Below are positions 1 to 64,000 of a stretch of DNA of 64,000 bases, piece by piece (positions within the stretch are counted from its first letter, which is position 1; every line of letters begins with the position of its first letter). The notes beneath the pieces were generated by a model that worked only from the letters and a program-made list of their open reading frames with translations, was not told where the DNA came from and made no database searches. The translations under genes were made by a program, and so were the position numbers. Source of the DNA: Carpediemonas membranifera BICM (lineage: Eukaryota; Protista; Fornicata); contig JAHDYR010000015.1 of assembly GCA_019828565.1 (NCBI GenBank), positions 359,505 through 423,504 on the forward strand, in the 5' to 3' direction.

Positions 1-805
1 CTCTTCCCAGGCATTCAAGTCATTCGTGGCCGAGAATGGCATTAGGCATGAACTCGGTACAGCTTATCACCCGGCAGGCCGTGGTGTAGTTGAAAGACGC
101 AACGCCGAGATCAAGCGCCATTTGAAGGCTTTTACCCTTGAATCAGGCAGGAGCTGGCCTGAGGAAGTCCCCAACACAGTGATTCTGCTCAACGACATCC
201 CCTATGAGTACAGCGGCCTTTCGGCCAATGCAGCTCTCTTCGGTAAGCAGCTCCACACGACCAACAACGCGACCGATGACTCCCCTATTTCCCTCGAGCA
301 CTTCCGCTCATCCCTCCTCGCCCTTCAGGCCCACCAAGGATCAGCAGTGTCACGCGAGCCCCCTTCGGAGACGCACGCACCAATCGTTGGCGCAGCGGTT
401 CTACTCCGGCGAGACACGCCCGTTGGCCCTATCATCCGAGGCCCTATGCGAGTCCTCTCACCTGGCGACCACCCTAACGTCTACACCCTCAAGGACCTGA
501 CAACTCTTGCAACCGTCACAGCGCACGCAGACTCTCTTTATACGTTTAAGGGGTCATATACAGATGCTGAGCTGCAACGATGGGCCGCCCGCCTGCACAA
601 CGAGTATGTCGTCCGAGGAGTTGACGCCCACCGCTGCAGGCAGAGGAACCTCCAATTCCACGTGCTCTGGCACGGCTACGACGATAGTGAGGCAACTTGG
701 GAGCCTTTTACCCGAGACCTCGACAAGCTCGCTGCCCTTGACGACTATCTTGCTGAGCATCCCCAATTGCTCAAGAAGATGAAGAGCGCCCGTAAAGCTC
801 TCTAG
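1..805 (+). CDS. pol: LTR-1 Pol C-terminus: integrase core end plus chromodomain (partial)
   Basis: TAYHPAGRGVVERRN integrase motif; YVVRGVDAHR..FHVLWHGYDDSEATWEP chromodomain. Confidence 0.9.
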   Translation, partial: SSQAFKSFVAENGIRHELGTAYHPAGRGVVERRNAEIKRHLKAFTLESGRSWPEEVPNTVILLNDIPYEYSGLSANAALFGKQLHTTNNATDDSPISLEHFRSSLLALQAHQGSAVSREPPSETHAPIVGAAVLLRRDTPVGPIIRGPMRVLSPGDHPNVYTLKDLTTLATVTAHADSLYTFKGSYTDAELQRWAARLHNEYVVRGVDAHRCRQRNLQFHVLWHGYDDSEATWEPFTRDLDKLAALDDYLAEHPQLLKKMKSARKAL

Positions 806-1133
806 TTGTCGTCATCTACTTAATAATACTCCACATCTCTCATTGCGGAGGCAGAAACCGCAGATTTGCAAGTGCGGCTCTTGTATTGTGTGCTTTGCGT
901 TGAGAATGATGCGGAACACGACGCCGTTCAAGAATATTGATGTTGATTAGTTACTTAGCGGTTCGTTGTATGATTTTGCGTGTATCCGGACAGATTTTCC
1001 ACCATGCGAGTTCACCACCATCCTTCTGAATCAATTGATGAGGGGCCGAATGGTGAAGTTCTCAGCCCAGCAACACGGATGATTTAGATCAATCTGTAAT
1101 ATATGTAACACGTAAACGGGGACCTGAACTTCA

Positions 1134-4100
1134 CTACCTCCGCTTCCCCTTCTGCGCGTCCCTCCACGCCTTCATGTACTTCTTGAATTCCTTATTCCAA
1201 TCGGGGCGTCGGAGCAGGTACAGCTTCAGGTGCTCGTTATCTTTGAGCTTGTCTGCGTCCACCCATTGCTCGAACACGTCATCTACCTTGGCCCAAGCGA
1301 CAAAGAACTGAAGGACATCACCAGCCCATCGTTGACCACCGATTCCGCGCACCACTCCGCACTTGTCATCCTTTCCGCGTTCGACCATAGCCTTTTCGAT
1401 CGTCATTGCCTCCTGTACACGGTGTAACCTCGAACCATGCCGCACGTACTTCGCGCTAGTAGCGGGGTCCCATATCTCAGCTGTATCCATATGCCCCGTG
1501 TTCACGCTAGTAACCAAATAGGGCCCGGTCCGCTTGAGCTCGAGCATCGAGTGATTGGCCTTCCTCTTCCCATCAACGTTGCTGGCGCGATCCATCAGCA
1601 CCCACATACCGATCTCTGGCTTGACCTTTCCCCTCATCTCCCCCTCGCCTCTCAAGTCCGTGGGCTTGGCCGTGCCTTCGACGAACTCGTTCGGGGCTCC
1701 GCCCAGTGACTCCACCCTCCTGCTGTTCAGTGTGTCCTCCACTTCGCGCAGCGCTGCCGTCCACCTGGGATCGGTGTCACGGTAGGTGACCCGCTCCAGC
1801 TCCCGCCGCACATCCCTGTTCCTCCTCTCGACAACCCCGTTTGCCTCGTGTCGCTCCGGGGTCGTGTGGTGTACCGTGGCGCCCCACTCACTCTTAATAA
1901 ACTTCGCGAACTTCGCCGATTTGAATTGGCTCCCGGCGTCGGCATGCACCGCCTTAGGCGTGACGGGCCACTCGATCGTCCTCAGAGCCTCGATCGCGTC
2001 GTCGGACGTTGTCCTGACCATCGGCCTGAGCCATGTCCTCCGTGAATATCCGTCCACCGCCACCAGGATATGCTTGGCCGACGGGTCCTCCTCCAACCCG
2101 CCCATGGTGTCAATGAAGAGTACATCCCCCACCGCGTCGCCCGTCGGTATCTTGCGCGTGGTCCATTGTAGTTGGTCGGCCAGGGATGTAGATCGCTTCT
2201 GCTCGTACACGTTCTTCTCTACTGGGGCGCTGGCGGCCGCCACCTTGGTTGGCATCCGTGACAACATATCGGCCATCGGGTTGTCCACTCCGTTGACGTG
2301 GGTCAGCTCGAAGTCGAACCGGTGCCTCAGGTCCAACGCCCATCCCTGCACCGTTGTGTTCTCCGACTTGTCCATCCACAGGAGGTTCCTATGATCGGTG
2401 AACACTCTGATCTTCTTGCCCTTGATGTACCTGTCGAAATGCTCGAGACCCTTCTTGACCGCCCACGCTTCCTTCTGTGTCATGTTCCACCTGGCGCGTG
2501 ACGTGTCAGGTTGGATAGCCTTCGCAAAGTAGGCCACCGGCAGCCGCTTGCCCTCCCGCTGGACCACCAGAACGGCCCCCACCCCGTGGTCACAGGCGTC
2601 AGTCCACACTTCCAACTTGTCGTCTGGGCTCGGGATCACCATCGCCGTAGCCTTAGCCACCGCGTCCCTGATGGCTTTGAACGCCCGCTCGCAGCTCTCA
2701 TCCCACTCTTTGTCGAAGACCACTCCCTTCCTCTCGAGCCGATGCAGGGGTGCCTCCATCAACCCCAGCTTCGGGATGCAATCCCTAATCCAGTTGACGG
2801 ACCCAAGAAACTCCCGCACATCGTGGACCGACTTGGGCCTTGGTATCTTGAGTATGCCGGCTATCCTGTCGGGGTGTACGCTTCGCTCGCCCTTCCGCAC
2901 AACCCAGCCGATGTACTCGATCTCATCCTTCCCGAACTTGCACTTCTCTTCGCCCAATCCGACGGCGTGCTCCAGCAGCCGGTCGACCACCAAGTCGAGA
3001 TTCCTATCGTGCTCGTCCTTGTCTCTGCCGAATATCACAATGTCGTCAATATACACTAGGCAGGCGGTGCCGATCAACTCCCGCAGCACGGCTTCCATTG
3101 CCATCTGCATGTGTGCCGCGGCACACTTCAGTCCGAAAGGCATGCGGTTATATTCGTACTGTCCGTCCGCCGTTGCGAAGGCGGTGTACCCCTGCTGTCT
3201 TCCTCAATCTCCACCTGGTTGAAGGCCGCCTTCAAATCAAGGGTACTGAACTTCGAGTTGCCCTCGAGCATCGTGATGATGTCTTCGATGCGGGGCAGGG
3301 GGTACTCGTAGTCGTGGGTTAGCGAATTCAACTTGCGGTAGTCCACGCACAGGCGCTTGTCCCCCGACTTCTTACTCGCCAGTACCACCCTGGAGCTGAA
3401 CGGAGCCATTGATGGCCTGATGATCCCCTTCCTCAACATCGCGGCAACCTCCTTTCTCACCCACCCCGCGTCCTCCGCGGACAGCTTGGCTGGCCATGCC
3501 CTGAAATGACCGACGTCGGCCTGCAGCTTAAGGCTAAACCTCGGCACGTTCGCGGCTGACCCCTCCCTGCCGTAGCGATAGAGCTTCTGCAGCTTCTCCT
3601 CTCTTGTGCCGGACGGCGTAGGGTCGACCCCCAGCCTCTCTGCCGCCTCCGGGGCTATCACACCCCGCTCGACCAACGTGGCGAACCCTACGAACAGGAG
3701 CTCCTTCTCCACCAAGCACCACTCAGTGTGGACACCCGCCAGCCTCGCCCTCGTTGTTGCCACCACCGGTATGATCTCACCGCCAGCCGCTTCTACCTCT
3801 TTCACTTCCTTCACAGGTCCGAATGTCAGACCCAGCTCCCTCGCTAATCGTGTGGACATCAGGTTGGCCCCGGCCCCAGAGTCTAATAACGCTCGCTCCA
3901 CTCTGTCCTCGATCATCACCTCTCGCTCCCATGTCACGGCCTCCGTCTGGCCCGAACACACCACCCTCCTGTTAGGAACCGCCGCTCCACCACCTTCCTT
4001 CTCACACGAAACAACATCAACAGCGTACGCCCGCGCATTTACAGCGTCTGGGCAATCCCTGGCCACGTGCCCCTCCTTCTTGCAACGGAAGCAAACAGGC

Positions 4101-4855
4101 TGAGGGAGGGGGCATCTGTCGGCGAAGTGTCCGGTCTCACCACACCGGAAGCACTTCTGGTGCCGAACAGTCATGCGGGCGACCAGGGGGGCGGAGGCAG
4201 TGGTGTGCTCGTCGGCGTGGGTGGGCGTGGGTCTCGTCTCTACAAGCTCCCTCGCCGCGCGCAGGACGACCGTAACTGCGGCCTGGACCGACGCCGCCTC
4301 GCGGACGTCGTCCTCGACCTTGGTGCGCAGTTCGTCGTCGACGATGGCCTCCGTGAGGAGACGGCGGGCCCGGGCGTCCGACACCATCGCGTCTCCGCAG
4401 ATGCGCCGGACGAGCTGAAACCTTCTCAGGTAACGCGAGACCACGGAGGGTGACACCCCTGTCATCCGCCCCGCCATCAGTCTCTCGTGCCCGGCCCGGG
4501 TGGCTGGGCGAACCACCGACTCCACGACGCCCATCCAGGCGCGTCGCAGGCGTCGGGCTCGCTCAGCCTTGGTCTCCTCGTGGTCCGAGTCACTGGAGGA
4601 GGTCGAAGAGTCGGAGCTTGACGACTCATAGACGTTGACGCGCGGGGGATCGTAGTCATCGATACTCTCCAGGCCTGCTTCCATCAGAGCCTGTGCCTTG
4701 ACGTCTCCGCCAAGGCACCGGTGGAAAGGCCGCGCGTGGTACGATGTACGGTACGATTCGTACCACAGTACGAATTGCACGTAGCTATCAACGTCAAGAC
4801 TTGCCAGTTGGCGCGTCTTATCGGACTCATTCGTATCTCGGCTAGAGTTGTGCAT
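1134..4855 (-). CDS. gag-pol: LTR-2 gag-pol (two CCHC knuckles, protease, RT, RNase H, integrase, degenerate chromodomain); one frameshift near 3190
   Basis: CFRCGETGHFADRC, LLDSGA, YIDD, TDAC, DAGSQF..ERRN; ORFs 3128-4855 and 1134-3143. Confidence 0.9.
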
Positions 4856-4858
4856 ACA

Positions 4859-4872
4859 CAGTTATATAACTG
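4859..4872. promoter_or_regulatory. Palindrome at PBS position, LTR-2
   Basis: CAGTTATATAACTG. Confidence 0.8.
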
Positions 4873-5011
4873 AAGTTCTCAGCCCAGCAACACGGATGAT
4901 TTAGATCAATCTGTAATATATGTAACACGTAAACGGGGACCTGAACTTCAATGGCGACCCCAATTGAACCCCCTACGAACATAGACGGCCTATGCCCACT
5001 CATGGAGGCAG

Positions 5012-5128
5012 TGTCACGTTGTGTTAGCTGTCCCAATCAGTTCTTTTATGATTGGTCAATGATCGTCAAAGTCAATTTAAAGTTAGTTCATCGTTTCCCT
5101 TCGGTGTTCCTGTCCCCTGCCCGTCACA
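5012..5128 (+). repeat. Putative 3' LTR of LTR-1 (117 bp)
   Basis: TGTCACG...CGTCACA ends, directly after a purine tract; partner LTR not in window. Confidence 0.65.
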
Positions 5129-6130
5129 GCACGCGGTGACTTACGATGTGGTCGACCTGCTGCTCGTCTTGCTCGTAGGCAGCGAGGCGTTCGAGTGTCG
5201 CGAGTGTTACAGAGCCGCGGTGGAATCGGACGAGGCGTTCCTGGTGGACGAGTATCTCGGCCTTGGAGACCAGGTCGCGGAGTCGGAATGTGTTGGGACT
5301 CTTCCCTCCTCCAAGCATCAGTAGGGGGCCGCGGAGTGGAGGTAGGAGTTTGGGAGCCTTGGTAGGATAACGGATGAGCACGAGCTCTTCGTCGTTCCAG
5401 TTGATGTCGTCTGTGGTTTGGTGAGCGTCGTTGGCGTTCTCATAGGCGCTGATGCGTGTACGAGCTTGCTCGTGTTAAGGTCCTTGTGGAAGAGACTGAT
5501 GGCCTCATGGATGTCGGGAGAGGCGCGCGTGGCGTCAATAAGTTGTTCAGGCGAGATTTGTGTCAGTGACGACGTGTGCCCGAAGAGGATGTCGAAAGGA
5601 GTAAATCCAGTTGTGGAGTGGACGCTAGTGTTGATAATGTGCTGCACGATTGGCAGGAATGGCGTCCATTCGGTCGTTTCGCTGTCGATGAGCAGAGCGC
5701 GGAGCCTACGGACGATAGTTCCGTTTGTGCGTTCTACTATGCCGTTACTTTGAGGATGGTATGCTGTAGAGAATCGGTGATTGAGCGAGATGCGCTTATT
5801 CAACTCATCGATGACGGAGTTCTTAAACTGCGTGCCTTGATCTGTCTGGATGGCTCGAGGGGCCCCGAACAGTGACCAGACCTCCAGCATTGCGCTTGCA
5901 GCCTCATCTGCTCCTGTGGAGCGCACAGGTTTCAGCACGACGAACTTGGAAAAAGCGTCGATAATGACGATGATGTGCTTGCCGTCGTCCTCCGGAAGAG
6001 AGGTCCGATGGTGTCGATCTGAACCGTCTCGAAGGGTGTTCTTTTCTGGGTCGAGTGCCATGGCGCGGTAGTCTTCGGGTGAGGCTTCAGCTTCTGGCAT
6101 ACGGCGCATTCCTTGATGTACTCCTTAACG
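5129..6130 (-). pseudogene. LTR-3 fragment: frameshifted integrase and start of chromodomain, cut by LTR-1 and by the LINE
   Basis: IDAFSK..TDQGTQF..TAYHPQSNGIVER; QVDHIVSHRV; CAVCQ zinc-finger remnant near 6100. Confidence 0.85.
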
Positions 6131-7276
6131 AAAGAAAGAAAGAATTTAATGTGTCCTGCTACTCGTCCTGCTGTGTAAGCTGAATGTCACAGTTTGTGTC
6201 ACCCCTTCGAGGAACGCCTAAGCGTGTTGGTACCTCCACAGAGCACACCTAACACTTCCTAAGAGGGCGTGAACAACGGCCGTCAAGGCCTAGCTGGTAC
6301 GCTAGAGGGATCCTATACATGGCCACATTAATACCCCCAAAGTTAGGCTAACCCAGGTCTTACTCTTAGGGGCCCTTTGGGTCCCAGGTCTGCCTGGCAC
6401 CTACAAAGCCTTGCCCTGCACGCTGCTGTCAGGGGCCTTCCGTACGTTTCCCCCCTCCCCCGGGAGGTCCTGGAGTTTCCTCGACCCGCTCGCCATGTTT
6501 CAGGCACCCGCCAGGGCGGGGTCGGGTCTAGAGTTCGCCGTACCAGCTGGGCCGGGTTAGGAACCCACCGACGCCGCGTAGGTAGACTTCCACGGACTTG
6601 CCGGCTGCGTTCGGGCTCATCTAGCGCTGTCCGATTTCACTCCAGGTTCCCATTATCGGGGGGAGCTTTCAGGGGCGGTTGCCACGTCTTCCAGTCTTCC
6701 TGGCTAGGCGCCGGGCCACATCAGGATGGCCCTGCCTTCCCGGCAGGTTACCGACGGAGTGGGTAGCTTCTTGCGTCATCCAGTACCTCCGCCAGTCTGC
6801 CATGCATCATCCTCCTGGTGCGCCCCCACTGTGTGGGGAGGGGGTACCCCCTTGCGCGCCGGAGGGATGCGCCGGACTGCTTGTCCGGACGCTTGCGCCC
6901 TACTGGCCCAGCTGTTTTGCCAGGCCTTCCCTATTTCGTGCTTGTTGTATGCGATTGTCCCTTAAGGGTCCTTTGCAGCCTTCCCTCCGCCTGGCGCTAC
7001 CGGAACATGTGGTGTTGTCCTCATTGGTTCCGGGCCCGCTGCGCTTGGGGTCGGTGCTCGGGCCACCTTTCCAGGCCGCCCTGTGGGTTGGGCCTGTCCC
7101 CTCTTGGTGGTGGGGGAGTTGTTTCAAGTGTGATGCAGGCATCAGAGTGCTCCCTTGCTGCGTGGGTTGGGTTGGGTGTGCGGCCGGGCGCTACCGGAAC
7201 ACGTGGGGGGAAAACACCTCCCGCCGGTTCCAGGAATGTTCCGCCCTGTGCCTTGTCTTCACCCAGGGCCTTCCTC

Positions 7277-7487
7277 CTAGGGGTCTAGGCCTGTTCTGAG
7301 GTTCATGAGGGCCTTTTTCCCGCATAATAGACCCTCCTTCACTGTTTCATCCTCCTGTTGCAGTAGCCAGTGGAGCTCCAATATGGCCCTGGAGTTATAC
7401 CACTCCCCATCTGGGCCGTGCCGCAGCCTACTTGCCATGGTGTGTGTTGCCGCAGCTTCCCAGCACTGCTCCCACCCACTTGGGCGG
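7277..7487 (-). pseudogene. C-terminal ~70 codons of LINE ORF2, separated by the LTR-4 insertion
   Basis: In frame with the ORF at 51419+ once LTR-4 and one CCGAC TSD are removed; ends at TAG 7277-7279. Confidence 0.7.
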
Positions 7488-7793
7488 CCGACTGTGGACG
7501 CGCAGGAGGACGAAAGGGAATGATCTGTTTACATAAACTGCACATTGACTCCTGAGGCACCACACTACCCCCACGGCCCGGAGCCCAAGGGCGAGGACAG
7601 GACCAAACGAAGAAGAGGAAATGAAGGTGGATGCTAAACAGTAAAAGCACACGTGCAGAGAAACAACACAACACTTCCGTCGCTCCAGGTACACTCAACA
7701 CAGAGCCTATGTAGTCAATATTAATATCTACCAATATCCCCGGGAGGGTCCAAACCTCTTTTTACTTGTAAAACCTATCTCTTCCAAGACTAC

Positions 7794-7805
7794 AGTACTA
7801 GTACT
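7794..7805. promoter_or_regulatory. Palindrome at PBS position, LTR-5
   Basis: AGTACTAGTACT. Confidence 0.8.
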
Positions 7806-7811
7806 TTCCCG

Positions 7812-7949
7812 ATGGATAGAGACGGGAAGAACCAAGCACCACTACTCAAGGAAGCTACTTTCAGGGCTTTCGTGACGTTTACTACATCATTGCGTGACTT
7901 CAAGGCCAGAGGTGGCAAGGCGAAGCTCCGGAAGCTCATCAGTCCGGAG
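7812..7949 (+). CDS. gag: LTR-5 gag N-terminus (piece 1)
   Basis: MDRDGKNQAPLLKEATF..LISPE, homologous to LTR-11 gag; continues at 17822. Confidence 0.85.
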
Positions 7950-8483
7950 TGTGGTCTGTCAAGACTTAGAAGAACTTTTAGTAAAAGCAAAGAAGAGAGG
8001 GTTTGACCCTGCTGTGGTAAATATGGCAATAATAAATATATCAACTATGTAAACAATGGGTAGGACCCTAACACTGCCCCTCCATGCCAGCCTATAGGCT
8101 GACATGACCTCAAGGTGTCACCTTCACGGCCACTGCGCCACAGGCGAGTGGTGAGGATTTCCCGATGTTGGTCGATTGGATACAGCCCTGTTGGGTGCCA
8201 CCCCAACGGCTGGACCACTCCTAGGACTTGGCAGGACCCAGAAGGCCATAATCGGTAAGGATATCAAAACGACTCTGAAGATTCGAAAATATTCGAAATT
8301 GTCGCGGTACCGCTGTGTGAGCATGCTATGTTATGGGAATGGGGACTGCAGGTCTCCCTGCCCCTCCACGGCCATACCTCGGCCGTAAAGAACGCAAACA
8401 TTTCAATGTGCACTTTTGGGCACATAACGAGTTTGTAGTCTCGGTGAGAGAAATCAATCAAGTGCAGTTTACCACATCGCCCC

Positions 8484-11400
8484 CTAGTGGCGAGAACGCC
8501 TAGCGTGTTGGACAAGGTAGTCCTGGCAGACCTTGTTGAAGTGGGCGTTTGAGTCACGATACTGGATAAACGCATCGTTGGTGAGGAGCTCAGTGATGGG
8601 TACGTCTTGGTCCTCGTCGGCCTCGTAGCCGAGCCAACGCACCTGGCACATGGGCATGCCCGTGTCAGCGCGCTTGAACCACTTGACAATGTGGTCGACG
8701 ATCCCGTGGGGAGTGTCCTGGACGAAGTACTTGCGAGCTTCGTCGACCGTGAGGCGCTCCTGGAGCTTCGCCAGGCGACTGGCGTGCCTCTTGATAGTCT
8801 TGCCGGTGACAGGGTTCTCAAGGAGGTAGCCCTGGTCTTCGGTGGCGGCCCAAACCCGGTAGGGGCCACGCATCTTGAACTCGAGGCGAGGAACTGGGGC
8901 GTCGCGCTGCACGAGGACCCAGTCGCCGGGAGAAAGCTGGGAAGCGAGAGTGGGATAGAACCTGTCTTTCACCCCCTTCCTGGTGAGCTGAGCAGCTTTG
9001 ATTGCGGCCATGGTGTGGATGGCACGGTCCATGGTCTCTTGGCTGACGCTCGATGTATCTGGGGCAGTCCTGGGCCCGTTCTTGACCTGGTGGTGGATGA
9101 GAGCCGCTGAAAAGGCGGCCTCGTGAGGCGTACGGCCACCGAGAGCAGCCGAAGGCGTAGAGTTGATGTTCAGCTCCGTCTGTTGCATGACGCTGCGCCA
9201 TGTATGACGATTGTTGCCGTCGATCAGTGTAGAGATGCCAACGCGTAGATGCCGGTTGATCTCACGGTTCTGGCGCTCAACAAGTCCGTTTGCTTCGTGT
9301 CGAAGAGGAGTAGTGTTATGGTGTACGATACCATACTGTGAGCAGAACTTAGAGAACTCGTGGTTGCAGAACTCCGATCCTGAATCGGTTTGAATAATGT
9401 CTGGGCATGCAAGTCTGGAGATGATGACGTCTTTGACCTGGTCAATAATTTCTCGCGGCTCCTTAGTGCGCAGGGGTATGATTCGCGTGAGGCGAGTGCC
9501 AACATCGATGCATGTGAGGATGTATTTGAAGCCTTGGTCGGCCGGGTCGATAGGGCCTATGAGGTCCATGTGGACGACACAGAGCGGCGGTGCTGTCTGG
9601 ATCATGCCTGGCGTGAACTGCACGTTCGTTCTGTTGGTCTGCTTAGCGCAGGTGACGCAATTCGTGACGTAACGTGAGACGTCCTCCCTGGCCCCGGGCC
9701 AAGAAAGTTCAGCGACATCTAGAAGGCGGAGCGTCGTCTCGACACCCGCGTGGTGTCTGTTATGGACGAAGAGGAAGCGCTCTTTCTTGAGCTGCTCGGG
9801 AAGGGACTCCATTAGTAGGGTCGGCACGCGCGAAAGGCCATCGGCCGCTGTGTTAGCGCACCCGTCGACATGTACGAGCTCCGTGATGCTGTACTGGGCA
9901 ACCTCCAGTGCCCAGCGGGCGACCTTTGGGGTCTCGGACCGGGCCATGAATGTGAGGTTGCGACTGTCGGTATGTAGTATGATGTTCGAGCCCGCAAGGA
10001 TTGAGCGAAAGCGCGACAGCGTGGACACGATGGCGAACATCTCCTGCTCGACGGTGGTCCATCGGGCCTCCGTATCAGAGAGCTTCTTGCTGTAAAAGGC
10101 GATCGGCCCCTTATCCTGGATAATTGAGGCGCCGATGCCCACGTTAGATGCGTCGGTATACACGTGGACGGGCTTGTCGGGCTGAAAGTGAGCGAGCTCA
10201 ACTGCGTTGGCCGCTGCGGCCTTGAGGATCGACAATGAATTAGAGGCGTCATCGCTGGAGACGTGCTTCTTAGACGCGAGGTCCTGTAGGGGACGCGCCT
10301 TCTCAACGAAGTTGGGAATGAACTGGCGAATAAAGGAAAAGACACCCACGACATGCTTCGCGTCCTTGGAGGACTGCGGCACGGGAAGGTCGGTGATGCC
10401 TTGTAGGCGCTTCGGGTCGATGCGGACCCCACTCCCTGAGACAATAAAGCCTAGGTATTCCACTTCCGAGGCCCCGATGATAGACTTGGTGGGTGACAGC
10501 CTAATGTTGGCTTCCGCGAGGGCGGCAAACAGCGACTCGACCTGGCCGAGCAACTCTTCTTCAGACGAAGCGTAGAGTAGAATGTCGTCCACGAAGACCA
10601 AGCAGTGTGGAATGGGCTTCAGAAGGGTCTCCATGCGGGCCTGAAAGACCATGGGGCCATTGGTAACCCCAAACGGCAGCCGTGTGAACTGGAGGGTCTG
10701 ACCTTGGTGGCTAAATGCCGTATACTTTCGGGAGGAGTCAGCCAAGGAGAGCTGAAAGAACCCAGATGTCAGGTCGAACTTCGCAAAGTGGGTCGCCCCT
10801 CGGACTTGCTCGAACAGTTCATCAGGACTGGGCATGCGATGCCATTCAGCCGTTGTCGCCTCATTGAGCTCTCTGAAGTCGATGCAGAGTCTGTAAGGCG
10901 GGTCCGCACTGGGTTTCGGGACCATGAGGATAGGGCTCAGCCATCCTTCGTCCGTTGTGACTGTCGCGAGGATCCCAGCAGTAATCATCTGCGTGATGTA
11001 GAACGCTGCTGCAGCAGTGTGGGCAGCACTGCGAAGGCGTCGAACGGTCCTCACAGGGACGGCACTCTCGCGGATATGGATCTCGTACGGCGGAAGCTTG
11101 GCCGGCTCCTTGCCCAGCGGGCCAAAGATAAAGGCGAACGTCCCCAGCAAGAGCAGGAACTTGGCTCGTATGTCGCCAACCACTCTGTCATGGACTTGTG
11201 GAAGGACCGCCGTCTCGTCGGGTGTAAAGAGATTAAGCATCTCTGAGGTGTTGGAGACGTCATGGAGGTGAGGAGGCTCCTCGGCGGTTACGGCGTTCGG
11301 CCCGAAATCCATTCCGGTGCGGCGGAGGAGGCTCTTCCCCAGGAGGCATGCGACGGGGAAGGTGTCGACAATGTGGGCTGTGATGGTGATGGTCGTGGGG

Positions 11401-12920
11401 ATCGGGAAGTAGTTCGGATCTATGAGGCGGAGCCTAAACGGCTCGGAGGGCTGCGCCTCGAGGGCTGTTGGTCCCTCGATGGCGTTGAGGACTACTGGGG
11501 AAGCCTTAGATTGCTTGATGCCCAGATACTGCGCGGCGTCCTTACGGATGATGAAGGGGAGTTGCTTGCCGCCGGTGTCCATGTCCGCGACAATAGGCTT
11601 GCCTTCAACCTCGACGAGAGTGAGATAGTCGTCGCAGTCGGGGGGGATCTCCGTGGCTATGGGTGCCTGCGGGGACTGCATGAGTAGAGTCGTGCCCTGG
11701 GCGAGCTCCTTAAGCTTGCGTTCGTCGCGAATGCGCAGGGCCTCCTTGTGCTTGGTCTTATGCTTCTCGCTTGCTCTGAGGAGGTGGATAAGTACTTGCT
11801 TGTCTGCTATCTTAGACGGGTCGGACGTGAGCTGCTTTAGGACCTCGCAGTCAGCGTTCGAGTGGCCACGCGTGAAGTGCCAGTCGCATGCTTTGTGCTT
11901 TGTCTCACGAGAGGCGTGAGGCTTCTCCTGCCTCTGAGGCTGGTGGTGCGGAGTGGCGTCTTTGCTCTTAGAGGCGCCTGGCGTCTCTTCATGGTCGATG
12001 GTTGTGGCAGTAGTGACGTAGAATCGGTCATACTTACGGATCGACGTGTCAGCCTCGACCAGGGCGGTCCGGGCCGTTGCGATAAGGTCGGTGAGTGTAG
12101 TGTCCTCTGAGGCTATGAGGTTGGACGATCCCTCGCCGAAGACTAGGGCACGACTCTCGGCGTTAGGGAAGTTCAGCCCATTCATGAGGGTCTGCTTCAG
12201 GTCTCGCTGCACGTTCGAGTCGGCCCTATCTTCGTCCACAAGTGCCAGCCCGGCGATTCTGTCGTACTGCGCGACGTAGGCCAGCGCAGAGGCGATGGTG
12301 CTCGTCCTCGATGTCCCAACCACCACCTTGGGTAGAGCGCGGAGGTGGGATAGGCTCTCTTGCGTATGGGTGTGTAACACCAGCCTCATGTATGCTAGGG
12401 TGTTGTTCGCCTGTAGGGTGAGGGCTTCGATCCGCTTAGTGGTGTCGAGGAGCTTGGCGGGTCCTTCAGTCTTGACCGCTGCGGCCAGAGTAGAGGATTG
12501 AGCGAGGAGAGCGATCTTGTTCTTTCGGTGTTCAGCCACGTCTGCATTCGTATAACCAGCGGCTAGCATCTCGGCGATGAGGTCGTCTAATATCCGAACC
12601 TCGCGCTCAGTGGCGGCGAGCTTGTGCTCACTCTCGGATTGTGACACGGCCTGGCGGTGTCTAACTAGGTAAGGTTGCGTCTCGCTCGCAAGGTAGTCGA
12701 GGAATTGGTCGCTCGACACGAACTTGTGCTTAGTGCCATCAATGGCTTCATAAGTGTAGCTCGCAGTGATCAGAGTTTGGAGCATGCTGCGAACCTCTTC
12801 TCTGCTTAGGTAGGATACCAGTAAGTCGGGTTTCTCCCTTGATCGTAGAGTACCCTTGTAGTCGTCGATAAAATTCGACCACGAGACGATACTTCGTCCC
12901 GGCGATGTAATTTGACTCAT
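8484..12920 (-). CDS. gag-pol: LTR-7 intact single-ORF gag-pol (~1478 aa from MSQITSPG)
   Basis: CDWHFTRGHSNADC knuckle variant, MDTGG protease, FVDD RT, TDAS, integrase, VRWLGYEADE chromo-like; ATG inside the element at 12918-12920. Confidence 0.9.
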   Translation of the reverse strand: MSQITSPGRSIVSWSNFIDDYKGTLRSREKPDLLVSYLSREEVRSMLQTLITASYTYEAIDGTKHKFVSSDQFLDYLASETQPYLVRHRQAVSQSESEHKLAATEREVRILDDLIAEMLAAGYTNADVAEHRKNKIALLAQSSTLAAAVKTEGPAKLLDTTKRIEALTLQANNTLAYMRLVLHTHTQESLSHLRALPKVVVGTSRTSTIASALAYVAQYDRIAGLALVDEDRADSNVQRDLKQTLMNGLNFPNAESRALVFGEGSSNLIASEDTTLTDLIATARTALVEADTSIRKYDRFYVTTATTIDHEETPGASKSKDATPHHQPQRQEKPHASRETKHKACDWHFTRGHSNADCEVLKQLTSDPSKIADKQVLIHLLRASEKHKTKHKEALRIRDERKLKELAQGTTLLMQSPQAPIATEIPPDCDDYLTLVEVEGKPIVADMDTGGKQLPFIIRKDAAQYLGIKQSKASPVVLNAIEGPTALEAQPSEPFRLRLIDPNYFPIPTTITITAHIVDTFPVACLLGKSLLRRTGMDFGPNAVTAEEPPHLHDVSNTSEMLNLFTPDETAVLPQVHDRVVGDIRAKFLLLLGTFAFIFGPLGKEPAKLPPYEIHIRESAVPVRTVRRLRSAAHTAAAAFYITQMITAGILATVTTDEGWLSPILMVPKPSADPPYRLCIDFRELNEATTAEWHRMPSPDELFEQVRGATHFAKFDLTSGFFQLSLADSSRKYTAFSHQGQTLQFTRLPFGVTNGPMVFQARMETLLKPIPHCLVFVDDILLYASSEEELLGQVESLFAALAEANIRLSPTKSIIGASEVEYLGFIVSGSGVRIDPKRLQGITDLPVPQSSKDAKHVVGVFSFIRQFIPNFVEKARPLQDLASKKHVSSDDASNSLSILKAAAANAVELAHFQPDKPVHVYTDASNVGIGASIIQDKGPIAFYSKKLSDTEARWTTVEQEMFAIVSTLSRFRSILAGSNIILHTDSRNLTFMARSETPKVARWALEVAQYSITELVHVDGCANTAADGLSRVPTLLMESLPEQLKKERFLFVHNRHHAGVETTLRLLDVAELSWPGAREDVSRYVTNCVTCAKQTNRTNVQFTPGMIQTAPPLCVVHMDLIGPIDPADQGFKYILTCIDVGTRLTRIIPLRTKEPREIIDQVKDVIISRLACPDIIQTDSGSEFCNHEFSKFCSQYGIVHHNTTPLRHEANGLVERQNREINRHLRVGISTLIDGNNRHTWRSVMQQTELNINSTPSAALGGRTPHEAAFSAALIHHQVKNGPRTAPDTSSVSQETMDRAIHTMAAIKAAQLTRKGVKDRFYPTLASQLSPGDWVLVQRDAPVPRLEFKMRGPYRVWAATEDQGYLLENPVTGKTIKRHASRLAKLQERLTVDEARKYFVQDTPHGIVDHIVKWFKRADTGMPMCQVRWLGYEADEDQDVPITELLTNDAFIQYRDSNAHFNKVCQDYLVQHARRSRH

Positions 12921-12931
12921 ATATGGACTGT

Positions 12932-12941
12932 AGAAGCTTCT
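12932..12941. promoter_or_regulatory. Palindrome at PBS position, LTR-7
   Basis: AGAAGCTTCT. Confidence 0.75.
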
Positions 12942-13671
12942 GTAGTCTCGGTGAGAGAAATCAATCAAGTGCAGTTTACCACAGAGTTCGGATCTCAGGA
13001 ATGGACAAGTCCTCGCGCTGATTGCGCCTATTCTTACATAGAGTCCAAAAAAGACCTCCAATAGCCTCAGTAGGGCTTTGTTGGCGAGTTCTCGTGCTTT
13101 CTTCTTTCGGAGCTCCCTAGAACTACACGATCGCCACGAGTAAGCTCTTAATGCAAATAACAACATCAATCGCGCCATTAGGACATCAAATGTGATGGAT
13201 TGAGGCGTTACACGGTAACGATTCCTTCAGTAGTACTGACTTGCCCGAAACATGGGTGTGCACGCACCGGTCGTCTTTTCGGTCCTAATAGACGCCAGCT
13301 ACGTGCGCCAAAGGGTGTCATCTCGGCCAGTGACCTCGCGATGGAGGTTCAATTCTGGTCATCGTGGTTGCTTACTCCGCCACACCGTCGACGCATTTTT
13401 GGGTCGCCGTCAATCCATTTGACGTCGACAAACGATGCGTATAGTTCTCTTCACGGTGTAAAAGGCTGTAGAACCTTGTGCGTTAACATTAAGAAGACTG
13501 CTTGTTGTCTTACGACGGAAGACAGTGTACTATCTCGCTGGAAGCGATGACGTTGGTCTCCAGTATGCGCTCCTCTCGCCATTCAGTATGCAAAGCATCA
13601 ATTAACAACATCATATGCTGTTTTCTAGAGGTTGTGGCTAACGAAAATGCGCAAATCAAGCAGAGCATGAT

Positions 13672-16600
13672 TTACAGACCGTCGATCTTGGCTTGCTCTG
13701 ACTCTAGGTACTCAGTGAGCGCGGCCAAGTCTTTGACGAAGCTGTAATCCTGCAGGGTGGCTTCAGAGTCCTCGAAGCCTGTCCAGTGCACCAGATAGCG
13801 GCGTCTGGACATCGGACATCTCTTGCTACCGTCGGGACCCTCTGAGCGGCTGATCCGATCGACGTACCACTCCTCGGTAGCGGCTGCGGCAAGCTCCTTG
13901 ATCTGAGTGTCGGACAAGGTGCCAGGGTTGAACCGTCGGACTCTGGCAGCGTCGACCTTGATCGTCGGGCCGTCTCTCGGCTGCGACAGGTCCTGTACAA
14001 TGTAGCCCACGGTGACACCGTCGCGCTTGACTGACTCGACTCTTCGCATTGGGCCACGCCACCCCGGCGACAGCTTATCTGGGGGTCTTTTGGCGTACTT
14101 GACGAGCACGTAGCGACTGAGGATCTCTGAGCGGGTAGAGGACGCTCTGGCGAGCGCCTCTTCACGCATAGTTGAGATCCTGGACTTAGCCAGCTGTACC
14201 GCAGCCTCGGCGGCCTTACGGTGGGACTGGGTGATGCCTGCGGAGGAAGCGTCCGTGGTATAAAGCGTCGATGGGATAGTGATGTTGGCTCCCAGCATGA
14301 TCTCGGCCGGGGACAGCCTCGTAGGGATTCTCGGCGTCGAATTGGCAATGAATCTTGCGACTGGCAGGTGTGTGAGCCAGTTGGGGTTTCTTAACTGGAA
14401 CTTACGGGCCTTAAGGATCCTCTCGACTTGTTGGTTCGCTCTTTCCACCATCCCATTGGCCTGAGGATGGTACGCGGTGGTGATATGCTGCTGGAACCCC
14501 ACCTCTTGCGATAGTCGTCGGAATAGGCCATTGTGAAACTCAGATCCGCCGTCTGACTGGAGTACTTGCGGCGCTCCATATCTTAGGACCCAGGTATTGA
14601 TAAAGGCCTCGGCTGCTTCTTTTTCCGGAGTTGCTCTTGGCAGGGACTAATTCAGTCCAGCGAGAGCACATATCTACCATGACGGTAATATACGAGTACC
14701 CGTCACAGGACGGCAAAGGACCCATCGTGTCGATTGCCACGCGTTGTAGTGGGGTGTCAACAGCTGTGTGGAGACCGTCGGGTTGGTCGACCGGCGGCCG
14801 ATCGAGGACTTGGCAGATCGGACAGTCGGATACGACCCTATCAACTGCATCGCGTGAGACTGACAGTCCTTGGCCACGGAGGCGCTCGATCGTAAGACGT
14901 CTCGACAGGTGGACGTCAGCGAACAAGTGAGCTTGGTGAATCTGTTCGGTCGTTGCTGTCTTCTTGGCCATGGCAAACACCCTAGACAAACCGTCAGCGG
15001 CACCGTTATCGAGGCCGGGAACGTGGGAGATAGTGAAATCGAGATCGGCGATAGAATCGGCCCAGCGCCTGACCTTAGCGTTGACCGACTTATACATATA
15101 GAGCAAGTTACGGTGGTCGGTCTTGATCTCGAAGCGCTCCCAGCACAAGAACTTGCGCCAGGCCTGGAGCGCGGACACAATGGCGTACGCCTCTTTTTCA
15201 CCAACACTCCACCGCGACTGTACATCATTAAATGCCTTCGATAGATAGCAGACGGGCTTGCCGTCTTGGAGGAGAACCGCTCCGTATCCCACGGCGGAAG
15301 CGTCAGTCATAACAACGTGTGGACGCGTGGCGTCGAAGATCGCGAGTGCATCCGCGGAGCAGAGGGCGGCTTTCGCGTCTTCTAGTGCTTTGGAGACGTC
15401 AGCGCTTGTAGAACTCGTCTTACCGGACATTGCATCCGTTATAGGCTTGACTCGCTCGGCGAAGAAAGGGATATGATCGCGGAAGTAGTTCAGGAACCCA
15501 TGAAGGGCCTGGAACCCTCTTGTGGACTTCGGGACTTTCAACTGTGCTATATCTTCAACACGCTGAGGTGAAATGCGAACCGTACCATTGTGGATGATCC
15601 ACCCCAAGAATTCAACTTCGGCACAGCCGAACTGGCACTTATCCCGACCCAGGTGGAGTCTCATCTTTTCGACTCGGGCCATCACTCGCTCTAGGTTATC
15701 CAGATACTCTGCCTCAGAGTCTCCCATTACAATAATGTCATCAATATAGATAATGCAGGAAGATCCGACCAGACCCTCGAACGCAGTCTCCATCGCGCGC
15801 TGGAAATAAGCCCCAGCGTTCCGCAGGCCAAACGGCATGCGAGTGTACTGATACTGTCCGAAGACAGTTCGGAAGGCCGTTAGGTGGCGACAACGCTCGG
15901 TTAGCGCGATTTGGTGGTAACCTGCGGCAAGGTCAAGAGTGGCGAAGATCCTCTTGCGACTCAATTGTGCCAAGATCTCGTCAATGCGAGGAATCGGATA
16001 GTCAAACGGCTCGGTCAAGGAGTTAATTTCCCGGAAATCGACCACGAACCGCGTCTTCTCACCCTTCTTGGGGACAACGATCGTCGGGCTAGAATAATCA
16101 GACTGACAGGCCTCTATGAAGCCTTTTGCAAGCAAGGTGTCAACGTGCTCCTTAACGATGGGGACCTTAGGAGGAGGCACGAAGTATGGACGGACGTTCA
16201 CGACCTTGTTTCCCTTGATCACCAGGTCGTAGGGGTCTAGTAGGCTAGGCGCATCACGCTCTTTGAAGTTGGAGGCGTATCGTCGAAGTATAGACGACTG
16301 TCGGTCGCGTGCCTCTTGGGACAGCTCGGACATGGCTTGTGCGATGTATTTCGTGGCCGGTGGGGTCTCACTAGAGTCCTCAGTCGGGTCGGAGGAGCTG
16401 GGAATGGCGCTTGGCAAGAGTCCGAGACTTACCATCTGAGGAAATCCGATGATGATGTCGAACGCAGTGTCTATCACGTAGGCGCGGAGAGTGAGTGTAC
16501 AACCATGAGGAGTGAACGGAGATGGATCCAGCTTGAGGGTTACTTCTACCTCGCCTTCTGCTTGACGGGTATCTCCGACGGTGTGGATTTGCGTGGGTTC

Positions 16601-17671
16601 TCTCGAGATCCATTTGCAGCGTTTCTCGTCGACTAGTCTGGGGCTTATGGTGGAACAGTTGGCACCAGAGTCGAGTAAAGAATTGGCTTTGCGCTTGCCG
16701 AGACGAGCGTTCACTACAGGGAGGTCACCCGGGGAAATCTCCTTCGGGGCATTCAGGGCCGCGACGAATTTTGAATCCGAAACAGAATGAACACACCGAC
16801 GCTGATTTACTCCCTTCTTGGTAGGGCAGTAATCGGCCAGGTGTCCTGACTTGTGGCACTTAGGGCAGAATGCCTTCGGCTCAGCGCACTTGAAAGACGG
16901 ATGCCCGGGCTTACCGCAGTTGTAGCACACGTACTGCTTCTTGGGCTTGTTCTGACGGTTGGGCTTCACTATGGGCTTCGAACCTTGGCGGTCGTGGCGC
17001 TCCGAGGGATCTTGGTGGTCACTGCGTGGCTCGCGCTCGTGAACATGTGGAGCTCTGGGACGGGCAGCAGCGGGGGAGAAGGAGTTCACCATCTCTTGCG
17101 ACTCCTGTAGGTCGCGTGACATTGCCATGACTTTCGGCATGATCGAGGGGATGTCGAGGCCTTCTGCGAGCTCCTTGACCTTGTACATGATCGTGTTGGA
17201 TCCTTGCACGCGGAAGCATCTGCAGTACGTCTCTTTGAGCACATCCTCAGGTACATCTGGATTGACTAACAGCTGGAGCGCCTTGAACTTCCGATTGACG
17301 TTATTGACCTCGACGGGGTCGAAGGTCTTGGCGCGTAGACGGAAAAGATCGAGCTGAGCGGTGGATCTGCTGGGACGCAGTACGCTGCCTAGGCGCTTGA
17401 GGATTCGTAGATCGCTGAAGTTGCGCTTTTGACGGCGGCGCTCGGTAGTTGCCATCAGTAACGGTACGTAATCATCGTCTTCGGAGTTACCGGCCTCGTC
17501 GATGCATTGCGAGACATAGTCAGCGATAGATGGATCGACGAGTTCGGAGATATCGGCCTTACCGCCGAGGGAACGGTACGTTTGGAGGTGAAGGTAAAAA
17601 TCAAGCAACGCCTTCATTGAAGGGTCGCGGAATAGCGGGGGAACCGCTTTTTCTTTGTTCTTAAATGTCAT
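13672..17671 (-). CDS. gag-pol: LTR-6 gag-pol with chromodomain; frameshift(s) near 14.5-14.6 kb
   Basis: CYNCGKPGH, LLDSGA, YIDD, TDAS, integrase, YLVHWTGFEDSEAT. Confidence 0.9.
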
Positions 17672-17682
17672 GATGAAAGGGG

Positions 17683-17694
17683 AATACTAGTATT
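17683..17694. promoter_or_regulatory. Palindrome at PBS position, LTR-6
   Basis: AATACTAGTATT. Confidence 0.8.
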
Positions 17695-17821
17695 GTGGTC
17701 TGTCAAGACTTAGAAGAACTTTTAGTAAAAGCAAAGAAGAGAGGGTTTGACCCTGCTGTGGTAAATATGGCAATAATAAATATATCAACTATGTAAACAA
17801 TGGGTAGGACCCTGACAGGAG

Positions 17822-20800
17822 ATACAGTCCTACGTATGCCAGGTGTTAGGCTTAGAGGCCCTCGAGGACGTCCCGCTTCCTCAGGGTGATCAACAGGGCG
17901 ACCAACCTTCCACAACATCACGCAAGGTCAAAGAGAGGACTATTATGCAGCGGCTCGCTGCTGCCTTGCGTCCCACCAGGAAGGAGCAATGTCTGAACCT
18001 CATCAGGCTCCGCATCGCGGCATTCACGCCACTCGAGGTTTCGAGACTGAACTCGCAGTTCAACACCTTGTTCGAGTGCCTTGACCTGGTCGAGGACGAC
18101 ACTATTCGTGAAGCATACTTGCGGGCGTTCGCCGTGAAGGGCCAGTCCCTTTACTTCAGACTGAAGGAGCAGACTGAGGGGCGCTCACTTGCTGAGACCC
18201 AGCAGTATGCCATGAAGACGGCGCGCGACGTAGTCGAGTCCGCGGAGTACCTCGCTCCGTTCGCTGAGGCCATTCATCCCGACCAGCCGCGCCGCCCGGC
18301 AGCTCCTGTGCCAGGCGCCCAACCCCAACGTGCGGACAGCCGTGACCGGCGCGACCGCCCATACGACCGTCGTGACCGCCCGTATGACCGCCACCGCCAA
18401 GATCGCCCAGACAAGCGGTCGCGCGATCGGGCTCGCCCCACCAGCACCATGCCGACCTGCTACAACTGCGGGGGCAAGGGCCATTTTAGTCCCGAGTGCC
18501 GGAAGCCCAAGGTCAAGTGCGAGAAGTGCGGGCGCGAGGGCCACAAGAGAGAGTTCTGTGACCGTATAAAGGTCCAGAACTATTCTTATTTGTCTTGTTT
18601 CGCGGCGTCTAGCAAACGCAGGGCGCAGGCTCTACCGATTGTATCCGGATCTATATACAGGACCAGCACAGAGTCGATGTTATTCGACTGTGGCGCGTCA
18701 GCAACCTTCATATCGCCGCAGGTGGCTGAGAAGTCCGGCGGAAGGATCCTGCATTGTGACCCGGTCGAGGTGACGACACCGGCTGGAGTCATCACAGTCG
18801 ACCAGACTGTTCCGATCGAAGTAACCTTTGCCAAATCAGCTCTGGTCCCCCGTGGGTGCACCTTCACTACCCGTGCGTATCTTCTACCCTCAGAGTATGA
18901 TTTAATCATTGGATACCCTGATATGGTCACCCTAGGGATCCTCCCACAGATTGACGACTGCGAGGGGTCTGACACCCAAGACGCCGAGCAGGCTGAAGAC
19001 GTCTCAACGGTCATTACTCCCCAGAAGCTGAGCCTATTCACCTTGTCTGACAAGTCATCTTCCCTTCAGGACAGACTGCTCGCGCGGTTTGACGGCCTGT
19101 TCGAGGACAGAGTAGGGCGTCCGAGTAAGCTCATCCCTTACGATCTAGTCTTGTCTGATGATGAACCCGTCTTTAGCCGCGAGTTCTTCATGCCGCCGGA
19201 GAAGAAGACACTTCTCCAGGAACACCTTGACGACCTATCCCGGCATGGCTTCATCCAGCCATCAACGTCGGCTTACTCCTCACCGGCATTCTTAGTCCCA
19301 AAGGGGAAGGACCGTACCCGCTTCGTTATCGACTTCCGTTTGGTCAACGCGAAGACTCCCCCATTCAACTACCCTATCCCGATCATAGAGGATTGCCTTG
19401 CTAGGCTTAGGGGTAATACCATCTTTGCTACGCTCGACTGCAAGGCCGGCTACCATCAGGTGGCACTGACGGACCGTTCTCGTCCTCTGACCGCCTTCGG
19501 GACTCCCCTTGGACGGTTTGAGTACACGACTATGCCCTTCGGTCTGCGTAACGCTGGTTCTCATTTCCAGTGGGCCATGGAGCAGGCTTTCTCCGACCTG
19601 ATCTCGGCAGGGAAGTGCCTTATTTACATCGATGACATTATTGTCATGGGTCGGGATGAGCCTTCGTACATAAGGAACCTATGGGACGTCCTGAAACGCT
19701 GCCAAGAGTATGACCTACACTTAGGCCGCGACAAGTGTGTCTTCGCCGCGGCTGAGGTCGAGTTCCTGGGTCGACTCGTGTCCGGAGACACCGTGAGGAT
19801 TGCCGAAGACCGCATTGACGACATTAAGAAGCTGAAACTACCGACCAGCAAGCGGTCCGCACAGGCACTCGTCGGTTTCCTCAATTATTTCCGTGACTTC
19901 GTGCCCAACTTCGCGTCCCGAGCTCATCCTCTGTTGCAGGTGTCGGCTGGCAAGGCCGAACCCGGTGGGCCGGGTCAGCAAGCGGCCCTGGGCGACGTTA
20001 TCGCCGAGCTCCTTAAGCGGGTCTCCCTCGTTCACTTCAAGACGGACGCGACACATGTCCTCATGACCGATGCCTCAGACGTGGGATGCGGCGCCGTATT
20101 ACTACAGGACGGGCAGCCGATCGCTTTCATGTCCCACGCATTCTCCGCGGTCCAGACTAGGTGGAGTACCACAGAGCAGGAAGCCTACGCAATCATCCTG
20201 GCAGTCCAGCGTTGGCGGAAATTCCTCTCGTGGACTCACTTTACCATCCGTACTGATCATCGCAACCTGCTGTTCATGGCCAAGTCCATCAACCCCAAGG
20301 TCCGTCGATGGTACGACCAACTGGCTGACCTCGATTTTACCATACGTCACGTTCCGGGGGTTGACAACGGGGCAGCAGACGGCCTCTCTCGCGTGTTCGC
20401 TAACACTCTCGATACCCAAGTCGCGGACAAGCTGCAGAAGGCGCACCACTTTGCCGGGGCCCACTTATCCGCCTGGGCGACCAAGAACCTTCTTCGAGAC
20501 TGGGGCGTGCGCGTCCGCCAGAAGGACGTGGACGACTACATCGCCAAGTGCCCAATATGCCAGTTAAGGCGTAAGCCCCCAGCCTCATCCGACGCGGGTT
20601 TGCACACCGCGGTCGAACACCCCTTCGACCGAGTGGCCATGGACACTATGTCCGCCACCCCGTGCACGGTCGACGGTACGACCTATAAGTATGTCCTCGT
20701 CGTCATAGACATGTGCTCACGTTGGACTGAGCTTGTCCCGCTCCAGACTACCCGAGCGGTCGAGACGTCTAGGGCGTTCGTCAATAACTGGGTCCTCAGG

Positions 20801-20901
20801 TATGGCGTACCAAAGGTACTGCAGACGGATGGGGGATCCCAATTCGTCAACGCGGTCTTTAACGACCTGAGTGCCCGACTCGGGTTCACGACGAGGAAGA
20901 C
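17822..20901 (+). CDS. gag-pol: LTR-5 gag-pol piece 2 (CCHC, PR, RT, RNase H, integrase)
   Basis: CYNCGGKGH, FDCGAS, YIDD, TDAS; the three pieces sum to 4020 nt, one open frame. Confidence 0.9.
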
Positions 20902-21032
20902 TGTGCTTGGTTTGGCCTTGAAGGGAACTTTCCAATTAATGGATGAGAACTGATTTACTCCTGGAAACCGCAGTGGTGAAAATGGTCAAAAACCAAAACC
21001 TTAAACTGCGCCTCACCACACTACCCTCTCTA

Positions 21033-23599
21033 TTACAGCTGAATGCCGGTCTTCGACAAGTACCGGTCGAGGGCTTCGAGGTCACGGACCTCGGCATAGG
21101 GAAGCCAGGTGTCGTCATCGGGACCGTAGCCGGCCCAGCGGACACGGAAACGGAAACGGGTCTTGGTACGACCAGAGCGGTGGTCGATGATGTCTTCGAC
21201 GGTGTATTCTTGCTCACCGGCGGCAGCGAAGGCGGTGAGGTCGTCGGGGGTGTAGTCGCCGAGGAAGGGAACGAGGCGGCGGAGATCATACGTCTCTTCG
21301 GCACGAGTTCGAAGATTCGTGAGGGTGGCGAGTGTGCCGTCGAGGGAGGCTACGGTGTAGGGGCCCATATAGATGGGGCTCAGACGAGAGGGGCCACGGG
21401 CATTGTCGGGCCTGGTGACCACAACAGCTTGGCCGACAGTGAAAGTGGTCTGGGTGACCGGACGTGGCTTAGGAACTGGCACGGCCTTGACAAGCTGTCT
21501 CTGTGCCTCAAGCAGGTTGTCGTAGTACAATGCGACGTCGCCCACCCCCTCCACCGGGTTGTGTAGCAGTACTCGGTCCGTGTCGGTGAGGTTACCGAAC
21601 ATGATGTTGGCCGGGGGTATGTTGCCGGTGGCTGCACACGGCGTGCAGTTCAGAGTGCGCTGTACAAGCGGGAGACAGGCAACCCAGTCGGCTAAATCAT
21701 CGGTCAGCTCGTTCATGGCGGCGCGGAGGTGGCGGTTCACTTCCTTGTTGCGGCGCTCGATGATGCCGTTATACTGGTGATGGTACGGGAGCGTAAAGTC
21801 GTGCTGAATGTTCAGGATGCGCGAGAGCTGAGCAAACAGGTGGGCGGTAAAGTGGGGGCCCTGATCAGAGCGAATGTGTGCCGGGCATCCGTAGCGGCCC
21901 ACCAGTTGCATGATGGCCGTGACCGCTGACTGCGCGGTGCAATCGGGCGTGGGAACTAGCTCCACGAACCGGGAGAAGCAGTCAACGGCGGCTAGGATGT
22001 GACGGAAACCGTGTTCTTCCGGGAACGGGCCAATAAAGTCCACGGCCCAGGTGTGCATGGGGTACGGTGCCATTGTGGGCTGGCGAGGGAGGTCTACACT
22101 GACCTTGGCGCGCTGTCGCGTGAGCTGGCACACCGGGCATGTACGGACTAGGGGCTTGACGTGTTTCTCGATCGCCTTGCGGGCAAACGAAGGTAGCTGG
22201 GCGGCGATCCGATCCGTCGTGATGCGGGTGCCCATGTGTCCAACACGGGCGTTGTGGCACTTGCCAAAAAGCTGCCGTACCTGGTGGGTAATGTCCACCG
22301 GGGATGCCACGCGCTGTGAGCGAATCGTCAGGCATCTGGAAAGGCAATCGGCCACCTCGTTGTTGACTCCGGCGATGTGACGGACCGTGAAGTCGTATTC
22401 GGAGAGGCGAAGGCGCCAGCGGACGAGCTTAGGCGTAGTGGTGGACTCAAGATAGGTCAAATTCCGATGGTCCGTCTCGACAACGAAGGGGTGCCCTAGG
22501 ATGAAATGCTCGAAGCTGATGATGGCATGGAACACGCCAAAGAGCTCCTGTTCGATGGTGCTCCAGCGTTGCTCGGCCTCAGTGAAACGGTGGGAGGTGT
22601 AGGCGATGACTTGTTCCTCACCGTCCTTCTCCTGCAGGAGAACACCGCCGCAACCGGCGGTGGAGGCGTCGGTACGCACGATGAGCGTCCGGGAGTAGTC
22701 GGGGTACGCGAGGATCGGTCGGCGCATGATGAGGCGCTTCACTTCCTCGAAGGCCTGCTGTTGGGCTTTGCCCCAGACGAACGGCACTTTTGCCTTGGTG
22801 AGGTCGACGATGGGCGCCAGGACCAATGCGTAGTTCGGAATAAATTCCCGCAGGTAGTTAGTCACACCCGTGAATGAGCGCACCGCCGCGACCGACGAAG
22901 GGGGCTTCATCGCGACGATAGCAGCGACGCGCTCCGGTGATGTGCGGATGCCTTTCTTCGAGATGAGGTGTCCCACGTACTCTACCTCGGTCTTCGCGAA
23001 CTGGCACTTGTCACGACCCAGACGGAACTGGTGTTGCTGGAGGCGGTCGAATACGGCGCGCGTGTTGCGATCCAGCTCTTCCTGGGTGTCCCCATGGATG
23101 ATCACGTCGTCTAGGTATACCTCACAGATGCGACCGACGAGTCCGTTGAGCACAGACATCATCATACGTTGGAAAAAGGCAGGGGCACAACGTAGACCGA
23201 AAGGGAGACGGCAGAACTCAAACAGGCCAGCGGGCGTCGCGAATGCCGTGAGAGGACGGGAGGCCGGGTCCACCGGAACCTGGTGATATCCGCTGACCAG
23301 GTCAATCGTCGTGTAGTAGTTATGGCCGGCGAGCCTACGATGCAGCTCAGCCGGGTTGCTTAGCGGGTACTGCAGGGGGACCGTTTTCTCGTTCAGGCGC
23401 CGGTAGTCAATTACCATGCGACGCTTGCCCCCGCGCTTCGGCACTGTGAAGGCGGGGGAGGCGAAAGGCGAGGTCGAGGGTTGGATAATGCCTCTGGCGA
23501 GGAGCCCATCTACCTCTGCCTTGACGGCCTCAGCTAGGGCGGGCGACATACGGCGCGGTGGAAACGGGGCGACGTCGGTGTCGGATAGGTCAATGTGGA
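21033..23599 (-). CDS. pol: LTR-8 pol (RT, RNase H, integrase, chromodomain), piece 2
   Basis: YLDD, TDAS, SDQG, YTVEDIIDHR..VRWAGYGPDDDTW. Confidence 0.92.
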
Positions 23600-23724
23600 A
23601 AGGTGTTGTGGGTCCTACCCAAAGTTACACAGATTTACGTTATATTTAATAGTCAAGGAGTTTCTCCTCGACACCCTTGTGTCGAGTCTTCTCCTCAGTA
23701 AAAGTTCAACACCCATTGAACCAC

Positions 23725-23736
23725 AGTACTAGTACT
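23725..23736. promoter_or_regulatory. Palindrome at PBS position, LTR-9
   Basis: AGTACTAGTACT. Confidence 0.8.
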
Positions 23737-23746
23737 ACCAAAACAT

Positions 23747-26700
23747 ATGGGTACGGAAACTTACAGAAGCCTGAAGAAGAATCCGCCTCTCCTGAAGAAG
23801 TCCTCCATGGACGCTCTTTTGGACTTTGCGGATAACCTCCACGATCATCGCGCCTTAGGCGGCCGCGATGATGTTATTGACCTCATCGAGCCTAGCATAG
23901 CAGAGCTAGCAGGCCTTAACGACGACGAAGAGGTTGAAGACACTCCTCTCCTGCTCTCCGCGAAGCTCCGTAAGAAACGTCGTGTCGCAGCCCAAGATGA
24001 ACGAGTCCTCAAGCGCCTCGGTGCTGCCCTTCGACCTTCTCGCCCGAGCATGCGTCTACAGCTCTTCCGAGTCCCCGCCAAGTCCTTCGAGCCTGATGAG
24101 GTTGCTCGAGTGAACCGCCGATTCAATCTGCTCTTGAAGCTCGTTCAACCCGAAGATCCCGAGGACGTCTTGAAGGAGACGTACAGCCGCTGCTTCAAGT
24201 TCCCCAACAACAGTCGCATCATGTATCGAGTCAGAGAATCAACGGAGCGCAAGGATCTCAAGGACGCAATGGCTGATGTCCTCGTCATGTCACGCGACCT
24301 CAAGGAGTCCAAGGAGATGATCGCTTCCTTCGGCGCTGCGGGGGTCTCCGACTCACAGCGTACCAACACCACGCCCTCCCATACACGGCACACGGGGAGC
24401 GGTCCGAAGAACCCTCATCGACGCGAGCCTGACCGCACGAACGTAGCCCCCTCAAAAGGCAAGCCGATCGACAAGCCCAAGCACGAGAAGAAGCCATTCG
24501 TGTGCTTCAACTGCGGTAAGGTCGGTCACTCCGCTCGCCGATGCCCTGCTCCGAAGACAACCTGTTCCAAGTGCCAGAAGCCGGGCCACCGAGCTGAATT
24601 CTGCCGTTCTGAGGTAAATTCAGCTCGTTGTGTGTTTTCTCTCGGTTCCCGTCAGAGTGTCCTTCCCACCGTCAAGGCTAGCATTCTTAAGCAAGTCGTG
24701 TCCGTCCTGTTCGACTCGGGCGCTGACTGCGCAACCATTGACCCCAAGCTCTGCTACGGCAAGGCAGTGAAGTGGATCTCACACGAGAAGACACTTATCG
24801 AGACAGTGGGCGGCGTCAGAGAGGCCGAGGGTCAGGTATCCTTCCGCCTCGTCTTAGCGCCCTCGCCATTCACTCCGCGCGGATGCTCTATCACTATTAA
24901 GGCCTACGTCCTGTCGACCGCTTTCGATGTATGCCTGGGTTACCCTCAGATGGTGGAGATCGGCCTTCTCCCTTCGTTGTCTGAGCCTACCAGCGAGCTC
25001 GCAGCCAGCGACGAACCACCTACATTCGAGAAGTACGTCGCGCAAGCCAGAGCCATGTCCTCTTCCTTTTCTCAGAGGCAGGCCGACATCCTCAAGCGTT
25101 ACGCCCGGACATTCGTGGACCGTACCGAGCCAAGCCGGCTCGAACCGTATGATTTGGTCCTCAAGGGCGACAGAGTCGTACACATTCGGCCGTACTATGT
25201 TCCCCCGCCGAAAGTCCCGATCATTCAAGAGCACATTAATACGCTCCTGGCAAAGCGCTACATCGAGGCATGCCAGTCTCAATACGCGAGCCCTACCATC
25301 ATAGTTCCAAAGAAGGGGGGAAAGACGCGTTTTGTCGTCGACTTCCGCGAGATCAATCAACTAACGGAACCATTCGACTACCCCATCCCTCGCATAGACG
25401 AAGTTCTCACTCAACTGTCCGGAAAGTCTGTGTTCGCTACCCTAGACTTGTCAGCAGGATACCATCAGATCCCTCTTACTGAACGGTGCCGTCACCTAAC
25501 CGCCTTCCGTACTGTTTTTGGTCAATACCAATATACACGGATGCCCTTCGGCTTACGTAACGCCGGAGCGTACTTCCAGAGGGCGATGGAAGACGGGTTC
25601 AAGGGTCTGGTGGGCTCCGCCTGTGTCATATACATTGATGACATCATCGTCATGGGTGCGGATGAGGACGAGTACCTGGGAAACCTCGAAAAAGTCATGC
25701 AACGCGTTGACAAGCTTAACCTTCAGCTCGGCCGAGATAAGTGCCAGTTCGGTCGGCAAGAGGTCGAGTTCCTCGGGTGGATCATATCCCAAGGCAGCGT
25801 GAAGATCTCACCCCAGCGGACCGAAGATATCGCGAACCTCAAGCTGTCTTCATCCACGAAGGGCATGCAGGGTCTCAACGGATTCCTCAACTATTTCCGC
25901 GATTACATACCCAACTTCGCGGTCCGAGCTAAGCCTCTGCTAGACGCCATGTCCGGTCGGCAGACCCCCTCGAGACGTTCTTCAGAAGTCGCTGGACGAT
26001 CTGAAACAAGCTTTATGTTCGGCCGACGCTCTAGCCATGTTCGACGCGACTAAGCCTCACACTGTCATGACTGACGCATCCGATGTCGGGTACGGAGCAG
26101 TCTTACTCCAAGAGGGCCGACCAGTTTGCTATATGTCGCGTGCGTTCAACGACGTCCAGTCACGCTGGTGTACCGGTGAGAAAGAAGCCTACGCTATCGT
26201 CGCAGCGTTACAACGATGGCGCAAGTTCCTGTGCTGGGAGAGCTTTACTATTCTCACGGATCACCGGAACCTACTCTATATGTACCGGTCCACCAACGCC
26301 AAGGTCCGCCGGTGGGCTGATTCGATCGCCGATTTAGATTTCACCCTACAGCACATCGCCGGTCTGGACAACGGTGGAGCCGACGGTCTCTCGAGAGTAT
26401 TCTCCATGCAACAGGCGTCGAGGGATCAGGTATCCCGCGCTCATCTCACAGCAGGAGCTCATCTGTCTCGCCGGATGACAACCGAGCAACTTAGGGCCGA
26501 CGGTTTGTCTGTCTCCCGTCAAGTCGTAGACGACGTGATTACCGCGTGTCCAGAGTGCCAAGTCTTGGCCCGCCCTCCTGTTGATACGCCCGACGGCCTG
26601 CATACAGCTGTAGACCTCCCGTTCCGGCGTGTGGCCATTGACACCATGGGTCCGCTACCGACGGTCAACGGCCTGTCCTACGTGACAGTAATGATCGACA

Positions 26701-27683
26701 TGTGCTCCCGCTGGACAGAGCTAGTCCCGGTCAACAGCACCTCAGCCAAAGACGCAGCCAACGCATTGGTCAACACCTGGATTCTACGATACGGATGCCC
26801 CGAAGTCGTCCAATCGGATGGGGGCTCAGAGTTCAAAAACGCTCTGTTCAAACGCCTCTCCGAAGAGATGGGGTTCGACGTCCACATAACGACAGCATAC
26901 CATCCCCAGAGCAACGGTGTCGTCGAACGCGCGAACAAGGAGGTCGAACGCATCCTCAGAGCCAGGAAGCTGGAGTTAAGGAATAACGATTGGGTAGCAC
27001 ACCTACCAGTCGCCCAATTCTTGGTCAACTCAATGCCCAGGATCCCGACCCGGTTGACTCCGGCCGAGATCATGTTTGGCGCCAATTTATCAATACCGTC
27101 ATCGATCTATATCACGGATGCCGCCTCGGCTGGTCCGCCACAGTCGAAGCTAGCCGCAGCCGATGCCGCCATCCAACTCGCCAAAGCAAGGATTAGAGCC
27201 ATGCGCGAAGACGCTCTCGCAAAGGCAACCTCATCGAGAAGCGAGATATTGAGCCGTTTCGTGCTGGTCAAATACTACCCAAGACCACCGAGCAAGCTAG
27301 CCCCGGGCTGGCGCGGCCCCATGAGGCGTGTCGCAGCCGTCAAACGTGATGGTGTTGTCGTCGCATATGAGGTCCAAGACCTCAGTCAGTCAGCGGACGG
27401 TCCAACTATCAAGGTAGACGCGGCACGTGTGCGAAGATTTGACCCAGGCAAGCTCTCGGAGCAACAGATCTATGACCTCGCAGCCGCTTCCGTCGATGAG
27501 TGGCATGTCGAGCGCATCTCACGCTCTAGAGGCTCGGGCCCCAAGTCAAGGCGCGAGTACCTCGTACACTGGGTCGGATTCGAGGATTCAGAGGCTTCAT
27601 TCGAACCTTATTCGCACGTCAAAGATTTGGAAGCCCTCGATACATATTTGAAGTCTGACCAAGCCAAGCGTGACGGTCTGTAA
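23747..27683 (+). CDS. gag-pol: LTR-9 gag-pol with chromodomain; one frameshift near 25965
   Basis: ORFs 23747-26053 and 26037-27683; CCHC, FDSGA, YIDD, TDAS, YLVHWVGFEDSEAS. Confidence 0.9.
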
Positions 27684-27725
27684 AACTTCTCAACATCGAA
27701 GCTGTATCCTCGAGGAACAAACGAT

Positions 27726-28830
27726 TTATTCAGAGCTAGATTCCTCGTCTTCCGTCTCCTCCGTGTCCGTCAGCTCGACCAACCAAGTCGGGTCAGCGTG
27801 GCGCTCAAGGGCGTTCTCAGCCAAGTACTCTCGCACACACCGGACAAGGCAGAGATCAGCGTTGAGGGACACGATGCTGAGTCCCGAGTATCCGTCATAC
27901 TGCAGGATCAACACAAAAGACCCGGGACCACAAGTCGTCTTCAGATACTCGTGACGGACTACGCACGTGACAGTGTAGTAGCGGTCCGGATCAGAGACCT
28001 GAAGCGGCTCCCAGTGAGCCTCATCGCCAATGGCGGGCAGGTAGCCGTCGTGGCACAAGCGGCTGACCAGGGTTGCCCAGAAGTCGTTGGGAGCCGGGAT
28101 GCGCCGGCTGATGCCGTAGACAGCGACACGGAAGTAGTCCGGTGCGAGGACGAGGACCAACAGGCGGTTAAGATATCCGCGCGCTGTAGTGTCCGACTTG
28201 ACCCCGCCGGCAGTCCGCACAGCCGCCACGAGAGCTGCAGAGTAGTGACCATTACCGGGTGAAGACCCACCCAGCGTGATGTCGCGGCCCCGGATCGCGG
28301 CCGACACGATGTCGCCATCGGTCAAGCGCTTCTTGCCGAGCTTGAGGTGGGCCCTCACACCGGCAAGCGCGACCTGGCAGTGAGCCACGAGAGCCAAGAC
28401 CTGCTGGGTCAGCTTCACGTCCTGCACTACGGCTGCGTCGTTCAGACGACCTTGCTCAATAGCGTCAAAGATTCGCTGGAGCGGCAGCTCGATGGAGTTG
28501 GTGTAACCTTCCAGGCGTCGGGCAACCTCGGCCTTGATGTCGTGGGGCATCAGAGTCGTCATCGTCAGGGTGCGAGTGATGCGTTCTGAGGCTTGCACGC
28601 GGTGACTATATAACCTCACGGTTGATGTTTGTTACTTACAGATTGTCGGTGACCATGCGCTTGCGTCCACGATACTTCTGAGCGCGAAGGGAACGACAAA
28701 CGGACGTATGGGCAACAATAAGTGGCCTAGCCAGATCGTCATCACCAAGTTCGGTGATTTTGGCACGAATTTCCTTCAGAACGGCCTCTACGGCTGTGTT
28801 GTCCGACATCAAATGAGTTGACGGCGACAT
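27726..28830 (-). CDS. LTR-9 antisense accessory gene, exons 28640-28830 and 27726-28605, ~356 aa, chromo-like C-terminus
   Basis: 34-nt intron 28606-28639 (GTAAGT..TATAG) restores the frame; homologous to the LTR-5/11 gene (LQVSDP.R.Y, QY.GY, VREYL). Confidence 0.78.
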
Positions 28831-29547
28831 ATCCTGCACATTTCTCGGAAACGGTCGAAGGAACAACTAACAAGGTCATCTTAGTCTTCAAGCATGCATT
28901 TATTGTCGGTAATAAGGCATTAGGAGCTTCCTAGTGCTCCTTCCGGTCAGTTTGATGTTGTTATTCAAGTACAGTTGGACGCAGAAAATTAGAAGCCTCA
29001 GAACTCCTCAACGGAGCCGAATTGGAGCTTCTAAGTACGTTTTTCGGCGTCTGTGTGATTATGAGCGATAAGGGCTCAGCATTGGCAGTGTTTGCTAGAG
29101 CAATCGTTCTTGGCCTTCGAATTACATGGAATGGCATATAACACGTATAAGGTTTGTGAAGACGGCCTAGGAAGGCCGTGGAGGGGCAGTGGTAAGCCTT
29201 TCCGTCACGTTTCACCATTTTTGAAACAGAGCTCACATAGCGGTACCGCAGTTAGATCATGATACCATCATTTTGATTTCGTTCAGCTAGATGCGAAAGC
29301 ACTCAGGCCATGGGGTTGCCAGCCCTATGAGTCACCGTTGGCGGTCGGGTGGCACCGTCCAGGCCTTTGGTGAAATGCTGACGTCAAGTCTCTCTGTCAT
29401 GCCTATACCAGGCATGGAGGGGCAGTGTTGTGGGTCCTACCCAAAGTTACACAGATTTACGTTATATTTAATAGTCAAGGAGTTTCTCCTCGACACCCTT
29501 GTGTCGAGTCTTCTCCTCAGTAAAAGTTCAACACCCATTGAACCACA

Positions 29548-30778
29548 AAGGCTCAACACCGATGACACCAGGCAGTTCAGAAGCGAACAGGTCCGGGTAG
29601 TCCTGGATCAGCGGATGAGCGATCTCGGCTGGTGCACGATCGTCAGGCAGGGGCACCGGGGTGGCCTCAACGAACTCTGCCTCGGCGCGCGGGGCGAGCA
29701 GGTCGGGCAACAAACCCACGGCGCGTATCGTGGGCACGCCGATGATTAGCTCTCCGGCGGAAGGGAGGACGAAGAACTCCGCCGTGACCTCCACTGGGCG
29801 CTCGAGCTGCAGTGTGATAGTCACGGGACGGGTCGTATACTCCGCGGTAATAGTGCCGTTGGCCGTCTCGAGCGGGACGTGGGCCTCGAAGAGACGCAGG
29901 TGCATCTCCTCGGCAAGCGCTGGAGGGATGAAGTTAAGGCTGGCACCGGTATCAAGCAAGGCGGTGCGAGGGACGTGGTCAGAGAAATGGAGGCTCACAT
30001 GAGGGCTGCTGTTGTTGGTGTGGGCGGCCAACTTAGCAGTGAGGTTGAGCGCTTGGCGACGGATGCCATGCGCGAAGAAGCCGGGGTGATCCCGGTGAGG
30101 GCACTCGGGCCGTACATGACCTGTGAGGCCACAACCGTGGCAGATGAGCTCCGACTTCGGCCGGCGATCGACGGTAGGGGTGGTCGGCTCAGCCTTGGCC
30201 TTGATGGGCGGAGGGCGCCGGGGCGGCATGTCGAGGCGGGGCTCGTCGCGGAAAGATTCGCTCTGCGCGCGGATGGAGACTATGTCATCGAGCTCTGTGA
30301 TGGCCGCCTCACAGGCCTCAGCGAAGGTCTCGGGGCTAACGATCTTGAGGCGAGTCTTGAGGGCCGAGGGGAGCGAGGCAGTGAAGAGCTTCCGCGTCTG
30401 TTGATCGATGGGGCGAGTGTTATCATCACATAGCGCGAGGGTCTTATGGTAAGTGTCTATGTGGGCTAAGAGGGCCGGCGGCTCGAGGGAGCGCAGGCGG
30501 AGGCGCTGGATAGACTGGTAAGTTTCAACTTGTGTATGAAACTTGAAGAACTCGGTCGCGATAGTGTCGAAGAGGTCGCCGTCGGGGATATCGTCGATAG
30601 GGACGCGGAGGCGCACGAGGCGCGTGACAGATGGGCTAAGGAAGGTTGCAAGGGGAGGTAGTTGGAGATTGAGGGCTCTCGCTTGAACTTGGTAGTGATC
30701 GACGTCGTCCTGGAAGGTGAAGAAGGCAGAACGCGTAAGCGATCGCAAATACGGGATGGTGATGCCAAAAGACTGCAT
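29548..30778 (-). CDS. gag: LTR-8 gag-protease (piece 1)
   Basis: CHGCGLTGHVRPEC, LLDTGAS; joins in frame (GVEP|FHID) to the pol piece. Confidence 0.9.
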
Positions 30779-30780
30779 GT

Positions 30781-30792
30781 AGTATCGATACT
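30781..30792. promoter_or_regulatory. Palindrome at PBS position, LTR-8
   Basis: AGTATCGATACT. Confidence 0.8.
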
Positions 30793-30914
30793 GTGCTTGG
30801 TTTGGCCTTGAAGGGAACTTTCCAATTAATGGATGAGAACTGATTTACTCCTGGAAACCGCAGTGGTGAAAATGGTCAAAAACCAAAACCTTAAACTGCG
30901 CCTCACCACAAGAC

Positions 30915-31716
30915 GACGGCTCACCACCCTCAGTCGAATGGTTTAGTTGAGCGAGCGAATGTTTCGGTGAAGTCCATCCTGACAGCGCGTCGTTACCAGT
31001 TTAGATCCAATGATTGGGTCCACAGCTTACCGATTGCTCAGTACCTTGTTAACTCGACCCCTCGAGTCCCTACTCGACTCTCCCCAGCCGAGATCCTGTA
31101 TGGTACCGAGATGCGGGTGCCGAAGGACATCACCTTCATCGCGCCGAGCGAGACATATATCGTCGACCAACAGGAGGACTGGCTGTCTGAGGCCAAGGCG
31201 TACCGGCTCATGGCTGCCGAGCGTATTAAGAGCAAGCGGTTACTACAACAGTATAGGCCGGACACCCGCGCTACTGTCTCGACTCCCTACGTCCTGGTGG
31301 CTTACCCCGACAGACCTCCCGACAAATTCGCCGCCGGGCTGCGTGGCCCAATGGCGTTAGTGTCTGTGCACCAGGAGTACAACAAAGTTGTTGCATACAC
31401 TGTGCGAGACCTTGAATCACTGAAGCAGTTCCGAGTCGACGCCTCCCGGGTCCTCCCATTCGATCACGGCGACATGTCCTTGGAGCAAGTTGCTCGCTTG
31501 GCTAACACAGTGGCGGCCGAGTACGTACCGAGCAAGATCGTGAAGTCCCGGCCCGAGTCTGGTCCGGTCGAGAGTCGCGAATACCTGGTCGAGTGGCAGG
31601 GCTATGAGCCAGACGAGGCGTCGTGGGAACCATTCGAGAATGTCGATGGCTGTGACAAGTTTGAAGACTTTCTTGAGCAGAGAGGCTTACACCGTGCTGC
31701 GCACTCCAGGCAGTAA
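30915..31716 (+). CDS. pol: LTR-5 pol piece 3 (integrase C-terminus, chromodomain)
   Basis: TAHHPQSNGLVER; YLVEWQGYEPDEASWEP. Confidence 0.9.
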
Positions 31717-31735
31717 ACGGATTCTCAGTCAAGAT

Positions 31736-32859
31736 TTATTGATAGTCGTCATCGGATTCGTCGTCAGGACCGTTGATCCATTCCTCAAGCCCGAAGTCCA
31801 CCAGGTACTCGCGGACCACGGTGACCGCAGCAAGGGTTGAGTCCAGACCAGTGCACGTGGGGGCGGTGTAGCCCTCGTACTGCACATGTAGGATGAGGCG
31901 ACGGTCAGGGCCAGCGGTCAGGATTTCATGACCTAACACGTCCAGGACGTCATACTCACGCTCAGGGTCAGAGACCTGCAGGGCCAGGCCGAGGCGTTGC
32001 GGCAGGGATGGGAGCTCGTCCATGAGGCGGAGGTTGGCTACCAGGGCGGCCCAATGGGCTTGGGTCACCGAGACGTGATCGGAGCGCTCGCCGTGGAGGA
32101 ACAGACGGTAGTACTCCGGCGCGAGAGCCAGGACGACCACGCGGTAGAGGGTCTGGCGAGCCATGCTGGAGCCACAGCCGAGTGCACGGCCGAGCGCTGA
32201 CAGGACCTGGGGGCTGACGTACTGGTTGGAGGTACCGTCACTCTTCAGGTGGAACACGCCGGCGGAAATGGCGGCGCGGACGATGTCCGAGTCGGTCTGA
32301 CCCCGGCTGCCCGAGCGCTCACGGAGGAAGCGCAAGGCGCGGTGCTCCCTCTGGAGCTGCACCAGCAGAGTGGCCGAGATGTCGAGGAGGGCGCCCGCAT
32401 CCCCGCTCCAGAGCGTGCCGGTGGATAGATGGTCGAAGATGGCCTCAAGGGGCACCTCAACGAAGTTGACATACCCCGCAAGGCAATCACGCACCACAGC
32501 GGACAGCAGAGGGTCGCGGTGGGTGAAGCAACCCTGCATGGCACCGCCCGCAGGCACCCGACAGAGATCTCTGGCGGAAGTTGCCGGCACTACGATCGAG
32601 CTGTGTAAGAGGACCGGAGGTGCACAAACCGTTTCAGGGGGTTCTTCGACGCATCTCCACAGCGCTTACGGATAGCCTTCTGTCGAAGAGCGCTCAGGGA
32701 TCGGGCCTTATGACGCTGACAACGAGCGATCGTCGCTAAGGCGTTATCGAGTACCTTACGGTAATCAGCATCGGCTAATTCGCCTGAAAGCTCGCGAATC
32801 TTATCGAGGGCGCGCGTATCCTCCATGTTTGGCCGCTTTTTCTCAGGAAAAAGCGACAT
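31736..32859 (-). CDS. LTR-5 antisense accessory gene, exons 32630-32859 and 31736-32600, ~364 aa, C-terminal chromo-like domain
   Basis: 29-nt intron 32601-32629 (GTTTGT..TACACAG) joins the two ORFs in frame; start ATG inferred. Confidence 0.75.
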
Positions 32860-35800
32860 ATCCTGCACTTTTCCCGAAAGACGATGGGAAGTGCCCATAA
32901 TGATCCCCATGATAGACCATTCTCAATATTTATACCTCAAACACAGTCCAAGGGACTTCTGTCGTCCGTGGAGCAGTGTTACTGATGTTGATTAGGTTTC
33001 GATGCAGCGCAGAACAAAAAAGAGCCAGAACTTGCCAACGAAGCCGAATTGGGGCCTCAAAACCCCTTTTTCGGGCGCTGTGTAAGAATGGGGCGGATCA
33101 GCCTAACGTACCGGAACTTTCAGTATGAGCGATGGCGAAATGCCTAAAAATGCTCGGGGCGAGAATTCCCGAGCCGAGCGCGAGCCCCAGAGTGCCCGCG
33201 AGGGGGCGGGGCTGTGGTACGTCCTTTTTATACTTATACAGGAGCTCCTGAACCCATATCTTAATTAGCAGCGCTGCATAGATCTTTTCTGAATCTTTTA
33301 GGTATCGTCGACGAATTTTACTTTCATACCTATCCGAAGCGTAATACCTCACTGGGAGGTTGCAATGAGACGTAATTCCAGAAGTTGGTTGTCGTTGTCC
33401 CGCCGATAATTCCAATAGTGGTTCGGCATGAGCGAGCGTAATCCCAAGATCGATTGGTGGCTCTAGCCCCACGTAATGCCAGATGTTGGTCGTGGTGATG
33501 GCCGCGCGACTGCTTGGCCATGGGGGGGAAGTGTAGTCAATATTAATATCTACCAATATCCCCGGGAGGGTCCAAACCTCTTTTTACTTGTAAAACCTAT
33601 CTCTTCCAAGACTACACCTACTCCAAGTCAGGACATAAAGTCACAACGGTGGCAGCACAATAGGAACTCGAATGCAGAACAGCACCGACCCACTACCCCC
33701 ACGGACCGCACTGAGAACAGGAGAACCGTACCAGATAAGCTTGAGAAAAGGTTGAAATATGTCACCAAGCTGTCATGAAGAAGACAACAACGGTAAGAGC
33801 ACAGAGGAAATCATCAGCTTACATGAGAGGTCGCTCATACGACACTGTCAAAGCCTTAAGAAGACACACCCCCTGCAGGATAAAACGGCTGCCAACCATC
33901 ACGGTCTCAGCAGAACCGGATTGAATGTGTTCACTCGCTCGGATAGCGCACTTTGTAACACCCGCCCGACCAACTGTGAGAGGCTCAGCCCCCTTATTGT
34001 CCATGATATACAACGCGGCAGACCGACTTGGGTCACCATCTGATCACGGCATCAGGAAGACACGTTGCCTTAACAGCCAAGAAGAATTGTACCCACGACC
34101 TGGCGGGTAACTGGTCATCATCGGGTATGCGCACAAGCAAGGTTGCATCAAGATCAGGCGAAGATATGGTGAGGCGAAAATGACTCCATCACCCACCTGT
34201 ATCGGCCCCGCGAGCCTTGTCTCGGCTCATACACGTCCCTGGAACATCCTGGCGTCCCTCCGCCTCGCTCTTGAGTCGAAGTCGTCGATGGTCAAAACCG
34301 ACGTTGACCTTGCGCGCGCTCCCTATAGACGCCGGCGTACAGTCCTGTGCCAACTGGCAGCGCTCGGACCCGCCGTCTGTGCGTCGCTTGGAGCGTTCTA
34401 GAGCTGGATCGGCGAAAATGAGGAAAAGACGCTTGTTGAGGACAACAACGCTGTGGACGATCGCAATGGGGCAAGATTAGGTGAATAAAGAATAAGTAGT
34501 ATGCGCTGACGGCGCCTAGTTGATGTCATTCGCTGTTGAAGAGGCGAACTTGCGAAAATCGACATGAAAACCACAAAGTGGTCAGGAGGGAGGGGTTATA
34601 AGCAAAGAAGGGGCAATGTAGCGATGTAAATGAAATGAAGAGGCAATATCGAGCATTCTGAGCATCGCTCCATCATCTTCGCTGTTCTTCCGACATTTCG
34701 ATGGTGAAATGCCACAGGACGACTCAACTGGGTCATCCAGGAAACACGGGGCAAATCGACCCTATCGGGCCCCCGGGTGTGGTGCCGCACCGCTGACCTG
34801 AGCGGCGCTTTCTATCGCCGGGTTCTATCCACCGTAATAGAGAAACGTGGGTCCGAGCATCCTATCGCTCATGAGGCCCACCAGGCGGGACCAAGCAGCT
34901 TCTAATCACACGTATACAGACATAAGACCTTCTAGGCAACTTGTCCACGTTCAAGACTGCGTTCTCATCACCGCCAACCGCACGGAGATTGCGGAAATCA
35001 TTCAGCTTCTAGGTTTCGCACGGCGCCTGCTTGTATCCATCATTTATGTCGTCGCGTGGACAACGAGGACGCTCCTGACACTGGAGAATCTTGCTCGCCT
35101 CGTTCACATGATGGGAAACGCCACCCAGTTCGTTGTACGCATGTGTGGAACCAAAAAGGCTGGGAGAAGTGATTTTAATTCGACACTTGGGTGTCGTCAC
35201 GACTAAGCTTGACTAAAACACAATTATATAAATAGGGCGCGTATAGCGCCACACTGCCCCCATGATGACCCTGGATCATCATTGAGAATTGTGTCAGAGT
35301 GCGTCGGATCTTCGGATCTGGTCCGATCTGATGGGGCCTAGGTTCGAACCCCAGTGTGAGCGGTTTTTGCTCGGATGGCATAAAGTGCGCGACTGTGGCT
35401 GAGTCGCGGCGACGAACGAACGTAAGAAGGCGGCCGATGAGGAGAAATTTGCGAAACGTGCTGGTTGAGAGCGCGATGGGTTGCGGCTCCACACGTCGAG
35501 TGGGAGTCCGCATCGCGACCTCAGTGTGGTGGAATGGCAACGGCATGAAATTCGGCCACAAACTTGATGTGCGTAGAAACGGCTAGATCGCTTGGAGAAC
35601 GTTGTGCATGTGCACATGAACGGTATGCGACGTCCTTGGCTCCGACTGAGCCATGCCTTGGCGAGAAAGGCATCGAAACGGTGGAAGGAACTAGCAAGTG
35701 GGGCGTTAGCGGTAAACGTGCAGCGTTGCAGTGTTTTGAGCAACTCAGTGGTTACGAGAGTCGCAGGACACGTTATCCGTGCTCTTCAGGATCACTCTTG

Positions 35801-36726
35801 GCGGTGGTGTGGAATTATGACTTCGAGTGCGACTTGGTGCGGCGTCGATGTTGGCGTTGACCCCGGAGCCGTCTGCGGTGCCTGCTCACCACCTCCACTG
35901 CCTCTGGGTGTTCCTCGAGATACTTATCGAGGGCGGCGAGCTGGTCGAGATCGAGGTTGTATCGCTCGACGGTGTGGTTTGGAAGAGAAAGAGTTTACGA
36001 GTAAAAAGAGGTTTGGACCCTCCCAGGGATATTGGTAGATATTAATACTGACTACACTTCCCCCCCATGGCCAAGCAGTCGCGCGGCCATCACCACAACC
36101 AACATCTGGTATTACGTGGGGCTAGAGCCACCAATCGAACTTGGGATTACGCTCGCTCATGCCGAACCACTATTGGAATTATCGACGGGATAACGACAAC
36201 CAACTTCTGGGATTACGTCTTATTGCAACCTCCAGGTGAGGTATTATGCGTAGTAAGGTGTGACCGAAAGATTCGAGGATGATATCAAAAAGATTCGGAA
36301 AAGATCTATGCAGCGCTGCTAATTAAGATATGGGTTCAGGAGCTCCTGTATAAGTATAAAAAGGACGTACCACAGCCCCGCCCCCTCGCGGGCACTCTGG
36401 GGCTCGCGCTCGACTCGGGAATTCTGGCCCCGAGCATTTTTAGGCATTTCGCCATCGCTCATACAGAAAGTTCTGGTACGTTGGGCTGATCCGCCCCATT
36501 CTTACACAGTGCCCGAAAAAGGGGTTTTCGAGCCCCAATTCGGCTTCGTTGGCGAGTTCTGACTCTTTTTGTTCTGCGCTGTACCGAAAGTTAACCAACA
36601 TCATAAGCACTGCTCCACGGACGGTAGAAGTCTCGTGGACTGTGTTTGAGATATAAATATTGTGAATAGTCCGTCATGGGGATCACTATGGGCACTTCCA
36701 TTCGTCATTTGGGAAAAGTGCAGGAT

Positions 36727-37847
36727 ATGTCGCTTTTTCCTGAGGAAAAGCGGCCAAACATGGCGGATACGCGTGCGCTCGACCAAATTCGTGAGCTTTC
36801 GATGGAGTTAACTGATGACGATTATCGCAAGGTGCTCGAAAATGCCCTTGCGACGATTGCTCGGACGCAACGCTATAAGGCCCGCACGATGAGCGCCCTG
36901 CAGAAGAGGGCCATCCGCAAGAGCGGCGGGAATGCCTCCCAGATGCCCATGATGCGGTTTGTGCGCCTCTATTCTTCTTACCTAGGATCTTCACCGTGCC
37001 GGCAACTTCCGCTCGGGAGCTCTGCCGTGTGCCGGTGGGGGGTGTGATGGAGGGGTGCTTCACGAAGCAGGCAGACCAGCTCGCCGATGTGGTTCGACGG
37101 TGCTTGGCTGGCTACGTTAACTTCGTTGAGGTGCCCCTCGAGGGGATCTTCGATCACCTCTCCACCGGCACGCTGTGGAGCAAGGACGCAGGCGGCTTGC
37201 TCGATCTGTCAGCCGGCCTGCTGGTCCAGCTCCAGCGAGAGCATCGTGCGCTCCGCTTCCTGCGGGAGGCGTCTCGCAGCCGTGCCGAAACCGACTCCGG
37301 CATAGTCCGCGACGCCGTTGACGCCGGCGTTTTCGATCTCAAGGGCAACGGCTCAAACAGGTACGTCACCCCGGAGACCCTGTTCTCGCTCTCCCGCGCT
37401 CTCGGCTGCGGCCAGAGCCTGGCCCGCCGCACCCTGTACCGGGTCGCCGTCTTGGCCCTCGCCCCAGACTACTACCGCTTGTTCCTCCACGGGGAGCGTA
37501 GCGAGAACGTCTCAGTCACCGCCACTCACTGGGCCGCCCTGGTCGCTAACCTCCGCGCCATGGACGAGCTTCCGTCCCTGCCGGAGCGGCTCGGTCTGGC
37601 CATGCAGGTCTCTGACCCTGAGCGCGAGTACGAGGTCCTTGACGTGCTGGGTCACGAGATCCTGACGGCTGGATCCGACCGCCGACTCATTCTTCACGTT
37701 CAGTACGCGGGCTACACTGCCCCTACCTGCACTGGTCTGGACGAGACCCTCGCTGCCGTCAGCGTGGCTCGCGAGTATCTGATCGACTTTGAGCTCGAGG
37801 ACTGGATCAAGGGCCCTGACGACGAGTCCGATGACGACTACCAATAA
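36727..37847 (+). CDS. LTR-11 antisense accessory gene, exons 36727-36956 and 36986-37847, ~363 aa
   Basis: 29-nt intron 36957-36985 (GTTTGT..TACCTAG) gives MMR|IFTVPATS in frame; AATAAA overlaps the stop. Confidence 0.78.
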
Positions 37848-37866
37848 ATCTTGATTGAGAATCCGT

Positions 37867-40800
37867 TTACTGCCTGGAGTGCGCAGCACGGTGTAGTTCT
37901 CTCTGCTCAAGAAAGTCCTCAAACTTGTCACAGCCATCGACATTCTCGAATGGCTCCCACGAAGCTTCGTCCGGCTCATAGCCCAGCCACTCAACCAAGT
38001 ATTCGCGATTCTCGACCGGACCGGAGTCGGGCCGGGACTTCACAATCTTGCTCGGTACGTACTCGGCCGCCACTGTGTTAGCCAAGCGAGCAACTTGCTC
38101 CAAGGACATGTCGCCGTGATCGAATGGGAGGACCCGGGAGGCGTCGACTCGGAACTGCTTCAGTGATTCAAGGTCTCGCACAGTGTATGCAACAACTTTG
38201 TTGTACTCCTGGTGCACAGACACTAACGCCATTGGGCCACGCAGCCCGGCGGCGAATTTGTCGGGAGGTCTGTCGGGGTAAGCCACCAGGACGTAGGGAG
38301 TCGAGACAGTAGCGCGGGTGTCCGGCCTATACTGTTGTAGTAACCGCTTGCTCTTAATGCGCTCGGCAGCCATGAGCCGGTACGCCTTGGCCTCGGACAG
38401 CCAGTCCTCTTGCTGGTCAACGATATACGTCTCACCCGGCGCGATAACGGTAATGTCCTTTGGCACTCGCATCTCGGTGCCATACAGGATCTCGGCTGGG
38501 GAGAGTCGAGTAGGGACTCGAGGGGTCGAGTTAACAAGGTATTGGGCAATCGGTAAGCTGTGGACCCAATCATTGGATCTAAACTGGTAACGACGTGCTG
38601 TCAGGATGGACTTAACCGACACATTCGCTCGCTCTACTAACCCATTCGACTGGGGATGATGAGCCGTCGTCTTTCTCGTTGTAAACCCGAGTCGGGCACT
38701 CAGGTCGTTAAAGACTGCGTTGACGAACTGGGATCCTCCATCCGTCTGCAGTACCTTCGGTACGCCGTATCGGAGGACCCAGTTATTGACAAACGCCCTG
38801 GACGTCTCGACCGCTCGGGTAGTCTGGAGCGGGACAAGCTCAGTCCAACGTGAGCACATGTCTATGACGACGAGGATATACTTATAGGTCGTGCCGTCGA
38901 CCGTGCACGAGGTAGCGGACATAGTGTCCATGGCCACTCGGTCGAAGGGGTGCTCGACCGCGGTGTGCAAACCCGCATCGGAAGAGGCCGGGGGCTTACG
39001 CCTTAACTGGCATATTGGGCACTTGGCGATATAGTCGTCCACGTCCTTCTGGCGGACACGTACGCCCCAGTCTCGAAGAAGGTTCTTGGTCGCCCAGGCG
39101 GACAAGTGAGCCCCGGCGAAGTGATGCGCCTTCTGCAGCCTGTCCGCGACTTGGGTATCGAGGGTGTTAGCGAACACGCGAGAAAGGCCATCTGCTGCCC
39201 CGTTGTCAACACCCGGAACGTGACGTATGGTGAAATCGAGGTCAGCTAGTTGGTCGTACCATCTACGGACCTTGGGGTTGATGGACTTGGCCATGAACAG
39301 CAGGTTGCGGTGATCAGTACGGATGGTAAAGTGCGTCCACGAGAGGAATTTCCGCCAACGCTGGACGGCCAGGATGATTGCGTAGGCTTCCTGCTCTGTG
39401 GTACTCCACCTAGTCTGGACCGCGGAGAATGCGTGGGACATGAAAGCGATCGGCTGCCCGTCCTGTAGTAATACGGCGCCGCATCCCACGTCTGAGGCAT
39501 CGGTCATGAGGACATGTGTCGCGTCCGTCTTGAAGTGAACGAGGGAGACCCGCTTAAGGAGCTCGGCGATAACGTCGCCCAGGGCCGCTTGCTGACCCGG
39601 CCCACCGGGTTCGGCCTTGCCAGCCGACACCTGCAACAGAGGATGAGCTCGGGACGCGAAGTTGGGCACGAAGTCACGGAAATAATTGAGGAAACCGACG
39701 AGTGCCTGTGCGGACCGCTTGCTGGTCGGTAGTTTCAGCTTCTTAATGTCGTCGATGCGGTCTTCGGCAATCCTCACGGTGTCTCCGGACACGAGTCGAC
39801 CCAGGAACTCGACCTCAGCCGCGGCGAAGACGCACTTATCGCGACCTAGGTGTAGGTCATACTCTTGGCAACGTTTCAGGACGTCCCATAGGTTCCTTAT
39901 GTAGGAAGGCTCGTCCCGACCCATGACAATAATGTCATCGATGTAAATAAGGCACTTCCCTGCCGAGATCAGGTCGGAGAAAGCCTGCTCCATGGCCCAC
40001 TGGAAATGAGAACCAGCGTTACGCAGACCAAAGGGCATAGTCGTGTACTCAAACCGTCCAAGGGGGAGTCCCGAAGGCGGTCAGAGGACGAGAACGGTCC
40101 GTCAGTGCCACCTGATGGTAGCCGGCCTTGCAGTCGAGCGTAGCAAAGATGGTATTACCCCTAAGCCTAGCAAGGCAATCCTCTATGATCGGGATAGGGT
40201 AGTTGAACGGGGGAGTCTTCGCGTTGACCAAACGGAAGTCGATAACGAACCGGGTACGGTCCTTCCCCTTTGGGACCAAGAATGCCGGTGAGGAGTAAGC
40301 CGATGCTGATGGCTGGATGAAGCCATGTCGGGACAGGTCGTCAAGGTGTTCCTGGAGAAGTGTCTTCTTCTCCGGCGGCATGAAGAACTCGCGGCTAAAG
40401 ACGGGTTCATCATCAGACAAGACTAGATCGTAAGGGATGAGCTTACTCGGACGCCCTACTCTGTCCTCGAACAGGCCGACAAACCGCGCGAGCAGTCTGT
40501 CCTGAAGGGAAGACGACTTGTCAGACAAGGTGAATAGGCTCAACTTCTGGGGAGTAATGACCGTTGAGACGTCTTCAGCCTGCTCGGCGTCATTGGCGTC
40601 AGACTCCTCGCAGTCGTCAATCTGAGGAAGGATCCCCAGGGTGACCATATCAGGGTACCCAATGATTAGATCGTACTCTGAGGGTAGGAGGTACGCACGA
40701 GTAGTAAAGGTGCACCCACGGGGGACCAGAGCTGATTTGGCAAAGGTTACTTCGGTGGAAATAGTCTGGTCGACTGTGATGACTCCAGCCGGTGTCGTCA

Positions 40801-41909
40801 CCTCGACCGGGTCACAATGCAGGATCTTTTCGCCGGACCTCTCGGCCACTTGCGGCGATATGAAGGTTGCTGACGCGCCACAGTCGAACAACATCGACTC
40901 TGCGCTGGTCCTGTATATGGATCCTGACACAATCGGAAGAGCCTGCGCTCTGCGTTTGCTAGACGCCGCGAAACAAGACAAATAAGAATAGTTCTGGACC
41001 TTTATACGGTCACAGAACTCTCTCTTGTGGCCCTCGCGCCCGCACTTCTCACACTTGGACTTGGGCTTCCGGCACTCGGGGCTGAAATGGCCCTTGCCCC
41101 CCGCAGTTGTAACAGGTTGGGGTCGTGCTGGTAGGGCGAGCCCGATCGCGGGACCGCTTGTCCGGGCGGTGATGGTCATGCGGGCGGTCACGACGGTCGT
41201 AGGGGCGGTCTCGGCGGTCATCTCGGCGGTCACGACGGTCGCGCTGGTTACGGCTCTGGCCGCGTTGCGGATGGGCGCCTGGCACGGGCGCTGTCGGACG
41301 GCGCGACTGATCGGAGCGGATCGCCTCGGTGAACGGAGCAAGGTACTCAGCCGACTCGGCTACGTCGCGTGCCGTCTTCATGGTGTATTGCTGGGTCTCC
41401 GCCAGTGAGCAACCCTCAGTCTGCTCCTTCAGTCTGTAGTAGAGGGATTGGCCCTTCACAGCAAAGGCCCGCAAGTAGGCTTCACGAATGGTGTCATCCT
41501 CGTCCATGTTAAGGCACTCCAACAAGGTGTTGAACTGCGAGTTGAGCTTCGACACCTCGAGCGGCGTGAACGCCGCGATGCGCAGCCTGATAAGGTTCAG
41601 GCATTGTTCCTTTCTGGTGGGGCGCAAGGCAGCGGCGAGTCGCTGCATGATGATCTTCTCTCTGAGCTTGCGTGATGAAGTGGAAGGTTCGTCGTCATGT
41701 TGGTCACCCTGAGGAAGCGGAACCTCCTCTAGGGTCTCTAAGCCTAGCACTTGTGATGCATAGGACTGGATCTCCGGGCTTATAAGCTTGCGGAGCTTCG
41801 CCTTACCTCCTCTAGCCTTAAAGTCACGCAGTGACGTCGTAAAAGCTACGAAAGCGCTGAATGTTGCCTCTTTCAGGAGCGGCGCTTGTTTTTTCTGTTC
41901 TCTACCCAT
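37867..41909 (-). CDS. gag-pol: LTR-11 gag-pol with two homopolymer frameshifts (~41100, ~40063)
   Basis: ORFs 41049-41909, 40049-41341 and 37867-40038 are colinear with the LTR-5 polyprotein. Confidence 0.9.
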
Positions 41910-41914
41910 AGGTA

Positions 41915-41926
41915 AGTACTAGTACT
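41915..41926. promoter_or_regulatory. Palindrome at PBS position, LTR-11
   Basis: AGTACTAGTACT. Confidence 0.8.
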
Positions 41927-42009
41927 GTGGTTTGGAAGAGAAAGAGTTTACGAGTAAAAAGAGGTTTGGACCCTCCCAGGGATATTGGTAGATATTAATA
42001 CTGACTACA

Positions 42010-45000
42010 ACGGTAGCTTCCTCGGGCTCGTAGCCGCTCCACTCGATGGTGAGATAGAGCTCGCCCTTGGTCTCGTTCATGTCTCGGATCCTGTCCACGA
42101 TGAACTCGCCAGTCTGTCTCGTGGCGTAGTCTGTGAGCGCGTCTCTTGGGAGGTTCGTCTGGAACGGCGTGAGGCGGTCCGCATGCACCGTAAATGTGGC
42201 CAGTGACACCAGGTCTTGGAGTTCGACCGTGTCGCGGACATTGCCTGCCCCCACGACCAACAGGGGGCCGCGTACTCTGCGGTCCAGCTTAGAAGGCCTG
42301 TTGGTCGGATGAAGGAGGACATAATCGTCTGGTTGGTACTTGTGACCGGTCGCTGGGCGTTGGCGTTGCTGGGCGGCCAACATTTCCTCCTGTATGGCGT
42401 GCCATTTGCGTATGTCTTCGTTGAACTGCACCACCTCCTGCACGAGTTGTTCGTCCTCGATGAGCGTGGACGGATCTACCGGGCTGAAGTTGGCGTTGAA
42501 TAAGAGTTTCAACGGGGAGAGCTTGCTGCGGGTGTTGGGCGTGCTATTCAGGATATGAGTGACAGCGGGGATCAGCTTTGGCCAGTTTGTCTGTTCCTCA
42601 CGTGCGTCAAAGAGTAACGCGCGCATGTATTTGATAATTTCGGCGTTCTGTCGTTCAACTATGCCGTTGGCGGCTGGATGATATGGTGCGGAAAAACGAT
42701 GATCGATGTGGAGGCGATCGTGAAGCGCGTGGATCGTGCGAGCAGTAAACTGGGAGGCGTTATCTGACTGGATCTCCTTGGGTCGACCAAAGTGGGCTGA
42801 CCAGTCAATTATTGCATCAGCGGCCTCTCGGGCCGAGCATGTTGTGGTTGGGTACAGTTTGGTGTACTTGGAAAAGGTATCTATGAGGACGAGGATGTAT
42901 GCCTCACCGGTCGTGGCGCGAGGTAGTGGGCCTAGGGTGTCCATTTGTATCCTCTCGAACGGGGCGTGGGCCGCGGTTCGACCTTGGCTCGTCTGTGGTG
43001 GGCAGGCGGGGTTTGTGATCTGGCAAGTGGGACAGGAGGCGATGACACGACGGGTGTCAGCTACCATGCCGCGCCAGTGATGTCCCGCCTCGCGTAGGCG
43101 TTCCACGACTGTCTTGTAGCTTAGGTGGCCCTCCATGGCGCCGTGTGTCTGCATGATGAGCTCATCTCGCTCTTGGGGAAGCAGATCAACAGCAAGTAGA
43201 CGGCTGAGGGCATCTGCTGCTCCATTGTCTGTGCCGGCGACGTGTACGACGTCGAAGTCGTAGGTCTGTAGCTGAAGTCTCCAACGTTGGACTTTGGGGC
43301 TGGTGGCAGTCGAGATGAACACCAGATTCCGATGATCGGTGTGGAGTGTAAATTTCCGACCGCGTAGGAAGTGTTGGGCCTTGGCTATTGCCGAGATGAT
43401 GGCGTAACCTTCTTGGTCATAAGTCGACCAGCGGCGTTGGACCGGGGTCAGTGTCTTGGAGAAGTAGGACACGACCCTCATGTCGGAGCCTGTCCCTGTC
43501 GTGAGTACGGCGCCGACGCCTATGTCACTGGCGTCGGTATAAAGGTGGAGAGGTTCACCAGGGCGAGGGTGAGCGAGCACTGAGCCGCTCAGGAGTGTCG
43601 CTTTGATTGCCTCCAGAGCCTCGTTGTGCTCCGAGTCCCACCGCCACGCGACGCCAGACCGCGTGAGCGCAAGGATTGGCTCAGCCGTTTCCGCGAAGCT
43701 CGGAATCATCGGCCTGAAATAGTTGACGAGGGCAAGCAAGCTCCGGGCCTCTGAGACGTTGCTTGGGGCCTTCAGAATGCGGATCGGGTCCAAGCGGTCT
43801 TCACTGATGGACTTGCCCTCGGCGGAAACATGCCAGCCGAGGTAATCGATGCTGCGGGCTGCAAGGATCGTCTTTCTAGGGTTGATGCGGAGGCCGGCGG
43901 CGTCGAGCCGCTCAAGGACGTCCGACAAGTTCTGCAAGAAGCTTTCCTTGTCCTCACCAAAGACGACGACGTCGTCGATGTAGACAAGGGCTTGGATGTA
44001 CAGAGAGGGCCCTAGTACCTCTTCCAGGCAGCGTTGGCAGTGAATGGCGGCGTTGCGCAAACCGAATGGCATGCGCAGGTACTCGTACTTGCGTCCTGCC
44101 GCGACGAACGCGGTGATTGCACGGGCACGAGGAGTAAGCGGAATTTGAAGAAAGGCCTTGGAGAGGTCAATGGCTGCGAAAAACTGCTTGCCCTCTAGTG
44201 TCCCGATGAGATCGTCGATTAACGGTAGGGGGTGGTCGTCGGGCCGAGTGATGTCGTTGACTCGTCGAAAGTCTAAACACAGCCTGATCGTTCCGTCCCG
44301 TTTGGTGACTGCCACTATGGGACTGTTGTAGTGACTCTCTGAGAGTTGGATAATGCCCAACTCCTCTTGCTCGGACGTTTGGCGTCTGATCTCCTCGAGT
44401 ACCGCGTCTGAGTATCGGTACGGTGGACAATTGGTCGTTGAACCGTCCTCCAGTTCGATATCAAACGGGGTTACGCGTGCTGGCGTGGCTGTCAGACCTC
44501 CAAACAGATCTGGGAGTCGTTTGCGGATCGCGTCGATCTCCGCTGTCAGTTCGGGGACCAGGCATTGGGGTTCTACCTGGTCATCGGTCACTGCGACGTT
44601 GAGATCCACGTCTATCTCACTGTCGGTATCGGAAACGTCATCTGGCTCGCCTAAAGCGAACCTGACAACGCCTAGCTCGTTAAGTAGGGGGTATCCCAGA
44701 ACAACAGGATATGGTAGTCGTTCTAGTACCAGACAAGGGGCCAACGCCGTGAGCTGGCGCCCTGAAGTAACACATCTCCCGAGGTCGAGCTCTAGAACGG
44801 CTTCTTCAGTGACGTTCACAATTTGTCCACTGCCGAACTGTACCTTGCGGGGAGAAATGCGTCGCGTAAGAATTGGTTTGAGCTGCTTCAAAAGCTCGCG
44901 ACTGATAAAGTTGGCTGTTGCACCGGTGTCGAAAAGCGCGCGGACACCTTGGACCCCTGGGATTGATACCTCGAAAACGGCCTGAGGCACCGGTTCTCCC

Positions 45001-45845
45001 GAATCCGAAGGGTTGATGGTTAACAGCTCAAAATAGGTGGCCCGTTTATTACGGGACTTAACCTTGTCCTTCTTGGCGAAGCAGCGGTCAGCAGTGTGAC
45101 CGCTCTTGCCACAGAACGAGCAGGTGACGACATCGGAGCGGGCCTGGCCCTTGCTGGGCCGCTCGGCGGCACGCAAGCGGTCACCCTCGCGAGTGACTTG
45201 CTCCACGTGACGGGCTTGTTCGATGGCAGCCCTGAAGGTGACGTCGAGGTTGCGGCGGTCCTGGTACGTGGTCACGCGGTCGCGCAAGCGCTCGGGCTGG
45301 ATATTCTGCACGAAGCAGCGCACGAGTTGCTTGTTTGAGGGGCGCACTTCGCCACAGTTTTCAAGCTGGGTCTGGTAAGCGTGTACGTACCGGAGGACGT
45401 TGTCATGGAGGGAGCCTCTGGACTGGCAAGTGATACGCTCGAAGCGATCCAGGGCTTCACGACGATCTAGCGGCTGGAACATGGCGTTAATCCTCTTGAG
45501 GATGTGAGAGGACTCTTGGTCGTCGGGGAATAGCGGCTGTTCAGCCACTTCGGGTTCCTGATCATCGTCGTCATCGTCGTCATCATCGTCTTCGTAGTCC
45601 TCGTCGTCGTCGTCAGCGTCCGCTGGGGCCTCGAGGGCTGGAAGATTGGCCGGTGCGGCCTCGAGGGTAGGATCCCGTAGGACGAAGATCTGCCACACGG
45701 TACGAGCGATCAAGTGCTTGATGGCGATCGTTCCACCCTTGGCGCGATAGGCATAGTAGGCCTCGCGGAATTCCTCCCACTCGCGTTGGGTGGTTTTGGT
45801 GAGGAATGGGGCAAGGAAAAGGTCAATTGATTGAAGCTGGTTCAT
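42010..45845 (-). CDS. gag-pol: LTR-10 gag-pol (main piece; last ~50 codons at 35815-35968)
   Basis: Acidic tract, CSFCGKSGHTADRC, FDTGA, YIDD, TDAS, integrase; chromodomain split by LTR-11 (EAT|VERYNLDLDQLAALDKYL). Confidence 0.9.
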
Positions 45846-45850
45846 GCTAG

Positions 45851-45862
45851 CAGTAATTACTG
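45851..45862. promoter_or_regulatory. Palindrome at PBS position, LTR-10
   Basis: CAGTAATTACTG. Confidence 0.8.
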
Positions 45863-46159
45863 TGGAACCAAAAAGGCTGGGAGAAGTGATTTTAATTCGA
45901 CACTTGGGTGTCGTCACGACTAAGCTTGACTAAAACACAATTATATAAATAGGGCGCGTATAGCGCCACAGCATGCAAAGTGCGAATTCTACACGGCACA
46001 TCGGGAGAGGCACTGAATAAAAGCATTGTATACACACCAAGATCCTCTAGCGACGAAATATCACGCTTGATCTTATTGCACGGCGGAATACTGCTCTCTC
46101 TCCTGATCATTAAGAACCTAACGTTCCTGCCCCCTAATCAACTGTCCGATAGCTACAAG

Positions 46160-46177
46160 ACAGTAATTAATTACTGT
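46160..46177. promoter_or_regulatory. Palindrome at PBS position, LTR-4 (copy at 51332-51349)
   Basis: ACAGTAATTAATTACTGT. Confidence 0.8.
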
Positions 46178-46922
46178 GGACGCGCAGGAGGACGAAAGGG
46201 AATGATCTGTTTACATAAACTGCACATTGACTCCTGAGGCACCACACCGACGCCCTGGCACTCCGCTATGATGTGGCTTTGTGTTCCTAGCGGTTGGTCT
46301 TCCAGCCACCCGGCTACTGCCACGAGCGCCTGCGCCTGGGGAGGGTAGAATTGGAGATAGTTGATCAGATCACGCTCGGCTGCGAGTGTGCATATCGGAC
46401 ATACTCTTTGAATGCAGTCGCAGAGCATCTCTTGCCCGGGGTACCTCCTGCTTATCATGAGCGCGGCTCCTCGGGTGGTGTGGCTGTTGCTTGCGGAGGG
46501 GAGTGTGTTGGAGGCTGTCGCGACCACCCTCTTCAGTTCCCTCCAGAGCATTATTTTCCCCCTGACAATTTTCGGCTTCTTAGGTGGTTTCCCGCCTGCC
46601 ATCGTCTGCATAGCTTCCGCTGCCAGCACTTCAGCGGCCGCCTTGGCTGTTCGGCTGCCTTTGGTAGCGATTTCACGTGCTGTCATCTTCCATACCCCGG
46701 CTATTGCTCTGGGTCTGGGTTCGTGGAGGTCGCTGTGGGCCAGTTTTAGTACGTCGTCCGCCCACTTATTCAGCTTCCCGATGACAGATTTGGGGTCCGC
46801 TCTTCCCCAGTCGAAGTCCGCTAGGGGCGATGGGCGGCCAGGGTCCCGGGCCGATTCGCGGATTCTAACCGCTCTTACACCCATGTCCGCTTCCCAGCAC
46901 ATCCATCCCATCATCAGGCGGG

Positions 46923-47717
46923 CACCACCCTCAGTCGAATGGTTTAGTTGAGCGAGCGAATGTTTCGGTGAAGTCCATCCTGACAGCGCGTCGTTACCAG
47001 TTTAGATCCAATGATTGGGTCCACAGCTTACCGATTGCTCAGTACCTTGTTAACTCGACCCCTCGAGTCCCTACTCGACTCTCCCCAGCCGAGATCCTGT
47101 ATGGTACCGAGATGCGGGTGCCGAAGGACATCACCTTCATCGCGCCGAGCGAGACATATATCGTCGACCAACAGGAGGACTGGCTGTCTGAGGCCAAGGC
47201 GTACCGGCTCATGGCTGCCGAGCGTATTAAGAGCAAGCGGTTACTACAACAGTATAGGCCGGACACCCGCGCTACTGTCTCGACTCCCTACGTCCTGGTG
47301 GCTTACCCCGACAGACCTCCCGACAAATTCGCCGCCGGGCTGCGTGGCCCAATGGCGTTAGTGTCTGTGCACCAGGAGTACAACAAAGTTGTTGCATACA
47401 CTGTGCGAGACCTTGAATCACTGAAGCAGTTCCGAGTCGACGCCTCCCGGGTCCTCCCATTCGATCACGGCGACATGTCCTTGGAGCAAGTTGCTCGCTT
47501 GGCTAACACAGTGGCGGCCGAGTACGTACCGAGCAAGATTGTGAAGTCCCGGCCCGAGTCTGGTCCGGTCGAGAGTCGCGAATACCTGGTCGAGTGGCAG
47601 GGCTATGAGCCAGACGAGGCGTCGTGGGAACCATTCGAGAATGTCGATGGCTGTGACAAGTTTGAAGACTTTCTTGAGCAGAGAGGCTTACACCGTGCTG
47701 CGCACTCCAGGCAGTAA
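46923..47717 (+). pseudogene. Duplicated LTR-5 integrase C-terminus/chromodomain fragment
   Basis: Protein identical to 30967-31716. Confidence 0.88.
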
Positions 47718-47736
47718 ACGGATTCTCAGTCAAGAT

Positions 47737-48860
47737 TTATTGATAGTCGTCATCGGATTCGTCGTCAGGACCGTTGATCCAGTCCTCAAGCCCGAAGTCC
47801 ACCAGGTACTCGCGGACCACGGTGACCGCAGCAAGGGTTGAGTCCAGACCAGTGCACGTGGGGGCGGTGTAGCCCTCGTACTGCACATGTAGGATGAGGC
47901 GACGGTCAGGGCCAGCGGTCAGGATTTCATGACCTAACACGTCCAGGACGTCATACTCACGCTCAGGGTCAGAGACCTGCAGGGCCAGGCCGAGGCGTTG
48001 CGGCAGGGATGGGAGCTCGTCCATGAGGCGGAGGTTGGCTACCAGGGCGGCCCAATGGGCTTGGGTCACCGAGACGTGATCGGAGCGCTCGCCGTGGAGG
48101 AACAGACGGTAGTACTCCGGCGCGAGAGCCAGGACGACCACGCGGTAGAGGGTCTGGCGAGCCATGCTGGAGCCACAGCCGAGTGCACGGCCGAGCGCTG
48201 ACAGGACCTGGGGGCTGACGTACTGGTTGGAGGTACCGTCACTCTTCAGGTGGAACACGCCGGCGGAAATGGCGGCGCGGACGATGTCCGAGTCGGTCTG
48301 ACCCCGGCTGCCCGAGCGCTCACGGAGGAAGCGCAAGGCGCGGTGCTCCCTCTGGAGCTGCACCAGCAGAGTGGCCGAGATGTCGAGGAGGGCGCCCGCA
48401 TCCCCGCTCCAGAGCGTGCCGGTGGATAGATGGTCGAAGATGGCCTCAAGGGGCACCTCAACGAAGTTGACATACCCCGCAAGGCAATCACGCACCACAG
48501 CGGACAGCAGAGGGTCGCGGTGGGTGAAGCAACCCTGCATGGCACCGCCCGCAGGCACCCGACAGAGATCTCTGGCGGAAGTTGCCGGCACTACGATCGA
48601 GCTGTGTAAGAGGACCGGAGGTGCACAAACCGTTTCAGGGGGTTCTTCGACGCATCTCCACAGCGCTTACGGATAGCCTTCTGTCGAAGAGCGCTCAGGG
48701 ATCGGGCCTTATGACGCTGACAACGAGCGATCGTCGCTAAGGCGTTATCGAGTACCTTACGGTAATCAGCATCGGCTAATTCGCCTGAAAGCTCGCGAAT
48801 CTTATCGAGGGCGCGCGTATCCTCCATGTTTGGCCGCTTTTTCTCAGGAAAAAGCGACAT
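47737..48860 (-). CDS. Duplicated LTR-5 antisense accessory gene (intron 48602-48630)
   Basis: Near-identical to 31736-32859. Confidence 0.75.
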
Positions 48861-49534
48861 ATCCTGCACTTTTCCCGAAAGACGATGGGAAGTGCCCATA
48901 ATGATCCCCATGATAGACCATTCTCAATATTTATACCTCAAACACAGTCCAAGGGACTTCTGTCGTCCGTGGAGCAGTGTTACTGATGTTGATTAGGTTT
49001 CGATGCAGCGCAGAACAAAAAAAGAGCCAGAACTTGCCAACGAAGCCGAATTGGGGCCTCAAAACCCCTTTTTCGGGCGCTGTGTAAGAATGGGGCGGAT
49101 CAGCCTAACGTACCGGAACTTTCAGTATGAGCGATGGCGAAATGCCTAAAAAATGCTCGGGGCGAGAATTCCCGAGTCGAGCGCGAGCCCCAGAGTGCCC
49201 GCGAGGGGGCGGGGCTGTGGTACGTCCTTTTTATACTTATACAGGAGCTCCTGAACCCATATCTTAATTAGCAGCGCTGCATAGATCTTTTCTGAATCTT
49301 TTAGGTATCGTCGACGAATTTTACTTTCATACCTATCCGAAGCGTAATACCTCACTGGGAGGTTGCAATGAGACGTAATTCCAGAAGTTGGTTGTCGTTG
49401 TCCCGCCGATAATTCCAATAGTGGTTCGGCATGAGCGAGCGTAATCCCAAGATCGATTGGTGGCTCTAGCCCCACGTAATGCCAGATGTTGGTCGTGGTG
49501 ATGGCCGCGCGACTGCTTGGCCATGGGGGGGAAG

Positions 49535-49619
49535 TGTAGTCAATATTAACATCTACCAATATCCCCGGGAGGGTCCAAACCTCTTTTTACTTGTAAAACC
49601 TATCTCTTCCAAGACTACA
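49535..49619 (+). repeat. Duplicated LTR-5 3' LTR
   Basis: TGTAGTC..GACTACA, one substitution versus 33532-33616. Confidence 0.9.
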
Positions 49620-51418
49620 CCTACTCCAAGTCAGGACATAAAGTCACAACGGTGGCAGCACAATAGGAACTCGAATGCAGAACAGCACCGACCCACTACC
49701 CCCACGGACCGCACTGAGAACAGGAGAACCGTACCAGATAAGCTTGAGAAAAGGTTGAAATATGTCACCAAGCTGTCATGAAGAAGACAACAACGGTAAG
49801 AGCACAGAGGAAATCATCAGCTTACATGAGAGGTCGCTCATACGACACTGTCAAAGCCTTAAGAAGACACACCCCCTGCAGGATAAAACGGCTGCCAACC
49901 ATCACGGTCTCAGCAGAACCGGATTGAATGTGTTCACTCGCTCGGATAGCGCACTTTGTAACACCCGCCCGACCAACTGTGAGAGGCTCAGCCCCCTTAT
50001 TGTCCATGATATACAACGCGGCAGACCGACTTGGGTCACCATCTGATCACGGCATCAGGAAGACACGTTGCCTTAACAGCCAAGAAGAATTGTACCCACG
50101 ACCTGGCGGGTAACTGGTCATCATCGGGTATGCGCACAAGCAAGGTTGCATCAAGATCAGGCGAAGATATGGTGAGGCGAAAATGACTCCATCACCCACC
50201 TGTATCGGCCCCGCGAGCCTTGTCTCGGCTCATACACGTCCCTGGAACATCCTGGCGTCCCTCCGCCTCGCTCTTGAGTCGAAGTCGTCGATGGTCAAAA
50301 CCGACGTTGACCTTGCGCGCGCTCCCTATAGACGCCGGCGTACAGTCCTGTGCCAACTGGCAGCGCTCGGACCCGCCGTCTGTGCGTCGCTTGGAGCGTT
50401 CTAGAGCTGGATCGGCGAAAATGAGGAAAAAGACGCTTGTTGAGGACAACAACGCTGTGGACGATCGCAATGGGGCAAGATTAGGTGAATAAAGAATAAG
50501 TAGTATGCGCTGACGGCGCCTAGTTGATGTCATTCGCTGTTGAAGAGGCGAACTTGCGAAAATCGACATGAAAACCACAAAGTGGTCAGGAGGGAGGGGT
50601 TATAAGCAAAGAAGGGGCAATGTAGCGATGTAAATGAAATGAAGAGGCAATATCGAGCATTCTGAGCATCGCTCCATCATCTTCGCTGTTCTTCCGACAT
50701 TTCGATGGTGAAATGCCACAGGACGACTCAACTGGGTCATCCAGGAAACACGGGGCAAATCGACCCTATCGGGCCCCCGGGTGTGGTGCCGCACCGCTGA
50801 CCTGAGCGGCGCTTTCTATCGCCGGGTTCTATCCACCGTAATAGAGAAACGTGGGTCCGAGCATCCTATCGCTCATGAGGCCCACCAGGCGGGACCAAGC
50901 AGCTTCTAATCACACGTATACAGACATAAGACCTTCTAGGCAACTTGTCCACGTTCAAGACTGCGTTCTCATCACCGCCAACCGCACGGAGATTGCGGAA
51001 ATCATTCAGCTTCTAGGTTTCGCACGGCGCCTGCTTGTATCCATCATTTATGTCGTCGCGTGGACAACGAGGACGCTCCTGACACTGGAGAATCTTGCTC
51101 GCCTCGTTCACATGATGGGAAACGCCACCCAGTTCGTTGTACGCATGCAAAGTGCGAATTCTACACGGCACATCGGGAGAGGCACTGAATAAAAGCATTG
51201 TATACACACCAAGATCCTCTAGCGACGAAATATCACGCTTGATCTTATTGCACGGCGGAATACTGCTCTCTCTCCTGATCATTAAGAACCTAACGTTCCT
51301 GCCCCCTAATCAACTGTCCGATAGCTACAAGACAGTAATTAATTACTGTGGACGCGCAGGAGGACGAAAGGGAATGATCTGTTTACATAAACTGCACATT
51401 GACTCCTGAGGCACCACA

Positions 51419-53614
51419 CCGACGCCCTGGCACTCCGCTATGATGTGGCTTTGTGTTCCTAGCGGTTGGTCTTCCAGCCACCCGGCTACTGCCACGAGCG
51501 CCTGCGCCTGGGGAGGGTAGAATTGGAGATAGTTGATCAGATCACGCTCGGCTGCGAGTGTGCATATCGGACATACTCTTTGAATGCAGTCGCAGAGCAT
51601 CTCTTGCCCGGGGTACCTCCTGCTTATCATGAGCGCGGCTCCTCGGGTGGTGTGGCTGTTGCTTGCGGAGGGGAGTGTGTTGGAGGCTGTCGCGACCACC
51701 CTCTTCAGTTCCCTCCAGAGCATTATTTTCCCCCTGACAATTTTCGGCTTCTTAGGTGGTTTCCCGCCTGCCATCGTCTGCATAGCTTCCGCTGCCAGCA
51801 CTTCAGCGGCCGCCTTGGCTGTTCGGCTGCCTTTGGTAGCGATTTCACGTGCTGTCATCTTCCATCCCCCGGCTATTGCTCTGGGTCTGGGTTCGTGGAG
51901 GTCGCTGTGGGCCAGTTTTAGTACGTCGTCCGCCCACTTATTCAGCTTCCCGATGACAGATTTGGGGTCCGCTCTTCCCCAGTCGAAGTCCGCTAGGGGC
52001 GATGGGCGGCCAGGGTCCCGGGCCGATTCGCGGATTCTAACCGCTCTTACACCCATGTCCGCTTCCCAGCACATCCATCCCATCATCAGGCGGGCGACAC
52101 CCCCTCCACCGGGTCCGGTTCCCGCCATGAGTCCTCGCCAGTCGTTCCAAAGCCTTCTGCCTCCTGGGACTTGGCCGCAGATTTCGATTCCGAATTCGAT
52201 CTTTGGCCATAGGAAGGTGCGGAGGATGGACTCGGAGACAGCCGCGGGCGTGGAGCCTTTAGTCCATCCCACTCTCCGGGCGAGGGCGATGTACTTGTTC
52301 GACTGTTCTCTTTTTCTTTGCGATGCATGCGCTGAGCGGATGAGGGCCACTTGCTATCCAGAGTCCCAAGTATCGGCCTGACTCCGCTGCTCGGGTGGCC
52401 TCCCCTTGAATTCGTACTTCCGCATTTGGATTGGTACTTATGACGATGTTCTTTCCTGGGCTGATACACAGCTTGTGTGCCACTATCACTTCCACCATTG
52501 CGGCGGTGAGGGACTCCGCATCATTTTCTTTCTTTGCCGAGATGCTCGTATCGTCTACGAACATTGCTATGATGCCATTCCCGGGTCTGTGGTGGGTGGG
52601 GGGAAGCTTCGGGTCTGGTATCTCGCCGTACTGTATTCTGAGTGTCGCCAGGCTAATCCAGTTGGCCGTAAATAGTATGAATAGGGTGGGGGCGACCACG
52701 CAACCTTGCTTGACTCCTAGGTTCGTTTCGGACCATAGGTCGGATCCCCTTACCGCAATGTAGGTCCTCTCCATTGTGCTTTGTACTGCTCTGACTAGGT
52801 GGGGGTGTACACCCATATTGATCAGCTTGCTGACTAGGATGTCCCTGGGAACCGTGTCGTACGCCTTTGCAATGTCGAGCAGCACGCTGGTCCGGTCTCC
52901 TTCTTGGTGCAGTTGGGTTAGGAGGGCGATGTGGTCTATGACTGTCTTTCCCTTCATGAAGCCGATCTGCTCTCTGGGGGTGTGCCTCTCAACTGTTGGT
53001 TTGAGCCTCCATTTGAGTACCTTCCCATATGCTCGGTAGAGGAGGGGGGTGAGTGAGATGGGTCGGTAGGATCCTGGCAGTAGCTTATCTTTCCCTACTT
53101 TGTGTATCGGGGAGATGGAGGCGTACTTCCACGTGGTGGGTAGTTCCCCAGACTCGTATACTTTCTGGAAGAGGCATGTGATTGCCCTGTAGGCCGCCTG
53201 GGGGAGGTCTCTCAGACATTCGCCCGTGATACCATCCGGGCCTCCTGCCGATGATTTCTTCAGGGACTTGATGGCGGCCGTGACCTCCTCCTCAGTGGGG
53301 GGTTGATTAGTTGTTTGGGCCGCCGGGATCTGGTCCCAACTAGGTGCTATGCCACTACTGACTTGGGCGTATTGCCTCTGCAGCTCCCTAGCTATCTCGT
53401 TTTCCCTTGTTAAGATCGACCTCTTTCCTCTGAGCATCGCCGGTAGCCCTGCGTGTTGTTTCTCGTTCCAGAACCTGTGGACCTGGTTTGCTATGACCTT
53501 CTTGGTGGTCTTATACCCTGCCCTTGCGCTGTTTTCCACCTGCTGCGTCCACTCCTCCTTGAAGCTTTTCCATGACTTCTGGAGCTCGTTGTTCAGGGTC
53601 CGCTTGATTTCCAC
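51419..53614 (-). pseudogene. LINE ORF2 reverse transcriptase and C-terminal region (frameshifted)
   Basis: GPDG, YRPISL, QIGF, LDIAKAYDTV, GVKQGCVVAPTLF, MFVDD; CPIC..HIIAEC Cys/His motif. Confidence 0.9.
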
Positions 53615-53637
53615 GGCCCCCGCTTTGTTCCATCGGG

Positions 53638-54578
53638 CTAGGATGAGTTGCTTCCATACGTTCTCCGGGATCCTTTTTGCGATCTCCCTGGTCTGACGTT
53701 CCTAGCGGAAGTTTGAAATCCCACCGATAAGAGTTCCCGTATTTGGTACTCGATTGTATCTACATGGAGCTCCACATCGGGTTGCGGCCATTCCCTTGCC
53801 CTTTCCCCGTTGCGCTCTGGGAGGACATTCCAGGTGGTTGTTCCTGGGATTTCCAGCTTGGGTTTGGCCGGTTGTTTCTTCCAATGCGGTTCGTCCCAGG
53901 TTAGCTCCACTGCCCTATGGGGGGAGCCCCAATGCCCCATCTCAGCTTTGTCAATGACTCTAGCTTTGGCCCTCGTGATCCCCCCAGATACAGCTGCATA
54001 ATCCAGCGTCGAGGTGGTATTCCCACTCATGTATGTGTGAGACGAGGGAAAACTAGGTCTAGATTGTTTCGCTGTAGTGTGGCGCTGGTGGCATGGCGCA
54101 GGCTCCGCGGGTCACGGTTCCAGTCCCCCATGATGATTATCTCGAAGCCGTGGTACTCTCTGACGATGTTTTCCAGCTGTTGGTCGAAGCGGTCTAGCTC
54201 CGCTGCGCTGCGGTCACTTGGAGGGGCGTATATGTTGATGACTGCGATAGCCCTTGAGGTTTCGAGGATGCTAACTTGAACTCGGGGGTTCGTGCCGTCA
54301 GAGACTCCTACATCCCAGGTTGCCTGTGAATGTGGGCTGATCACCGTGGCTACGCCTAGGTTAATCTTGCCCTTTCGAGCCTTGATGGGTTTGGCGTGCC
54401 CTGCACATGCGTATTGTAGGTCCGCCCAACAGGGGACTACGGAGTTACCGTACCTGAATGTTTCCTGCAAGAGGAGGGCGTCCGGGCTCGTGTGCTTGCG
54501 AAGCGCTACCGCTATAGATCCGCTGTAGTCTTCATTGCCCGTTAAGTGTCCTTGGCTGTTAAGGGAGACTATTCGCAT
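53638..54578 (-). pseudogene. LINE ORF2 apurinic-like endonuclease domain (frameshifted)
   Basis: MRIVSLNSQG, LLLQET, INIYAP, IIMGDWN, TLDY, SPH motifs. Confidence 0.85.
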
Positions 54579-54599
54579 TCAGGTTGTTACTGCCTTAAC

Positions 54600-57500
54600 C
54601 TGCACTCCTTATTCTGCACTACCTGCACACTTTCATCTTGTTGTTGGGGTTTAGCATCTGCATAGTTGCCTTCCCAATGGGTGAGCGCCTATGTCGTCGT
54701 TGTTTAGCACGTTGGGTGGGCCGCTTCCCGCCCTGTGGGTTGTTGGTGGGCGGCCCGGGTAGGCGTCTTCTTTGCCCTTGATATTTCTCCAGGACCCAGA
54801 AGCATGCGCTATTCACATGGGGTGCTTGGCCAGAACGGCTGCTTCCTCCAGAGTCCCCAGACGTGGCCCAGGTTCCCTCTTGGAGCTGACCTAGGGTGTA
54901 CCACCCCTTTCACTGGCCGCACCCTCGCGGTGCTTGTCGGGACTTTCGTGCCAGTCTCTATAGCGCTTCTGGCCTCGCACATTGGCAGCATCGTTACCTA
55001 ACTACGCATAGGTGGGAGCGACTCCTTTCGGCGCCCCTCCCAAGGCTGGAGTTCCAGCCTGCCGGACAGGCGGGTCCTCGATGGCGTTCCAACTGCCTCT
55101 TACCCGCCCCCGGTCCCTGCGGGGAACAGGGGTTTTAAGAAAAGAAAAGTCACCCGGGCATTGGCGCCAGTACAGCCCTTCTGGCGGGCTCCAACGCTGC
55201 ACCTATTCCGGCGCCTTCAATTCACCTAGTCCTACACTAACGTGCTATATATACACATCCCTTTAGACTCTGCACTCTTCCCTCCACTGCTTTGGTATGG
55301 CTCGTTACTCATGCATCTCTTGATCTGGTTCGTCGCTCTCGTGCTCCCTTCCGATGCGTAGGAGCTCTTCTTCCTCGTCGCTTCCGTTGGCGGCGGCAAG
55401 CGCCTCCTCAAGCCTGGCCTCGAGGACTCTGTTTGTTTCACGGAGCCTGAGGCTGGCTCTTTGAAGGCCTCCGATTTCTCGGCGATGCGCTGGAGGCGCT
55501 GGCGCTCGCTCGCTCCTCTTGCTAGGGCTTCCCTTTCCTTGGCCAGCTGGCCTTGGAGGTGGGCAACCTCGTTGTTCAGCCGGGAGACTTCCTCTTCGTA
55601 ATGGCTCATGATCCGCTGCCGCTCTTCTTCAGCTCTTCGCTCCACCTCCGCTTGGAAGAGGGCTTGGATGTAGGCACCCATCTGATCGACTGTGCCCAGT
55701 CTTGGGTTTGGGGGCCTCTTCCCTTCGGGGCCGCCCGGCGGGGGCCGGTGCTCGAAAAGCCTGGCTCAGAGGCATCGCCGGGGGGTTGGCCTCTTTGTGA
55801 GGCGTGAGGATCGCCTGTCCCGGGGCCGGGTGGGGGGGGTTCATTCCTCTGGGAGTGGGGTAAGCAGGGCTTACCTGGTGCGCATTAGGGGTGATGATTG
55901 CCCTTGGGGTGGGGTGGGCGGGGGTTACCTGGCGCGGGTTGGGGGTGGGGTTTGTTTCCCCTTGGAGCCTGCTGGGGGAGGGGGTGGCGTTCACCTTTCT
56001 TTGAGATGGGTTCGGGGTGGGGACCTGTCGGTTCTCGGTGAGCGGGCCCTCAAGCAGCCCTAGGGCCGGCCACTCCATGTCTTGGTGAATCTCGTTGGTG
56101 AGCCTCTCCCGGTGCTCTTCGAGGCAGGCTCTAAGCGCGGCCCTTGCCGCGGTCACAGCCTCTTTTTGCTCTCGCTGCGACCTGTGCCCGTCGTTGTTCT
56201 GGGTGTACGGGAAGTCCCACAGGCGGATGGGGGGTAGTCTCATCATGGGACTGCATCCCAGGGCCAGGGTGCCGTCGTATTGAGGTTCGCCCAAGGCGCT
56301 CGGGCGGCGTCTTCCAGGCTCCCCTCCTTGCTCTACTGTGCGGATGCCCCAGTCTAGGGGAAGAACCGAGGGGAAGAAGTTGACATAATGCCTGGGCCCT
56401 CTATCTTGGCGCCGGAGTTCCGCGCTTACGATGAGTTTCGGGACGCCCGCTGGTGCTCTATCGCCGATGTTCACCAGGCAGTGGGTGAGCCGGTGTCTCA
56501 GCTGCTGGGCTGAGCCCCCATGCATCATGTCATGCTTATGGAGCGGGACCAGCGAGGCTGCCTGGGATAGGGTCAGGAGCTCGGGGTGGAGTTTGACCGG
56601 GAGTTGCTCCATGACCCTGGGGGTCCAGGGTGGTACGGTTGCCATAGAAGTCTGGCCAGTAGCCCTTCTCCCTTGCTACGCGGCGCCTACCGTTCCACTC
56701 GGATAGGAGCTCCACCACCAGGGGTCTCGTGCTTGGGCAGGAGTCCGGGCTGAGAACGGCTACGCCCCTCCTTTCAAGGACCCTTAGGATTCCTTTTCCT
56801 GTGCTGAACTCTTGCGCGGTCGTGTTGGCCATGTGGATTTCCTTCGGACGCGGCTTGGTGGTAAAGATCACGTGCTGTAGTTGCCCCAGGGGTGTGATGA
56901 CCTCTCGCCCTCTATGGCGGTTGATATCTACAGCCAGGTCTGGGACCCCGTGTCCTACTCTAATGATGGGGCTTTGTGCCCCCGTCACTTTCCCCCTCCT
57001 CGTGCGATTAGTTCCGCTCCCACATCAGCCCAGGTCCACGGGTTATACAGCATGTGGATGGCCAGGGAGAGTCTTGTGTAGAAGAGCGATACATCCGCAA
57101 GCGCACAGTGACAGTAGGCTGGTGCGTTTTCTGTGATAGGGGCACAGCCCCTTGGGTTCCCTTCTCCTTTGCTGGTCGCGGGTCCAGACCTTGGCCTGCT
57201 CGGCTGCCTTCTGGTCCTCCTGTGGAGGGTCTCTCGGACCGGGCGGTCCTCCTGGGAGGGGGGGTAGAAGAGGGTGAGGGTGCTATTGAGACGGGGGTAC
57301 ACCGCATCTAGGCCGGCTTCATCGATTAGGTGGGTGGCTACCCATGCCCTGGCCGTGGAATCCGGTACGTATTTGGCGCTCGTGAGGACACTTCGTTCAG
57401 CTTCCACCCCTTTGGCAGTCAGGTGGATGAACGCGTTATGGTGTCCTTCGAGACGCCGGAGGGCATCGATCATTTCCGCGCACCATGTGGTGCTGTTTGG

Positions 57501-58975
57501 GAATGTGCTTTCGAATCCCTGGGGGGCCTGCCCAGTGGTGATGTCGACGAAGGTGGCTGGGGGCAACCGTGGAGAATCCTTGAGCTCATCAGAGCCTGGT
57601 CGAGGTCGGCCACCCGAATATCTTCGCCTAACATCCCGTGCAGACTGGCGACGATATTCCCGTTGGCGGGTTCAAAGACTATGACCGCCCCTTCGCATAT
57701 GACGGCCTCATCCCCCGCCTTGGATGCGGGTTTGGACGCTTCGAAGTCAATGCACCCGATCAGCATCCTCTTGCCCTGCGGGTTGGTGAGCGGGCAGGAC
57801 GGGGGAGTCTGCTGTTGGCTGACAGTTCTCTACCCCTTGGCGGGTTGACGTCACTATCACTGCCAGGGACTCTTCTGGCCGAGTCGTCGGCGTTGGGCCG
57901 GGGGCCATCTTGGGTACCCCCGGTCTCCGAGCCCGCACTTTCGCCGCTGGGCATGGTGGCGGGGTTCCCCCGCTAGTTGGGTTCCAACCTGCTTCGCCCC
58001 CAATGAACGAGGGGGCGACTGGATCGCCCATGTTGGGTTGGCCAGTGGTCGGGTCGCCGCCGTTGTGCGGGGCAACGCCCAGGTTGCCCCTGGTGGGTGG
58101 GTCCGTCCTTGGGCCGCCGTTGGGCGGGCTATCACCTGCACTTGCTCTGCCATTATTCGGTGGGGGGGTGACCGGGTTGCCCTCGTGGGGTGGGTTGTCG
58201 GTTTGCTCGTTGCCCTTGGGCGGGCCGTCCCCTGTGGATTCGGTGGCGAGCAGCTTGGTACCCTGGTCCGCCATCCAGATGTTTGCGATCCTGCTAACGA
58301 GGGTGGAAGCGTCGCAGAGGTCCGGGTGAATGAACTCAGGGGCCGGCATTGGCCGGGTAGTAGTACCCCAGCAAGTATCCCATGCGGCCCACAGCTCTTT
58401 GAAGCCCGGAACCGTCCAGCGAAGCACTAAGTCTTCGGCCTCACTGCGCGCTAGCTCGTCGCCGGCAATGTTGAGGGCTGAATCCGTGGGTGTCCTGCTA
58501 ACCAACACAGGTCTGGTCACCCCATCGGTCCTGCTGTAGACAGCTATCGCGGAGAACATGCCACCTTCCCAGGGCTTGACGGCCTGTCCGTCAAGGGGGG
58601 GGGAAGCCTCCTGCTGGGGGTCTGGGGCTGAGGGGGACGGGGGCATCCTCCCAGGCCCGACCTAGGGCCGCCCACTTGTTGTTGACGTTGTTGTGGGCTC
58701 TGTCCGCACCTGGCGCTTTCGCTGAGCCGGTTGTGGCTTGGCCGCCTGCCTTGAGGAGCCAGGCGGCGCTCTGCTGGCCGAACCTTGTCCTGATCCCAGG
58801 CCCTGTGAGGCTTTGGTGACCTGCGGCCTTGAGAGTGCTGGCAACTAGCTCGAACAGCAAGGATCTAGCCGGTGGCGGGCTTGATACCTTGAAGTTGGCG
58901 GCGTTATCCCTCGAGAAGATCACTGTGGTGTTGTTGCACTTGGCGAGGATGGAATCGGCTGCTCTTCGGACTTTT
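54600..58975 (-). other. Fragmented Pro-rich/coiled-coil coding region, probable LINE ORF1 region
   Basis: Overlapping minus-strand ORFs 57747-58646, 56536-56988, 55629-56645 and 55232-55681 (coiled-coil-like), co-oriented with ORF2. Confidence 0.5.
56985..57766 (-). pseudogene. Maelstrom-like DEDDh nuclease domain upstream of LINE ORF2 (frameshifted)
   Basis: IDFE, ICEGA, LHG-LP, AKGVEAE, CPYH (alternate frame) and HCALADV. Confidence 0.5.
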
Positions 58976-61352
58976 TGCCGAAGAAGGGCGGGAAGTCGCG
59001 CTTCGTGGTGGATTTCCGGCAGATCAATGAGATCACCCCCACCTTCGACTACCCGATTCCGATGATCGACGAGGTGATCGCCCAACTACCGAACAAGAAG
59101 ATCTTCGCCACATTAGATCTGTCATCTGGGTATCACCAGGTCGAGCTGACCAAACGCTGCAGGAAGTACACCGCATTCACTACCATCCTCGGTCAATACC
59201 AATATACCAGAATGCCGTTCGGGCTGAGGAACGCGGGTGCCCACTTCCAGCGCGCCATGGAGTCAGCGTTCGCCGAACTGGTCGGTCACGCGTGTTACAT
59301 ATATATCGACGATATCATCGTCTTCGGGGAAGACGAGGAAGACTACCTCAGAAACCTCGAGAGCGTTCTGCAGCGCACCCGACAGGTCAAGTTACAGCTC
59401 AACCGTGACAAATGCCAGTTTTCGAGGGCCGAGGTCGAGTTCCTGGGCTGGGTCATATCCCATGGTTGTCAACGCATCGCAGCAGACCGCATTCAAGACA
59501 TCCTCGATCTCGAAATGCCCAAGTCAGTCAAAGGAATGCAAGCGCTCGTCGGGTTCCTCAACTACTTCCGGGACCACGTCCCCGGGTTCGCAGAAGTCGT
59601 TCACCCCTTGACACAAGCGATGGCCGCCAAGATCCCGCTGGGAGGCGACGAGCAAGAGCAAGCATTACGCAAAGTCAAGACACTGCTCGCCCAAGCAGAA
59701 GCACTCGCCATCTTCGATGCGTCCAAGGAGCACACCATCATGACCGATGCATCAGGAGTAGGTTATGGCGCGGTGCTGTTGCAAGAAGGTCAACCCGTCT
59801 GCTTTATGAGCAAGGCCTTCGACCAAGTGCAATCGCGGTGGTCCGTCGGTGAGAAGGAAGCATTCACCATCGTAGCTGCTATCAAGCGGTGGAACAAGTA
59901 CCTCTCCTGGGGGAAGTTTACCCTGCTCACTGACCATCGCAACCTAATTTACATGTACAAGTCGAATAACGCCAAGGTCCGCAGATGGGCGGAGGCGATG
60001 TCCGACATGGACTTCGACGTCAAGCACGTAGCCGGCCTCGATAACGGTGGGGCTGACGGCTTATCGCGAGTGTACGTCATACAGCCTGCATCAGAAGGCG
60101 ACGTCGAAGCAGAGCACCTCACCGCTGGGGCCCACTTATCACGACGCGTTGTAACTGAACGACTCAAAGACCAAGGCAAGTCAGTGTCGCGTGAGACGGT
60201 CAACAAGGTCATCGAAAACTGCCCGGTGTGCCAGGTGATTAGACGCCTCCCGGTTGACAGCCCAGCAGGATTACACACAGCCGTAGATCGCCCATTTCGT
60301 AGGGTGGCAGTCGACACGATGGGGCCGTTCCCAGCCGTCGACGGCAAAGCTTACATTACAGTCATGATCGACATGTGCAGTCGGTGGACGGAGCTAGTCG
60401 CGTCTTCGAATACCACCGGCGCGGCAGCAGCAGACGCCCTCGTCAACAACTGGATATTGCGCTTCGGGTGCCCTGAGGTTCTCCAATCCGACGGAGGACC
60501 AGAGTTCAAGAACCAACTCTTCAAGCGCATCGCAGATGAGATGGGGTTCAAGATCCATATTACCACGGCTCACCACCCGCAATCCAATGGGATGGTAGAG
60601 CGCGCCAGCAGGTGCTACGCATCCTTAAGGCACGCAAGTTCCAGCTCAGAGGGTCAACCTGGATCGAGAATTTACCTGTCGCCCAGTTCATCGTCAATTC
60701 ATCACCGCGCACGGCAACACGTCTGTCTCCAGCCGAGATAGTACTCGGATACGACCTGAGGATACCACAGAACGTGTATGTGACCGATTCCAGTACCGCG
60801 AGCGCGAGCGAGTCCCACAGAGAGGCGGCCGCAGCAGCTATCCAGCTCGCCAGCAGCCGAGTTCAAGCAATGAGAGAGGACGCACTCGCCAAGGCCACCG
60901 CATCGAGAAACGAGATCATTAGCAGATTCGTCCTGGTCAAGTACCCCTCTAGACCTCCGAACAAGTTATCACCTGGGTGGAGAGGACCAATGCGAAGGCT
61001 CGCCGGAGTGAAACAACACGGTGTCGTTGTCGCGTATAAGGTCCTAGACCTGTCCGAGAAGGACAACTCGAAAGCGATCACGGTAGACGCATCGAGAGTT
61101 CGGAAGTTCAATCCAGGCAGACTGACAGAGGACCAGATCAAAGCACTCGCAGCAACGGCTGACGACGAGTGGGAAGTCGAGCGAATCAGCCGATCTCGGG
61201 GTCGAGGCCCGATGTCCAAACGGGAATACCTCGTCCACTGGGCCGGGTGTGAGGACGAAGAGGCCACCTGGCAAGACTATTCGTCAGTTAAGGACCTTGA
61301 GGCACTAGACGTATACCTGAAGTCAGACGAGGCTAGGCAAGCCGGTCTGTAA
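58976..61352 (+). pseudogene. pol: LTR-12 pol (RT, RNase H, integrase, chromodomain), frameshift near 60610
   Basis: YIDD, TDAS, SDGGPEF, YLVHWAGCEDEEATW. Confidence 0.9.
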
Positions 61353-61385
61353 ATCTTCAGCAGAGCCTCAGTTCAGACATTTATC

Positions 61386-62727
61386 TTACTCCAAAACACC
61401 ACCGCAGAGAGCACCCTTCGCGTCCTCAGACCGGGTGCAGTATCGAACCAACTCGGGATGAGCAGCGAAGAACTCAACCCCAGCGTGACTATCGCGGATA
61501 GTCTCGGTCGCCTTGACAATCGAGCTGTACTCGCGCCGAGCGTAGTGCACGAGCAGACGAAGGGAGCCCTCATGCAAGCGGTAGCCAACGATCGCCGTCA
61601 ACTCGTATAAGCGGCGTGGCTCGTTATAGTCGAGCGCGACCGGAAGAACATTATCACCGTCGATGACGAACTGGAAATTGTCCATCAGGGAATGACGCAC
61701 ATGACCGAAGCCGGTGGGGGTCCGGATCGCCTCGATGTATTGGCGACTGAACTCCCGCACGTCGGCAGAGTCAAGAATGCCCTGAGCGTGACCAACGATC
61801 ATCATGTCATACAGGTCGGGGTCATTACCCAACATGATGGCCCGGCGCAGGTGAGGTGTCATGACCGTATAACCTCGTCCCGAGAGAAGCTGAATCCGCT
61901 CACGCAGCTCCTGATGACAGAGCGTGCGCGAGTTCACGTCGAGCCGTCTGAGGTGCAAAGTCACCAGATCTTGATCGGTCGGATCACCGGTTCGACCCAG
62001 CACAGCCCGGGTGTGGTACTCACGTGATAGAGCTAACAGCACGAGACCGTCGCGACAGATGTCACGGGCCACGACCGAAGAGGTTTCGGTCACCGTGAGG
62101 TGCCCGTATGCGTAGAGCATACCGGCACGGAGCGCGGCCAGGGTGCCAGCGACGTCCAAGGTGATGTAGCTCAGGCCAGCATCAGCAACAGCCGTGATCA
62201 TCTCCTCCAGTGAGAAGTGCGCAGTCGTTTCCTGGTCCGAACCCGAGTTGTCACCACCCGTCGGTCGGGGAGTCATCATCGCTCGGCACAGCCTCAATCT
62301 CGCCCGAACTATCCTGATGGGTGGGCCGAGAGCTCTCGCCAAGCACGTCGTCGCCTCCCGTGCCGGCGTCGTTACTGGGAGAAGGCGTAGGCGAGCGAGA
62401 GGCCTCGGGAGCGCTTTCAAGACCCTCAGTAGAGGCAGCGGGTGCAACACTCGCGCCACGGGCAGTGTCGGCGCGGAACAAAGCGTGGTATTCGCTGACC
62501 GTAGGGAAGAAGCGCTCGCGATCGAGATAACGGTTGAGGAACCGTTTGAAGGCCGTTCGGGCCTTCTCATCGTCAAGTAGTGCCAACATCTGCGTAATCT
62601 GTGCACTAACGTCCGAAATTGACTGTTCGTTGCTTCCCGTTTTCACTGGGAAATGAACGACTCGAAAGAAACCGTAACCATCACTAACAGATCCGGATAC
62701 ACAGGTATTTATGCTCAATTTGAGCAC
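61386..62727 (-). CDS. LTR-12 antisense accessory gene (divergent; two overlapping frames joined near 62250), chromo-like C-terminus
   Basis: Convergent on pol like the other antisense genes; YELTAIVGYR..LLVHY..FFAAHPEL; TDQDLV resembles TDSDIV/TDGDIV. Confidence 0.6.
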
Positions 62728-62818
62728 GACTGATGTTATTAATGACGAAGGAAGGCTTTTACAGCCGCGAGAGAGAACGTCGCTTCGTCCAAAACAAAAA
62801 ACGCGAGAACTCGCGAAC

Positions 62819-63428
62819 AGAAGAAGAAGAAGAAATTTATGGTGCTTGGATTCTGACCCCGGACTGAGCTTGTTTCCCGTTGTCTTGGAGCTGAGTGCCC
62901 CGGGGTACTGCCTATTTCCCGTGGCAAACTGGGCAGCAGCGTTTGCCTTGGGCTTTCGGTGCTACTGTCTCCGCGGAAAGCCGATTCCAATCGCCCCAGA
63001 GGCCCTGCGGCCATCTCCGTGCAAATATGCTTTCCTGTCTCCCTGAAAGTCCGGCAACTATCCGGGGAGCCTGGGGGTCTGTCCTCGGGGCATTGACAGG
63101 CAGGATCGTCCTGCAGGACCTTGACTATGACACTCCTTGCTTCCCTGCAGTCCTTGTAGAGCCGTTCAGCCACGGCACCCTCTCGTCTGTCCGGTTCCCC
63201 AATTCCATGCCCCCTCGACTCTGTTAAGAAGCCTACCCGAAGGCGGGGAAAGTGACTAAGTCCATGCTGTCTACCCCGGTTGGGTGGCGTGGGTCAGGGC
63301 ATGGGTGGTGTATGGGTGGTGTCTTACAACATTTCGCTTGCACTACATGTCCTTGGTTTCCCATGTCGTTAACAAGGGCGGCAGGGGCACCTGTGCCCCT
63401 CCGACCCCCGTGGCCAGTCCCTGCAGTT
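62819..63428 (-). mobile_element. 5'-truncated non-LTR retroelement insert (~610 bp)
   Basis: 14-bp TSD GAGAACTCGCGAAC at 62805-62818 and 63429-63442; (CTT)n tail preceded by ATAAAT. Confidence 0.75.
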
Positions 63429-64000
63429 GAGAACTCGCGAACGAAGCCGAATTGAGGCCTCTAAGGGCGTTTTTCAAACGCTATATAAGAAGTACGGCGA
63501 CGTAGTGTACAAACCGAGAGAAACACAACGATAATCACAATGCGCAGTTTTAGACGCTCATTCGAGCTATTCAAATTCTAACGGCCGTTTTACGACCGTG
63601 GAGGGGCGGAATGCCTCACGTAAGATCATCCATATTACATAGCGCGCTAACCAGTGGTACCACGACCGGATTTTTTGAGATCCACAGATATTTTCCGAAT
63701 CTTTTAGATTCACATCGCCAGTTCTGGCACCAGACTTGAACAAGGTATTCACCCTTGTACCCCGCCAAGGTGCAAGAGTTCTGCAGTCCAATGAGTGGCA
63801 TCGGAGGTCTCAGAACTGGTCAAGTCCCTCATCGTACATCAGTACGAGTGGCATACGCCTGAGGCCATGGCCCCTTTGGGGTCCATGGAGGGGCGGTGTC
63901 GTGGGTCTTACCCAATATTTACATAGTAACATTATTTACATAGTCTTCAGGTTTCTGTCGACACTTTTGGTGTCGTCTCTTTTCCTCACAAGTGTTCTTG

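Follow-up and report, generated by a model that had tools for sequence, protein, structure and literature searches.

A perfect palindrome of 10-18 nt, beginning in the final 1-3 bases of the 5' LTR, was identified in each of the nine Ty3/gypsy elements of the window, the 64-kb stretch of Carpediemonas membranifera DNA analysed here. The primer site of Ty3/gypsy elements is usually, though not universally, the complement of a tRNA 3' end and starts with TGG right after the 5' LTR. We propose that a clade of very compact Ty3/gypsy elements uses the palindrome as its minus-strand primer site, probably without a tRNA and by way of an RNA-RNA self-duplex; on the sequence comparisons described below, we regard this reading as evenly balanced between right and wrong. 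Priming of reverse transcription is one of the steps that define retroviruses and LTR elements, and to our knowledge the solutions known are few, namely the tRNA 3' end, tRNA fragments and the fold-back of Tf1. If true, the palindrome would be a solution without host RNA that merges genome dimerisation and priming across a whole gypsy clade.

The window is a nest of young elements with LTRs of 43-124 bp and TG..CA ends (Table 1). The initial annotation had placed a perfect palindrome at the 5' LTR end of all nine, and each was present there when the LTR edges were set independently of the palindromes, from LTR pairs that are 100% identical (123/124 for element B), their TG..CA ends, target-site duplications of 4-5 bp and a G-rich polypurine tract adjoining each 3' LTR (nine LTR pairs). 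Pfam analysis of the polyproteins of elements C, H, D and G showed the domain order protease, reverse transcriptase, RNase H and integrase, which is that of Ty3/gypsy and not of Ty1/copia. Zinc knuckles are present in the gag proteins of the elements, making these candidate chaperones for the proposed priming, and in element A a gag zinc knuckle was detected together with PR, RT, RH and INT domains. A chromodomain (PF00385, 1.3e-7) was identified on ORF2 of element G, this domain not being detected in every family; at least 17 near-identical copies of element G exist in the C. membranifera genome, and its gag ATG lies at 23747. Element C consists of one gag-pol ORF (ATG at 12920, running to 8484), while element D is broken up by B (with C) and F (with G). 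Elements D and H are in turn inserted in element I, whose own internal sequence amounts to about 1.9 kb. Its main internal segment of 1.5 kb (33617-35143) lacks sense ORFs of at least 70 aa. The LTRs and the polypurine tract of element I are retained, as is a palindrome of 18 nt, and two more copies of it exist elsewhere in the genome. Further retroelement fragments at 14-751, 5516-6129 and 58972-61349 have no 5' LTR in view within the window.

Table 1. Elements of the window and their palindromes (for minus-strand elements the LTR lies to the right of the palindrome coordinate given).
Feature	Positions	Strand	Details
Element A, Ty3/gypsy	1054..4950	-	3' LTR 1054-1133, 5' LTR 4871-4950, 80 bp identical; target duplication CCAT
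Element B	7950..17817	-	3' LTR 7950-8073, 5' LTR 17694-17817, 124 bp, 123/124 identical; hosts nested C
Element C	8434..12983	-	LTRs 43 bp, 8434-8476 / 12941-12983, identical; nested in B
Element D	7710..33616	+	5' LTR 7710-7794, 3' LTR 33532-33616, 85 bp identical
Element E, D family	35973..42009	-	3' LTR 35973-36056, 5' LTR 41926-42009, 84 bp identical
Element F	20902..30910	-	3' LTR 20902-21020, 5' LTR 30792-30910, 119 bp identical; hosts nested G
Element G, intact chromovirus	23604..29547	+	5' LTR 23604-23725, 3' LTR 29426-29547, 122 bp identical
Element H	35144..45970	-	3' LTR 35144-35253, 5' LTR 45861-45970, 110 bp identical; hosts nested E
Element I, non-autonomous	7493..46246	-	3' LTR 7493-7564, 5' LTR 46175-46246, 72 bp identical
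Palindrome of A	4859..4872		CAGTTATATAACTG, 14 nt; takes in LTR-terminal CA
Palindrome of B	17683..17694		AATACTAGTATT, 12 nt; takes in LTR-terminal A
Palindrome of C	12932..12941		AGAAGCTTCT, 10 nt; starts at LTR-terminal A
Palindrome of D	7794..7805		AGTACTAGTACT, 12 nt; starts at LTR-terminal A
Palindrome of E	41915..41926		AGTACTAGTACT; starts at LTR-terminal A
Palindrome of F	30781..30792		AGTATCGATACT; starts at LTR-terminal A
Palindrome of G	23725..23736		AGTACTAGTACT; starts at LTR-terminal A
Palindrome of H	45851..45862		CAGTAATTACTG; starts at LTR-terminal CA
Palindrome of I	46160..46177		ACAGTAATTAATTACTGT, 18 nt; takes in LTR-terminal ACA
Tenth palindrome, duplicate of that of I	51332..51349		by LTR copy ~51347-51418, inside segmental duplication 46923-52106

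Seven distinct palindrome sequences occur over eight families, D and E forming one family. Palindromes of at least 10 nt are by themselves not unusual, 77 being observed in the window versus about 64 expected, so the signal is their position: for any given LTR, a palindrome start within the final 3 nt has a chance of about 4e-3, and it was observed for 9/9 elements. Inspection of the palindrome list showed none starting at the other 27 LTR edges in the window, and no complement of the site longer than 5 nt was found in the LTRs, in agreement with the initial observation that the motif occurs neither beside 3' LTRs nor, as far as seen, within the LTRs themselves. The segmental duplication that contains the tenth palindrome is 99.6-99.8% identical.

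No other primer site was identified. The absence of a tRNA-type site, reported for the window by the initial annotation, extends to the relatives described below: none of the 16 elements (nine in the window and seven relatives) has TGG within 5 nt of the 5' LTR end, and all 16 carry instead a palindrome that includes the LTR's final A. The gag ATG, where one exists, comes only 14-23 nt further on, which leaves no space for another primer site. No tRNA genes were found in the 64-kb window. Pairing with the transcript 5' end as in Tf1 was rejected, as the longest complement of the site in an element's own LTR is 4-5 nt, which is at chance level (shuffle P 0.70-1.0). Copia and Ty5 elements use internal tRNA fragments (PMC5371799, PMC6317226), and the site could accordingly bind a tRNA fragment or another small host RNA. 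This is very improbable: with TGG at no site, the at least 12 palindromes of this one genome would require equally many host primers. Moreover, any RNA perfectly complementary to a palindrome would have to contain that same palindrome, and the commonest one occurs in LTR-end context in 62/62 genomic copies and nowhere else.

The symmetry of the site was surveyed throughout the C. membranifera genome by IUPAC pattern searches, with 30 genomic element loci, mostly of one family, examined by letters. Where the centre is a free 4-nt stretch, 98 of 100 sites among the matches listed are palindromic, with five kinds of palindromic centre in addition to CTAG; the same applies to 67/69 sites with a 2-nt centre and to 4/5 with a 6-nt centre. 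Overall, the central bases are self-complementary in about 96% of sites versus 6% expected. Genome-wide, no GTA..TAC core site with a palindromic centre lacked the T that pairs to the LTR's final A. The second pair is G..C in about 193 sites and A..T in 79, with G..T in at most two and A..C in two, that is, about four one-sided changes against about 270 sites, a rarity due in part to the young age of copies within families. At least 12 different perfect palindromes are present in the genome, and the changes between families are always two-sided. These counts support the view that structure rather than sequence is kept, as had been suggested from the window alone.

The initial annotation had allowed either for two RNAs pairing or for one folding back, and the two-RNA duplex fits the data better. 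Homodimer duplexes of 14 palindromes were calculated at -10 to -22 kcal/mol, whereas their hairpins range from 0 to -4.8 kcal/mol and score 0 for eight of the 14. A hairpin formed by a single RNA, cut so as to prime itself, would be compatible with the longer palindromes (those of elements A and I and of loci L115 and L031), whose weak hairpins were calculated at -2 to -4.8 kcal/mol, and the fungal GalEa site has been proposed to be a hairpin (PMC5445492). Such folding in cis is nevertheless quite improbable. In addition to the eight palindromes without a stable hairpin, a loop needs no self-complementarity, yet nearly all centres possess it; a cut in the same RNA would remove the site from the template, so that second strand transfer would fail; and no partner sequence lies within 90 nt downstream.

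For the self-duplex between two RNAs, the placement of the palindrome is informative, its 5' edge being fixed at the last 1-3 bases of U5. Since the site is fully self-complementary, the leader of one RNA and the corresponding site of a second element RNA can form a duplex of 10-18 bp, and with the palindrome's 5' edge on the U5 end, the 3' edge of the partner strand pairs exactly at the U5 end. The locking of the palindrome to this end provides the arrangement that a paired 3' end would require in order to copy U5. We infer pairing between two RNAs, a cut, its place, the enzyme responsible and priming as follows. The partner RNA would be a co-packaged genome or a leader fragment. A cut at the U5 end, for which the element's own RNase H, as in Tf1, or a host nuclease is a candidate, would create a 3'-OH that reverse transcriptase could extend through U5 and R to yield minus-strand strong-stop DNA. 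The same duplex would double as the dimer linkage between the two RNAs. Under this model only one of the paired RNAs may be cut while the other stays intact, since cutting both would deprive the minus strand of the site on which second strand transfer depends. In five elements, 2-3 LTR bases take part in the pairing; restoring the LTR end would then require that several bases of the primer be left behind or copied when the primer is removed. The site in the plus strand would be derived from the primer and that in the minus strand from the template, so that each cycle would carry a change from one arm over to the other. Such transfer would explain why families differ by two-sided changes only, and replication in itself may preserve the symmetry of the site. 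Four small public read sets, available as assembled contigs and two of them identical in data, showed neither transcript or cDNA ends nor strand-switch joints at the palindrome, and speak neither for nor against this scheme.

Two further roles were considered for the palindrome. It could serve as a dimerisation or packaging signal only, with the minus strand primed in another, unseen way; full-length self-complementarity and a stable homodimer suit a dimer linkage, and palindromes are the usual dimer initiation signals of retroviruses (PMC5445492). A dimer signal, however, need not sit at the last U5 base, where the palindrome is locked without exception, and no other primer site exists between LTR and gag ATG; known dimer sites, moreover, lie in hairpin loops and are additional to a primer site. 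We consider a purely dimerising role unlikely. The retroviral DIS, for example the DIS loop of HIV-1, is likewise a self-complementary sequence of the 5' leader able to join two genomic RNAs, but comprises about 6 nt in a hairpin loop beside a tRNA site, whereas the palindromes described here measure 10-18 nt, lie outside any loop, abut U5 and are the sole candidate site. A DIS-type loop with a separate primer site was not found in these elements, in which the palindrome fills the whole stretch and mostly forms no hairpin. Alternatively, the site could act in DNA or expression, as a symmetric binding site of integrase or of some host protein, or as an AT-rich initiator of the gag-pol mRNA 14-23 nt before the ATG. 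Perfect Watson-Crick symmetry without G-T pairs does resemble a DNA palindrome, and the sites are AT-rich (17-40% GC versus 57% for the genome) and near the ATG. Yet a specific protein would have to co-evolve with at least 12 sequences of 10-18 bp, an initiator requires neither dyad symmetry nor the LTR's last base, and non-coding element I, which has no gag, still has the site; a DNA or expression role is accordingly improbable. That element I keeps the site, with identical LTRs, supports a cis-acting signal.

The RNA-RNA duplex of Tf1 is 11 bp, similar in length to the palindromes described here. Tf1/sushi elements (Tf1 of Schizosaccharomyces pombe, vertebrate sushi and the plant Tcn1 clade) are the precedent for tRNA-free self-priming (PMC5006619, PMC6317226), and resemble the self-duplex proposed here in being gypsy elements that use their own RNA as primer and have it cut in a duplex. 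Tf1 differs in pairing its site with the transcript's first bases in the LTR, whereas the palindromic site pairs with itself. In dictyostelid Skipper chromoviruses the TGG site has been lost and no LTR complement exists (Spaller et al. 2016, PMC5006619), but a polypyrimidine stretch follows the LTR in place of a palindrome. A literature search for a palindromic primer site by that description found no paper; the closest case came from a broader search. This is the Conserved Hairpin Site, CHSeq1, of fungal GalEa Ty1/copia elements (Donnart et al. 2017, BMC Genomics 18:410, PMC5445492), which have no tRNA site and possess a 10-nt palindrome just after the 5' LTR that includes the LTR's final A. 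Its authors propose that CHSeq1 replaces the primer site, the mechanism being unexplained (PMC5445492). The initial description of a new priming mechanism was thus overstated, and novelty is limited by this earlier report. GalEa elements differ in belonging to the Copia superfamily in fungi, in having essentially two conserved sequences rather than at least 12, and in their LTR length (138-311 bp versus 43-158 bp in the palindromic gypsy elements). In addition, CHSeq1 is followed at 12-41 bp by a complementary box, CHSeq2, the two forming a hairpin; a partner of this type was rejected here, no match of at least 7 nt beyond chance being found within 90 nt in the 16 elements. It is conceivable, though we lean slightly against it, that the palindrome represents a third start of retroelement minus-strand synthesis, besides priming by tRNA and the cis self-priming of Tf1. 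Two element RNAs would be joined through one palindrome that links the dimer and at the same time forms the primer site, with one strand cut to prime the other. Self-duplex priming of this kind may have had separate origins in this gypsy clade and in GalEa and, if true, offers a possible mechanism for the unexplained fungal site.

Among the elements sampled, the palindrome is restricted to one clade of very compact gypsy elements. Seven relatives from outside the C. membranifera genome (another assembly and three metagenomes) carry it, one of them predicted beforehand to be palindromic from its tree position. In the RT tree these seven group with the window elements, and a branch with 95% support has every palindromic row on the same side. 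A chromodomain was recorded in relatives L114, L116 and L117, and weakly in L118 and L119. Control gypsy elements with definable LTRs have normal TGG sites. A metagenome scan with an RT-RNase H alignment returned general gypsy elements of 31-38% identity, which comprise tRNA-site controls, plus L031. A search for homologous proteins gave ten distant matches, of which L111, the one with definable LTRs, has a tRNA site; it is located at the base of the clade in the RT tree, its exact position not being resolved. Software that demands a tRNA site for LTR detection will overlook or misclassify elements of this type, whose LTRs, down to 43 bp, are already at the detection limit.

Nine nested LTR retrotransposons (A to I; D and E form one family) were delimited by self-comparison and edge inspection in the window (G000:C16:359505-423504, on a contig of this C. 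membranifera genome, G000; GC 57%). Their LTRs measure 43, 72, 80, 84, 85, 110, 119, 122 and 124 bp and all start with TG and end with CA; every element is flanked by target duplications of 4-5 bp and possesses a G-rich polypurine tract immediately upstream of the 3' LTR. As the LTRs are 100% identical in eight pairs and match at 123/124 positions in the remaining one, the insertions are very recent. Pfam analysis showed the gypsy order of gag zinc knuckles, protease, reverse transcriptase (RT), RNase H and integrase, with a chromodomain in element G; the elements belong to Ty3/gypsy. Element I is non-autonomous, as sense ORFs of at least 70 aa are absent from its main 1.5-kb internal segment.

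In element orientation, a perfect palindrome of even length (10-18 nt) follows the 5' LTR of all nine elements, where a tRNA primer site usually sits. It starts at the last A of the LTR in six elements, at CA in two and at ACA in one, and the gag ATG of the eight coding elements lies 14-23 nt past the LTR. Palindromes of 10 nt or more are common by chance (77 in the window, with approximately 64 expected), and the evidence is therefore their position: they occur at 9/9 5' inner LTR edges and are absent from the remaining 27 edges, a placement with a chance in the order of 1e-19 over eight independent families. The initial annotation had described nine such sites starting at A, CA or ACA, none beside a 3' LTR and seven different in sequence, all of which was confirmed; the seven sequences are spread over eight families. 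Its statements that a TGG primer site is absent and that the LTRs hold no copy of the motif were likewise correct: TGG adjoins no A-I LTR, and no A-I LTR contains a stretch of more than 5 nt complementary to its site. The latter excludes the arrangement of the self-priming Tf1/sushi elements. No second complementary box was found within 90 nt downstream of the palindrome, setting it apart from the hairpin site of fungal GalEa elements. The window holds no tRNA genes.

Pattern searches printing the matched letters were carried out over the whole genome (24,237,836 bases, 69 contigs). The commonest palindrome is present at 62 places, all in LTR-end context and none without it. Fixed arms (LTR end, GTA, four free bases, TAC, T) gave 134 further matches genome-wide; among the matches listed, the 4-nt centre is palindromic in 98/100 (TCGA 29, ATAT 24, AGCT 18, TTAA 14, ACGT 13) versus 6% expected, and the remaining centre classes gave chance-level matches only, none palindromic. 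Centres of 2 nt are AT in 67/69 matches and those of 6 nt ATTAAT in 4/5. The pair beside the LTR's A is G..C approximately 193 times and the doubly changed A..T 79 times, with each one-sided state seen at most twice, and no palindromic-centre site without the T pairing the LTR's final A occurs genome-wide. These counts show Watson-Crick self-complementarity over the full length of the site, its centre too, with no greater tolerance of G-T pairs than of other mismatches, and a 5' edge anchored to the end of U5. Within a family, copies do not count as independent; what counts is the set of at least 12 distinct palindromes. Their number, their symmetric centres and the near absence of one-sided changes uphold the earlier proposal that structure rather than sequence is kept.

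Pairing between two RNAs and fold-back of a single RNA had both been suggested. ViennaRNA predicts homodimer duplexes of -10 to -22 kcal/mol, and the palindromes fit pairing of two strands. Fold-back does not fit: 8/14 palindromes form no stable hairpin, the remainder reach at most -4.8 kcal/mol, and a hairpin loop would need no self-complementary centre.

From sequence, the best-supported role of the palindrome is that of a primer site acting by self-pairing between two element RNAs. The partner's 3' edge would pair exactly at the end of U5, like the tRNA CCA end in ordinary elements, placement that a dimer signal alone, the less favoured reading, would not need. Furthermore, no other site lies ahead of the ATG, non-autonomous element I retains the palindrome, and the nucleocapsid-type zinc knuckles of the gag proteins could anneal RNAs. 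As a primer site, it would allow two element RNAs to pair, one being cut at or near the palindrome's 3' edge by some nuclease and the other staying intact, as required for second strand transfer; primer removal would leave or copy the 1-3 primer bases overlapping the LTR end. Cutting at the dyad centre is the less likely variant, since 5-9 additional bases would then remain at the U5 end. Were the plus strand to copy the site from the primer, and the minus strand to copy it from the template, a change in one arm would pass to the other each cycle and two-sided change would speed up. Such transfer would fit the differences between sister families: one compensatory pair between B and G, a symmetric 2-nt insertion at the centre between H and L115, and two compensatory pairs between L118 and L119 (L115, L118 and L119 being relatives outside this genome).

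The gag-protease-RT of G, used as query in an exhaustive protein search, gave hits colinear through gag, six of which were examined with their DNA. Two originate from JGI metagenomes (48% and 42% GC) and four from NCBI assembly GCA_002919055.1, which is a different organism from G000; an 11.9-kb contig of it matches G000 only over 67-185 bp at 68-81% identity. In all six, a perfect palindrome of 12-14 nt begins with the A or CA that ends the LTR and lies 7-37 nt upstream of the ATG; five of the six sequences are new. Ordinary TGG sites were found in gypsy elements with definable LTRs from a metagenome scan and a word-based search. In an unrooted RT tree of 90 rows, without named reference clades, a branch with 95% support sets apart the 12 palindromic rows, accompanied by four unscored rows and one long-branched tRNA-primed row at an unresolved base. 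One of these unscored rows inside the clade, L031, has a polypurine tract, an LTR of ~51 bp and then a 16-nt palindrome, as predicted from its tree position. In relative L117 from GCA_002919055.1, two RVT_1 genes adjoin the palindrome-bearing gypsy element; one has a weak Dam (adenine methyltransferase) match, recalling the methyltransferase-carrying retrotransposons reported for Carpediemonadida (bioRxiv 10.64898/2026.05.21.726589).

The site does not pass the test that defines either Tf1-type self-priming or retroviral dimer sites. Among published cases, the Conserved Hairpin Site of GalEa comes closest, although those are Copia elements, whereas the present Ty3/gypsy clade has many different palindromes, no second box and much shorter LTRs. 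Dictyostelid Skipper elements are also a gypsy group without a TGG site, with a polypyrimidine stretch (PMC5006619) instead of a palindrome. Literature phrase searches turned up no paper on a palindromic primer site.

Coordinates of features in the window and of related loci elsewhere
Feature	Position	Strand
Elements A to I	1054-46246	
Element C	8434-12983	
Element I, main internal segment	33617-35143	
Hairpin in LTR of G	23667-23686	
AGTAAAA in LTR of G (example)	23697-23703	
Antisense ORFs of G, E, D	27726-28619	-
	36996-37847	+
	31736-32590	-
	47737-48591	-
34-nt skip	28606-28639	-
Segmental duplication	30922-35143 + 45971-46932 vs 46923-52106	
RVT_1 ORF	52259-53614	-
Palindrome row, spacing ~3943 bp	G000:C1:899864-911708	
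Palindrome row, spacing ~4350 bp	G000:C8:587965-601049	
RVT_1 genes beside gypsy element (PPCM01001310.1)	L117:342-6477	

Element C, 4550 bp long and apparently an autonomous gypsy element, has one gag-pol ORF whose stop lies 8 nt from the 3' LTR. Room for promoter, R and U5 is hard to see in its LTRs of only 43 bp, a length comparable to that of L031. All nine LTRs contain a GTAAA/CTAAA/TTAAA-type motif (AGTAAAA in G, TGTAAAA in D, GGTAAAC in C) resembling the AGTRAA-type polyadenylation signal of Giardia; if it serves as such, U5 would be only ~5-25 nt long. In the middle of the G LTR, a perfect 8-bp hairpin stem closes a 4-nt loop; the LTR of H, otherwise unlike it, has a similar 6-bp hairpin at the matching place, and those of B and D have weaker versions. 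This may be an R-region structure.

In G, E and D, the segment between integrase and the 3' LTR carries an ORF of ~285-297 aa that runs antisense to pol. Those of G and E are homologous (34% identity, E 4e-25) and match no Pfam family; the C-terminal part is chromodomain-like by eye. In a public contig, 34 nt bounded by GT..AG on the minus strand are missing, suggesting a micro-intron spliced out directly upstream of the antisense ORF of G. A segmental (tandem) duplication of ~5.2 kb, 99.6-99.8% identical, covers parts of D and I. Elsewhere in the genome, palindromes occur four in a row at regular spacing, suggesting tandem arrays of elements sharing LTRs. One more ORF matches RVT_1 over a long stretch (E 1.4e-29) and differs in type from the gypsy RTs; it probably belongs to a non-LTR (LINE-like) element lying at 52-58 kb, where AT skew is strong.

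Follow-up and report, generated by a model that had tools for sequence, protein, structure and literature searches.

The antisense gene and its carrier elements

The window analysed here is a 64,000-nt stretch of the genome of Carpediemonas membranifera, a free-living protist (Fornicata). It holds four copies (c1 to c4) of a gene that lies on the strand opposite to pol, between the pol stop and the 3′ LTR of retrotransposons. Each copy consists of two antisense ORFs in different frames, joined by a phase-2 GT..AG segment. A sequence-only reading of this DNA had placed that segment at 28606-28639, 32601-32629, and 36957-36985 in three of the copies. All three positions hold, as do the predicted products of about 356 to 364 aa. 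The features are as follows:

23603-29547, plus strand: complete chromodomain Ty3/Gypsy element carrying c1 (family D), from its direct repeat and Pfam domains
23603-23725 and 29425-29547: 123-nt LTRs of the c1 element, from the direct repeat
23747-26053 and 26037-27683, plus strand: gag-pol ORFs of the c1 element
28640-28830, minus strand: c1 exon 1, coding part; ATG at 28830; 63 codons plus 2 nt
28606-28639, minus strand: c1 intron; 34 nt, phase 2, GTAAGT..TATAG
27726-28605, minus strand: c1 exon 2; 292 full codons plus a TAA stop at 27726-27728
27725-27730: AATAAA overlapping the c1 stop
30967-31716, plus strand: truncated pol beside the c2 gene, tail to tail with c2 exon 2
32630-32859, minus strand: c2 (family A) exon 1, coding part; ATG at 32859
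32601-32629, minus strand: predicted c2 intron; 29 nt, phase 2, GTTTGT..CTTACACAG (..CACAG)
31736-32600, minus strand: c2 exon 2 with stop at 31736-31738; AATAAA at 31735-31740
35973-42009, minus strand: element carrying c3 (family B), with 84-nt LTRs
35973-36056 and 41926-42009: 3′ LTR and 5′ LTR, respectively, of the c3 element, 84 nt each
36727-36956, plus strand: c3 exon 1, coding part; ATG at 36727
36957-36985, plus strand: c3 intron; 29 nt, phase 2, GTTTGT..CTTACCTAG (..CCTAG)
36986-37847, plus strand: c3 exon 2 with stop at 37845-37847; AATAAA at 37843-37848
37867, minus strand: pol stop of the c3 element, on the strand opposite to the c3 gene
47737-48860, minus strand: c4 gene; exon 2 at 47737-48601, intron at 48602-48630, exon 1 at 48631-48860

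The joined products are 356 aa (c1), 364 aa (c2), and 363 aa (c3) long. The c2 and c4 genes are segmental duplicates that differ at a single position in 1,124 nt. The intron sits inside the coding region, about 64 to 77 codons in, and exon 1 of c1 ends with a basic, NLS-like stretch.

The carriers are chromovirus-type Ty3/Gypsy elements, as judged by the zinc knuckle, reverse transcriptase, RNase H, integrase core, C-terminal chromodomain, and LTRs; the Pfam domains of the c1 element are zf-CCHC, RVT_1, RT_RNaseH, rve, and Chromo. They are compact, with a size of about 6 kb and LTRs of 84 to 123 nt. The c3 element is nested inside a second element that has 110-nt LTRs. The c1 family has about 30 genomic copies, which are 100% identical over the 206 nt compared.

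As had been read from the sequence, every copy in the window has an AATAAA that overlaps its TAA stop, and the antisense stop lies close to the pol stop, at a distance of 42 nt in c1 against 19 nt in both c2 and c3. The stop motif, [G/C]AA-TAA-A(T), is kept in all families, 19 to 52 nt from the pol stop. It resembles a putative host poly(A) signal, and the TAAA(T) habit is also seen at the stops of host genes.

The intron and its removal from RNA

The element introns are 29 to 34 nt long, start with GTTTGT or GTAAGT, and end in YTNAY-N2-4-AG or NTNATATAG. Two further candidate introns, on the 5′ side, lie at 33078-33111 and 36476-36509. Host introns of 29 to 34 nt, a size that rests on a handful of genes, were found in Rps12, a Snu13-like gene, an L7Ae-family gene, two CCT subunits, and Rpl36a, with the signals GTTTGT/GTATGT..YTNAY-N2-4-AG. 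Tubulin and most CCT domains have no introns; the first clear host introns came from the L7Ae family. The Rps12 intron, GTTTGT..ATCACACAG, has the same signals as the c2 intron. The GT..AG borders, the length, and the 5′ and 3′ signals identify the element intron, at the level of sequence, as a U2-type spliceosomal intron of the host kind. The "micro-intron" of the sequence-only reading is therefore an intron of the ordinary host kind, because host genes have introns of equal size and signals. The likeness of the introns to an upstream TAACAACATCAA motif is marginal in any one family.

The intron of the c1 family is removed in RNA at exactly the predicted borders. Contig record 2 of a public run (X1) covers 28381-28605 and 28640-28809 with no mismatch and skips exactly 28606-28639, leaving 170 nt on the shorter side of the junction. 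The skipped segment reads CT..AC on the plus strand. The library type of X1 is unrecorded, and we took it as RNA because its coverage is patchy and because no intronless genomic copy of the c1 family was found, all of the approximately 30 copies keeping the 34 nt. The X1 contigs extend 50 to 100 nt into the 3′ LTR; as contigs, they carry no strand, start, or end.

The predicted junctions are already used by GenBank models P0016 and P0017 (family B) and P0006 (family C). The P0016 models of the c3 family (KAG9391677.1 and KAG9394700.1) join exactly at ..SQMPMM/R/IFTVPATS... Splicing is thus supported by the run contig in family D (c1) and by GenBank models only in families B (c3) and C; c2 (family A) has zero depth in the runs. 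Model P0002, from a truncated copy of the c1 family, has the same acceptor and a donor 66 nt upstream; this donor could be a true alternative or an artefact of annotation.

The sense genomic RNA reads the intron as CT..AC and cannot be spliced there, so the intron is kept in every DNA copy. Because all of the approximately 30 c1-family copies keep it, retrotransposition copies the intron, and removal takes place only from antisense RNA. The earlier proposal that the intron survives retrotransposition by being antisense is borne out by these copies and by the X1 contig that skips the 34 nt. The proposal of a separately transcribed, spliced gene fared well for splicing (the contig and the GenBank junctions) and for selection (below); that the transcript is independent, we infer. 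In engineered retrotransposition reporters, an antisense intron escapes removal from the element RNA and is carried into new copies. Those reporters are artificial cassettes, whereas the Carpediemonas gene follows the same logic as a natural, selected counterpart.

Selection and distribution of the gene

Across comparisons, dN/dS is 0.05 to 0.44 in exon 1 and 0.12 to 0.17 in exon 2. For c1, exon 1 gives 0.41 to 0.44 against family F, and exon 2 gives 0.12 to 0.15. The sequence-only reading had named c2 and c3 (its LTR-5 and LTR-11) as the pair to compare; exon 2 gives 0.17 there, which is not neutral. The other reading frames have dN/dS above 1.3, or 0.3 with stops. By these ratios, both exons are under purifying selection.

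The genome holds 113 matches to the gene. In all sampled families, at least seven of them divergent, the gene lies tail to tail with pol-chromo, 19 to 52 nt from the pol stop; the pol C-terminal regions of these families are 41 to 68% identical to that of c1. The frame shift and the intron junction are retained in at least five divergent families. In the most distant families, the gene is intronless and encodes 438 to 444 aa. A second assembly, GCA_002919055.1, which is probably C. frisia, has the same tail-to-tail layout and a 29-nt intron.

These data bear on whether the gene could be an accident of composition, with open frames arising by chance in GC-rich DNA, or with two ORFs that are read separately and a coincidental GT..AG between them. 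The GC content is 57%, there are many spurious ORFs on both strands, and formally many GT..AG pairs could join the two frames. However, the low exon 2 dN/dS of 0.12 to 0.17 is confined to the stated frame, and exon 1 is constrained too. A loose host-type intron motif occurs in the window at about 0.22 per kb per strand; this rarity, the conservation of the frame shift and junction in at least five families, the spliced contig, and the matching GenBank junctions together place the junction beyond chance. We consider a chance origin of the arrangement extremely improbable.

The sequence-only reading had called the gene a cargo. A captured host gene, that is, a true transduced cargo with a cellular function, would be compatible with the host-type intron, the host-type 3′ signal, and the gene's own reading frame, and LTR elements are known to capture genes (PMC11963269). 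However, we found no homologue outside the elements, in the host or elsewhere: strong HMM matches among 1.8 billion representatives were confined to Carpediemonas elements, and a word-based search with c1 exon 2 returned three C. membranifera fragments only. The gene also occupies the same site, 19 to 52 nt from the pol stop, across the sampled divergent families and in the second assembly, so any capture would be older than the whole clade. Host capture is therefore a very unlikely account, and the cargo label gives way to that of a lineage-wide accessory gene. We conclude that this is very probably an integral accessory gene of a chromodomain Ty3/Gypsy clade in Carpediemonas, and a real, selected, spliced antisense gene.

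The predicted product and its possible role

Searches and folding used the exon products separately rather than the joined protein. The product is predicted to contain a helical domain and a chromodomain-like C terminus; the AF2 model of c1 exon 2 has a pLDDT of 76.6. The C-terminal part in c1 is

27729-27995, minus strand: chromodomain-like C terminus and acidic tail, about residues 203 to 270 of the exon-2 product

In the model, this region has the chromo fold, a three-stranded sheet packed on a C-terminal helix, which it would share with chromoviral integrases and with HP1-type chromo and chromoshadow domains (PF00385, PF01393). VIA-align matched it to such domains with Z-scores of 4.8 to 6.9 and an rmsd of 1.6 to 2.7 Å over 49 to 58 aa, and nearly all of its top 22 rows were chromo or chromoshadow domains. 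The Foldseek probability was 0.87 to 0.98, and the Atlas clusters nearest to it contain PF00385. The family HMM also matches true chromodomain proteins, with E values of 9e-5 to 6e-4; one of these, at 8.8e-5, has three Chromo domains. In sequence alignment only, conserved aromatics fall at the three positions expected for a putative methyl-lysine-binding aromatic cage, Y..V and (Y/F)xG(Y/F). Unlike PF00385 chromodomains, the antisense C terminus stays below the Pfam threshold (no Chromo match in ten family members even at an E value of 10) and lacks the W of the (T)WEP motif.

Comparison of the C terminus with the elements' own pol chromodomains by hhalign gave a non-significant probability of 0.3%, so the sequence does not support the idea that the C terminus arose from the integrase chromodomain through an inverted duplication. 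Matches of the helical domain to KorB/ParB/SopB/VirB-type DNA-binding domains had Z-scores of 4.1 to 5.3, below the chance level for helical models, and we therefore claim no DNA-binding identity for it. An Atlas feature search with the helical domain gave no usable match, and Pfam assigned the exon-2 products to no family, including TRP28 (PF04195) and bZIP.

The gene would have its own transcription, from a promoter in the approximately 600 to 670 nt between the ATG and the 3′ LTR or in the 3′ LTR itself. The product of about 360 aa might enter the nucleus by means of the basic stretch that ends exon 1 and act on chromatin or DNA through its helical domain and divergent C-terminal chromodomain. 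Our preferred role for it is tentative: it may read the histone marks that the integrase chromodomain reads, and thereby shield copies of its element against silencing or aid targeting. A fuller version is more doubtful, in which an element-encoded histone-mark reader, with a second, highly divergent chromodomain that faces the integrase chromodomain tail to tail and was possibly born from it, rivals or mimics host heterochromatin proteins. In that case, the retrotransposon would govern the state of its own chromatin or the sites at which it integrates.

The gene may instead be real and spliced but encode a negative regulator of copy number or latency that damps sense transcription or integration. 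HBZ and APH-2 of deltaretroviruses and p22 of Ty1 are examples of such regulators. The spliced, nuclear-type antisense proteins of deltaretroviruses repress transcription from the 5′ LTR (PMC10186651), and a chromodomain-like reader could work either way, recruiting silencing or counteracting it. In X1, contigs cover the region of the antisense gene, with zero depth at the neighbouring 3′ end of pol. However, the identity of the approximately 30 c1-family copies over 206 nt points to a very recent burst despite an intact gene. We rate negative regulation as possible though somewhat doubtful; a copy-number repressor and a histone-mark reader are about equally possible.

The closest known kinds are the antisense ORFs of plant Retand/Grande elements and the spliced antisense genes of deltaretroviruses. 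Among plant Tat/Retand Ty3/Gypsy elements, antisense ORFs include Grande gene23, those of RIRE2, and the TRP28 ORFs of Retand, and the Grande ORF reportedly has its own promoter (PMC11963269). In common with these, the Carpediemonas gene is an antisense coding ORF between pol and the 3′ LTR that most copies of its lineage carry and that has a suspected nuclear or DNA-binding regulatory role. The plant elements are non-chromoviruses with a pol-to-LTR region of 3 to 6.5 kb, mostly encoding TRP28, and no intron in their antisense ORFs is mentioned (PMC11963269). In contrast, the Carpediemonas gene has a spliced intron, a compact chromodomain carrier, no TRP28, and a chromodomain-like end.

The deltaretrovirus genes (HBZ of HTLV-1, APH of HTLV-2/3/4, and SBZ of STLV [PMC10186651]) likewise yield a spliced antisense coding mRNA, and their intron persists in the provirus, being unspliceable in the genomic strand. 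Their products are nuclear and regulatory, as is presumed for the Carpediemonas product. HBZ is a bZIP factor that starts in the 3′ LTR and has a short, LTR-encoded first exon before its intron; the Carpediemonas intron lies within the coding region, and no bZIP was found in the exon-2 products. Deltaretroviruses are exogenous vertebrate retroviruses, whereas the carriers here are LTR retrotransposons of a protist.

Intron-bearing antisense accessory genes, so far known from deltaretroviruses, thus also occur in a deep-branching protist, on its LTR retrotransposons. We found no report of an LTR retrotransposon with a spliced antisense ORF, in a literature coverage that is incomplete and leaves absence unproven. 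The sequence-only reading had likewise not recognised the family, but spliced models of two of its families were already in GenBank as "hypothetical proteins." The proposed chromatin reader is directly testable. As a multicopy, recently active family, the gene provides material for the study of metamonad splicing of introns of about 30 nt and of intron gain and loss: some families have the intron and others lack it, and a second species has it too, which would make this a dated case of gain or loss within a mobile element of an intron-poor eukaryote. Dozens of C. membranifera "hypothetical proteins" and unannotated ORFs belong to this one transposon gene family.

Structure and setting of the antisense gene

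Carpediemonas membranifera is a free-living metamonad. Its genome comprises 24,237,836 bases in 69 contigs, with 57% GC (PMC8516963 assembly, Salas-Leiva et al. 2021). In the window, the antisense gene region consists of several Ty3/Gypsy elements piled together, whose polyproteins carry a zinc knuckle, RT, RNase H, integrase, and a C-terminal chromodomain (Pfam). The gene lies on the opposite strand, between the pol stop and the 3' LTR. It has two exons, is spliced and under selection, and keeps its intron when retrotransposition copies it.

Antisense gene copies and carrier elements in the window
c1 (family D), minus strand: ATG 28830; intron 28606-28639, 34 nt; stop 27726-27728; 356 aa
c2 (family A), minus strand: ATG 32859; intron 32601-32629, 29 nt; stop 31736-31738; 364 aa
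c3 (family B), plus strand: ATG 36727; intron 36957-36985, 29 nt; stop 37845-37847; 363 aa
c4, fourth copy, in the segmental duplicate of c2: intron 48602-48630
c1 element, 23603-29547: LTRs of 123 nt at 23603-23725 and 29425-29547
c3 element, 35973-42009, nested in another element: LTRs of 84 nt at 35973-36056 and 41926-42009
Element hosting the c3 element: LTRs of 110 nt at 35144-35253 and 45861-45970

The sequence-only reading had fused two antisense ORFs at these coordinates by removing a phase-2 GT..AG segment, with products of about 356 to 364 aa, and all of this held on checking. Every intron of the window copies is in phase 2, and the exon 1 and exon 2 frames differ in c1, c2, and c3 (3/3). 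Without an intron, the c1 exon 1 frame would be closed by a stop a few codons on. As had been noted, AATAAA and the TAA stop overlap in each window copy; the pol stop on the opposite strand, put at about 20 to 40 bp away, is at a distance of 42 nt in c1 and 19 nt in c2 and c3.

The LTRs are strikingly short (123, 84, and 110 nt) for apparently complete elements of ~6 kb. The c3 element is inserted just beyond the pol stop of its host element. A 16-kb segmental duplication (30922-33445 versus 46923-49448, spacing 16,001 to 16,003 nt) contains the second copy of the c2 gene, which has 1 mismatch in 1124 nt to the first.

All families have an (A/G)TAAAT motif 40 to 85 nt before the antisense ATG (e.g., ~28893-28905, ~32925-32935, and ~36650-36662), and in families A, B, D, and F the ATG is set in the near-identical string AAGTGCAG[G/A]ATATGTCGC. 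Both are candidates for promoter or initiator elements. A TAACAACATCAA-type motif is found ~125 nt upstream of the ATG in families C, D, and F (window ~28945-28965, minus strand; same offset in loci L013 and L022). It resembles the 5' half of the intron of its own element; the similarity is marginal per family, and the offset is recurrent. Families A and B have a second intron-like 34-nt segment, GTACGT..CTTACACAG, ~250 nt upstream of the ATG, and its c2 and c3 copies differ by one base. If transcription begins near the 3' LTR, this segment could be an intron of the 5' UTR.

Upstream intron-like segments
33078-33111, minus strand
36476-36509, plus strand
49080-49113, minus strand

Splicing, selection, and host introns

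We used three public runs from one 2017 sample (library type not on record) as Logan contigs on 27600-33500. A 395-nt contig of one run, X1, aligns with 0 mismatches to 28381-28605 and 28640-28809, skipping exactly the 34 predicted bases of the c1 intron. The skipped segment is CT..AC on the plus strand, equivalent to GT..AG on the c1 gene strand. A whole-genome DNA search with 206 nt around the c1 junction found ~30 copies, almost all full-length and 100% identical, and none of them lacked the 34 nt. Therefore, the joined form is absent as DNA in the assembly, and the X1 contig is best read as spliced RNA. Further contigs cover 27838-28200 and 28860-29525, and depth in the three runs is zero over the pol 3' end (27600-27796) and over 29570-33500. 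Because the covered region ends short of pol, with a depth unlike that of the upstream contig, we infer that the antisense gene has a transcript of its own.

Several gene copies are present in GenBank as hypothetical proteins, in an annotation trained with RNA-seq intron hints (PMC8516963). The models KAG9391677.1 and KAG9394700.1 (family B, that of c3) and KAG9395287.1 (family C) reproduce the predicted junction exactly, which supports splicing independently of the runs. P0002 (J8273_4070), a truncated c1-family model, has the same acceptor and a donor 66 nt upstream, for an intron of 100 nt, which reflects an alternative donor or else an annotation artefact. For c2 (family A), the runs have no coverage and speak neither for nor against splicing. 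The first ~170 residues of P0007 (KAG9391359.1), a 563-aa "Aspartyl protease," match the antisense family, and this looks like a chimeric model.

We estimated dN/dS by the Nei-Gojobori method, at dS of 0.14 to 1.6.

dN/dS of the two exons
c2 versus c3: exon 1, 0.21; exon 2, 0.17
Two F subfamilies: exon 1, 0.05; exon 2, 0.14
c1 versus family F: exon 1, 0.41-0.44; exon 2, 0.12-0.15

Read in the five remaining frames, these alignments gave ratios above 1.3, save in the codon-antiparallel frame (0.3), which is full of stops. Therefore, both exons are under constraint in the frames brought together by the intron, and the c2-c3 pair, proposed for this comparison, is not evolving neutrally.

The intron statistics of C. 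membranifera are listed as ND (PMC11787283), so we inspected host genes directly. Tubulin genes and most CCT domains showed no interruption. In the Rps12 genes, the Pfam match is split by a 31-nt GTTTGT..ATCACACAG intron, and a second intron of 32 to 33 nt follows codon six. Introns were also seen in a Snu13-like gene (30 to 31 nt), another L7Ae-family gene (29 nt), two CCT subunits (29 and 34 nt), and Rpl36a (34 nt, GTATGT..CTCATATAG). All of these (L042, L047, L054-L058, L060-L063) are 29 to 34 nt long, with GT(T/A)(T/A)GT and YTNAY 2 to 4 nt before AG. A branch-point-like YTNAY a few bases before AG is typical of metamonads. The element introns, GTTTGT..CTTACACAG, GTTTGT..CTTACCTAG, and GTAAGT..GTTATATAG, match host introns in length as well as in both signals, YTNAY included. 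The "micro-intron" is therefore an ordinary host intron. One CCT gene (G000 C30:157086-158571) is split into two frames 4 nt apart, which is a frameshift or assembly error, not an intron.

The sequence-only reading thus stands as to a spliced gene that keeps its intron through retrotransposition, and its predicted c1 junction was recovered precisely; one thing that falls is the label "micro-intron," since this is the usual host size. By an established principle, an antisense intron is no splice substrate in genomic RNA, which accounts for its retention in every young copy.

Across all families, the final sense codon, stop, and next base are [G/C]AA-TAA-A, usually followed by T. Many host genes have TAA-A or (A/G)TAAAT at the stop or within ~25 nt. 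The 3' end of the antisense gene looks host-like, and its transcript would use a host-type 3' signal.

Families and intron history

With the c2 exon-2 product as query, we found 113 places in the genome, in families at ~99, 80, 38, 36, 33, and 25-27% identity. The representatives examined all have a tail-to-tail arrangement, in which 26 to 52 nt separate the gene stop from that of a pol with a terminal chromodomain; one degenerate copy departs from this range, at 172 nt. The phase-2 intron measures 29 nt in A and B, 33 nt in C, and 34 nt in D, F, and F', always in the linker joining a short N-terminal helical/basic segment to the core. The most distant families, G and H, lack the intron and have a single uninterrupted ORF of 438 to 444 aa, in which the linker is longer.

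In a profile search of 1.8 billion representatives, strong matches were confined to C. membranifera. Another match was in GCA_002919055.1 (58% GC; probably C. frisia). This copy keeps the tail-to-tail layout, with a 1328-aa gag-pol-chromo ORF, and after its exon 1 comes a 29-nt GTATGT..CACTAACCCAG intron in phase 0. It has one more frame change near position 2100 (L064:2078-2151), which may be a frameshift, an assembly error, or a further intron. A tree of pol places the intronless H families at the base, and the intron-bearing families and the second-species copy form one clade (85/100). The outgroup branch is very long, however, so that either gain or loss of the intron would fit.

These elements are mosaic. 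An A-family copy and B copies (L003/window c3 versus c2) have near-identical pol C termini (tree distance ~0.015), and their antisense proteins are just 79% identical (dS ~0.9). In L032 (versus L024), the antisense gene is of the G type and pol is of the C/F type. This mosaicism suggests recombination between lineages.

Known counterparts and the predicted protein

Plant Tat/Retand elements such as Grande, RIRE2, and Retand are known to have antisense ORFs between pol and the 3' LTR; these mostly encode TRP28, with no intron described (PMC11963269), whereas the C. membranifera gene has an intron and a chromodomain-like end. Deltaretroviruses have spliced antisense genes (PMC10186651). Our literature searches turned up no LTR retrotransposon described as having an intron-bearing antisense coding gene, or one with a chromodomain-like fold at its end.

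Pfam gave no match on exon-2 products. For the c1 exon-2 product, AlphaFold (pLDDT 76.6) predicts a helical domain at residues 23-186 and, at the C terminus, a domain of three strands plus a helix (residues 202-263). When the latter was compared with 48,161 chains by VIA-align, the best 22 rows were almost solely chromo or chromoshadow domains (Z 4.8-6.9, rmsd 1.6-2.7 Å, 49-58 residues). Foldseek and Atlas agree with this fold, aromatic residues are conserved at the three positions expected for the cage, and the family HMM matches a protein with three Pfam Chromo domains (E 8.8e-5) and chromoviral integrase tails (~1e-4). However, the Pfam Chromo model gives no score on this domain, and a profile-profile comparison showed no significant similarity to the integrase chromodomains of the elements themselves. 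We therefore call the modelled domain chromodomain-like, its membership being unproven.

In all families, the end of exon 1 is a basic stretch resembling a nuclear localisation signal. The product would be nuclear and would read chromatin via its chromodomain-like end. It may help the element (anti-silencing, targeting) or restrain it, as HBZ does. The helical domain, modelled alone (pLDDT 79.7), matches KorB/ParB/SopB/VirB DNA-binding domains at just Z 4.1-5.3, a likeness that is a lead at most.
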